The notes under the pieces: generated by a model
The model's database searches: none
Told to the model about the DNA's origin: nothing
Seen by the model: the letters and a program-made list of their open reading frames with translations, nothing else
Shown: in pieces, positions 1 to 26,886 of the stretch
How positions within the stretch are numbered: the stretch's first letter is position 1
Layout of the letters: every line of letters begins with the position of its first letter
From: a virus
Taxonomy: Duplodnaviria > Heunggongvirae > Uroviricota > Caudoviricetes
Direction: 5' to 3' (one strand)
Length of the DNA stretch: 26,886 nucleotides
IMG/VR virus record: IMGVR_UViG_3300012942_000037
Span: 77,245 to 104,130 of that record
Position numbers and translations under genes: made by a program

Positions 1-210
1 TCGCTCAAATCATTCATTCAATCGCTTGGTCGTCAAAATCGAAGAGATTTCGTGGAGGAGATCCACCCTAACTTTCGCAAAGATTTCGCAGAGAACCTAC
101 TAGCAGATTTCGCACAGAATCGTGAAGATTTGATCTTCACGAGAACCTCCAGAACTCATGAACTTCTGATTCAATTCGTTCGATCAGAGTCTCCTTTCTC
201 CAAAGGCTAA
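1..210 (+). CDS. 3' end of an upstream hypothetical protein (partial)
   Basis: Frame 1 is open from base 1 (SLKSFIQSLG...SPFSKG) to TAA at 208-210. Confidence 0.7.
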   Translation, partial: SLKSFIQSLGRQNRRDFVEEIHPNFRKDFAENLLADFAQNREDLIFTRTSRTHELLIQFVRSESPFSKG

Positions 211-297
211 CTATTGGTAGTTCTGTCAATTCAAACATATTGAAGAACTGGTGACCATTCATGTAGAGTGGTCAGGATACTAACAAGGAGATCCCCT

Positions 298-561
298 GTG
301 GGAAAGCATTACAATGACAACGGTCGTGACATTCGCAAGCGTGGATTAGCCATCGAAGTCAAGCCAGCTCACAATCCAGAGCAGGCATTAAGGAACCTGG
401 ATAGTGCTATGAAGACGCTCAAGCGTCGCACCGTTCAGGAAGGTCTGATCCGAGATCTGCGTCGTAAGGAATACGCAGAAACTAAAGGTCAGATTCGCCG
501 TAAGAAGCGGCAGGAAGCCATTCGTCGCCAGAAGAAAAAGAATCGTCAGCCTGCGTTCTAA
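298..561 (+). CDS. rpsU: phage-encoded ribosomal protein bS21 homolog
   Basis: bS21-like pattern IEV...LDSAMKTLKRRTVQEGLIRDLRRKEYAETKGQIRRKKRQEAIRR. GTG at 298 has SD AAGGAGA 6 nt upstream, so it is preferred over the track start at 268. Confidence 0.85.
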   Translation: MGKHYNDNGRDIRKRGLAIEVKPAHNPEQALRNLDSAMKTLKRRTVQEGLIRDLRRKEYAETKGQIRRKKRQEAIRRQKKKNRQPAF

Positions 562-911
562 TGTTACCAGGTCCTGATCTGGATGCTGACATCGCTCGCA
601 AGATCCTTGGTGTTGTGGTGATTTTTGATTCAGATACTGGTGAATATCAGTTAAGGGATCTGGATAATCGGAAGATGGTTCCTCTTCCTCCGTATTCCAC
701 TAATACGGTTACGGCTCATCAATTGATCAGTAAATACAAAGCTGTAGGTTGTACCTTTGCTATTACGGCTAATCCGGATGGAACGTGGATGGTTAGTGTA
801 AGTCATCCACAACTTTCTGGAGTAAACTTTGGAGCAAATGGTCAGACTTTACCCCATGCGATATGTCAGGCGATCCTACAGTTCAACAACTTATTCAAAT
901 TATCGAGGTGA
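561..911 (+). CDS. phage ABA-sandwich-like domain protein
   Basis: LDADIARKILG ... PPYSTN..TAHQL ... GQTLPHAICQAIL resembles the Phage_ABA_S/BC1872 family; start overlaps the bS21 stop. Confidence 0.6.
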   Translation: MLPGPDLDADIARKILGVVVIFDSDTGEYQLRDLDNRKMVPLPPYSTNTVTAHQLISKYKAVGCTFAITANPDGTWMVSVSHPQLSGVNFGANGQTLPHAICQAILQFNNLFKLSR

Positions 912-915
912 TACC

Positions 916-1032
916 ATGTTCGATTTCGTATTCGGTGCCGCAGTTGGTCTGATTGTTGGTTGGAACTTCCTTCCTCAGCCAGCTTTCATTGCTGATAAGG
1001 TAGCAGCTATCCGCGCCAAGCTAGGCTTCTAA
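916..1032 (+). CDS. 38-aa small membrane protein
   Basis: SD GAGGTG then ATG at 916; hydrophobic MFDFVFGAAVGLIVGWNFL; followed by a terminator. Confidence 0.7.
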   Translation: MFDFVFGAAVGLIVGWNFLPQPAFIADKVAAIRAKLGF

Positions 1033-1040
1033 GCCAAACG

Positions 1041-1068
1041 AAAGAGCGGGGATCAAACCCCGCTCTTT
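1041..1068 (+). terminator. intrinsic terminator (possibly bidirectional)
   Basis: AAAGAGCGGGG-ATCAAA-CCCCGCTCTTT perfect hairpin. Confidence 0.8.
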
Positions 1069-1094
1069 CTATGAGTGGTTAACTCCTAATCGCG

Positions 1095-1101
1095 CTAAAT
1101 A
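1095..1101 (+). promoter_or_regulatory. T4-type late promoter CTAAATA
   Basis: Lies upstream of the structural-like gene at 1135; the motif recurs upstream of other genes at least 8 times in the window. Confidence 0.65.
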
Positions 1102-1134
1102 GATTGAAACGATTTCCCGATTTGGAGGAACCTC

Positions 1135-1956
1135 ATGTCACAACTAAAAGCAAAACAGCTCAAGCTCTCGGCAGCGGGCGATCTACTGATCGGTGGTACG
1201 GGCGGAACCGGTGCTGCTCTTACTGTAGGGGCTTCTGGTAAAGTCCTCAAGAGCTCTGGAACCGCACCAGCTTGGTCTGATAATGATAATATTGAGTCTG
1301 CGAATGGTTTCAATAGTGTAACGGCTACCGACGATACTGGTGTTACTGTTGCGGTTCAGAATTCAGATGCTTCCGCTGCTACGACTCTAGCTACTTTTAC
1401 CGCTGGTCCAGCTTCCGATGAAGCTTTTGCTTTTAGCAGCGCGGCAGGCGCGGTAACCATTGCTGCTACTGGATCGACGGCGAATGTTGACCTTATTCTA
1501 GCAGCCCAGGGCACTGGTGATGTGGTCATCGGTAGCGAGGGTGGTGGCATTATCCAGGCTGATGATGGTGAAGACCTCCAGCTACTTGGTGGCACTGGTT
1601 CGGGTAACCTGCTCCTAAACGGTGGTGGCACGGGTAAGGTCTATTATGGTAGTGATTCTTCGGATGCTACTCTAGAGGTAGCAACGGTTGGTGGTGTGAC
1701 GACAGCGGTGAATGCTGCTAAGTTGACTCCAGCCCGTAAGGAGTTCGCAGGTGATGCGACCTTTACCCTAGATGCTAATACGGTTGCTGATTCCATTATC
1801 GCTTACATCAATGGCATCCTGATTGAGGAAGACTATTACGTCTATACCGCCGGAACCCAGACTATTGCGTTCACTGGTGGTACCGATGCTCTTCCATACG
1901 ACCTGGATTCGGTTGATCAGGTAGTTTTCACCTACGAGACTTCGGCAGCCGCCTAA
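1135..1956 (+). CDS. putative virion structural protein (G/A/T-rich beta-strand repeats; tail-fibre or decoration-like)
   Basis: SD GGAGG, late promoter, Gly/Ala/Thr-rich repeats, C-terminal IIAYINGILI..YVY...VVFTY beta domain typical of large-phage structural proteins. Confidence 0.6.
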   Translation: MSQLKAKQLKLSAAGDLLIGGTGGTGAALTVGASGKVLKSSGTAPAWSDNDNIESANGFNSVTATDDTGVTVAVQNSDASAATTLATFTAGPASDEAFAFSSAAGAVTIAATGSTANVDLILAAQGTGDVVIGSEGGGIIQADDGEDLQLLGGTGSGNLLLNGGGTGKVYYGSDSSDATLEVATVGGVTTAVNAAKLTPARKEFAGDATFTLDANTVADSIIAYINGILIEEDYYVYTAGTQTIAFTGGTDALPYDLDSVDQVVFTYETSAAA

Positions 1957-1965
1957 GCCTGATTA

Positions 1966-1994
1966 GTGACACCCTCCGCCTATTATACTAGAAT
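1966..1994 (+). promoter_or_regulatory. sigma70-type promoter
   Basis: GTGACA-N17-TAGAAT; overlapped by inverted repeat ACCCTCCGC (1971-79)/GCGGAGGGT (2009-17). Confidence 0.5.
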
Positions 1995-2000
1995 TGGTCT

Positions 2001-2162
2001 AGTGATAAGCGGAGGGTTCTGGTTCCCCTTCATCGGTGCTGCGGTTTCGATGAAGCGCAATCACAAAGAGGTTGTGTAACTGGATCGCTTGAAACCAGAT
2101 CCGGCGCTAGAAGCTGGAGCGATATTGTAGAACCTCTGGCGGGCCTTTGTGCCCGCCTTTTT
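2001..2162 (+). ncRNA. candidate multi-branched structured RNA
   Basis: Lies between a promoter and a terminator with no SD-led ORF. Stems: GGGTTCT/AGAACCT, CTTCATCG/CGATGAAG, GCAAT/ATTGT, CACAA/TTGTG, CTGGATC/GATCCGG. Confidence 0.5.
2138..2162 (+). terminator. intrinsic terminator
   Basis: GGCGGGC-CTTTGT-GCCCGCC followed by TTTTT. Confidence 0.85.
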
Positions 2163-2240
2163 CATGATTTCTATTTTGACGTTCTGGGTCACCAGAGTTC
2201 ATAAACATCACATCAACAACGATAACAGATCACCGATAAG

Positions 2241-3125
2241 GTGGCAGAGGTGTTTATGACAAAGGGGCAAGATCCCAGCCATTTAGTGGCAGTTGGATGT
2301 GAATTTGCCATTGGAAGTGATGGATCCAAGTATTGGATCAAGCGGAGTGATTTCCCCGCAGAGGTCCGTAATAGCAATCCAGCTGACATTAAGGAGTGGG
2401 TGGCGTCGCAACGCCAGCTCTACGGATCAGATCACGTAAAGGCGTGGCAGATCTTTCGCGAAGCCAAATCAGGCGGGGTGTATCAGCTCAATAAGTTCCG
2501 TTTTAGACCAACAAAGAGGGATGGTAGATACATTCCATTCTATGGTCCTGATCTTCAGCGCAAGCATTATGACACTCGCAATGATCGCAGAGACACTATT
2601 AAGACTGAGAACTTCAAGGTTCTCAGCCTGATTTATCACGGAAGTTTTGACTCACCACTTACCTGTATTCGATCATCCTGTGGTAATCGCTTGGTTGGTC
2701 ACACTGACCTAGGTATGCGGATTCGAGGAATTGATGGTGATCTACACCACATTCTGGTCTGGGAAAATAAGAGTCTCGCGAAAGCAGATAAAGATCCTTC
2801 CAAGCTGCTGGAGTCTTGTGATCTGTTTAATGGTTCCAATCTGGCCAGTCAGGAGGTTGTGAACGAGCTAAAGCAATGTGCTCCTTTCTGTGACAACTGT
2901 CATGGCCGCCGCCACAAGGCAATGTATGACCGTAACCCTGACACGGCGCATGGTGACTTCAGTGACTATTTGGAGGAAGGAGACATTCCATTCTATCTTC
3001 AGAGTCAAGAGAATTATGACTTTGTTGATACTGAGCTCCAAACATTGGGATATCCCCCAGCCGAGCCAATGTGTGACGCCCTCGCGCGTCTCTTCCTCCC
3101 CGAGAATCTCAAACTACTGATCTAA
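2241..3125 (+). CDS. HNH-family endonuclease (putative free-standing homing endonuclease)
   Basis: C-x4-CG ... DLHHI ... ELKQCAPFCDNCHGRRH His-Me finger pattern. Confidence 0.6.
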   Translation: MAEVFMTKGQDPSHLVAVGCEFAIGSDGSKYWIKRSDFPAEVRNSNPADIKEWVASQRQLYGSDHVKAWQIFREAKSGGVYQLNKFRFRPTKRDGRYIPFYGPDLQRKHYDTRNDRRDTIKTENFKVLSLIYHGSFDSPLTCIRSSCGNRLVGHTDLGMRIRGIDGDLHHILVWENKSLAKADKDPSKLLESCDLFNGSNLASQEVVNELKQCAPFCDNCHGRRHKAMYDRNPDTAHGDFSDYLEEGDIPFYLQSQENYDFVDTELQTLGYPPAEPMCDALARLFLPENLKLLI

Positions 3126-3131
3126 CGGATA

Positions 3132-3160
3132 TTGATTCCACCTACCAACACCGCTAAGTA
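3132..3160 (+). promoter_or_regulatory. early sigma70-type promoter
   Basis: TTGATT-N15-GCTAAGTA; a near-identical GCTAAGTAG element occurs in the promoter at 4467-4496. Confidence 0.6.
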
Positions 3161-3181
3161 GGAAGCCAACGAGGAGTTCAC

Positions 3182-3475
3182 ATGTCTACTGACCTTTCAA
3201 CTGATACCCTGACCAAGCTGAAGGTGCCGAGCCTTTACAAGGTGATCCTACTGAATGACGATTACACGCCAATGGATTTCGTCATGCAGGTTTTGGAAGA
3301 GATCTTCAATAAGACCGCAGCACAGGCACAGGCACTCTGTATGGAAGTTCATCAGGCAGGCCGTGGTATTGCGGGCATCTACAGCAAGGAAGTGGCTGAG
3401 CAGAAAGTCTACGAGGTCAATACCGTGGCTCGTTCTTATCGTCATCCACTGAAGACGATCGCCGAAGTCGCCTAA
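3182..3475 (+). CDS. clpS: ATP-dependent Clp protease adaptor ClpS
   Basis: YKVILLNDDYTPMDFVMQVL...EVH..GRGIAGIYSKEVAEQKV; N-degron pocket NDD and His retained; SD GAGGAG. Confidence 0.95.
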   Translation: MSTDLSTDTLTKLKVPSLYKVILLNDDYTPMDFVMQVLEEIFNKTAAQAQALCMEVHQAGRGIAGIYSKEVAEQKVYEVNTVARSYRHPLKTIAEVA

Positions 3476-3479
3476 CCTC

Positions 3480-4058
3480 ATGAATATCACCACCCTTGTA
3501 GATTGGCACCTGGGCAATTACCTCACCTATACTGGCCTGGATCCTGAAATCTTCGATCGTCTTCAGCGGCAAATTGCTGAAGAGCAGGATCTTCAGGATC
3601 GCAAGAATATGGATGGCCATGTGACCTCTAGCTTCCTCTTGTTGGATCCTAGCCTGACTAAGGTTCTAATGATCCACCATAAGGGGTTCGATAAGTGGCT
3701 TTGCCCTGGTGGTCATTATGAAGGTAATGTGACACCTCGTAAGAGTGCTCTTCGAGAGCTAACTGAAGAGACTGGCTACCCGGCTGATAAGGTCGCCTAT
3801 TTTGATCATATGGGCTATCTACCCCTAGACGTTGATACTCATGAGATTCCAGCCCGTCCAGATAAGGGTGAGGGTGATCATTGGCACCATGACTTCCTCT
3901 ATTTGGGTGTTCCTCTTCCTGATGAGGAACTGACTCATCAGGAAGAGGAAGTTCATGGTGTGAAGTGGATCAGTATTCGTGATGCGATGGATCTACCCGA
4001 TACGAGGGTTCGTCGCCTCATGGATAAGGTTACCAAGGTTCTTCAGCAATCCAAATAA
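3480..4058 (+). CDS. Nudix hydrolase
   Basis: GHVTSS..LL...VLMIHHKGFDKWLCPGGHYE...ALRELTEETG Nudix box; HWHHDFLY. Confidence 0.9.
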   Translation: MNITTLVDWHLGNYLTYTGLDPEIFDRLQRQIAEEQDLQDRKNMDGHVTSSFLLLDPSLTKVLMIHHKGFDKWLCPGGHYEGNVTPRKSALRELTEETGYPADKVAYFDHMGYLPLDVDTHEIPARPDKGEGDHWHHDFLYLGVPLPDEELTHQEEEVHGVKWISIRDAMDLPDTRVRRLMDKVTKVLQQSK

Positions 4059-4093
4059 TGACAACTAGGTGGCCCACAAGTTAAGTTGGGTCT

Positions 4094-4462
4094 ATGATAG
4101 CATTATGGTTGATGGCTGGCCTTCTGGTCAAGCACTTCATTTTCGATTTTCCACTCCAGACTCAGAAGATGGTTGAGGAGAAAGGGATCTACCTCAAAGA
4201 GGGCGGTCTTGAGCATAGCTACCTTCATGCCTTTGGTACCTTTGTTGTGTTGCTTCTAGCTGGTTTTCAAATGGATATAGCCCTCCTAGCAAGCACGATT
4301 GACTTCTCCTTTCATTACCATATTGACTACTGGAAGAGCAAACTTTGTAAGAAGTTCAAGCTGACACCCGAGAATAAATGGTTCTGGTCAGCTCTTGGTT
4401 TTGATCAACTTCTACATGGTCTGACCTACATTCTTATAATCCATTTTGTGCTATCCAATTAG
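4094..4462 (+). CDS. DUF3307-like membrane protein
   Basis: KHFIFDFPLQT..M...KG ... H..LH ... HYHIDYWK ... LGFDQLLH pattern with hydrophobic segments. Confidence 0.8.
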   Translation: MIALWLMAGLLVKHFIFDFPLQTQKMVEEKGIYLKEGGLEHSYLHAFGTFVVLLLAGFQMDIALLASTIDFSFHYHIDYWKSKLCKKFKLTPENKWFWSALGFDQLLHGLTYILIIHFVLSN

Positions 4463-4560
4463 AATCTTGATTTCTATGATCCATATCTGCTAAGTAGAAG
4501 TGTCACAAGGGATGGCCTTTGTGATAAGCCCTACAAGTCGGTAGGCAGTGGAGAAATAGA

Positions 4561-5448
4561 ATGAAAACGAGTAACCACTCGTACGAGCTCAATCTGCTCG
4601 TCAAAAATCGCCCAATCACCGAATATGAACACGAAGGCAACATCTTCGTAGAGGGCCGCAAAGGTTCCGAGTTCGAGGTGGAATTCAAGAATAAGACGAG
4701 TAAACGGGTGCTCGTCGTTCCTAGCGTAGATGGTAAGAGCGTCTTAGACGGTCAGCCAGCTACTCCTGACAGCAAAGGTTACATCGTAGGGCCTTGGGGA
4801 TCAATAAGGATTCCTGGTTGGACCCTTGATGACAGCAATGTCGCAAAGTTCACCTTTGAAGACAAGGAGAAGAGCTACGCTGTACAGATGGCTGACGATG
4901 CTACTCAGGTTCAGAGTGGTGTCATTGGTGTAATGGTCTACAGTGAGGTTGAGAAGCCTAAGCCTGTTGAGCATATTCATCATTATTATCCGCCAGTGAC
5001 CTATCCGCCATCTAATCCATGGAAGCCTTGGTCTCCGTGGGTTCCACGTTATCCAGATCCTTTCTGGTGTGGGTCGTCAATTAACCAACTTGATAGTGTG
5101 CCTCTAAGCACATCCGATACCAAATCGATGATGCGTGGCACGTCTATGAATGCTACTACCCAATCTTCAGCCTCGCTGAATGCTCAGGGCAACGTAGTGA
5201 GCAACGCCCCACCCATTGAGAATGCCTTTGAGATGGGTGCCGGTTTTGGTGAAAAGGCAGATTTCAAGACACGTGAGTCAGAATTCAAACGTGATAAGGT
5301 AGTCGCCACCATGCTCCTCTACTATGATAGCCGCCGCAATCTAGAGAAGCGAGGGATTGAGGTGGTAAAGCGTGAAATTCATGCGACCGCTTTACCGCAG
5401 GCATTCAGTGGTGTTGGTTGTACTCCGCCACCTGGTTGGCAAGGTTAA
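4561..5448 (+). CDS. conserved hypothetical protein (beta-rich N-domain, Pro/Trp-rich linker)
   Basis: Long ORF with SD GGAG and its own promoter (4467-4496); FEVEFKNKTSKRVLVVPSVDGKSVLDG resembles a conserved uncharacterised family. Confidence 0.75.
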   Translation: MKTSNHSYELNLLVKNRPITEYEHEGNIFVEGRKGSEFEVEFKNKTSKRVLVVPSVDGKSVLDGQPATPDSKGYIVGPWGSIRIPGWTLDDSNVAKFTFEDKEKSYAVQMADDATQVQSGVIGVMVYSEVEKPKPVEHIHHYYPPVTYPPSNPWKPWSPWVPRYPDPFWCGSSINQLDSVPLSTSDTKSMMRGTSMNATTQSSASLNAQGNVVSNAPPIENAFEMGAGFGEKADFKTRESEFKRDKVVATMLLYYDSRRNLEKRGIEVVKREIHATALPQAFSGVGCTPPPGWQG

Positions 5449-5513
5449 ATTGAAAGTCTGACCCTATATCCGCTATCTTGGAGTGAAGGTAACTTGACCC
5501 AAGATAGCGTGAT

Positions 5514-5738
5514 ATGATGTATCAGATAGACGACCTGACGCTTGATCAGATCAACCTCATAGCCCTGGCTATGGATTATTTTGTCTGTAATTGCCCCAAT
5601 AATCCAGTGAAGACCCAGGCGGAAGACCTGTTTAGCTATCTGGATAGCTTGGTTGAATCCATAGAGGAATCAATAACCTCACCAGTCGTAACCCAGACGG
5701 ATAACCTAATCATAGTCGACTTCAATCCAAAAGATTGA
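5514..5738 (+). CDS. small acidic hypothetical protein
   Basis: 74-aa ORF fills the gap between 4561 and the next promoter. Confidence 0.65.
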   Translation: MMYQIDDLTLDQINLIALAMDYFVCNCPNNPVKTQAEDLFSYLDSLVESIEESITSPVVTQTDNLIIVDFNPKD

Positions 5739-5749
5739 TCAGAGGTGTG

Positions 5750-5787
5750 AAAAAGTGCTTGACGCTTTCACCTTTCTATCCTAGACC
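5750..5787 (+). promoter_or_regulatory. strong stable-RNA-type promoter
   Basis: AAAAAGTGCTTGACG (identical 15-mer at 25749-25763), then N16 and CTAGAC. Confidence 0.7.
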
Positions 5788-5799
5788 AATGATACGGCG

Positions 5800-5877
5800 A
5801 CGATAGCGCGCAACGATAGGGCATAGAAGTTAGGCGACGGTCTAGCAGTTCAGCCCAACAATAGCGCGCAACAATAG
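5800..5877 (+). repeat. two 20-nt direct repeats ACRATAGCGCGCAACRATAG
   Basis: 5800-5819 and 5858-5877 are 18/20 identical; each holds two ACRATAG heptamers. Confidence 0.85.
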
Positions 5878-5900
5878 CCACCTAGATTTGGAGGGGTGAC

Positions 5901-5963
5901 GTGGGCATTAAGTTGTCGGGTCACAGAGTTTCCGATGCCGTCGAGTTTACTCCGGCTCACTAG
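5901..5963 (+). CDS. putative 20-aa microprotein MGIKLSGHRVSDAVEFTPAH
   Basis: GGAGG 6 nt before GTG at 5901; TAG abuts the terminator; the only SD-led ORF in this promoter-terminator unit; below the ORF-track cutoff. Confidence 0.5.
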   Translation: MGIKLSGHRVSDAVEFTPAH

Positions 5964-5994
5964 ACCCCGGAGGGCAACCTCCGGGGTCTTTTTT
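5962..5994 (+). terminator. intrinsic terminator
   Basis: AGACCCCGGAGG-GCAA-CCTCCGGGGTCT plus T run. Confidence 0.9.
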
Positions 5995-6049
5995 CACTTG
6001 AAACATTGGCTACTGGTGTTAAGCCGGTCCAGACACTAAAGGAGCTCTT

Positions 6050-7711
6050 ATGAAACTCACTGACAGTCCTTTTCAGAAGGGCCTTTTCATGAAGGTTCCT
6101 AAGGGCACTGAGCTACAGATTCCTTGGTGCTATGATCATATCAACTCCAATAGTAAGACCTCGCGCGATGTGATTGTAGAAATCAGCAGCGTCCAGATTC
6201 CACAGCATAGCATCTTCCTCACACCCGAGGAGACTGCCGAGCAAGAACGCCTTCTCGAGGCTATTCCTCAAGCCAACCATGATCTATATCAGCGGCTTCC
6301 TAAGCACATTGTGAGCTATCCAGGCCGAAGCCCCGGCTCAGCCACATATGATCGGGAAGAACTAACGCCGGAAGCCAAACAGGAATATGATAAAGCCTGT
6401 CATGCGGGTTACAGAGAACAGAATCGGATCCACGCTCACTATCAGGCGATTGCCGAGGCCCGTATCACTGCTGATGATCTGCTTGTCGGCTGGTCCAATA
6501 ATTCCAAATGGGCACTAGCCAAGGATGTTGAACTTGCGGAGAAGCCAGAGGTTCGCAAGAAGCAACCCAAGGTTAATCTGCGCCAACAGATGGTTCCAAA
6601 GTCACGTTGGAAGGTGACCAAAGATACTGATATCATCTATGGTGCCCCTAATCCAGCCTATCATGCTGCTATTGATGCTTGGGACAAAGCTAACCCTCGT
6701 CCTAACAATTACCAAGGGAACACAGCGGCCCAGCGCACCGCTTGGGATGCCGCCTATAAGACCTGGCACCAAGGTTTTGAAGCTAATCGTGATGCTGCCG
6801 AGAAAGCTCATGGGAAATATCTACCTACAGTGTATGCCGGCCTAAAGGCTGGAGACATCTTCACAGTCATAGGGAAGTTCATAAGTTATTGGCATCCGTA
6901 TGGTTGGGATGGTGAGCATTATACCAATGTGGCGCCTTGTTTGCTTGATGGTGAGACCAATGAGGTTGGCCTTGAATACAGCATGATCAAGGATGTCATC
7001 GAAGTTGAGAGCATTCCGGTGGTGAAATCATTCGTGCTGCGCCATCGATCAACTGGTCAATATTATAAGTCTAGTAACTATGATGAACCGAGATCAGCGG
7101 AACATGTTGAAACATTCATGAAGGGTAAGAAGTGGGACAATATCGGTAAGGCCAAGACTAGCATCCTTATTATGACTGGCTATTACGAGGGTTTACCAGG
7201 CGCTGATGAAGCCCTACCGGAATGGGGTGGTGCTATCTCGATGTCTGCTGAGCAACTTCGTGAATATGATCTGGTGGAGTTCAACAAACTCGATCGCGCG
7301 GAAGTCGGTGTGGTAGCAGACTTCCAGGAATGGTTCGATCGGTCCTGGCAGCTTCGAGAACTCACGATGAAATATGGCTCCTCGGTGCGCACCGTATATA
7401 AGGCACTCGAGAAGGCTAAGATGCTTGAAACCCAATCGGGTGTCGCAGTTTTCACAGTTACTGATCAGAACGCCCTGGATAAGGTGAGCTATTGGGGTGA
7501 TCGCACCGCACTTACCGATGATGATAAGGAAGAGATCAAGCGGGCCCTGATCAGCGTGAAGGGTAAATTCAAGCACGCTATTGATCACAAATCGGCTGCG
7601 GTATCTTTCCCCAATAAGGGAGCCGCAATGATGTTTAAGCTCGCGTATAATGGTAACCTCAAGGTCAGTGTTATTGACCTCAATGATATGAAGGAAGCGG
7701 TTGGTGACTGA
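6050..7711 (+). CDS. large hypothetical protein (553 aa)
   Basis: SD AAGGAG, long ORF, ends with AAVSFPNKGAAMMFKLAY motif. Confidence 0.85.
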   Translation: MKLTDSPFQKGLFMKVPKGTELQIPWCYDHINSNSKTSRDVIVEISSVQIPQHSIFLTPEETAEQERLLEAIPQANHDLYQRLPKHIVSYPGRSPGSATYDREELTPEAKQEYDKACHAGYREQNRIHAHYQAIAEARITADDLLVGWSNNSKWALAKDVELAEKPEVRKKQPKVNLRQQMVPKSRWKVTKDTDIIYGAPNPAYHAAIDAWDKANPRPNNYQGNTAAQRTAWDAAYKTWHQGFEANRDAAEKAHGKYLPTVYAGLKAGDIFTVIGKFISYWHPYGWDGEHYTNVAPCLLDGETNEVGLEYSMIKDVIEVESIPVVKSFVLRHRSTGQYYKSSNYDEPRSAEHVETFMKGKKWDNIGKAKTSILIMTGYYEGLPGADEALPEWGGAISMSAEQLREYDLVEFNKLDRAEVGVVADFQEWFDRSWQLRELTMKYGSSVRTVYKALEKAKMLETQSGVAVFTVTDQNALDKVSYWGDRTALTDDDKEEIKRALISVKGKFKHAIDHKSAAVSFPNKGAAMMFKLAYNGNLKVSVIDLNDMKEAVGD

Positions 7712-8147
7712 TATCAAATATACCCAAGCTGGCGTTCATTTTGGTGACAGCGGTTTCGTTCTATGGGAAGAGCTGCTGGAAGTTCATCAGAGTTTCAAGT
7801 TCGCCAATAGTGTTTTGGTCAAGGTAGGCTTCCAGTATGGTCGGGTCTCTGACATTTACGATGAGGGAATCTACGATCGCGCTAAGTGGGCCAAGATTAA
7901 GGCCGCTCTCGAGGGCACTACTGCCTACTTCAGTGACTTCGCGGGCAAGCATAGCCAGACAGATGTGAAGTTCTGGTCCAACGTGGATCTCGAGGAGATC
8001 ACCAATCTGGATAAGATCATCGAGTTCCACAAGATCCATGGCATGAGCAACAGCAATCTCGATATCATAGGTGGTGGCCTTGAGCAGGCTGAAGAAAATG
8101 GTGAGATTGATGAGCATTACAACAAGATCAATCAAGATGATGACTGA
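7701..8147 (+). CDS. hypothetical protein
   Basis: GTG start with AAGGA SD, coupled to the upstream gene. Confidence 0.75.
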   Translation: MVTDIKYTQAGVHFGDSGFVLWEELLEVHQSFKFANSVLVKVGFQYGRVSDIYDEGIYDRAKWAKIKAALEGTTAYFSDFAGKHSQTDVKFWSNVDLEEITNLDKIIEFHKIHGMSNSNLDIIGGGLEQAEENGEIDEHYNKINQDDD

Positions 8148-8182
8148 CTAAATATGGGTAGTTAATTGCCTAGAGGTCTGTC

Positions 8183-8626
8183 GTGCGCGCTCGTGAATTA
8201 CTCTTCGAGGATAACCGAAGCAAGATTGAGAAGCTAGAAGAGCTGATTGCTCATCCTGGCACCGAAGAGACCGTTCGCAAGGTAGCACAAAACCGTCTCC
8301 AGCTATTACGGGCTAATATGCCCGTAGTGCCCCGTAGCCGTATCACAGTCGAGACAAACATCCTAGAGGAGCACTTGGATCAGCAATTCCTCACGGGTAT
8401 CACAATGGGGCAGATCTATGAGGGTCTTTGTAGCCTATCTCCAGCACCTAATAGGATTCACTTCCTCCGCCAGGGTCAGATCCAAATGATGGTTCCACCA
8501 CCTATGATGGGTAAGACACGGCAGGAGTATTACGAGGATATCTACAGGGTCTGCCCAGGATCCAAGAATGTCACCGCTCGCATGGTCGAAGGTCAGGGTT
8601 ACTTCTTTGTGATTAGCTACCTCTAA
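8183..8626 (+). CDS. late hypothetical protein with capsid-targeting-like N-terminus (MRARELLFE)
   Basis: CTAAATA at 8148-8154, SD GAGG, GTG start. Confidence 0.75.
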   Translation: MRARELLFEDNRSKIEKLEELIAHPGTEETVRKVAQNRLQLLRANMPVVPRSRITVETNILEEHLDQQFLTGITMGQIYEGLCSLSPAPNRIHFLRQGQIQMMVPPPMMGKTRQEYYEDIYRVCPGSKNVTARMVEGQGYFFVISYL

Positions 8627-8683
8627 TTGGTTGACAGTCTCCTCTACCTATGTTCGTATATAGGTGAAACAAAGGAGAAGTTG

Positions 8684-9328
8684 ATGACCAAGTTCGAGAA
8701 GAAGCTGCTAACCCTCCGCCAGCAGCTCATCGGTGCGCGTTATCATCATGCGCTCGCGGCTCTCGAATTTGCTATCCGTTACCACACAGGAACTCGCAAG
8801 GATGGTAAGACTCCTGAGTTCCAACACCAGGTAGAGATCGCGCTCTTTGCGCTCACTCTCCCCGATCTGATGTATAGGGAGGAGGTCATTGCTACTATCC
8901 TGCTTCACGATGTGCGTGAGGATTATGGCGTCTCGGATGGTGAGATCTCGGATCTCTTTTTCGAAGACTTGGCCTTTGCCCAACGGGTTTGCTCAGCGGT
9001 TTGGAATATGACCAAAGAATTCCGTGGTGTTAAGCGGGATGAGAAAGCCCTCTTTGATGCGATGAGTCAGGATCCTATTGCCTCTATTGCTAAGGGTTGT
9101 GATAGGATGCACAACCTCCAATCCATGGTCGGTGTGTTTAAGCTGGAGAAGCAGAAGGAGTATATCCAGGAGGTCTTCGATCTCTTCCTTCCGATGCTCA
9201 AGAAGGCTCGGCGGCTCTTCCCCCATCAGGTCCATGCTTACGAGCTTCTGAAGTTTGTGCTTCACGCGCAAATAGATTTGATTAAGTTTACATGGCCGAC
9301 TGAATCTGATCTGACCAACGATCAGTAG
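8684..9328 (+). CDS. RelA/SpoT-type HD hydrolase (small alarmone hydrolase/Mesh1-like)
   Basis: HTGTRKDGKTPEFQH, LLHDVRED, MTK and GCDRMHNL motifs are intact; SD AAGGAG before ATG 8684; promoter TTGACA at 8631. Confidence 0.85.
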   Translation: MTKFEKKLLTLRQQLIGARYHHALAALEFAIRYHTGTRKDGKTPEFQHQVEIALFALTLPDLMYREEVIATILLHDVREDYGVSDGEISDLFFEDLAFAQRVCSAVWNMTKEFRGVKRDEKALFDAMSQDPIASIAKGCDRMHNLQSMVGVFKLEKQKEYIQEVFDLFLPMLKKARRLFPHQVHAYELLKFVLHAQIDLIKFTWPTESDLTNDQ

Positions 9329-10295
9329 GCCAATCTATTTCTTCACCATCAAGAACAAGAATCACTTTATAACCGGCTGAAACGGCTGCGTTGAGCTTGA
9401 TCATGTTCTGCTGAAGTAACTCAATATTTTTACCAGTGTGCCACCAGGTCCACTGGCTTTTCACTTCGTACAGGACGTTACCGATTTGGAAGTCGGCCAA
9501 GTATGTTCTCGGTCCATTGAAGTTGTAACTAATGGCTGGTCCTCGTTTGATTGAAGCAATTGAACCAAGTTCAAATTCCTTCTTCTCAATGAAGGCGAGT
9601 TCAAATGATCCTTGGTAGTAAAGATGAGTGTCCTGATATCTCTTACATTCAATACCTTTACCCCAGCCTTTTAGGAAGGCGCGATCAAAACTATTCAAGC
9701 CATTCTCATCTATATCATTGATGCGGGTTTGAACTGCTTTTGCTCTTGATTCGGTATAAGGTATCACACCGAGTTCAACGCACCGTTTGATGTAAGAATC
9801 TTTTGCTCTTCGACCGTAAACTTGAGCGTTGGTTTGGATTTGGTCATCTGATAGTTGAGCCAGATGATCTGACATCCGAAGTTTTGCTCTTTCAAAACTG
9901 TTTAAGCCGTCATCACCTATGATAGATCTAGTTTCTCTCCATTTATCCAAGGCTGTCTCTTCGATGGATTTGCCGTTGATGATAGTTTCTTTCTTTGTTT
10001 TCACCATAGAAACGGCGGCCCTATGATAGCGATCAGGATCCTTAATCTTTGTATCCTTTCTAGTCTGTATGGCTTTCAGACGAGCTACTTCATAGACGTC
10101 TTGGCCTTGATCGTTTACAGATATTCTCTTGGCAGCCACTGATTTTTGGGCTCTGTCTCTATAGAATTCGGCTGATCTCTCTTGACTCTTTTTCATGGCC
10201 GGGCATTTACTGTGGTGACTTGAGCAACAGGCCTTACCATTACCTGAAACTCTGACGGCTTGCTGGCCACAGCCATAATCGCATATTCTTTTCAT
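9288..10295 (-). mobile_element. free-standing putative homing endonuclease, PD-(D/E)XK C-terminal domain
   Basis: N-terminal CDYGCG...CCSSHHSKCP Zn-like motif, internal GLNSF(E/D)RA repeats, C-terminal YQGSFE...YLADF...LYEVKS; opposite strand with its own late promoter (10300-10306). Confidence 0.75.
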
Positions 10296-10305
10296 AACCT
10301 ATTTA

Positions 10306-10383
10306 GCCTACGAGAATATCAAACACATACTGTCGAGCCAAATTGAACTCATTCAGGCCGTTCACCAAGCAACTGAATCCTAG
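10306..10383 (+). pseudogene. orphan duplicate of the HD hydrolase 3' end (AYENIKHILSSQIELIQAVHQATES*)
   Basis: Aligns with the HD C-terminus AYELLKFVLHAQIDLI (9 of 16 identical); no start codon or SD; in-frame stop at 10381-10383. Confidence 0.75.
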
Positions 10384-10399
10384 AATATAGACAGCAAGG

Positions 10400-10428
10400 G
10401 GAGCGTTCTCATACAAAGAGGACGCTCC
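10400..10428 (+). terminator. hairpin after the orphan HD tail (processing site or weak terminator)
   Basis: GGAGCGTTCTC-ATACAAA-GAGGACGCTCC; no U-tract. Confidence 0.4.
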
Positions 10429-10470
10429 AGTCATATCAGCTGAGCCAGATCGAACAAACTGGTAAGGCAT

Positions 10471-11169
10471 ATGACTGATACAACTGATAATCTCATCGAT
10501 CTGGGTGATTACAAAGGGCGGCGTGAATCGCTGAGCTTCTACTCATTCTTGAAGAGTGATTCAACCGCATCTCATTACAAAGCACTCAAAGATGACATCG
10601 AAGGTAAGCTCTCTAGGGGTGAACCAGTTTATGTGACCTTCCATGATGATCGCCGGTCGAATTCAGTAGGTAGGATCAAATCCTGTAACATTCGGTGGGA
10701 AGAGAGTCAGCGGCGCAGATCCTATTGGGATCCGAACAGCACCTGTGATACCTACATCTATGCTGGTATTGATAACATTGAGATAGTCTGGGATGGCCGA
10801 AAGAATAAGGTCAAACCTCGGGCCAATGAACTCACATATCTTCCTGATTGGTCAGGTGGTACACAGTGGTATTGGGAGCAGACAGTCAGGGAGAAGGAAG
10901 ATCCAATCATCGCATATGACCATCTGGGTCAGGAACTCGAGGTAGGCCAGCATGTTTGTTTCGTTCATCGTCAGTATGGTAGAACTTCGATGAAGTTCGG
11001 TACGGTGACTCGATTTACCCGCAAGGGTAGCGTCTTCGTCAAGACAATGAAACTCAGAGATGGTCAGAGAGGCGGCGAGGAACTTAAAGCCCTTTCAATG
11101 GATGATGTCGTAATCGTCAATGATGCTCTGATGAAGCGCTTGACCCTGGCTAAGCTGAAGGCAGTTTGA
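10471..11169 (+). CDS. hypothetical protein, SH3/KOW-like beta barrels; paralog of the next gene
   Basis: Shares RGEP.YV, SVGR, WDGR.NKV and D.LG..L..G with 11172. Confidence 0.8.
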   Translation: MTDTTDNLIDLGDYKGRRESLSFYSFLKSDSTASHYKALKDDIEGKLSRGEPVYVTFHDDRRSNSVGRIKSCNIRWEESQRRRSYWDPNSTCDTYIYAGIDNIEIVWDGRKNKVKPRANELTYLPDWSGGTQWYWEQTVREKEDPIIAYDHLGQELEVGQHVCFVHRQYGRTSMKFGTVTRFTRKGSVFVKTMKLRDGQRGGEELKALSMDDVVIVNDALMKRLTLAKLKAV

Positions 11170-11171
11170 TC

Positions 11172-11891
11172 ATGACCAAGTCAATTCCTCTATCGCGATA
11201 CCAATGGCGCGCTCAATCACCCGTTCCTAATAATTGGGCCGATGAGATGGCTGAAATGGTAAAGGCCTATATCAGGGGTGAACCAATCTTCGTTGGTTTT
11301 GATCCAGTAGCTGAACCAAAGCGAATTGGTTCGGTTGGTCGCCTATACATCAGTTCTGAATGTATTCAGAACCTCCTTTATGGATCCTACAACCATTTTC
11401 GTTACGCACAGAGGGAAACCCGCCCTCTGTTGAAACCTGAAGAATCTCTGATCAAGCCAGAAACTTTCAAAATGATCATCTTGGATGGTCATGTGAAATG
11501 GGATGGTAGATCCAACAAGGTCAACATCGGTTCAGCCTATTCAGTGAATTGGTTGAAAGGTTATGATGCTTCCAAGGGGACAATTTGGAAGTGGGCTAAG
11601 CCCGATGATCCACCTGCTATCACACCTAAGGATAAGCTGGGTCGAGACATCACCAAGGGTGATTTCATCTCCTACATCCTATACCACTTTGACAACAAGT
11701 ACAATGCGGCTGGTATCTACTACGGCAAGGTGACTAAGATTGAGAATGATGGCACGGTCTGGGCCAAGAATATCAAGCTCTCCGAGAAGGACAAAGTGGC
11801 TGAGAAGCGTATTAAGGATAACAGCCTGATCGTCATCATGACTAAGGATCTCATGGATAAACTCATGATGGCACGGCTCTCTATCTTGTAA
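11172..11891 (+). CDS. hypothetical protein, tandem paralog of 10471
   Basis: Same motif series as 10471; ATG 11172 chosen over TTG 11166. Confidence 0.8.
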   Translation: MTKSIPLSRYQWRAQSPVPNNWADEMAEMVKAYIRGEPIFVGFDPVAEPKRIGSVGRLYISSECIQNLLYGSYNHFRYAQRETRPLLKPEESLIKPETFKMIILDGHVKWDGRSNKVNIGSAYSVNWLKGYDASKGTIWKWAKPDDPPAITPKDKLGRDITKGDFISYILYHFDNKYNAAGIYYGKVTKIENDGTVWAKNIKLSEKDKVAEKRIKDNSLIVIMTKDLMDKLMMARLSIL

Positions 11892-11944
11892 TTGATTGAC
11901 ATGGTCTCTTCTGGGCGTATTGTCAGTGGGGTAAAGGAGATGCT

Positions 11945-12238
11945 ATGAAGAAGCTTCTACTCTTCCTGCCCTTGGTTGCTCTTGTGGCATGTGATCCCTT
12001 GGTCACCGATGGTGATCTTAAGGCCCGCCTTGAAGCACTTGGCTTCTCGAAAGTCATGATTCAACCGGCCCGACTCAATTGTGGTCGGTTTGGCCAGGGG
12101 AAGAGGTTCCTTGGTTCTAATAAGCAAGGTCAGGTGGTTCTCGGTCAGATTTGCTATCTCAAGGCTGCTCGTGACGTTCAGTATAAGGTGGATATTCTGA
12201 GCACAATGACCCCTATTCCTGACAGGGCTTCACAGTGA
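11945..12238 (+). CDS. putative lipoprotein
   Basis: MKKLLLFLPLVALVA-C lipobox; SD AAGGAG; promoter TTGACA at 11896. Confidence 0.75.
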   Translation: MKKLLLFLPLVALVACDPLVTDGDLKARLEALGFSKVMIQPARLNCGRFGQGKRFLGSNKQGQVVLGQICYLKAARDVQYKVDILSTMTPIPDRASQ

Positions 12239-12450
12239 CTGAAGGAACACAGAAACCCTCGAAAGGCAAGGTGAACTGGTATTGGCTGATTGTGGTTTTG
12301 GTGGTGGGTATGCGTCTTGGTATGGACGTTCAGCATCATATGGATCTTAAGGTTATGAGCATCATGGGTGACACGATCGACAAGTGTGTTGACTTCATGG
12401 AACAACTGAACCAAGGTGCCCAGGATAGTGACACCTATCATTTGATTTAA
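12235..12450 (+). CDS. small membrane protein
   Basis: One hydrophobic segment WYWLIVVLVVGM; coupled to the lipoprotein gene. Confidence 0.65.
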   Translation: MTEGTQKPSKGKVNWYWLIVVLVVGMRLGMDVQHHMDLKVMSIMGDTIDKCVDFMEQLNQGAQDSDTYHLI

Positions 12451-12488
12451 TTGACGCAGCCGTCCACACCTTATAAGTAATTGATATT

Positions 12489-12576
12489 GGACGGGTGGGT
12501 GAGAGGCTGAAACCACCGGTTTGCTAAACCGACGAACCGAAAGGTTCCGCGGGTTCGAATCCCGCCTCGTCCGCCA
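12489..12576 (+). tRNA. tRNA-Ser(GCT), CCA encoded
   Basis: GGACGGG/CTCGTCC acceptor, loop TT-GCT-AA, long V arm, GGTTCGAATCC, G73; own promoter TTGACG at 12451. Confidence 0.95.
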
Positions 12577-12577
12577 A

Positions 12578-12616
12578 ATGGCCCGTAGCCTAGATCGAAA
12601 GTCAGGCACGGGCCAT
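12578..12616 (+). other. stable stem-loop between tRNA-Ser and the next start codon
   Basis: ATGGCCCGT/ACGGGCCAT plus GCCT/AGGC. Confidence 0.6.
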
Positions 12617-12620
12617 AGTC

Positions 12621-13085
12621 ATGAATGAACTACATTTCCCCTTGAGGGTCCTTGAAAACGAGGATGGAACTGTAACCCTTCTGGTTTCTCATGAAGATAA
12701 CCACTCCTGGGGTTCAGCAAAAGCGGCGCAGACCGAGCAGCGTGATAAGACACGTAGGTTCTGTAATTGGATTCGCAAGCAATATCCTCACATACCAACT
12801 GAATTTCGGTATCTAGGTAAGAAACAGGTTCGCGATGTTCGGAGCCGTTGGTGTACTCGTTTCCGAGTCGTCAATACGGATAAGCATTTCGTAGCCTACA
12901 ACATGGCTAAGAATGAACTCCTGATGATCAAGCTGGCTTGGACCTTTAAGACTCAGAAAGCAGAGTTATCCGGGGATAGGCATGAACCTGGCATTTACGT
13001 GATTGGGCTTGATGAGGTGAAACCAACACCAGCTCTAGTTGGCCGTATTGCGAATAAGACCAAAGCCAAGTTGGTGAAGCTATGA
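12621..13085 (+). CDS. hypothetical protein; paralog of the next gene
   Basis: Shares TLL.SH, TR.F..W.R....I.TEFR, HFVAY and KLA with 13082. Confidence 0.8.
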   Translation: MNELHFPLRVLENEDGTVTLLVSHEDNHSWGSAKAAQTEQRDKTRRFCNWIRKQYPHIPTEFRYLGKKQVRDVRSRWCTRFRVVNTDKHFVAYNMAKNELLMIKLAWTFKTQKAELSGDRHEPGIYVIGLDEVKPTPALVGRIANKTKAKLVKL

Positions 13086-13534
13086 GTGGTTTGAATGAGC
13101 TCAGCTACAAACTGAAGTATGCGCGTAATCCAAACGGCAATTATACCTTGCTGATTAGCCATCCTAATGGTACGGCAAACAAACGGTATGATAACCAGTA
13201 TCGTGAGAGGCAACTTCAGAATCGAGCCAGAACTCGTGAATTTGTGAAGTGGTTTCGAAGAACTTTCAAACATATCCAGACCGAGTTCAGAGGTCTATCT
13301 TCTAATCATTGGTATGACTCAAAGCGGCATTTCGTAGCCTACGAGGTGCCTCCTAAGGATTTCATGTTCCTCAAATTAGCCAAAGAAACAGAGATGAGTG
13401 AACTGGCTATTGGTTATAAGAGCAATGGCCAACTTGGTCAGGATTATATCTATGAGAACCACACTCGACCCTCAGAAGAGCTGCTAGCTCGCCTTGGTAA
13501 GAATTCAGCCACTATCCCCTGTAGGGCCTTTTGA
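13082..13534 (+). CDS. hypothetical protein, tandem paralog of 12621
   Basis: Same motif series; ATGA overlap with 12621. Confidence 0.8.
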   Translation: MSGLNELSYKLKYARNPNGNYTLLISHPNGTANKRYDNQYRERQLQNRARTREFVKWFRRTFKHIQTEFRGLSSNHWYDSKRHFVAYEVPPKDFMFLKLAKETEMSELAIGYKSNGQLGQDYIYENHTRPSEELLARLGKNSATIPCRAF

Positions 13535-13627
13535 CGACCCGTAACAATCTTGCGTTAAAGGCGCTTGATAGGCCATCATAGAAGTGCTTTGTTTTGTGAT
13601 GCTGCTAACCTTGATATGGAGGACCTA

Positions 13628-13990
13628 ATGGCAGAACCTCAACACCCCGCAATCGTCGACGCAATAGAAAGCAGGCTCCAAGTCTGCTTTCGCTATCATA
13701 GCGAGAATTCCTCGACTGACGAGCCAACTGAGCGAATAGTCGAACCTTGGATCTACGGTTCCAAGAACGGCAAGGAATCGCTCTATGGTTACCAGGTCAG
13801 CGGCGGATCGCCGGGGATGAAGAGGTTTGACATGCGACGAGTCAAACACGTTAATCTGAATGGCGAGCATATTGAAAACCATCCACCGAAGGTTGCTGAT
13901 GTGACCAAATGGGATAACATATGGGCTTCTCATGGAACTGATATGGTTCTACAAACCGTCAAGAGCCCAACGGATGCTATAGCGCTTTAG
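13628..13990 (+). CDS. stand-alone WYL-domain protein
   Basis: AIESRLQVCFRY...ERIVEPWIYG...LYGYQ...KRFDMRRV; SD GGAGG before ATG 13628; no HTH. Confidence 0.8.
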   Translation: MAEPQHPAIVDAIESRLQVCFRYHSENSSTDEPTERIVEPWIYGSKNGKESLYGYQVSGGSPGMKRFDMRRVKHVNLNGEHIENHPPKVADVTKWDNIWASHGTDMVLQTVKSPTDAIAL

Positions 13991-14047
13991 AGCTCCAAGA
14001 GAGGCAAATGGAGTTAGATGGGGTTGGGCCTGTCTGGCTCCATTTGT

Positions 14048-14075
14048 TTGACAGGGTGGTCACCCTGTCATAGAG
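14048..14075 (+). promoter_or_regulatory. sigma70 promoter with embedded perfect inverted repeat
   Basis: TTGACA -35 inside TGACAGGGTG-GT-CACCCTGTCA (14049-14070). Confidence 0.65.
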
Positions 14076-14082
14076 CAGCCAT

Positions 14083-14649
14083 ATGACTATTGGAATTGGC
14101 ATACACCTGCCCCACAGTTGGGCTAAGAAGCGCTCCATGAAATGGTTCTCGAGTTGGACTCACGGTAAGCTCACCGAGAATAAGGCATGGGAATGGCAGA
14201 CCGATTATTTCGGTTGGAACACCCTATTCAGCCTTGACCTGGATCTGATACCCACGGGGTATGATCACGCAGGTATTGGTTTCAGCCTTACCATTCTGGG
14301 CTTCATGGTTGAAGCTAAGATCTACGATTCTCGACATTGGGATTATGAGAATGGCACCTGGGAGAAGTATGACGAGGAGTCTATGAAGGCTCGCATGTCA
14401 CGCGACGACCAACGTCGTGCTGATGAACTCGATCATGCCTACCGATTGGTTAAGGCTGATGGTCACCAGCAGGTGCTGAAGAGTGCCGAAGAATTCCTCG
14501 AATCTCCTCAGGGACAGGCTCTGATCGACCGTAAGGTCAAGGCAAAGCTCGAGGAACAGCGACAGAGCAAAGACGCCAAACGTGCTCGTGGAGAAGCCTA
14601 CAGAAGGGCTAATCTTGCTTCTCAGGCTGGAGATTCTGATGCTGGTTGA
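14083..14649 (+). CDS. hypothetical protein (Trp-rich N-half, charged C-half)
   Basis: ORF directly after the promoter; coupled to the ARH gene. Confidence 0.75.
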   Translation: MTIGIGIHLPHSWAKKRSMKWFSSWTHGKLTENKAWEWQTDYFGWNTLFSLDLDLIPTGYDHAGIGFSLTILGFMVEAKIYDSRHWDYENGTWEKYDEESMKARMSRDDQRRADELDHAYRLVKADGHQQVLKSAEEFLESPQGQALIDRKVKAKLEEQRQSKDAKRARGEAYRRANLASQAGDSDAG

Positions 14650-15532
14650 GATGGCTGTGGCTGATGCCTATGCTATCGCCTGGGAATTCACTGACCAGCA
14701 AAAGGCCGAGAACGATCTAACTGGCTTCCATCAGCATCCTACCTATGCTGAACTCAAAGCGGGTCAATATACTGACGATACCCAGCGATCGATCGCAAAT
14801 GCCCAAGTTCTGCTGGGTCCACCTGAGAATCGTTTCAATCCACTGATCTATGCCCAGGCTTACTTGGAGCAGGTTCGTATGGACCCCAGGGAGGGATATT
14901 CACGCGGTTATCAGGCCTTCCTCAAGAGCGTCAACCACCCTTTGGATTTTCTGGTTCAGATCGAGCGCACCAAGACTAGTAATGGTTCTCTGATGGGTGT
15001 CGCACCCATGGGCTTTCTTCCAGACCTTCGTGAGGTCAAGCTGGCTGCGATGATCCAGGCCATAACTACCCATCATCCAGATACCGTGATCCATGCCCAG
15101 CTGGTGGCAATGGCTGTTCACTATTTCACACATTGCCAGGGTGATCAAGATGGCTTGATCCAGTGGTTACTTACCAATGCGGCGTTCGCGAATACTAGTC
15201 AGGCTGATAGCTGGCTAAGGGACGTTGAGGGTTTCAAGCATGGCGGGCGCACTGGTATAAAGGCCAGCAGCATCAGCGCCTGGATGGCATGGGCAGTTAG
15301 TGAGTTCACGAGCTTGAAGGAGATCATCTACTGGTCTGTCGAGGCCGGTGGTGACACTGACAGCGCGGCGGCAGTCGCGGTAGCCGTAGCAAGCTGCGCA
15401 CCCGATGACGAGATTGAAAAGGATATTCCGGAGAATCTGAAGGTAGCTCTCGATGCTGCTAACCCTGGGTTTGGTGTGGAATACCTCAACACCATCGAGC
15501 ATAAGCTGCGTCTGATGTATAAGATAGGTTGA
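14639..15532 (+). CDS. ADP-ribosylglycohydrolase (ARH/DraG family)
   Basis: AVADA...WEF, YTDDTQ, SNGSLMGVAP, THH and GGDTDSAAAVA motifs; SD GGAG before ATG 14639. Confidence 0.92.
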   Translation: MLVEMAVADAYAIAWEFTDQQKAENDLTGFHQHPTYAELKAGQYTDDTQRSIANAQVLLGPPENRFNPLIYAQAYLEQVRMDPREGYSRGYQAFLKSVNHPLDFLVQIERTKTSNGSLMGVAPMGFLPDLREVKLAAMIQAITTHHPDTVIHAQLVAMAVHYFTHCQGDQDGLIQWLLTNAAFANTSQADSWLRDVEGFKHGGRTGIKASSISAWMAWAVSEFTSLKEIIYWSVEAGGDTDSAAAVAVAVASCAPDDEIEKDIPENLKVALDAANPGFGVEYLNTIEHKLRLMYKIG

Positions 15533-15563
15533 CGCCATACCTCACCTGTCTTAGATTGGTGGA

Positions 15564-16049
15564 ATGGCAAAGATGATCATCCTCATTGGACCGCCTGCTA
15601 GCGGTAAATCCACCTGGCGTGAGAAGTTCCTCGCTAGTCAGACCGGTGAATGGGTGATCGCGTCGACTGATGATCTTGTGGAGGCATGGGCGGCTGAACG
15701 CGGTCTGACCTACAATGAAGCCCACCCCAAGGCGCCTTGGGGTGATTTCAACAAGACGTTCAAGTATGCGGTTCGTGATGCCGTGGCGGCTGGTAAAAAC
15801 ATCATCATCGACCGAACCTCGATGAGTGTGAAGAACCGCAAGGACTACTTCAAGAACCTCCCCGAAGGGTATGAGGTTGAGGCAGTGGTCTTTGTTGTTC
15901 CTCAGCCTGAACTAGAACGTCGTATGAAAGAGCGCTTCGCAGTAACTGGTAAGAGTGTGCCGCATGTTGCGCTGTTGGCTATGAATAAGCGCTATCAAGC
16001 CCCTACCAAGGAGGAGGGCTTCCACCAGATCACTTACGTGAGGCCGTAA
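15564..16049 (+). CDS. P-loop kinase, polynucleotide-kinase/AAA_33-like
   Basis: IILIGPPASGKSTW, STDD, IIIDRTS..VKNR; promoter TTGACG-N17-TAGATT (15529-15557) ends 6 nt before ATG. Confidence 0.85.
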   Translation: MAKMIILIGPPASGKSTWREKFLASQTGEWVIASTDDLVEAWAAERGLTYNEAHPKAPWGDFNKTFKYAVRDAVAAGKNIIIDRTSMSVKNRKDYFKNLPEGYEVEAVVFVVPQPELERRMKERFAVTGKSVPHVALLAMNKRYQAPTKEEGFHQITYVRP

Positions 16050-16692
16050 GTCGAGTGCCATCTGGCCCGTAGAGCGGGTCACCCTGATTCGCTGAAAAGC
16101 GAGCTGAGTCGTCCCCATAGCTTCCTGAGAGCAATGGTGGACGACCTTCAGCATCTAGTGTATTGCCAAATTTGGCGGCCTGTCTTTGAATCTCACCAGG
16201 TTGTACATCAACAGTCGTATTGACATTTGGAACAATCACGCCCCATTCGTTAACCTGATTCTTAGGCTCAATTTGGAAGACCGTATCAGTGCCGGCTTTG
16301 TGGGTCGAGACCTGCCAACCTAACTCCTTAGCAATCATATCGGAGAACCTCCTATACAATTTGGAGCGGCTAGCTTCCTTGGCGGAGAATCGGATTGGTG
16401 CCAATGGGTTGTGTTTGAAGAAATCCCTTATAATGTCAGCCACTGTAGCGAATACCTTGAATTGGTTTCCCGCTCCACTGATATCAAGCCCACTCTCCTT
16501 ACTAGCAAACATGATGTCAATGACATCCAGACCATCTCCAAAAGAGATAGTTACGTCAATACGGTCACCATCCGGGTAGAAAGAAGCTATCCAGCCATGC
16601 GGTCTCTTAATGACCCAATCCCAAGCAAGGGGTTGGTTCAATAGTTCATCTAAGCGGTCAGATCTTGGTGATAGGAGTTCCCAGAGTTTCAT
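16030..16692 (-). CDS. late hypothetical protein with capsid-targeting-like N-terminus (MKLWELL)
   Basis: Co-oriented 3 nt after the 16696 gene; SGAGNQFKVFATV...FSA.E.SR.KLY module plus a C-terminal VNTTVDV...QAAKFG module. Confidence 0.8.
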   Translation of the reverse strand: MKLWELLSPRSDRLDELLNQPLAWDWVIKRPHGWIASFYPDGDRIDVTISFGDGLDVIDIMFASKESGLDISGAGNQFKVFATVADIIRDFFKHNPLAPIRFSAKEASRSKLYRRFSDMIAKELGWQVSTHKAGTDTVFQIEPKNQVNEWGVIVPNVNTTVDVQPGEIQRQAAKFGNTLDAEGRPPLLSGSYGDDSARFSANQGDPLYGPDGTRLTASRK

Positions 16693-16695
16693 AGA

Positions 16696-17265
16696 TCAGG
16701 CCGCCTTTGTTTGCTCGGAATCGTTGGCCTCTTGGTCATAGTTCCGATTAGGGTCATAGAGTTCGCCCTCACTATCATAAAGCGGATGTATCCTCTTTGA
16801 CGGGTCCCTCGTATAATCGGTGGTTGATACCCATTTGACCTTTATCGCACTTGCTGGAATATCACCTGAATCGGTCCATACTGCTCCAATAGGCGTATTG
16901 GATGCGCTATCTTTGTGGAATTCAAATCCATCAAGTTTCGAGGTATCTATCTCAAATACGGTGAATGGTATGAGGAAGTCAGGCCGTATCATGCTAATGG
17001 TCTTATTGTGAAGTTCGGCCAAGACCGACTTCATATAGTTTTCAATAACCTTAGCATCAAAGCGTTCGAAGAAGTAGATTCGGTCTTTGTAACTCTCAAT
17101 GCCGAGATCCTGGGCTATTTCAATATCATAATCGCTGAAATGCTTTGGCCAATCCTTTGTTGATCGTTTCAACCCATTGGTCATGATATTAGTCTGATTA
17201 ACGGCGTCAGACGCATGGTAGAGAAACCTCGATTCTGTTTCGGATATGATCTCACTCCAACGCAT
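16696..17265 (-). CDS. ADP-ribosyltransferase-fold protein (Tpt1/KptA-like), late, MRWSEIISE N-terminus
   Basis: LYHAS...NI...GLK, RIYFF, VFEIDTSKL, F.KD, AVWT...IPASAI; CTAAATA at 17271-17277 overlaps the track ATG, so the second ATG (17265) is used. Confidence 0.65.
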   Translation of the reverse strand: MRWSEIISETESRFLYHASDAVNQTNIMTNGLKRSTKDWPKHFSDYDIEIAQDLGIESYKDRIYFFERFDAKVIENYMKSVLAELHNKTISMIRPDFLIPFTVFEIDTSKLDGFEFHKDSASNTPIGAVWTDSGDIPASAIKVKWVSTTDYTRDPSKRIHPLYDSEGELYDPNRNYDQEANDSEQTKAA

Positions 17266-17278
17266 ATCCATATTTAGT

Positions 17279-17307
17279 TTGACATCTAAGCCAATCCCCC
17301 GTATATT
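17279..17307 (+). promoter_or_regulatory. sigma70 promoter, back-to-back with a minus-strand late promoter
   Basis: TTGACA-N17-TATATT. Confidence 0.7.
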
Positions 17308-17365
17308 GGATCTATGACCAGACAGAGACCCCTACCAAGGCGCTAAATACTTCGCGCCCCTGCCC

Positions 17366-17860
17366 GTGGATCGGGACTTGGGTCTTCTAAGCCTGAAGTT
17401 GGTGAGTTCGATTCTCCCCAGGGGCTCCAATTTTGGAGTTATCATGGACGCGGTCATAAACACATTCCAGCCAGATCAACGAGATTCATTTGGCCAGTAT
17501 GTGATCCTACCTGGCCACATCCATGTCTTCCCCTTCACTATTCCATTCTTGGGTAAGGTGTGCTTGGAGCTCACTCATATCCTACCTAATAGCCAAGACT
17601 TCTCGATTGATGCCTGGGTATCTGATAGACCCTTGGATGGTTTGGTCTTACGCAGGGATATAGGCCATTTTAGGCTGATCCGTCGTCAAACCGTCTTTGA
17701 AATCCACGATGAATGTCTCAAAGCTGGTGACCATGATACTCGCCTTTTTCTTAGGAGTGGTCAGACCTTTTACGTGAATGTGAAGGATCTCCAGAACCGC
17801 AAGAATGCCTATGAGCTCTTCATTGAAGAGGTTGCTCATAATCCCCCTCCAGTTACCTAA
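17366..17860 (+). CDS. hypothetical protein (start uncertain)
   Basis: Frame is open from 17318; GTG 17366 has no SD; see the frameshift finding. Confidence 0.6.
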   Translation: MDRDLGLLSLKLVSSILPRGSNFGVIMDAVINTFQPDQRDSFGQYVILPGHIHVFPFTIPFLGKVCLELTHILPNSQDFSIDAWVSDRPLDGLVLRRDIGHFRLIRRQTVFEIHDECLKAGDHDTRLFLRSGQTFYVNVKDLQNRKNAYELFIEEVAHNPPPVT

Positions 17861-17917
17861 TAGGTGTTGACGCCCTGGTGTTTTCTGCTAGTGTGGCTGA
17901 AACGACTAGGAGCTCTC

Positions 17918-19477
17918 ATGCTGTACGGTACTAAGGAAATGCTCGACGGCCGCGTTGCCACTTTGGCAGTAGCGGCCGATACTGTGGAAGAATTCGTTGC
18001 TTTCACAGAGGCAGTAGTGGGCCAGGAAGACAATCGAAATTGGGTCGAGACCTACGCTTCCAACTTCCTCGACCATATGCAGAATCAGACCTTTAAGGGT
18101 TTCAAGCATAGCGTCCTCGCTATCTACCATTCCGATGAAGCACAACGTGATGCTTTCTGGGCTGAATGGCTCCTAGAGGAAGTCCAGAGCCAACCAGCTC
18201 GTGACCGACACCTCGACATGCTACATGCGAAGAAGGAAGAGATTCGCCAATCCTCAGAAACCGAGGAAGACCGAACCAAAACGCTTGAAGAGCGACTTGG
18301 CCTTGATAAAAACGATCCTTGGGATCGCCGAACCGAGGAAGAGGTCGAAGCTGACAAGAAGATGAAGGAACAGATGAAGGAGATGCGGAAGAAGGGTGAC
18401 CTTTCGGGTGATTCCTTCGGTGGTGCTGATGAGCAGCGCGCTTCGCGTCCCCAATCACGTAATGTTCCTGGCGCCTATGGTCGCACTCAGGCCATCGACG
18501 CACTCAAGGCTTTCGATGAAAACCGAGACAGCGAGAGCTCACCTTACGACGACATGTCGAATGATGAGCTGAAGCAAGCTCTCGAGGATGCTGGAGTTCC
18601 TGATATTCAGGGCGTCTACAATGACGATGAGGTTCCCCAGCGCACTGTGGATGCCAAGGGCGATATCTTCGTTGAGGATATCAAGGGCTCTCAGAACGAG
18701 GATGGCACCTTCGACATTGATAGCATCATGGCGCATAAGCGCGGTGGTGAAATTGATGAGATCACCAAGGCCGAGCGGATCGCTGCTCATGAAGAGAACG
18801 TCGCAGAGAAGAAGGCTGGCCGCAAGGTATTCAGCCCTGGTGATTTTGCGGCTGTGTTGCGTGGCGACGGCTCGGCAGATTCCGTTACTCATGTCGAGGG
18901 TGATGATCGCAAGCGTCGTGGTGAGGGTAAGGCCCGCCCCAAGCTAAGTGATCACGCGGAGGCGGCGATTGCTGAGCACAAGGAGAACGAGCGCAAGGAG
19001 ATGAAGCGTCGCCGCACTCAGGCCGAGAAGGAAGCTGATGTTAAGGCGCGTGGCGAGCGGGATCGCGGCATCTTCAAAGGTGCTGATCTTCATCCTGATG
19101 ATATTGATGCGGTTGCTTGGGATGACCTGCCCGAGAATCTCCGCAAGGTTCTCGAGGAGGCTGAACTCAAGCGCGAATCCATTGAGGTGAAGAACTACCC
19201 ATTCAACGCAGAGTTGGGTGGAAGAGCTCTCCTCCCCTTCGATGGTCTATCGACGGAGAATGGTTACCGCTATGTCGGTGGTGTAAACCTCACCACAGAG
19301 GGCACGATGACTATGGGTGCGCCTGGTGTGGTGATTGTATCACGCATTGATAGCGCGGAGGATGGATATGGCATCTATGCGCGCCGCCTACCAGCTCGTA
19401 ATAAACCAACAGATGGTGAACCAGTAGACACCGATCAGGATATTGGTGTTTGGCTCGTTCGCATTCGCGCCAATTGA
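17918..19477 (+). CDS. large highly charged hypothetical protein
   Basis: Promoter TTGACG-N14-GCTAGT (17867-17892), SD AGGAG before ATG 17918; D/E/K/R-rich. Confidence 0.85.
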   Translation: MLYGTKEMLDGRVATLAVAADTVEEFVAFTEAVVGQEDNRNWVETYASNFLDHMQNQTFKGFKHSVLAIYHSDEAQRDAFWAEWLLEEVQSQPARDRHLDMLHAKKEEIRQSSETEEDRTKTLEERLGLDKNDPWDRRTEEEVEADKKMKEQMKEMRKKGDLSGDSFGGADEQRASRPQSRNVPGAYGRTQAIDALKAFDENRDSESSPYDDMSNDELKQALEDAGVPDIQGVYNDDEVPQRTVDAKGDIFVEDIKGSQNEDGTFDIDSIMAHKRGGEIDEITKAERIAAHEENVAEKKAGRKVFSPGDFAAVLRGDGSADSVTHVEGDDRKRRGEGKARPKLSDHAEAAIAEHKENERKEMKRRRTQAEKEADVKARGERDRGIFKGADLHPDDIDAVAWDDLPENLRKVLEEAELKRESIEVKNYPFNAELGGRALLPFDGLSTENGYRYVGGVNLTTEGTMTMGAPGVVIVSRIDSAEDGYGIYARRLPARNKPTDGEPVDTDQDIGVWLVRIRAN

Positions 19478-19483
19478 ATAGCG

Positions 19484-19882
19484 ATGGATGACTCCTACAC
19501 GGTTGACGACCGTAGCCTTTTGAGGGCGATTGAGTTTGTCGATCGCCAATCGAAGACCACCAGTGATGTCGCCTCGACATCACTGGTGGAGCATATCGTC
19601 GATCGTCCGCAATTCCAGATTCTTAAGGATAACCAACACCTAAGAGAGCTTCTTAGGGCCTTTCTGCTAGCTAACATCCGCGTAGCTCACATCAGGAATC
19701 AGCTCTCGACTGAGCAGTCTAAGGGATGGTTTGAACGCTTAGCCAACAAGAGCAAAAGAGAGCGGCTCCAACTGGAATTAAACCAATTAGAGCCGCTCCA
19801 AAATGAGTCTTTCAATGCCTATGAGATGCTTCGCAAGCTCACAGATATTGAAAACTATCTGCTACGTCGCATTCTAGCTTAG
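19484..19882 (+). CDS. hypothetical helical protein
   Basis: 132-aa ORF 6 nt after the upstream stop. Confidence 0.7.
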   Translation: MDDSYTVDDRSLLRAIEFVDRQSKTTSDVASTSLVEHIVDRPQFQILKDNQHLRELLRAFLLANIRVAHIRNQLSTEQSKGWFERLANKSKRERLQLELNQLEPLQNESFNAYEMLRKLTDIENYLLRRILA

Positions 19883-20673
19883 TGGCGTTCCGCACCACAG
19901 TTGACGCAAACATCATAGGGTGGTTCGACTAGGTTGCCGTCATCATCGACCCCCTCAACCCAATCATGGTCACAGTCGTTATCACTATCAACGTAGCCCG
20001 TGCCATCATTGTGGCCTTCCTCAACTGATTCGTTCATACCAACTTCAGCCTTGAGCGCATCTAGTTGGCTGTCATACCTGGCGCCCCACTTGTCGACCCA
20101 AGCTGCCAATTTGGCAAAGAAACCCTTGAGCTTATCCCCAAGACCTTCATTGATTGACTCCTCGGTCTGAGCCACTTTGTCAGTAGCCTTAAGTGATGCG
20201 GCCTTCTGAACTGGTGCGCTCTTATGCTTCTCGATCAGAGTCTCGAGAACGTCCTGAAGTTCAGGAGTGAGATGATTCTGAAGCTCCTCAAGAACCTTGG
20301 CGTATTTGACTGTCTCGGTGGGCTTGGGGTCTTTGCTCATGTGGAAGATGAAAGATACGGTATCCACGACACGGGTAGAAGCGGCGTCTTCGGCATGGAA
20401 GAGATCAGCGATTAGCTCTCTGGATTCCTGCTTGGTATCTTCCTTGAGCTGCTTCACTCGCTTATCAAGGAGTTCAATACGCTTGAGATTGCGGCCTAGC
20501 TTGGTATAGCGGCCTGACTCATAGGATTTGAGGAATGCGGTGATCTTGTTGATCTCACCGCCAGTCTGCTCAGCCGAATAAGTGATGTCTGGGTGTTGAA
20601 CCTTACCCACATAGTCTGGTGCTGCCGCCTCGAATAGCTTGAGGTAGCCGCGCATGTTTGTTGCGTCAGTCAT
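19879..20673 (-). CDS. putative head internal protein
   Basis: ATAAATA at 20697-20703, SD AGGAGGAG; MRGYLKLFE near the N-terminus; ESINE/G and NESVEE/G protease-like sites; C-terminal CDH...CVNCG. Confidence 0.75.
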   Translation of the reverse strand: MTDATNMRGYLKLFEAAAPDYVGKVQHPDITYSAEQTGGEINKITAFLKSYESGRYTKLGRNLKRIELLDKRVKQLKEDTKQESRELIADLFHAEDAASTRVVDTVSFIFHMSKDPKPTETVKYAKVLEELQNHLTPELQDVLETLIEKHKSAPVQKAASLKATDKVAQTEESINEGLGDKLKGFFAKLAAWVDKWGARYDSQLDALKAEVGMNESVEEGHNDGTGYVDSDNDCDHDWVEGVDDDGNLVEPPYDVCVNCGAERH

Positions 20674-20738
20674 AGGATTCTCCTCCTGGGTTCACCTATT
20701 TATTGATTTCTCGACTGGTGATCATCCACAACACCGGT

Positions 20739-21356
20739 ATGTATATTTTCCTTTATCAGGCTGCTCGTCATGCCAAGCCCGTTGGTTATTACAACAATCG
20801 TCGCCGCTATAGCCAGTCTACGATTCGATGTGATTTTGATCTAGAGCTACTCAAGAAGGGTATCAAAGGCAGATACCAGATCTTAGGTCATGGTAATCAC
20901 CCGTTCCAGAAAGCATTGAAGCAGATGGATTTAGAAGAGGAGTTCTATGGCCACATCATAGCGATTGAAGATTCAAGAAATGCGGTCTGGTTCAAGCTCA
21001 ACTATGATAACATTGGCAAGCATCAAACCAAATACATCGGTGGATGGCGAGATTTGAATGCGGATCACATAGCACCACAAGTTCATCAGTATCAGCTCTT
21101 GGACCAGGTAGCTAAAGGCCTCTATAATCAGATCAGTTTGGTCAAAATGCAGAGAAACCAGGTAGCTCACTTTGCCAATCGTAATACCCAGAATCCTCAT
21201 CCACTTGTTGATCCAGCGATCCAAGCAGGTCGAGATTTCATTAAGACTCTGGATGAAGCTGAGAAGAATCTATCAAGTGAGCGTGATCGCCAGATGGTCA
21301 AACTTGCTGAGCTACAGGATCAGGTCAGAACCTATATGAACGAGCATAAGGGTTAA
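20739..21356 (+). CDS. hypothetical protein
   Basis: ATG 20739 in the track frame; AVWFKLNY motif followed by a coiled-coil. Confidence 0.7.
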   Translation: MYIFLYQAARHAKPVGYYNNRRRYSQSTIRCDFDLELLKKGIKGRYQILGHGNHPFQKALKQMDLEEEFYGHIIAIEDSRNAVWFKLNYDNIGKHQTKYIGGWRDLNADHIAPQVHQYQLLDQVAKGLYNQISLVKMQRNQVAHFANRNTQNPHPLVDPAIQAGRDFIKTLDEAEKNLSSERDRQMVKLAELQDQVRTYMNEHKG

Positions 21357-21423
21357 GACTGGTTGACAGTTCACCTGTTTCTGCTAAACCGATCATACGG
21401 AAACGCAGAAACAGGAGATCGAA

Positions 21424-22335
21424 TTGACCCTTCCGACGGTTAAGGAATTCAAAGATCATGCCGTCCAGGTAATCCAAGTCATGAAGGCTTGGGCCAAGGA
21501 AGAGTTTCATCTCCACAATCTGCCCCTCAAAGTTCGATTCATCGAGCAACAGCGCAACTATTATGGCCAGGCTGGCGTGCTTCGAGATCGGTCGGGACGA
21601 TTTGTCCAGTTTGAACTCAAGCTGGCTATGTATGATTTTATTCACTATCCTCAGGTTGCGGTTTGTGAATACAAGAGCTTCAACAAGAGCAAGGTCATTG
21701 GTGGCTTTGAAAGCACTGACTGGCGGCTCGGTCTTGATACACTGGTTGCTCATGAGATGGCTCACGTGGTTCAGTTCGCACTAAAGATGTCAGCGTTCGA
21801 CCACAGAGCCGTAGGAAGTGATCATCCTTTGGTCACCGGTTGGAATGGGATCACGCCAGTCTTTGGTCGTATGGGTCCTTTTGAATCCAACCATGGAAGC
21901 TTCTTCCAACATGTCTACAAGCGCTTTCGGGAAGAATTCATCAACCACCAGGTTCCAAGGGAAGCCTATACCGCTCCTCACCACTGTTTCGATATTCCTG
22001 ATGATTTTGAGGAACGATTAGCTGGGATGCCAAAGAGCGGCCTTGAGGGGATCCGTTTCATGAGCAATGGCAGAGAACTTGAGGTTGCTGGCCGTAACCC
22101 CAATACCCGTAAGCGCCTCTTCAACTATCAAGTCAAGGAAGTAGCCACGGGGCGTTACCTTGCTATTAAGATGGCAATGATCGCAGCAAGGAGCCCTGAA
22201 GCCAAAGCGATTATCGATAAAAGTCCAGAGCTCTATGCGGAGTTCCAAACTCATTGTATGGCAATCCACACCAAGCAAATGGCGAATGCTAAGAGTGGCT
22301 ATACTAAACGACGCCGAGCGGCCAGTAGGAGGTAA
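21424..22335 (+). CDS. SprT-like zinc metalloprotease
   Basis: TLVAHEMAHVVQF (HExxH) with downstream NHGSFFQ; promoter TTGACA-N14-GCTAAA (21363-21388); SD AGGAG with TTG start. Confidence 0.75.
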   Translation: MTLPTVKEFKDHAVQVIQVMKAWAKEEFHLHNLPLKVRFIEQQRNYYGQAGVLRDRSGRFVQFELKLAMYDFIHYPQVAVCEYKSFNKSKVIGGFESTDWRLGLDTLVAHEMAHVVQFALKMSAFDHRAVGSDHPLVTGWNGITPVFGRMGPFESNHGSFFQHVYKRFREEFINHQVPREAYTAPHHCFDIPDDFEERLAGMPKSGLEGIRFMSNGRELEVAGRNPNTRKRLFNYQVKEVATGRYLAIKMAMIAARSPEAKAIIDKSPELYAEFQTHCMAIHTKQMANAKSGYTKRRRAASRR

Positions 22336-22338
22336 TCC

Positions 22339-22728
22339 GTGCTTCTGATCCTCATCGCACTCTTGGCACAAGCCCAACCAGTTTTCACCGAGGATTTCCC
22401 CTCCGGATCACAGGTCGATCTGAACCAAGGATTCTACGTCTGCGAAACCCCTAACCCCAGGGATACTGTTGATCAGCTGGTGGAGATCCTTGATGGTAAT
22501 GTGAGGCGTGATCGCGCTGATTCACTTGGTTGCCCTTTTGTATTCCAGCCAGAGCATCCTCATCGTGTAACAGTGATCGACCATACGGCTGATATCTGTC
22601 TTGATGTCAGGTCTAGTTCCTACAATGCCTATTGCGGTCGAGAGGCTCATCAGCTGACTATCCAGGATGGCTCCAAAAGAGAGACGGTTATCTGGATTTC
22701 GCTTGATGTAGACTATGATGAAAATTGA
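22339..22728 (+). CDS. putative exported protein
   Basis: MLLILIALLAQA signal-like N-terminus; four Cys; SD AGGAGG. Confidence 0.65.
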   Translation: MLLILIALLAQAQPVFTEDFPSGSQVDLNQGFYVCETPNPRDTVDQLVEILDGNVRRDRADSLGCPFVFQPEHPHRVTVIDHTADICLDVRSSSYNAYCGREAHQLTIQDGSKRETVIWISLDVDYDEN

Positions 22729-22761
22729 CCTATAGGTCACTATATCGCATCATAGCGATAT
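22725..22761 (+). promoter_or_regulatory. promoter with perfect 14-bp palindrome and a second inverted repeat
   Basis: TGACCTATAGGTCA (22726-22739) over the -35; ATATCGC/GCGATAT (22742-22761) reaches the ATG. Confidence 0.6.
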
Positions 22762-23194
22762 GAAGATTGGATTCTCTTTCGGGCGGTGCGTCCGTGATAT
22801 CGTGAATGGGACAATTCCTTACGAGGATGTCTACCTCATTGTTTCAAGAACTCTCATTCATGACTCTTCACAGGTCGATGAAGTAATCCAGGAATACCTC
22901 TGGAGGCCCGAATACCTCCAGGGTCTAGATGAAACCCAATGCTATGAAGTAGCGCAGAAGCTCTACTTGGGAGGCAAGCTCTACCAACCTCGTAAGTATG
23001 GCTTCAATCCTCGAATGGTGGCCGAGAACGCGGTATGGATGGATCTCGCTCCTTGTATCCTAGGGCCAGATCTTGATGGTATGGAACCACATCATGCTGA
23101 GCAAGTGGTGAAGGCTTGGAAGAATTACCAACTGGCTCTGAAGATGACAGCTCTGAAACAGTTCCCCAAGGTTAACCTCAAGGATGACTTCTGA
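22760..23194 (+). CDS. conserved phage hypothetical protein
   Basis: MKIGFSFGRCVRDIV..G...EDVYLIVSRT N-terminus. Confidence 0.8.
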   Translation: MKIGFSFGRCVRDIVNGTIPYEDVYLIVSRTLIHDSSQVDEVIQEYLWRPEYLQGLDETQCYEVAQKLYLGGKLYQPRKYGFNPRMVAENAVWMDLAPCILGPDLDGMEPHHAEQVVKAWKNYQLALKMTALKQFPKVNLKDDF

Positions 23195-23394
23195 TGGAAG
23201 ATCCTCTGGCCTTTATGGCTCGTATGAAGGCAATTCTGAGCCAGGTTAAGAGCAAATACGTTCAGCCAGAGGGTAATTGTGTTTTGATGCGTAAGGCGGG
23301 TAACCTCACAGAGGCCGATCTAATACGTCTCATCAACTTCACTGAAGCGGCCCATGATTTCATCGAGAACAATAAGGGACAGCCTACCCTCTAA
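23194..23394 (+). CDS. small hypothetical protein
   Basis: Coupled TGATG start; 66 aa. Confidence 0.65.
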   Translation: MEDPLAFMARMKAILSQVKSKYVQPEGNCVLMRKAGNLTEADLIRLINFTEAAHDFIENNKGQPTL

Positions 23395-23402
23395 ATAGGG
23401 GA

Positions 23403-23834
23403 ATGGTAGATCACAGAAACCCACCCAAGCCACCTTTCTATAATAGTGCGAAGCCTGGTCAGTGCCGTTGGTGTGGCCAGGATATCCTAAAAGCCGATGG
23501 CTCAATCAACAAGAGGGCTAATTGGCATAAGGTCTGCGTGGCAGAATACAAACTCATTCATTGGCCCAATGAGACTCGTAAAGCTGTCTATAAGCGAGAT
23601 AAAGGGATTTGCTCTAAGTGTGGTCACAAGTGCGCTCACAAGTATAGTGACGTGTGGCACCTAGATCACATAAAGCCATTGATAGAGGCTCAGGGTGATC
23701 TCAATTATTGGAAGCTGCCTAATCTCCAAACCTTATGCCAAACATGTCATCATAAGAAGACGGGCGCGGAAGCAACCGCGAGGGCAGAAGCTAGAAGGGT
23801 AGCCAAACTTAATGAGCCTGACGGATCTTCTTAA
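23403..23834 (+). CDS. HNH endonuclease
   Basis: CSKCG...WHLDHIKPL...NLQTLCQTCHHKKT; CTAAATA at 23391-23397. Confidence 0.9.
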   Translation: MVDHRNPPKPPFYNSAKPGQCRWCGQDILKADGSINKRANWHKVCVAEYKLIHWPNETRKAVYKRDKGICSKCGHKCAHKYSDVWHLDHIKPLIEAQGDLNYWKLPNLQTLCQTCHHKKTGAEATARAEARRVAKLNEPDGSS

Positions 23835-23970
23835 CGTCCTTGGATACATCCTGAGCTAGATCGGTCTGAACTTCTTCCTTTTGGGTTGCTTCACTGTAAC
23901 CCATCATGGAGAGGAAGTCAGGGTCTAGATCATTCCACCAAGATTCAGGGATGATTTCACGTATTTTCAT
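23809..23970 (-). CDS. 53-aa late protein MKIREIIPESWWNDLDPDF... (absent from ORF track)
   Basis: CTAAATA (23978-23984) 7 nt before ATG; capsid-targeting-like N-terminus; TAA at 23809-23811. Confidence 0.7.
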   Translation of the reverse strand: MKIREIIPESWWNDLDPDFLSMMGYSEATQKEEVQTDLAQDVSKDVKKIRQAH

Positions 23971-23994
23971 AACTACCTATTTAGTAGGGTTAGA

Positions 23995-24207
23995 ATGGCA
24001 GAACTGACTATCCACAAACATGATGGTGAGACTGATACCACGGGGTTGGCTCGATTGATCCGAGATATCACGGGATGCCATATCAGAGAAGCCAAGAAGA
24101 TCATCGAGCATTGTAAGGCGGGTGGTCGGGCTACGATCCAAGTGCCCTTTGCTCAGCGGCTCACGGTAGCAACAAAGTTCCTGGAGAAGGGGTTTACGAC
24201 CTCTTAG
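23995..24207 (+). CDS. ribosomal protein bL12 C-terminal-domain-like protein
   Basis: LARLIRDITGCHIREAKKIIE resembles the bL12 CTD helix-turn VIKAVR..TGLGLKEAKDLVE. Confidence 0.5.
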   Translation: MAELTIHKHDGETDTTGLARLIRDITGCHIREAKKIIEHCKAGGRATIQVPFAQRLTVATKFLEKGFTTS

Positions 24208-24273
24208 TATAAGGTTTCACTTTTAATAGCCTGATGCGTTCCTACTAAATATGCTACCATATGGGAGGCTATT

Positions 24274-25395
24274 ATGCGCTGGTCTGAAATTGTGACAGAG
24301 AGATGGATAACTGAAGAGCAGGTCAGCAAAGAGGGATCCATGTGGGTGGGATACCACCGCACCAAACCAGACAATTTGGAGCAGATCCAAAACAAAGGCT
24401 TTGTGGTTTCTAACCCTGACGAACAAGCCTACGGGCCAGGTGCTTATGCCTGCTTGGATTGGAAATCAATAACCAATGGGCCAGTCAACCTCTGGGGCTC
24501 GATGGTGTTGAAGGTAAAAATGAATCTACATGGATGTTTGGTTCTAGATGTCGATCTTGCCAAGCAGATCTATGGTGAAAAATCATCGCTTGAAGATCAG
24601 TTCAAGATGTTTGGTCTTCCTTTGGGGGAAATACCTGAGCTGCGAGCCCAGGCCCAGGGAGATTATGATGACGAAGATGATGATGATGATGATCCATATG
24701 CTGGTACTTACTCAGCTATGACACGCCGCGCTGCCGTCCTATTCTACGACTCGAACAAGATTAAGGGACTGGTTTACAACTGCCCAAATGATGGTAACGC
24801 AGTTGTGATGTGGAATCCAAAAGACATGATTCCGTTCGCCTATGCTGAAGACGTGAAGCCTGGGGCGGATCTCTCTTCAGTTAGCTGGACTAAACTTACA
24901 TCTGTTCCAATCGGTAAGGGATCAAACAGCAAACTACCTAAGTTTTCCAAAGGTCGGGATGGCAATACCTTGGAAAAGATGGGTAACCGTAAGAAGACGC
25001 CTCTGAATTCTCACGAAATGTTACACTATCTCAAAAAGTTCAACATCGGTCTTCATGATCTCAAAAACATGGGCTTCACGGTTGATGATGATCTTGCTAA
25101 TAAGATATGGAAAACAAAAGAGATCGGTGGAGTCTTAAAGAATGATCTACTGGTTGCGGGTCTTGGTTCTCCGTCAAATTCGGATCTGATTAGCGCAATA
25201 GCTAACGACAATACTGGTAATCTTATTATGACACTTGCCCACAAGGGACCGATTAACCAACAGATGCTTGACGCGGCAGTGAAATCTAAGGTCAGAGGGG
25301 TGGCCTATACTAGCCTTCAAGGCTATGCCAAAAAGAACGGCTTGAAGTTTGAACTGGATCCGGCGCGAACCGCGACACCACCGGTATCGCGATAG
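24274..25395 (+). CDS. ADP-ribosyltransferase-fold protein (H-Y class, ART-PolyVal-like), late, MRWSEIVTE N-terminus
   Basis: GYHRT...GF...YGPGAY, WGS.VLKVKMNL, KGLVY...DG..VVMWNP; CTAAATA at 24245-24251; SD GGAGG. Confidence 0.65.
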   Translation: MRWSEIVTERWITEEQVSKEGSMWVGYHRTKPDNLEQIQNKGFVVSNPDEQAYGPGAYACLDWKSITNGPVNLWGSMVLKVKMNLHGCLVLDVDLAKQIYGEKSSLEDQFKMFGLPLGEIPELRAQAQGDYDDEDDDDDDPYAGTYSAMTRRAAVLFYDSNKIKGLVYNCPNDGNAVVMWNPKDMIPFAYAEDVKPGADLSSVSWTKLTSVPIGKGSNSKLPKFSKGRDGNTLEKMGNRKKTPLNSHEMLHYLKKFNIGLHDLKNMGFTVDDDLANKIWKTKEIGGVLKNDLLVAGLGSPSNSDLISAIANDNTGNLIMTLAHKGPINQQMLDAAVKSKVRGVAYTSLQGYAKKNGLKFELDPARTATPPVSR

Positions 25396-25485
25396 GCGAC
25401 AGGTCTGCTACATCTCTGCTGGACGATTACAGATTCGTTAAAGGTACCCTTTTCAACCCTTTTCTTGGACTCTCAATTAACCTGG

Positions 25486-25493
25486 TATAAATA
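25486..25493 (+). promoter_or_regulatory. canonical T4 late promoter TATAAATA
   Basis: Exact T4 gp55 consensus at the head of the RNA cluster. Confidence 0.6.
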
Positions 25494-25518
25494 GGGTTGT
25501 AGACACTAAGAAAAGTTA

Positions 25519-25547
25519 TTGCGTTTGTGCTAAGAACTTCATATAGT
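25519..25547 (+). promoter_or_regulatory. sigma70 promoter for the tRNA-Ala transcript
   Basis: AAAAGTTA-TTGCGT-N17-TATAGT. Confidence 0.65.
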
Positions 25548-25555
25548 GGATACAT

Positions 25556-25629
25556 AGGGCGGCAACGTCCTGCTACAGACACCGAGCGCGAAGCGAGGTT
25601 AAACCCGGAGGGTCGGGGAGGATGTAGCA
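25556..25629 (+). ncRNA. candidate small structured RNA or tRNA leader
   Basis: AGGGCG-GCAA-CGTCCT hairpin, then TGCTACA/TGTAGCA closing CCGA/TCGG with two small hairpins. Confidence 0.4.
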
Positions 25630-25636
25630 AAGTTTT

Positions 25637-25709
25637 GGGGGATTAGCTCATCTGGGAGAGCGCGTGCTTTGCAAGCATGAGGTGGTCGGTTCGAGTCCGA
25701 CATTCTCCA
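25637..25709 (+). tRNA. tRNA-Ala(TGC), CCA not encoded
   Basis: GGGGGAT/ATTCTCC with G3-U70, loop TT-TGC-AA, GGTTCGAGTCC, A73; followed by CAA. Confidence 0.95.
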
Positions 25710-25790
25710 CAAAGACAGAGCGAGGAAAGAAATTTTCTCGAAATGTCGAAAAAGTGCTTGACGGATCATTCGGCAGGCATAAATAGAAAC

Positions 25791-26078
25791 ACAGATGCCG
25801 CTTTTGGCATCACGAGTTTTGAAGGGAATTAGTTTTCTATGTTACACCTAGGGACCCATATGGAATGTGGAAAGGCCGGCTTGAAAGCCGTATCCTTTAC
25901 CACAGCCGCTATGGGCACCGAATGGTCGCAGCGTAGTGAGCAAATTACCCGCCCAGTCAGCTATAAGCCTAATACGCTTGATACGACCGGGGCCGAACCA
26001 GACGGAGGAAGTGGTTTTTAACTACTAAATCTCCAGACAGGTTTCAAAGGCCCCGGTAGGAAACTACCGGGGCCTTTT
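25791..26078 (+). ncRNA. candidate ~290-nt structured RNA
   Basis: Strong promoter 25749-25785 and terminator; stems GATGCC/GGCATC, CCCATA/TATGGG, TGTGG-AAAGG/CCTTT-CCACA, GGC-TTGAAA-GCC. Confidence 0.55.
26046..26078 (+). terminator. intrinsic terminator
   Basis: AAAGGCCCCGGTAG-GAAA-CTACCGGGGCCTTTT. Confidence 0.9.
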
Positions 26079-26135
26079 ATTTCAACCCGCCGAAGCGAAA
26101 GCCTAGGCACTAGCAGAAAAAGTTTAGAAGCAACG

Positions 26136-26173
26136 AAAAAGTTGTTGACAAGCTCTAGAAACCCTGCTAGGAT
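26136..26173 (+). promoter_or_regulatory. strong sigma70 promoter of the tRNA array
   Basis: AAAAAGTTG-TTGACA-N17-TAGGAT; a second promoter TTGACA-N18-TAGCGT lies at 26244-26273. Confidence 0.75.
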
Positions 26174-26339
26174 AAGATCGGACGGAGATGTGCTAGTCAC
26201 AACGACGTCTTCCGTTAGAAGTGGAAATTTCCAACGGAACAAATTGACAAACTTCTGACGAAACGCCTAGCGTGAAGTTGGTTGTAAGTCAAGTGGTATA
26301 GCGGAACGAGACTGCGGGATAGCCACTTTAAATAAACCC

Positions 26340-26485
26340 GAATGGGCGGTGCCGAGGATGAAACCGGGCGGTTAAAGAACCCCGGGAGTAAAATTCAGAT
26401 GCGCATAGCATCCTAGGGCAAGACGGGACATAGTGATCCCGTAGGCGGTCAACCCCGAAATGCCGGGGAACATAGATCGCACACC
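26340..26485 (+). ncRNA. candidate multi-hairpin RNA ahead of tRNA-Pro
   Basis: GGTG/CACC closure, CCGGGCGGTT/AACCCCGG, GATGC/GCATC, ACGGGA/TCCCGT, CCCCG/CGGGG; no plausible ORF. Confidence 0.5.
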
Positions 26486-26506
26486 AAAAACAAAAGGCTA
26501 AATCAT

Positions 26507-26583
26507 CGGGGTATAGCGCAGCCAGGTAGCGCGTTCGTCTGGGGGACGAGAGGTCGCAGGTTCGAACCCTGCTATCCCGACCA
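26507..26583 (+). tRNA. tRNA-Pro(GGG), CCA encoded
   Basis: C1-G72, TTCGT-CTGGGGG-ACGAG, GGTTCGAACCC, A73. Confidence 0.95.
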
Positions 26584-26596
26584 AACAAGTTTACAT

Positions 26597-26681
26597 TCCG
26601 GTGTGGTGAAATTGGTAGATACGCTCGGCTGTTAACCGAGTGCCGCAAGGCGTGGAGGTTCGAGTCCTTCCACCGGAGCCA
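26597..26681 (+). tRNA. tRNA-Asn(GTT) with long variable arm, CCA encoded
   Basis: TCCGGTG/CACCGGA, CTCGG-CTGTTAA-CCGAG, V arm GCC-GCAA-GGC, GGTTCGAGTCC, G73. Confidence 0.9.
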
Positions 26682-26689
26682 ATACGAGC

Positions 26690-26760
26690 GCTGTCATCGT
26701 CCTTCCGCCGTCCGGCGAAGTGGTATCCCGCAAGAAGCGCGGGGTTGATAAAGCGACAGC
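26690..26760 (+). ncRNA. candidate tRNA-sized three-way-junction RNA
   Basis: GCTGTC/GACAGC closure; CTTCCGCC-GTCC-GGCGAAG; ATCCCGC-AAGAAGC-GCGGGGT; no TTCGA loop. Confidence 0.45.
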
Positions 26761-26768
26761 AAGTTCAT

Positions 26769-26845
26769 CTAGGTGTGGCCCAATCAGGTAAGGCGTTCCC
26801 TTCGGGAGGGAGAGATTGGAGGTTCGAATCCTCTCACCTAGACCA
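26769..26845 (+). tRNA. tRNA-Pro(CGG), CCA encoded
   Basis: CTAGGTG/CACCTAG, TTCCC-TTCGGGA-GGGAG, GGTTCGAATCC, A73. Confidence 0.95.
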
Positions 26846-26852
26846 ACAACAT

Positions 26853-26886
26853 GCGCGGTTAGCACAATGGTAGTGCGACCGGCCGA
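26853..26886 (+). tRNA. 5' part of a further tRNA, truncated by the window (anticodon probably GAn)
   Basis: GCGCGGT-TA-GCAC-AATGGTA-GTGC-G-ACCGG-CC-GA; isotype cannot be assigned. Confidence 0.7.

Follow-up and report, generated by a model that had tools for sequence, protein, structure and literature searches.

A short N-terminal tag on unrelated proteins of a jumbo phage resembles the T4 capsid targeting sequence

Several proteins of a phage of about 470 kb, unrelated in the rest of their sequence, share a short N-terminal peptide, and the question is what this peptide does. [quoted passage not shown] An earlier note on the window (the whole stretch of 26,886 nucleotides analysed) placed tagged N-termini at 8183, 16692, 17265, 20673, 23970 and 24274, and read them as T4-like targeting tags on dispersed, mutually unrelated proteins that are packaged into the head. 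Four were said to match the nine-residue strict motif M-[RK]-x-x-E-[IL]-[ILV]-x-E and two to be looser variants. All six are located exactly where the note put them, the division into four and two is borne out, and no pairwise similarity was found among the tagged proteins beyond residue 12, in agreement with unrelated carriers. When the contig as a whole (G000:C1, 104 kb, about 22% of the genome) was scanned in six frames, two further strict copies turned up outside the window. The tagged genes are as follows.

8183..8626, + strand: 147-aa protein, GTG-started; tag VRARELLFE, read as (M)RARELLFE; ordinary ribosome-binding site
16030..16692, - strand: 220-aa protein carrying a DUF6934 domain; longer tag variant, MKLWELLSPRSDRLDE; follows the 17265 gene
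16696..17265, - strand: 189-aa protein with the tag MRWSEIISE; putative ADP-ribosyltransferase-fold cargo
19879..20673, - strand: 264-aa protein with the N-terminus MTDATN-MRGYLKLFE-A; class B motif (see below) beginning at residue 7
23809..23970, - strand: 53-aa protein with the tag MKIREIIPE
24274..25395, + strand: 373-aa protein with the tag MRWSEIVTE; ordinary ribosome-binding site
G000:C1:19952, outside the window: 61-aa protein with the tag MRWSEIVNE
G000:C1:27953, outside the window: 121-aa protein with the tag MRWSEIVSE; ordinary ribosome-binding site

The six strict-tag carriers range from 53 to 373 aa. The strict motif is found at 6 of the 155 predicted-gene N-termini of the contig, compared with 1 of 28,047 internal sites, and is absent from the remaining 149 predicted genes. 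The number of such N-termini expected is 0.006, and the Poisson P for five at called starts is ~4e-14. The coding pattern MRW[SR]EI[IV]xE has nine matches in IMG/VR, all nine being at ORF starts and belonging to at least five families. It could be argued that the shared N-termini arose by chance, or are functionless leftovers of common descent or of the recent duplication of one gene start: short motifs can recur, and true paralogues do exist, for example the gp54-62 array of the relative Atu_ph07, a cultured Agrobacterium phage. However, six copies are observed where 0.006 are expected, and the synonymous codons are scrambled, the serine of the four MRWSEI copies being coded as AGC, TCC, AGT and TCT, from both serine codon families. 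Given that the synonymous codons vary and that no sequence is shared past residue 12, the tag is, on this evidence, under selection at the protein level, as a peptide and not as DNA.

Conservation of the tag speaks against the same explanation. M1, R2 and E5 are invariant among eight homologues of the 17265 protein (31-54% identity), while the adjoining linker changes length. The 8183 protein has no Pfam or PHROG match; 32 of its 33 homologues have the N-terminus MRA[RSH]E[LIFY][LI][FY]E, and a GTG start is seen in two of these as well. Two orthologues of the 24274 protein retain MRW[SF]EIV[TS]E. The tag is also retained by orthologues in Phosso, Atu_ph07, CBB, PA5oct and Vibrio phage 2.275.O, a wide group of jumbo phages. 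It is kept between phages with orthologues of 26-37% identity. Phosso has MKAIEILSE and MRLSEIINE at syntenic positions, with only two or three strict copies in its 469 kb; the N-termini elsewhere are MRLIDLLES (Atu_ph07 gp043), MRFSQITED (CBB gp299), VKIKDILVE (PA5oct gp246) and MRYKDLCEG (Vibrio phage 2.275.O). An origin by chance or descent is refuted as far as sequence statistics allow, and we give it almost no weight.

The earlier note also stated that five of the tagged genes lie behind a [C/A]TAAATA element and that the sixth (16692) directly follows the 17265 gene. Both statements hold: CTAAATA precedes the genes at 8183, 17265, 23970 and 24274, and ATAAATA the gene at 20673.

8148..8154, + strand: late-promoter-like CTAAATA ahead of the 8183 gene
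17271..17277, - strand: CTAAATA element, separated from the ATG at 17265 by exactly 5 nt
20697..20703, - strand: late-promoter-like ATAAATA ahead of the 20673 gene
23978..23984, - strand: CTAAATA element, separated from the ATG at 23970 by 7 nt
24245..24251, + strand: CTAAATA element upstream of the 24274 gene

An upstream in-frame ATG at 17271 falls within the element at 17271..17277, and the transcript of the 17265 gene is apparently leaderless and late. The association of the tag with TAAATA was confirmed, the element being found within 60 nt upstream of 4 of the 6 strict-motif genes by the script count (5 of 6 once 17265 is used as the start), against 17 of the 149 others (Fisher P = 0.003 with 4 of 6). 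TAAATA itself behaves like a promoter: counted genome-wide, a same-strand start follows within 60 nt for 24 of 39 TAAATA copies, and for 16 of the 20 that read CTAAATA. Atu_ph07 encodes a gp55-like late sigma factor (Table S3, PMC6102473). Judged by sequence alone, the tagged genes would be expressed late, alongside head assembly.

A rival possibility is that the motif has nothing to do with virion loading, and is instead an aid to the translation of leaderless late mRNAs, an N-terminal degron for the Clp proteins of the phage, or a leader recognised by a modifying enzyme. Some tagged genes are indeed leaderless (TAAATA-N5-ATG or TAAATA-N7-ATG), a hydrophobic-x-Glu ending at residues 8-10 is found in 49 of the 94 leaderless late ORFs of G001 (a complete IMG/VR relative of 499,572 bp), and Atu_ph07 encodes several Clp-family proteins (PMC6102473). 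However, tags are also found on genes with ordinary ribosome-binding sites (8183, 24274 and G000:C1:27953), and their synonymous codons vary. As for a modifying enzyme, G001 has the most tags and yet no radical-SAM gene, and the radical-SAM genes of Atu_ph07 and Phosso are far from the tagged genes. We consider such a role improbable.

If the tagged proteins are packaged, as the earlier note proposed, they should be found in virions, and this is the case in Atu_ph07. All 17 of its annotated proteins with the local form of the tag, M-[RK]-[WL]-x-[EDQ]-L-x-E (gp43, 53, 54-63, 408, 482, 548, 561 and 672), are among the 131, of 714 in all, that mass spectrometry detected in virions (supplementary Table S5, PMC6102473). 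That list shows presence in particles and, being without N-terminal peptides, is silent on cleavage, and it is not a clean head proteome, since the virions were PEG-purified and RNR, RecA-like, SSB and terminase proteins are also in it. The hypergeometric P is 1.2e-13, or 1.1e-6 if the proteins are taken as 8 independent families; they include a ten-gene tandem array and hence are not independent. The two class B proteins of Atu_ph07, gp206 and gp594, are both in the list. CBB gp299 and PA5oct gp246 and gp333 are virion proteins too, the first two being annotated as such from mass spectrometry; for the loose pattern used in these distant phages, 2 of the 4 proteins picked in PA5oct and 1 of the 3 in CBB are in the virion lists. 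Accumulation in particles is the opposite of what is expected of a degron.

It is worth adding that virion association could have another basis, the tag being a docking helix for the tail, whiskers or capsid decoration, or an N-terminal helix that binds a partner permanently. Mass-spectrometry lists give presence in particles and not location, and the Atu_ph07 virion is complex, with 131 proteins and whisker-like structures (PMC6102473). Nevertheless, the tag terminates in a Glu motif of the kind cut by gp21-type proteases, it lies apart from the folded body, ahead of a linker whose length varies, and small tagged proteins directly adjoin portal and protease genes (Atu_ph07 gp199 and gp206; PA5oct gp333). 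Enzyme cargoes with a predicted ADP-ribosyltransferase (ART) fold, described below, would also make little sense as external structural parts. We therefore regard this alternative as unlikely, though less so than a role outside loading.

In T4, the capsid targeting sequences of IPI, IPII and IPIII are removed by the prohead protease gp21 (PMC3012670, PMC9026906). Residues 7-9 of all strict copies are V-x-E, I-x-E or L-x-E, and the two looser N-termini read L-D-E at 14-16 (16692 protein) and L-F-E at 13-15 (20673 protein). The tag thus ends in (I/L/V)-x-Glu, the gp21 cleavage pattern, which we count as agreeing with T4-like targeting. The classical (L/I)-x-E rule does not cover valine at P3. 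The 104-kb contig, some 22% of the genome, yielded no Peptidase_S77 match and no protease or capsid gene; a Peptidase_S77 (gp21-type) protease is encoded by all six of the complete or near-complete relatives tested, namely Phosso, Atu_ph07, G001, CBB, PA5oct and the Vibrio phage.

The nature of the cargoes provides a further clue. The 17265 protein has no Pfam match. Its AlphaFold2 model has a pLDDT of 82, with residues 1-10 below 50, and consists of a body with a putative ART fold, from which the tag is a detached segment of low confidence. The top Foldseek matches are KptA/Tpt1, DarT1, pertussis and cholera toxin A and PARP2, all of them ART-fold proteins, with E 2e-4 and probability 1.0, the TM scores being only 0.33-0.40. 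As candidates for an NAD-site triad, His17 and Tyr59 are invariant in the family, and the acidic residue of a W/Y-T-[DE] motif is conserved in 6 of 8 aligned sequences. The model thus suggests that at least one cargo has an ART fold, like the packaged Alt of T4. In the 24274 protein, a poly-Asp linker separates an N-terminal domain from a helical C-terminal one. A structure search of the ESM Atlas gave PARP-family matches at TM 0.45-0.54, and one feature-based match had 23% ART-PolyVal; the AlphaFold2 model (pLDDT 49.5) is too poor to test the fold, and an ART/PARP-like N-terminal domain is possible, as a lead only.

The two looser N-termini belong to sibling N-terminal classes, which are propeptide-like as well. 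The DUF6934 domain of the 16692 protein is PF22028 (E 1.8e-7), and its relatives retain M[KR]LWEL[LN], together with (L/I)-[DN]-E near residues 14-16; a pair of these relatives lie directly behind TAAATA-N5-ATG. In the 20673 protein, a strong ribosome-binding site precedes the motif, and 78 homologues, with 0-8 residues ahead of it, retain [MI]-R-x-[YFLM]-[LMI]-x-[LI]-[FMLT]-E. The protein itself has no Pfam phiKZ_IP match; P0041, an orthologue with 70% identity, reaches 31.1 bits against a cut-off of 27, and the 20673 protein is possibly related to internal head proteins. Three classes can be written: A, MRWxEIxxE; B, (x0-8)-MRxWINLVE-G, which includes MRGYLKLFE; and C, MLLxDLFE-A. G001 has 94 leaderless late genes, and roughly 40 of them carry a tag of class A, B or C. 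Tentatively, and with the balance somewhat against it, the three classes together may mark head-loaded, injected proteins that can be read from sequence, dozens per genome. If so, near a tenth of jumbo-phage genes would encode proteins delivered into the next host, families of ART-like enzymes among them.

We conclude that the tag itself, a short amphipathic peptide at the N-terminus, is probably a local form of the T4 capsid targeting sequence. The reading proposed in the earlier note is supported by the enrichment, the conservation, the protease of the relatives and the presence of the Atu_ph07 proteins in virions. We infer core binding, tag cleavage, location in the head interior, injection, and the role of each cargo. 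Late transcription from TAAATA-type promoters, with some mRNAs leaderless, would have the proteins present while proheads are built. The tag would bind the scaffolding core, so that the protein is enclosed in the prohead, and a gp21-type prohead protease would cut after the final Glu of (I/L/V)-x-E, freeing the mature cargo inside the head. When the next cell is infected, the cargo would leave together with the DNA and act at once, the injected set being expected to include at least one ART-fold enzyme as a functional counterpart of T4 Alt.

Many of the proteins that jumbo phages package have no known role, and injected effectors, whether anti-defence or for host takeover, are usually found via the proteomics of cultured isolates. 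Here the tag predicts virion proteins without misses in the one close relative with data, which suggests that injected cargo may be readable from sequence, including metagenomic contigs. The candidates are the two ART-like proteins, the 53-aa peptide and the DUF6934 protein. As a native handle, the tag could also allow foreign proteins to be loaded into Sinorhizobium and Agrobacterium phages, as the T4 tag does for T4, and the T4 loading mechanism would extend far beyond the T-even phages, greatly expanded in some lineages.

The T4 targeting sequences are propeptides of 10-20 residues that are sufficient for packaging (PMC9026906, PMC5694885). As in T4, the tag is a short N-terminal peptide common to otherwise unrelated, fast-evolving proteins, whose genes are scattered through variable regions of the genome. 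Both follow M-basic-x-x-(x)-E-hydrophobic-hydrophobic-x-E and end in hydrophobic-x-Glu (MKTYQEFIAE in T4 ipII and ipIII, MRWSEIVTE here), both go with late TAAATA-type promoters, and a gp21-type protease is present in the lineage of this phage. The differences are that the tag has 9 residues here, 8 in Atu_ph07 and 10 in T4, the final Glu being at position 9 here and in Phosso, 8 in Atu_ph07 and 10 in T4; that Arg-Trp is favoured at positions 2-3, and Val allowed at P3; that each genome has many more carriers, Atu_ph07 at least 17 and G001 about 40 when the sibling classes are included; and that the phages with the tag are jumbo phages of 290-500 kb, only distantly related to T4.

T4 Alt, which the T4 record describes as located in the capsid and delivered to the host along with the DNA, is likewise an ART-type enzyme with a late promoter and an N-terminus that ends in hydrophobic-x-Glu (MELITELFDE behind TATAAATA), as compared with the predicted ART fold of the 17265 protein and the ART/PARP lead for the 24274 protein. 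However, there is no sequence similarity, the proteins here have 189 and 373 aa against 682 aa for Alt, and they are predicted to resemble the His-Tyr-acidic KptA/DarT/PARP side, whereas Alt is of the Arg-Ser-Glu type.

In phiKZ, 201phi2-1 and SPN3US, head and ejection proteins have propeptides with (S/A/G)-x-E cleavage sites for a gp21-related protease (PMC5694885, PMC9026906). These too are jumbo phages whose heads take up many proteins that are trimmed after Glu, and it is the phiKZ_IP threshold of Pfam that the orthologue of the 20673 protein reaches. Their propeptides, however, are mostly longer than 100 residues, with no common N-terminal consensus and a small residue at P3, whereas the tag described here is a fixed N-terminal consensus of 8-10 residues with a hydrophobic P3.

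All six tagged N-termini described in the earlier note are found in the window, with three small corrections. The genes, named by their starts, are:
8183 (+), whose start codon is GTG
16692 (-), with a looser tag
17265 (-), belonging to the 17271 ORF, which has an in-frame upstream ATG inside a CTAAATA element
20673 (-), in which the motif begins only at residue 7, behind MTDATN
23970 (-)
24274 (+)

For the third of these, the ATG at 17265 lies exactly five bases 3' of TAAATA and is likely to be the true start, as the earlier note assumed. Scanning the full contig (G000:C1) in six frames for the strict motif, M-[RK]-x-x-E-[IL]-[ILV]-x-E, adds two copies beyond the window: one heads a 61-aa protein at G000:C1:19952 and the other a 121-aa protein at 27953, whose gene is directly 3' of the gene for a virion structural protein. 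The strict motif is present at 6 of 155 predicted gene N-termini, as against 1 of 28,047 internal positions, with 0.006 expected; counting the five copies at called starts, the Poisson P is about 4e-14.

Within the four MRWSEI copies, arginine is encoded by CGT or CGC, serine by AGC, TCC, AGT or TCT, glutamate by GAG or GAA, and isoleucine by ATC or ATT, and the regions upstream are unrelated. These differences rule out a DNA repeat in which promoter and gene start move jointly. Paralogy is ruled out by an all-against-all BLAST of the contig's tagged proteins lacking their first 12 residues, which gave no pairwise similarity. It is therefore the peptide that is conserved, rather than a mobile DNA cassette or a family of paralogues. 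When IMG/VR was scanned with a degenerate DNA pattern for MRW[SR]EI[IV]xE, nine sites were found, all nine at ORF starts, the ORFs encoding 61-170 aa and falling into at least five protein families.

The window is the terminal 26.9 kb of a 104,130-bp IMG/VR contig that is about 22% complete according to CheckV, implying a genome of about 470 kb. Of the six tagged window proteins, five received no annotation from Pfam or PHROGs, and no match came from a megablast search of GenBank phages with the window or from protein similarity searches with two of the cargoes. Relatives were reached solely through a neighbouring virion protein: these are Sinorhizobium phage Phosso (469 kb) and Agrobacterium phage Atu_ph07 (490 kb), with Rak2-like phages (CBB, BF, GAP32 relatives) and PA5oct being more distant. 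All are T4-superfamily jumbo phages, and Atu_ph07 has homologues of T4 gp20, gp21, gp23 and gp55 (PMC6102473, Table S3).

The tag is retained across these relatives. Syntenic orthologues in Phosso begin MKAIEILSE and MRLSEIINE, and the tag is likewise kept by a small protein encoded 3' of the conserved virion protein in four phages, namely CBB (MRFSQITED, gp299), Atu_ph07 (MRLIDLLES, gp043), a Vibrio phage (MRYKDLCEG) and PA5oct (VKIKDILVE, gp246); mutual sequence identity among these four is low. In the 17265 family, M1, R2 and E5 are invariant in eight sequences of 31-54% identity, and the tag is followed by a linker whose length differs among them. The 8183 protein has 33 homologues, 32 of which begin MRA[RSH]E-hydrophobic-[LI]-[FY]-E, and orthologues of the 24274 protein retain MRW[SF]EIV[TS]E.

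The looser tags are conserved in their own way. Relatives of the 16692 protein, two of them directly behind TAAATA-N5-ATG, retain M[KR]LWEL[LN] and, near residues 14-16, (L/I)-[DN]-E, an arrangement in keeping with a longer propeptide; those of T4 are 10 to about 20 residues long (PMC9026906, PMC5694885). This protein and Atu_ph07 gp482 both carry hints of DUF6934, and direct comparison gave no significant similarity between them. The 20673 protein belongs to a second class, class B, with the pattern [MI]-R-x-hydrophobic-hydrophobic-x-[LI]-hydrophobic-E, which 78 homologues retain behind 0-8 leading residues. The fuller form is (x0-8)-[MI]-R-x-hydrophobic-hydrophobic-x-[LI]-hydrophobic-E-[GSA], as in DDIRRLMNLMEG and MRNWINLVEG. 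Two other genes of the contig, beyond the window, carry it:
G000:C1:16338-16613, class B gene
G000:C1:16882-17850, class B gene

The 20673 protein itself has no match to the phiKZ-like internal head proteins of Pfam; a 70%-identical orthologue passes the Pfam threshold for them, the match being a helical stretch.

A gene for a gp21-type prohead protease (Peptidase_S77) was not found in the contig, a fragment of about 22% of the genome, and is present in each of Phosso, Atu_ph07, CBB, PA5oct, the Vibrio phage and G001, a complete 499,572-bp IMG/VR relative. What is new here is that the tag was cross-checked against a published virion proteome, that of Atu_ph07, in which ESI-MS/MS listed 131 of 714 proteins (PMC6102473). 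That paper makes no mention of an N-terminal motif, and a literature search found no published description of the tag for Atu_ph07-like or Rak2-like phages. In Atu_ph07 the tag takes the form M-[RK]-[WL]-x-[EDQ]-L-x-E and has 17 annotated carriers (gp43, gp53, the tandem array gp54-gp63, gp408, gp482, gp548, gp561 and gp672). The proposal that such proteins are carried in virions holds in this relative: every one of the 17 appears in the list (hypergeometric P 1.2e-13, or 1.1e-6 with the array and its kin taken as eight families), which gives presence in particles only, with no N-terminal peptides reported, and which derives from PEG-purified particles and also includes replication proteins. 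The same list contains the two members of class B in this phage: gp594, and gp206, encoded two genes 3' of the protease. For a loose pattern, the virion-listed fractions are 2/4 in PA5oct and 1/3 in CBB; it picks several proteins absent from the virion lists of these phages, and only the lineage-specific consensus is usable as a predictor.

Three tagged loci of the relatives are worth describing:
Atu_ph07 NC_042013 41844-50592 (minus strand), ten-gene tagged tandem array gp54-gp63, all in the virion proteome
PA5oct NC_071039 82921-83142, portal-adjacent tagged protein, MKINDIITE
Atu_ph07 NC_042013 161865-162098, portal-adjacent tagged protein, MKLTELFNP

Most of the array proteins are of about 30 kDa, and in several of them some 35 residues precede a Y-R-G motif; at this locus the contig and Phosso have one tagged gene of 61-65 aa. 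T-even phages have variable internal-protein loci that the array resembles. The portal-adjacent proteins (73-77 aa, both virion-listed) are encoded directly 3' of the portal gene; in T4, gene 20 is followed by the prohead core genes 67 and 68.

Of 39 TAAATA copies, 24 have a same-strand start within the next 60 nt, as do 16 of 20 CTAAATA copies, far above composition-matched hexamers, and by this placement the element appears to be promoter-like. Its association with the tag, claimed in the earlier note, is borne out, since it precedes 5 of the 6 genes with the strict motif but only 17 of the remaining 149 (on a script count of 4/6, Fisher P = 0.003). There are six cases in the contig (one more at N7) in which TAAATA is followed by exactly four or five bases and then ATG, compared with 94 in G001 and few in Phosso and Atu_ph07:
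window 17263-17277 (-)
window 23403 (+)
window 10295 (-), start of a 335-aa ORF (9288-10295) on the strand opposite to its neighbours, four bases 3' of TAAATA
G000:C1:9423
G000:C1:37043
G000:C1:54947

By analogy with T4 late promoters, transcription would at such spacing begin at the ATG itself, and the mRNAs would be leaderless. Among the 94 G001 ORFs, 8 are of class A (MRWxEIxxE type), 25 of class B (MRNWINLVEG type) and 7 of a third class (MLLxDLFEA), and 49 have hydrophobic-x-Glu ending at residues 8-10, as against 5.9% of internal Met sites. These counts raise the possibility of a very large set of loaded proteins. They also raise a rival possibility, in which the motif has to do with leaderless translation; this reading is weakened by the occurrence of tags on genes that have ordinary ribosome-binding sites as well, and by the presence of tagged proteins in virus particles. 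A role as a radical-SAM leader is unlikely: radical-SAM genes are absent from G001, and in Phosso and Atu_ph07 they are remote from tagged genes.

As for the cargoes, the AF2 model of the 17265 protein, a confident one (pLDDT 82), has the tag as a detached, low-confidence segment, and its best structural matches are all ADP-ribosyltransferase-fold proteins, with modest TM-scores. The 24274 model, made from three sequences, was discarded as too poor (pLDDT 49.5); PARP-family structure rows and an ART-PolyVal cluster, both from the ESM Atlas and from no other source, provide a lead to a possible ART assignment. The 61-aa protein at G000:C1:19952 is glycine-rich with a Lys/Arg-rich tail, and may be reminiscent of DNA-associated internal proteins. 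Two further features were observed:
24274-25395 (+), residues ~128-140, poly-Asp/Glu linker joining two domains, which grows from ~13 to ~45 residues among three orthologues otherwise 72-79% identical across the full alignment
14582-15532 (+), ADP-ribosylglycohydrolase-like gene (PHROG 6572, E 1.6e-17), ~1.2 kb from the tagged ART-fold gene

The latter gene may encode an eraser that acts as counterpart to packaged writers.

The capsid-targeting reading of the earlier note is thus supported by the virion lists, by conservation and by the protease in relatives. We consider it probable that the tag is a T4-like capsid targeting sequence, and infer that it would be cleaved and the proteins held inside the head and injected. 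In the T4 record, ipII and ipIII begin MKTYQEFIAE, and Alt, an ADP-ribosyltransferase that by its annotation is located in the capsid and enters together with the DNA, begins MELITELFDE behind TATAAATA. The tag described here is one residue shorter than that of T4, but the layout is common to both: Met, a usually basic residue, two or three variable positions, an acidic residue, a hydrophobic pair, any residue, and Glu.

Follow-up and report, generated by a model that had tools for sequence, protein, structure and literature searches.

The locus described here raises the question of how a free-standing endonuclease gene can sit inside a phage coding sequence and leave the interrupted gene whole. 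To our knowledge, homing endonuclease genes are thought to survive within genes only if they are hidden in introns or inteins, and those that are free-standing in phages have been described as intergenic. The locus lies in the window, the whole stretch of 26,886 nucleotides that was analyzed, which is the terminal part of a 104-kb jumbo-phage contig. We consider it likely that a mobile endonuclease cassette invaded the 3' end of an alarmone hydrolase gene, supplying a foreign tail and stranding the native one, with homing as the probable mode of spread.

An alarmone hydrolase gene interrupted at its most conserved site

The interrupted gene extends on the plus strand from the ATG at position 8684 to the stop codon at 9326 to 9328. 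It encodes a hybrid protein of 214 amino acids, in which native residues 1 to 187 are joined to cassette-borne residues 188 to 214. The product matched Pfam HD_4 (E = 2e-11; 44.3 bits versus a curated cut-off of 27.2) and the NCBIfam model of the RelA/SpoT hydrolase region. Its His-Asp motif, H75-D76, was invariant. The AF2 model of the protein reached a pLDDT of 92, and its top Foldseek match was the P. aeruginosa SAH (PaSAH) 6z3o, with a probability of 1.00, a target TM of 0.82, and an rmsd of 2.6. Judged by these matches, the gene is a SpoT-like small alarmone hydrolase with a predicted hydrolase role.

The borders of the insert were determined by blastn. The alignment of ten relatives stopped exactly at 9244 and picked up again at 10306, which places the insert at 9245 to 10305. 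In the relatives' own coordinates, the two alignment blocks overlapped by 9 nt, and a 9-nt repeat encoding Ala-Tyr-Glu flanks the insert on both sides. Its left copy, GCTTACGAG (9236 to 9244, plus strand), was located by blastn and by the junction alignment and represents the last native codon triplet, Ala185-Tyr186-Glu187. The right copy, GCCTACGAG (10306 to 10314, plus strand), provides the first 9 nt of the stranded tail. A preliminary description of this DNA had proposed a cassette of about 1.07 kb at roughly 9245 to 10314, the borders of which were thus fixed independently. The GC content of the cassette was 42%, compared to 52% for the native part of the HD gene.

The junction lies at nt 561/562 of the gene. 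It is spanned by 30-nt segments, starting at gene nt 541 to 544, which rank first in conservation within the gene when cassette-free alleles are compared. In the protein model, the junction falls in the middle of the last helix (residues 180 to 202). Since it sits inside this helix of a model with a pLDDT of 92, the gene needs a tail.

A foreign tail in frame and a native tail left downstream

Past 9244, the gene did not align to H-type relatives. The cassette-carried replacement tail (9245 to 9328, plus strand; residues 188 to 214 plus stop), read from GCTTACGAG onward to the stop codon, is AYELLKFVLHAQIDLIKFTWPTESDLTNDQ. On the far side of the insert, where the relatives' alignment resumes, a fragment of 25 codons plus stop (10306 to 10383, plus strand) reads AYENIKHILSSQIELIQAVHQATES from GCCTACGAG to its stop codon at 10381 to 10383. 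No start codon occurs in its frame downstream of the stop at 10276. The HD gene, its tail, and this fragment were all present where they had first been placed, and the reported identity of 9 of the first 16 residues between the two tails was reproduced by our count. Their DNA matches at only 30 of 75 nt, and for this reason a recent tandem duplication was ruled out as the source of the two tails.

The tails of cassette-free relatives read AYENIKHIL.SQI.LI, the same sequence as in the stranded fragment. Tails of the AYENIK(H/W)..Q type are contiguous with the gene in relatives L002 to L005, L007, and L009 to L011 and in the cultured Sinorhizobium phage Phosso. The preliminary description had taken the fragment for the ancestral tail and suggested an alignment with endonuclease-free relatives; as predicted, their tails are of this YENIKH type. 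The remnant in the window is closest to the intact tail of L002, the closest backbone relative of the window, with 50 of 60 nt identical and 7 synonymous and 1 nonsynonymous codon differences.

It could be argued that the fragment is still in use, for instance as an alternative C terminus or a small peptide, given that it remains open in the window, L021, and L022 and that most of the changes that set it apart from intact tails are synonymous. However, it lacks an in-frame start codon and is separated from the HD stop codon by 1 kb and a convergent gene, and the copy in L020 contains an internal in-frame stop and a substitution of a conserved Glu. If the sequence belonged to functional genes until recently, the synonymous pattern is accounted for, and the open frame is uninformative because it is only 75 nt long. 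We hold continued use of the fragment to be extremely improbable.

The replacement tail is nearest to the cassette tails of L020, L021, and L022 (44 to 45 of 60 nt identical). Comparison of the replacement tails gave 9 to 10 synonymous versus 2 to 4 nonsynonymous codon differences per 20 codons and, as they differ mostly synonymously, they are under selection. All invariant tail residues (A185, Y186, and Q196) and all nearly invariant ones (E187, K190, L193, and I200) are retained. Leu-Leu at positions 188 and 189 occurs only in the four cassette-borne tails, those of the window, L020, L021, and L022. In the AF2 model, the replacement tail completes helix 180 to 202. The diverged substitute C terminus that had been proposed is therefore in frame, groups with other cassette tails, and keeps the invariant residues; on the basis of these comparisons its origin is foreign. 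Because the insert came with an end to replace the original one, the HD gene was left unbroken by the insertion.

Empty, filled, and decaying sites in related phages

The same cassette, consisting in each case of a replacement tail, a convergent endonuclease gene, and a remnant, was found at the same site in L020, L021, and L022. It was absent from L002 to L005 and L007 to L011. This distribution is patchy, as L002 is without the cassette and the distant L020 has it. Backbone proteins of L020 are 44 to 51% identical to those of the window, and its endonuclease is 72% identical, about as much as those of L021 and L022. With its remnant carrying a stop and the endonuclease of L022 frameshifted, these two loci represent stages of decay.

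L022 and the cassette-free L005, which are 91 to 99% identical downstream, form a pair of filled and empty sites. The L022 remnant equals the intact L005 tail in amino acid sequence. Over the 45 nt that follow the junction, this one pair shows 11 differences, all of them synonymous, against a background of 8% (P ~ 8e-4). The excess divergence beside the junction would be compatible with a co-conversion tract.

Alternatively, the cassette may be ancestral to the phage group, with the cassette-free relatives having lost it by precise deletion between the 9-nt repeats, which would restore the H-type tail. Such a deletion might be mediated by the repeat, loss is expected in the life cycle of these elements, and the cassettes are old, diverging by 27 to 30% from one another. 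All deeper relatives, i.e., L008 to L011, Phosso, and Ralstonia, Erwinia, and Yersinia jumbo phages, nevertheless carry the gene uninterrupted, and a natural F-type tail exists in L008 without any cassette. Moreover, the replacement tail shares only about 40% of its nucleotides with the remnant and is lower in GC, which argues that it came from another lineage. An ancestral cassette is therefore highly unlikely.

A further explanation is passive mosaicism, in which the segment was acquired from a diverged phage through illegitimate or ordinary recombination and the endonuclease, ORF335, was a passenger that did not drive the spread; its job may then lie elsewhere, e.g., in host-DNA degradation or anti-defense. 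Several observations fit this explanation. The divergence among the four cassettes is about equal to that of their flanks, and no jump in identity was found at the cassette borders when the window was compared with L020, L021, and L022. In L006, a replacement-type tail and a remnant of 68 codons enclose different cargo (ORF108) and no endonuclease, and a tblastn search of this insert for a trace of the endonuclease found none. A stranded tail at this site is thus possible in the absence of an ORF335-type nuclease, at least today. In L021, an additional small ORF module is inserted beside the remnant. Against passive mosaicism stand the position of the insertion within the 30 nt of the gene that are best conserved, the cassette-specific Leu-Leu change at the junction, and the divergence gradient at the junction of the L005/L022 pair, along with properties of the nuclease family that are presented below.

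A recent transfer into the phage of the window was looked for but not seen, with cassette and flanks about equally diverged, and no close donor was found. ORF108 of L006, ORF56 of L021, and ORF70 of L002 had no family match. A nucleotide search of the phage collection with positions 8400 to 10700 gave no match, and the named relatives were recovered at the protein level only. Among sequencing runs, the stretch was found only in the probable source soil metagenome, with no RNA run among its holders, and the contigs of this metagenome contained no cassette-free variant of the window's phage.

The predicted endonuclease ORF335 and its candidate signals

ORF335 (10295 to 9288, minus strand; 335 amino acids) is convergent with the HD gene, overlaps its 3' end by 41 nt (9288 to 9328), and is present as a single copy in the 104-kb contig. 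Its homologs at the same site in other phages show 70 to 73% identity. The protein consists of an N-terminal Cys-rich motif, three helical repeats of the D-x-x-G-L-N type, and a C-terminal nuclease domain at about residues 214 to 329. Within this domain, E232, D268, E277, and K279 form an E...D...ExK motif that is invariant or nearly so in 16 homologs. The best fold match of residues 214 to 329 was TnsA (1t0f_A), with 126 residues aligned and a Z score of 7.9, a range in which the aligner warns that a common arrangement alone may be responsible; Vsr, Hjc, and I-Bth0305I followed. This fold link derives from the exhaustive aligner only, as Foldseek returned no match to the PDB at E <= 0.001 and a profile search of PDB sequences returned no credible one.

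No match to ORF335 was found among Pfam, PHROG, and NCBIfam models, and Pfam DUF7487 was not matched even at E <= 1. However, the homologs P0007, P0010, P0014, and P0015, linked to ORF335 at E values of 1e-9 to 1e-28, exceed the DUF7487 gathering cut-off, and distant homologs exceed that of Pfam Tn7_TnsA-like_N. A tblastn search of the phage collection with ORF335 yielded just two weak metagenomic matches. ORF335 is flanked by the HD gene and by members of a phage paralog family without transposase domains; neither TnsB nor TnsC is encoded beside it. Fold and motif identify ORF335 as a putative PD-(D/E)XK nuclease outside the classical homing families. Of the original label "homing endonuclease," the nuclease part is supported by this fold and motif; assignment to a classical homing family is not.

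Two candidate regulatory signals accompany the gene. An imperfect inverted repeat at 9293 to 9332, across which the last codons of ORF335 had been said to overlap the HD tail, has outer arms TGGCC (9293 to 9297) and GGCCA (9328 to 9332) and inner arms CTGATC (9306 to 9311) and GATCAG (9320 to 9325). The predicted hairpin (-16 kcal/mol, z = -2.7) spans the convergent gene ends and may act as a two-way terminator; a hairpin occupies the equivalent position in L020, L021, and L022. The second signal is a promoter-like CTAAATA motif on the minus strand (10306 to 10300), which precedes the endonuclease ATG by 4 nt. The motif lies directly at the right junction and shares one base with the first codon of the remnant, in line with the promoter overlap that had been suggested there. 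CTAAATA occurs eight times in the window versus 2.5 expected, a number reached by 0 of 100 shuffles. Most copies lie just upstream of ORF starts, and the motif is retained in all four cassettes, where it may drive the endonuclease gene.

The nuclease family at other genes

The family comprises about 2,770 cluster representatives, which combine a variable, putatively DNA-binding N terminus with a constant TnsA-like nuclease domain. Distant members were found inside the 5' ends of three genes, encoding a radical-SAM protein, an Mre11-like phosphoesterase, and a clamp loader. Manual inspection revealed a stranded native head and a replacement head in each. Empty sites were found for the radical-SAM case; a search of viral contigs found none of its relatives, and a protein search and two genomic-context comparisons were used instead. 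At least four gene targets are seen, of which one has a replaced 3' tail and the other three have replaced 5' heads.

When 73 additional loci of the family were scanned automatically, flank duplications above the null (>21 bits) were detected in only 3. In the controls, 2 of 250 mismatched pairs and 3 of 137 displaced windows exceeded it, the latter because of tandem paralogs. The notion that gene-end replacement is the rule for the family was rejected on this count. L028, with the tail of a GroES-like gene, was considered as a further case and treated as weak, its match being a fragment of just 9 to 16 residues. That ORF335 belongs to a large virus-borne family of PD-(D/E)XK homing endonucleases, a subset of which repeatedly colonizes the ends of coding genes by means of substitute ends, is a reasonable possibility, just short of an even prospect.

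These results also bear on passive mosaicism. The same nuclease family is associated with gene-end duplications in four unrelated target genes, and the combination of variable DNA-binding N termini with an unvarying nuclease domain is characteristic of homing enzymes. Taken with the junction evidence, this makes a passenger role of ORF335 rather unlikely.

Proposed mechanism and comparison with known systems

In the invasion that we favor, a mobile cassette of about 1.07 kb would enter the small alarmone hydrolase gene at the Ala185-Tyr186-Glu187 codons. It carries a free-standing endonuclease gene on the opposite strand (PD-(D/E)XK domain, Cys-rich N terminus, and repeat modules) and, in frame, a diverged version of the final 27 host gene codons that is of foreign origin. 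The hydrolase would stay whole because the foreign tail completes its last alpha-helix, and the native tail would be left untranslated just past the endonuclease promoter. The nuclease may cut cassette-free alleles at or near the AYE/NIK junction, where nucleotide conservation within the gene is highest. A co-infecting cassette-bearing genome would then serve as the template for repair, by which the cassette and part of its flanks are copied in. Alleles that bear the cassette would be immune, since the two codons directly after the junction are changed from Asn-Ile to Leu-Leu and the following sequence differs as well.

The locus would represent a third way into phage genes, in which the nuclease gene brings a spare gene end, and its natural empty, filled, and decaying sites make it directly testable. 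A likely role is also assigned to a nuclease family related to Pfam DUF7487 and frequently encountered in large phages and in other viruses; our literature search found no paper that mentions DUF7487. If a subset of the family indeed colonizes gene ends repeatedly, gene-end replacement would be a general, intron-free entry of selfish nucleases into phage coding sequences that also generates chimeric phage proteins. Short gene fragments that lack a start or are truncated by a stop and lie beside small nuclease genes are better annotated as insertion scars than as genes, and chimeric gene ends may mislead phylogenies of phage proteins. If site specific, ORF335 would add a modular PD-(D/E)XK scaffold to the rare-cutting nucleases.

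The C-terminal domain of ORF335 resembles TnsA of Tn7 (PDB 1t0f) in fold, and its distant homologs pass the TnsA-like N-terminal model. Unlike TnsA, it has a Cys-rich N terminus with repeats and no TnsA C-terminal domain, and its locus is without TnsB/TnsC genes and transposon ends. Friedrich et al. in 2007 reportedly described mobE inserted in nrdA of phage Aeh1, resulting in a "genes-in-pieces" reductase of two working pieces. There, as here, a phage nuclease gene lies inside a coding sequence and host function is retained (predicted in our case). Whereas nrdA is split in two, the HD gene stays in one piece, as the insert supplies a new end.

The seg and mob free-standing homing endonucleases of T4-like phages (GIY-YIG and HNH) are intergenic, lying between conserved genes, and undergo intronless homing, in which they cut a conserved nearby gene and spread with co-conversion of the flanks (PMC2988022). 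ORF335 is likewise a stand-alone phage nuclease gene, sporadic among relatives, with a junction inside the most conserved stretch of a gene; cleavage and co-conversion are proposed for it. Seg and mob belong to different nuclease families; the present cassette, unlike them, is inserted within a coding sequence, for which it supplies a substitute end. In a preprint on HEG-islands and cargo-gene fragments of ICP1-like phages (PMC10055350), small genes beside homing endonuclease genes are described as fragments of neighboring essential genes, and a PD-(D/E)XK endonuclease replacing an HNH one is mentioned. Among the papers found in our literature search, none had the present layout in a phage, and these statements came nearest. 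In contrast to those islands as described, the window contains an in-frame replacement end that keeps the gene whole, and both the gene and the nuclease family differ.

The closest design is that of the fungal mitochondrial mORFs, which form "gene hybrids" in atp6 of Allomyces macrogynus and in atp6, atp9, cox2, and nad3 of Glomus (PMC3630166 and its reference 48). In these hybrids, an endonuclease ORF in the 3' part of the host gene comes with a foreign in-frame C terminus, the native one is stranded downstream, and the latter resembles genes of close relatives more than it resembles the inserted copy (PMC3630166). The window shares these elements: a 3'-inserted endonuclease ORF, a foreign in-frame C terminus, and, downstream, a native C terminus that is closer to the tails of relatives than to the inserted one. 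However, mORFs are mitochondrial, encode LAGLIDADG or GIY-YIG enzymes, and are in phase with the host gene, whereas ORF335 is a PD-(D/E)XK enzyme of a jumbo phage, encoded on the opposite strand, convergent and overlapping, with its own promoter-like motif. Gene-end replacement is thus a design known from fungal mitochondria, which here occurs in a phage and with an uncharacterized nuclease family.

Invaded gene and borders of the insert

The window makes up the final 26.9 kb of a viral contig of 104 kb, whose completeness was estimated at 22%. Since the contigs of its relatives span 416 to 465 kb and, among named phages, the Sinorhizobium jumbo phage Phosso carries the closest relative of the HD gene, the virus was identified as a jumbo phage. 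The HD gene (8684-9328, plus strand) encodes a 214-residue protein that exceeded the cut-off of the Pfam HD_4 model and was assigned by NCBIfam to the RelA/SpoT hydrolase region. Its structural model (pLDDT 92) showed the best match to a Pseudomonas small alarmone hydrolase.

The endonuclease open reading frame (ORF; 10295 to 9288, minus strand, 335 codons) overlaps the last 41 nt of the HD gene. Directly past its start, a frame of 25 codons without a start codon occupies 10306-10383 (plus strand). All coordinates in the preliminary description proved correct when checked in the sequence. The stranded fragment is a diverged repeat of the HD tail, with 9 of the first 16 residues identical and only 30 of 75 nt conserved at the DNA level. 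To define the borders, the window was aligned by blastn with ten relatives of the HD gene. Their alignment ended exactly at 9244 and restarted exactly at 10306, with the two pieces sharing a 9-nt overlap in the relatives' own coordinates. The insert was therefore delimited to 9245-10305, between two copies of the Ala-Tyr-Glu codons. In the relatives' HD genes, including that of Phosso, AYE leads directly into NIKHIL.SQI.LI.A.H, the same sequence as in the stranded fragment. The tail closest to the window remnant was that of L002 (50 of 60 nt; seven synonymous codon differences and one nonsynonymous), a locus which is also the closest relative in the flanking genes. The downstream fragment had been proposed to be the native tail, and this was borne out by the cassette-free relatives, whose genes end in its sequence.

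Between the remnant and the gene that follows it, the window has a hairpin (10400-10428; 11 pairs, one mismatch). Cassette-free L005 and cassette-bearing L022 contain a hairpin of another sequence in the equivalent place. The window hairpin is probably the original terminator of the HD gene, left with the remnant.

Replacement tail

The last long helix of the predicted HD model (residues 180 to 202, pLDDT of about 95) is crossed midway by the junction (residues 187/188); an insert that brought no tail of its own would cut the fold short. The replacement tail keeps all invariant or nearly invariant tail positions, namely, A185, Y186, E187, K190, L193, Q196, and I200. The model is disordered past residue 204; these residues are encoded antisense to the last codons of the endonuclease, and their length differs among alleles. 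The GC content of the cassette is 42%, versus 52% for the native part of the HD gene. Since similar tails (F-type) occur naturally in a distant lineage without an insert (L008), the replacement tail was probably derived from the HD gene of another phage. Codons 188 and 189 specify Asn-Ile in every cassette-free allele, natural F-type alleles included, and Leu-Leu in every cassette-borne tail (the window, L020, L021, and L022). Judged from these alleles, a change of this kind right after the junction could plausibly be immunizing.

Expression signals

In all four cassettes, the motif CTAAATA is found 4 nt before the endonuclease ATG. The window contains eight copies, compared to 2.5 expected, at 8148, 1095, 17343, 23391, and 24245 on the plus strand and at 17277, 23984, and 10306 on the minus strand. 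They almost always lie within the 40 nt preceding an ORF start, in some cases just 3 to 5 nt from the ATG, a pattern which fits a putative phage promoter giving very short leaders. A hairpin, possibly acting as a terminator, covers the two convergent stops of the HD gene and the endonuclease in all four loci, although its sequence differs in L020.

Endonuclease family

The endonuclease ORF matched neither a curated model nor a PDB sequence. Sixteen homologs have in common the N-terminal motif C-x-Y-G-C-G...C-C-S...C-P, helical repeats, and, toward the C terminus, a block in which Y-Q-G-x-x-E, D-F, and E-x-K (E232, D268, E277, and K279) are invariant or nearly so. The structure was predicted confidently in the C-terminal domain (pLDDT 84 to 96). 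Foldseek alone returned no significant match; exhaustive structural comparison assigned residues 214 to 329 to the PD-(D/E)XK fold. TnsA ranked first, with 126 residues aligned at a moderate Z score of 7.9, ahead of Vsr, archaeal Hjc, splicing endonucleases, and the homing endonuclease domain of I-Bth0305I. Distant homologs exceeded the Pfam cut-offs for DUF7487 and TnsA-like. A profile search yielded about 2,770 cluster representatives of this nuclease family. The N-terminal modules attached to this nuclease domain vary across 78 further viral loci (C2H2-like fingers, other Cys motifs, or a basic "YY..GY" module), and two or three copies are present in several large phages. A constant nuclease domain, variable DNA-binding parts, and scattered copies are characteristic of homing endonuclease families; the activity of the present protein is putative.

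Probable mobility of the cassette

The closest endonuclease homologs (70 to 73% identity) occupy the same site, in an identical layout, in three other phage contigs (L020, L021, and L022). L022 and cassette-free L005 are 91 to 99% identical across 1.5 kb downstream, and the 30 residues encoded by the L022 remnant match the intact tail of L005 exactly. In this one pair, the first 45 nt past the junction contain 11 differences, all synonymous, versus a background of 8% (P of about 8e-4), a pattern that transfer of some donor flank along with the cassette would produce. The cassette is patchily distributed, being absent from L002, the nearest relative of the window. The flanking proteins of L020 are only 44 to 51% identical to those of the window, whereas its endonuclease is 72% identical, much like those of L021 and L022. 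The junction falls inside the 30-nt stretch of the HD gene with the highest nucleotide conservation among cassette-free alleles. Decay is apparent as well, with an internal stop in the L020 remnant. Two observations count against recent movement: the four cassettes have diverged from one another as much as their flanks, and a search for a close donor of the window's cassette found none. The same-site copies, the empty/filled pair, and the patchy distribution support the mobile-element interpretation of the preliminary description, and we regard the locus as likely a mobile cassette.

The L022 copy (L022:3759-4928) is itself decaying, with a frameshift near codon 80 to 85 of the endonuclease. 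Compared with the near-identical phage L005, this locus has lost the 5' two-thirds of the HD gene together with about 2.9 kb of genes upstream.

Further events at the site

The HD site has been hit more than once, as shown by a cargo without an endonuclease in L006 and an extra module in L021. In L006 (435-kb contig; 4553-5376), an F-type replacement tail is followed by an unrelated ORF of no known family (108 codons, 4845-5171, plus strand) and then by 68 codons of the native 3' end, left stranded; the endonuclease has left no trace in this insert. It may represent a second, different invasion of the HD gene end or a cargo swap. In L021 (3626-4000, minus strand of the locus), a module of roughly 250 nt separates the endonuclease start from the native remnant. 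It contains a 55-codon ORF with its own ribosome-binding site. On either side of the module lies an imperfect repeat (21 nt) of the codons that open the remnant (AYKTVK* and AYENIKY). Tail replacement with an unrelated ORF and no endonuclease, together with a small-ORF module beside a remnant, keeps a component of passive recombination in play at this site alongside the mobile cassette.

In L002, an insert of roughly 250 nt that the window lacks separates the HD stop from the following gene and contains a 70-codon ORF (L002:4659-4871). Two adjacent paralogous genes at 10471-11891 of the window encode proteins of 232 and 241 amino acids (about 27 to 30% identical) with a conserved C-terminal part matching phrog_2251; relatives have at least three tandem copies. 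Around 10440-10800, a second, lower-depth contig from the probable source metagenome matches the window exactly at 10440-10469 and then diverges, 203 nt being replaced by 207 before identity resumes at about 86%, which suggests a co-occurring related phage.

Gene-end replacement at other genes

By inspection, distant family members showed a mirror-image design at the 5' ends of genes. In a radical-SAM gene (L024:2845-4160; L026:2933-3950), a stranded native head with its ATG is followed by the endonuclease, whose 3' end is overlapped by the replacement head. Uninterrupted relatives, in which two radical-SAM genes abut (L031), represent empty sites, and the stranded head of L024 matches the majority head type. 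An Mre11-like phosphoesterase gene displays the same layout in L066 and L071; in L071 (2827-3900), the family member appears to be placed a few codons into the gene, with about 13 codons duplicated. A clamp-loader gene appears to be interrupted after only 8 codons, which are duplicated, in L044 (3395-4150) and in L036 and L038 (around 3400-4160). Gene-end replacement is recurrent in this family. It is a minority habit and not the rule, since only 3 of 73 loci exceeded the null for gene-end duplication in an automated scan.

Comparison with known systems

The cassette layout matches that of fungal-mitochondrial mobile ORFs, which carry a foreign C terminus and strand the native one, as in the Allomyces atp6 case cited in PMC3630166. 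Intergenic locations have been described for free-standing phage endonucleases (PMC2988022). For ICP1-like phages, a preprint reports cargo-gene fragments beside homing endonuclease genes and mentions PD-(D/E)XK examples (PMC10055350). A literature search turned up no phage report of a substitute gene end supplied in frame. Novel features are the nuclease family, the overlap of two convergent genes, and a series of sites that are empty, filled, or decaying.

Follow-up and report, generated by a model that had tools for sequence, protein, structure and literature searches.

Phage tRNA-Asn genes that carry asparagine identity elements on a tRNA-Leu-type class II body

In bacteria, long variable arms are normally restricted to the tRNAs for leucine, serine, tyrosine, and selenocysteine. 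A long arm combined with an unexpected anticodon is known from the nematode V-arm tRNAs, which are natural mistranslating tRNAs, and from the CUG-clade tRNA-Ser(CAG). The allo-tRNAs likewise have a long arm and an anticodon outside the Leu/Ser/Tyr/Sec set; they have 8/4 or 9/3 helices and a Sec-like D arm (PMC5389517). In all of these groups, the tRNA retains its body's identity (Ser, Leu, or Ala) and so recodes or mistranslates. The phage tRNA gene analyzed here is different in that its acceptor identity matches its anticodon, and it has standard 7/5 helices and a Leu-type D arm, so it does not belong to the allo-tRNAs.

A second group of related systems concerns phage tRNAs that counteract tRNA-cutting defences. 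The host tRNA-Asn(GUU) is a secondary target of the PARIS nuclease AriB, which cuts between residues 40 and 41 and reads the motif U36-A-A-U39, and the Lys, Thr, and Asn tRNAs of phage T5 jointly neutralise PARIS (PMC12409363). This link to Asn, which concerns the anticodon stem, comes from PMC12409363; neither Asn nor variable arms are mentioned in PMC11464382. P2-OLD cleaves tRNA-Asn in vitro, and phage tRNAs rescue (PMC12445682). The T5 tRNAs acting against AriB (PMC11464382, PMC12409363) are, like the gene described here, phage isodecoders of depleted tRNAs whose identity is kept, and the phage tRNA-Thr acting against P2-OLD is likewise an altered isodecoder that keeps its decoding identity (PMC12445682). 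The documented escapes from AriB and P2-OLD are substitutions in the anticodon stem and not in the variable arm (PMC12409363, PMC12445682). The T5 tRNA-Tyr, which is active against retron-Eco7/Septu, is altered in its variable loop and evades retron-Eco7 by the distinctive form of this loop, while the variable arms themselves are targeted by some defences (PMC13096335). To date, the known escapes consist of point changes, made either to the anticodon stem or to a variable loop that was already there. In contrast, the family described below has its whole D/V core replaced by the core of another isotype.

The window, by which I mean the whole stretch of 26,886 nucleotides that was analyzed, forms the final 27 kb of a viral contig from IMG/VR that is 104 kb long and is rated as 22% complete. 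ARAGORN calls five tRNAs across the window, among them a tRNA-Asn(gtt). The array has the order Ala(UGC), a gap of 800 nt, Pro(GGG), the long Asn, Pro(CGG), and a tRNA truncated by the end of the contig. The coordinates of the gene, its parts, and its two neighbours are listed in Table 1. The region is syntenic with contigs of 125, 416, 462, and 465 kb at 68-88% identity, and synteny with contigs of up to 465 kb places the window phage in a clade of very large phages. The tRNA-Pro(CGG) is 97.5% identical to its copy in the 416-kb relative (G002), and the order Pro(GGG)-Asn(long)-Pro(CGG) is also found in the contigs L004, L010, L019, and L027. For the ORF lying upstream of the array (24274-25395), Pfam gave no match, and a promoter scan near the array returned one site against 1.2 expected, which is the chance level.

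Table 1. Positions of the long tRNA-Asn gene, its structural parts, and the adjoining tRNA genes in the window
Feature	Position	Strand	Source or remark
tRNA-Pro(GGG), upstream array neighbour	26507..26583	+	ARAGORN, Rfam
Whole gene: 85-nt tRNA-Asn(GUU), class II body, encoded CCA	26597..26681	+	ARAGORN, Rfam RF00005
Acceptor stem 5' strand UCCGGUG (U1, C2, C3); partner strand 26671-26677	26597..26603	+	sequence
U8-G9, D arm of Leu type (stem GUG/UAC of 3 bp; loop AAAUUGGUAGA, extra 20a), G26	26604..26623	+	
Anticodon arm: stem CUCGG/CCGAG, loop CUGUUAA	26624..26640	+	sequence, ARAGORN, Rfam
Anticodon GUU	26631-26633	+	
Variable arm UGCCGCAAGGCGU: 3-4 bp stem, GCAA (GNRA) tetraloop, terminal U (U48)	26641..26653	+	
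T arm GGAGG-UUCGAGU-CCUUC	26654..26670	+	sequence, Rfam
Acceptor stem 3' strand CACCGGA (A72)	26671..26677	+	G73 at 26678, CCA 26679-26681
tRNA-Pro(CGG), downstream array neighbour	26769..26845	+	ARAGORN, Rfam

The window gene is a real tRNA gene and not a one-off. Rfam RF00005 matches it with 51.1 bits (E 2e-8; gathering threshold 29) and assigns the surplus residues to the variable region, and the cloverleaf of that model is present: the acceptor stem has 7 bp, the anticodon and T stems have 5 bp each, and the T loop is the conserved one. The bacterial tRNA-Asn anticodon is set in a 7-nt loop, CUGUUAA, with U33 and A37. The D stem reads as G10-C25, U11-A24, and G12.U23, with A.A at 13.22, and the final U of the 13-nt variable region can pair with A15. 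The acceptor end has U1-A72 (U at 26597, A at 26677), C2-G71, and G73. An earlier note on this DNA had proposed a tRNA-Asn(GTT) on a class II scaffold of tRNA-Leu type, and every element that it named was found upon reading the sequence: the 3-bp D stem, the Leu-type D loop with 20a, A15-U48, and the 13-nt variable region on one side, and the GTT anticodon, U1-A72, C2-G71, and G73 on the other. The defining pattern of the gene is found a single time in the window and never in 100 shuffles. Single-sequence minimum free energy folding was uninformative, with z = -0.66 and no D stem in the predicted fold.

Canonical class I tRNA-Asn, as encoded by the Gordonia phages Cucurbita and Smoothie and by host chromosomes, shares with the window gene the loop CUGUUAA, U1-A72, C2-G71, C3-G70, G73, and the CCA end. 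However, the canonical tRNA has U8-A9, a 4-bp D stem, a D loop of 8-9 nt without 20a, and a 5-nt variable loop, for a length of 75-76 nt, while the window gene lacks this class I body: it is 85 nt long, with U8-G9, 3 bp in the D stem, 11 nt in the D loop, and a hairpin arm of 13 nt. The class II tRNA-Leu of cyanophage C48C1 and of the arrays of the megaphage clade has the same core as the window gene, namely U8-G9, a 3-bp D stem, the loop GAAnUGGUAGA, A15/U48, and a short hairpin variable arm with a GNRA loop. On the other hand, class II tRNA-Leu has G1-C72, the discriminator A73, and a Leu anticodon (NAG or YAA), in place of which the window gene has U1-A72, G73, and GUU. Since G73 replaces A73, the window gene is without the main LeuRS determinant. 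It also differs from tRNA-Ser, as its variable arm measures 13 nt and has a stem of 3-4 bp, and its second pair is C2-G71 instead of G2-C71.

The comparison suggested a hybrid made of modules. In alignments, the acceptor and anticodon stems of the window gene are identical to those of a canonical 76-nt Gordonia phage tRNA-Asn, the variable region is identical to that of the C48C1 tRNA-Leu(UAG), and the D arm also follows the C48C1 tRNA-Leu. When the segments were compared with those of 623 distinct tRNAs, the D arm was most similar to that of long tRNA-Leu (mean 0.74, maximum 0.90), compared with tRNA-Ser (0.44), tRNA-Tyr (0.47), and canonical tRNA-Asn (0.53), and the acceptor stem, anticodon stem, and T arm had their best match, with a similarity of 0.93, in a canonical phage tRNA-Asn. 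As a stand-in for the scoring of isotype versus anticodon that the earlier note had proposed, two covariance models were built, R1 from 26 class II tRNA-Leu and R2 from 14 canonical tRNA-Asn. On R1 the window tRNA scores 74.7 bits, which is the best non-training match, while a canonical tRNA-Asn scores 28.6. The window tRNA obtains 61.2 bits on R2, where genuine long tRNA-Leu reach 22-40; this contrast with Leu is the only meaningful one on R2, as the model discriminates class I isotypes poorly and generic class I tRNAs score 55-71 bits. Position 73 is A in all 26 tRNA-Leu of the training alignment and G in all 14 canonical tRNA-Asn, as in the window gene. A Leu-type body with an Asn anticodon, U1-A72, and G73 is thus supported, with a score on the Asn model well above that of true tRNA-Leu. 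Judged from these sequence comparisons, the window gene is a module hybrid whose D and variable arms match tRNA-Leu and whose acceptor stem, anticodon stem, and T arm match tRNA-Asn, and the earlier description of an identity-switched tRNA agrees well with this composition.

Is this hybrid peculiar to the window? I searched for a strict family pattern (GGTAGA, nine bases, CTGTTAA, 19-30 bases, GGTTCGA) and found it in 32 viral contigs and in 12 bacterial genomes among the roughly 186,000 species genomes covered. About 30 of the 32 viral matches and 11 of the 12 bacterial ones are called by ARAGORN as tRNA-Asn of 81-88 nt, and almost all of them lie within dense tRNA arrays. Cultured carriers are the Pseudomonas phiPsa374 group, Acinetobacter phage Acibel004, and Brevundimonas jumbo phages including vB_BpoS-Kabachok. 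The survey of related phages that had been called for thus extends the design well beyond the window. The family comprises 38 distinct members and is defined by GUU, U1-A72, G73, U8-G9, a D stem of 3 bp closed by a Leu-type loop, a hairpin variable arm that is mostly 11-16 nt in length and ends in U, and a location in a phage or mobile array; all of these are present in the window gene.

U1-A72, G73, U8-G9, A14-A15, and the terminal U of the variable region were not imposed by the search pattern. Nevertheless, U1-A72 is found in 36 of the 38 members and G73 in 36 of 39 family calls (of the three that lack it, two were called by ARAGORN in the wrong register), and U8-G9, A14-A15, and the terminal U (U48) are nearly invariant. 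In contrast, there is free variation with compensatory changes at the remaining acceptor pairs. Stem pairs were counted from anchor-based segments, and a MAFFT alignment was set aside because it placed gaps inside the D and variable stems. Across the 38 members, pairing amounts to 92-100% in the acceptor, D, anticodon, and T stems (97-100% in the T stem), while shuffled partners pair in only 38-78% at the more variable stem positions, where many compensatory pair types are seen. The variable arm has a stem of 2-5 bp with compensatory changes and mostly a GNRA loop, and its length is 11-16 nt except in two calls. In the same arrays, the arms of tRNA-Leu are also 11-16 nt, while those of tRNA-Ser are 15-24 nt with stems of 4-7 bp. 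With stems that covary and Asn marks that are almost invariant, the family appears to be under selection.

The earlier note had named two findings that would count against its reading, namely that the extra arm is an assembly artefact, or that such tRNAs are common and charge normally as Asn with no special behaviour. The artefact is excluded, since the arm recurs with compensatory changes in independent contigs and in cultured phages; in the closest relative, which lies on a separate contig (L004), the variable stem changes from gcC..Ggc to gcT..Agc, and a further 37 distinct members keep the arm. As to the other finding, its first half holds, as such tRNAs are common in phages (32 viral contigs). 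A search of open-access papers and preprints found no published description of a long-arm tRNA-Asn, and the design seems to be undescribed. The phiPsa374 homologue is annotated as 'tRNA-Pseudo-GTT', a label from which it is evident that an automatic annotator scored it as a pseudogene. Surveys of phage tRNAs miss the long-arm genes because pipelines label them as plain tRNA-Asn or as 'pseudo'.

A side-by-side comparison was possible in Rhizobacter, Piscinibacter, and Bradyrhizobium, which have one to three canonical chromosomal tRNA-Asn genes and one long copy in an array. In each, the features common to the long and the chromosomal tRNA-Asn are U1, C2, C3, G73, and the anticodon, while in U8-G9, the D stem of 3 bp, and the variable arm the long tRNA-Asn agrees with tRNA-Leu (GCC...GGC-A73). 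The T arm of the long tRNA-Asn in Rhizobacter is identical to that of the adjoining Leu(gag). From this comparison, the simplest origin would be a copy of a tRNA-Leu gene in which the pair 1-72, position 73, and the anticodon arm were altered.

How may such a tRNA be charged? In bacteria, the anticodon together with G73 makes up Asn identity, which is transferable to another tRNA, while U1-A72 is a determinant for GatCAB (PMC9976931). Since the window gene has all of these, it would be charged through the asparagine route of the host. The model for AsnRS passes its cut-off in six control genomes, but in none of the five array-bearing bacterial genomes, where the best score was 91 bits against a cut-off of 342.6. 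GatB is present in all five (496-543 bits). As AsnRS is absent and GatB is present, the tRNA in these hosts must be aspartylated by an AspRS of the non-discriminating kind (ND-AspRS) and then amidated, and the strict conservation of U1-A72 fits this indirect ND-AspRS/GatCAB route. A synthetase gene linked to the long tRNA-Asn was considered as well and rejected: a search with PF00152 found no match in the contig of the window or in G003-G005, and the 416-kb relative has only a bacterial-type AspRS, at a distance of about 20 kb from its main array. Class IIb synthetases approach the tRNA from the variable-loop side, so the long arm could hinder AspRS or AsnRS.

The same features can be read as those of a mistranslating tRNA, which would read AAY codons with Asp, should ND-AspRS charge it and GatCAB reject the enlarged D loop, or would deliver Ser or Leu, should it be accepted by a synthetase that reads class II tRNAs. 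Natural mistranslating allo-tRNAs do exist (PMC5389517), the Leu-type core comes near to the requirements of E. coli LeuRS in A15-U48 and in the placement of G18G19 (PMC9976931), and a long arm together with G73 resembles Ser identity. Moreover, an extra residue in the D loop is a GatCAB antideterminant in tRNA-Asp (PMC9976931) and may be one here, and the five array-bearing hosts are without AsnRS; in hosts that depend on GatCAB, amidation could thus be impaired by the Leu-type D loop with its extra 20a. Against this, G73 is an antideterminant for LeuRS and TyrRS and C2-G71 is one for SerRS (PMC9976931), the variable arms have the length of Leu arms and not that of Ser arms (two calls excepted), and U1-A72 and G73 stay near-invariant while the other acceptor pairs vary, which points to selection for the Asn route. 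In addition, the long form is the sole tRNA-Asn of arrays that cover all 20 amino acids, and a proteome-wide substitution of Asn in late proteins would be costly. Of the mischarging that had been suggested earlier, the part concerning Ser or Leu looks unlikely, given G73, C2-G71, the Leu-sized arm, and the near-invariant Asn marks, and deliberate mischarging appears unlikely, too; unamidated Asp, through residue 20a in hosts that have only GatCAB, stays a live worry. Taken as a whole, a mistranslating tRNA is judged to be very unlikely, and the window tRNA probably still carries asparagine.

The gene could also be an ordinary working tRNA-Asn whose class II body is tolerated as an accident of gene duplication and identity switching in the arrays and brings no particular benefit. 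The class of the body is indeed fluid in these arrays: 27 of the 54 array tRNA-Leu have a short variable loop and a 4-bp D stem while retaining A73, and long arms also occur on tRNAs for Lys, Trp, Gln, Met, and Cys, whose bodies differ from the Leu type. As expected of a plain Asn tRNA, the long form is the sole tRNA-Asn in many arrays, including the 31-tRNA array of Piscinibacter (L045), which covers all 20 amino acids, other large arrays such as L011 and L035, and the complete genome G005, and Sinorhizobium phage Phosso manages with two tRNA-Asn genes that are both class I. However, the Leu-bodied design is particular to Asn, for the Leu-type pattern was found with GTT in 32 contigs, with GTC (Asp) in two, one of them a real 91-nt tRNA-Asp, and with YTT (Lys) in none. 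Outside Asn, long arms concentrate in Lys, where 7 of 29 tRNAs have one, compared with 5 of 404 for the other class I isotypes (p = 2e-6); Lys is a documented nuclease target. Furthermore, the closest complete relatives (G002, G003, and G004; 416-465 kb) retain both a canonical tRNA-Asn of 72-75 nt and a long one of 83 nt, as well as a canonical and a long Lys(CUU), across 68-88% identity, and the maintenance of both pairs argues against pure redundancy. A neutral variant is regarded as unlikely. A role outside translation, as a decoy or competitive inhibitor of a tRNA-targeting nuclease or host factor, or as a primer or regulatory RNA, in which the RNA would donate amino acids to no significant extent, seems quite improbable. 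Overexpressed viral tRNAs possibly inhibit AriB by competition (PMC12409363), and the phiPsa374 homologue was flagged as a pseudo-tRNA, but a full cloverleaf with its CCA, an invariant T loop, and an intact anticodon loop of 7 nt, including U33 and A37, exceed the needs of a decoy of the anticodon arm, the conserved acceptor identity marks would have no obvious use in one, and the long form is the sole tRNA-Asn in several large arrays.

The reading that I favour, with moderate confidence, is that the gene encodes a working Asn-decoding tRNA on a class II body derived from tRNA-Leu, kept as a structurally different source of Asn tRNA. It starts from the observed structure and hybrid make-up, the conservation with covariation, the distribution, the occupancy of the Asn slot, and the pathway content of the hosts, and from these I infer charging, decoding, and a selective advantage. 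A copy of a phage tRNA-Leu would have switched its identity by changes from G1-C72 to U1-A72 and from A73 to G73 and by gaining a new anticodon arm with GUU, while it would have retained the Leu D arm, its tertiary core with A15/U48, and its short variable hairpin. The retained identity set suggests that the asparagine route of the host, which in the identifiable hosts of the family would be a non-discriminating AspRS followed by GatCAB, charges the tRNA and that AAY codons are read. The advantage, which is the weakest step, may be a second tRNA-Asn that is usable when nucleases or factors reading the body deplete the ordinary tRNA-Asn, and this fits the closest complete genomes, in which a canonical phage tRNA-Asn is present as well.

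A role of the long tRNA-Asn in escaping tRNA-cutting defences, as the earlier note had raised, is plausible, as a differently bodied tRNA-Asn beside a canonical copy fits an arms race over tRNA cutting. It is doubtful, though worth stating, that phage arrays deliberately re-body the tRNAs that are depleted by Toprim/OLD-type and related nucleases, as a counter-defence that acts on the whole scaffold. In such a scheme, Asn would be moved to a Leu-type class II core and Lys would keep a class I core with an added arm; the arm, lying beside the 3' strand of the anticodon stem (AriB 40|41), would exclude the nuclease sterically or geometrically, while recognition by the synthetase, GatCAB, EF-Tu, and the ribosome would be left intact.

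Three side observations touch on this subject. The extra arm of the long tRNA-Asn emerges next to the AriB cut site. Most family members (27 of 38) retain the AriB-read motif U36-A-A-U39, which speaks against the defence step. tRNA-Lys, the second isotype enriched in long arms, is another documented nuclease target.

The analysis adds a quantified Leu/Asn hybrid signature, a control for the specificity to the anticodon, and the result that the identifiable hosts have the indirect Asn pathway only. It describes a conserved phage family that carries the full Asn identity set on a Leu body, contrary to the textbook restriction of long arms. If the tRNA is charged with Asn, then ND-AspRS or AsnRS, GatCAB, EF-Tu, and the ribosome would all accept a class II tRNA-Asn, which would inform how these partners read the tRNA core and would offer a natural scaffold for tRNA engineering. 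If re-bodying is real, a swap of the whole scaffold would be distinct from the point-mutation escapes described so far, and if the body swap protects against tRNA-cutting defences, it would be a new move in the tRNA arms race between phages and bacteria.

Among the class I isotypes of the arrays compared, long variable arms are enriched in tRNA-Lys (7 of 29 genes versus 5 of 404 for the other isotypes, p = 2e-6). The listed long-arm tRNA-Lys genes are 86-91 nt in length, and their D stem is mostly 4-bp, the Leu-type D arm being mostly absent. The discriminator is frequently U. In the megaphage relatives, one long-arm tRNA-Lys lies just 3′ of the block in which the long-arm tRNA-Asn is flanked by two tRNA-Pro genes.

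I found long arms on a few further tRNAs with Asn or Asp anticodons. The GTT tRNAs of the Acetobacteraceae and Devosia MAGs are solitary, outside arrays. They have G1-C72 with G73 in place of U1-A72, and thus their identity set is unlike that of the phage long-arm Asn family. When the Asp anticodon loop was substituted into the Leu-type search pattern of this family (the Asp control pattern), the sole real match was a rare tRNA-Asp(GUC) combining a Leu-type D loop with a long variable region.

Features in the window and in the compared loci (L, loci on viral contigs or bacterial genomes; L004, the closest relative; G002, a complete relative)
Feature	Location	Strand	Remarks
Long-arm tRNA-Lys (CUU or UUU)	L010 866-951; L019 5273-5359; L027 8025-8111; L017 3744-3829; L007 4778-4865; L041 2648-2831; L045 4144-4230
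Class I-bodied tRNA-Leu	L008, L011, L017, L018, L023, L026, L036, L037, L041, L046, L050, L055, L060, L062, L066, L067		27 genes
Long-arm GTT tRNA	L042 3153-3239; L043 2414-2497		Acetobacteraceae and Devosia MAGs
tRNA-Asp(GUC), 91 nt	L082 203-293		143-kb viral contig; match of Asp control pattern
Bacterial-type aspartyl-tRNA synthetase	G002:C1:328380-329711 (L048)		416-kb relative; NF001750, 574 bits
ORF with clear ADP-ribosylglycohydrolase domain	window 14582-15532	+	PF03747, E = 4e-21
Atypical tRNA-like gene	window 17356-17429	+	UCU (Arg) anticodon loop; encoded CCA
Gap between tRNA-Ala and tRNA-Pro(GGG)	window 25711-26506		800 nt; no long ORF
5′ half of further tRNA	window 26853-26886	+	truncated by contig end; likewise L004 13446-13479

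The related 125-kb contig stops at the same point as the window contig, indicating that the assembly breaks within the tRNA array. The tRNA set of the window phage is visible only up to the contig end, and any canonical tRNA-Asn or long-arm tRNA-Lys would lie beyond view. The gap within the array keeps 68-88% identity across the megaphage relatives. It includes, at 26145-26173, the site TTGACA-17-TAGGAT, whose -10 is of the extended type. An Rfam search of the gap gave nothing convincing; it may contain small ORFs or an unknown RNA.

The atypical tRNA-like gene lacks the 8-9 spacer joining the acceptor stem to the D arm, and TTGACA-17-TATATT lies a short way 5′ of it (17279-17307). In the window it is not called by ARAGORN and falls below the Rfam gathering threshold; its L004 homologue (5241-5312) is called by ARAGORN as a 72-nt tRNA-Arg(tct). 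Apart from the ADP-ribosylglycohydrolase ORF, none of the nine other large window ORFs searched had a significant match in Pfam.

The four complete relatives (G002-G005; loci L050-L068) are 416-465 kb in size and have 39-60 tRNAs. All four have two or three tRNAs with a CUA anticodon, labeled 'Pyl' by ARAGORN. These amber suppressors suggest that the clade uses some TAG recoding; the window ORFs read well under table 11. The 416-kb relative has the aspartyl-tRNA synthetase tabulated above; the search for class IIb synthetases gave none for the window's own contig, G003, G004, or G005.

Class I bodies were found on tRNA-Leu in the compared arrays, accounting for half of the genes (27/54). Their variable loop is 5-7 nt, most have U8-A9 and a 4-bp D stem, and nearly all keep A73. 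Thus, the exchange of tRNA body class within phage arrays runs both ways.
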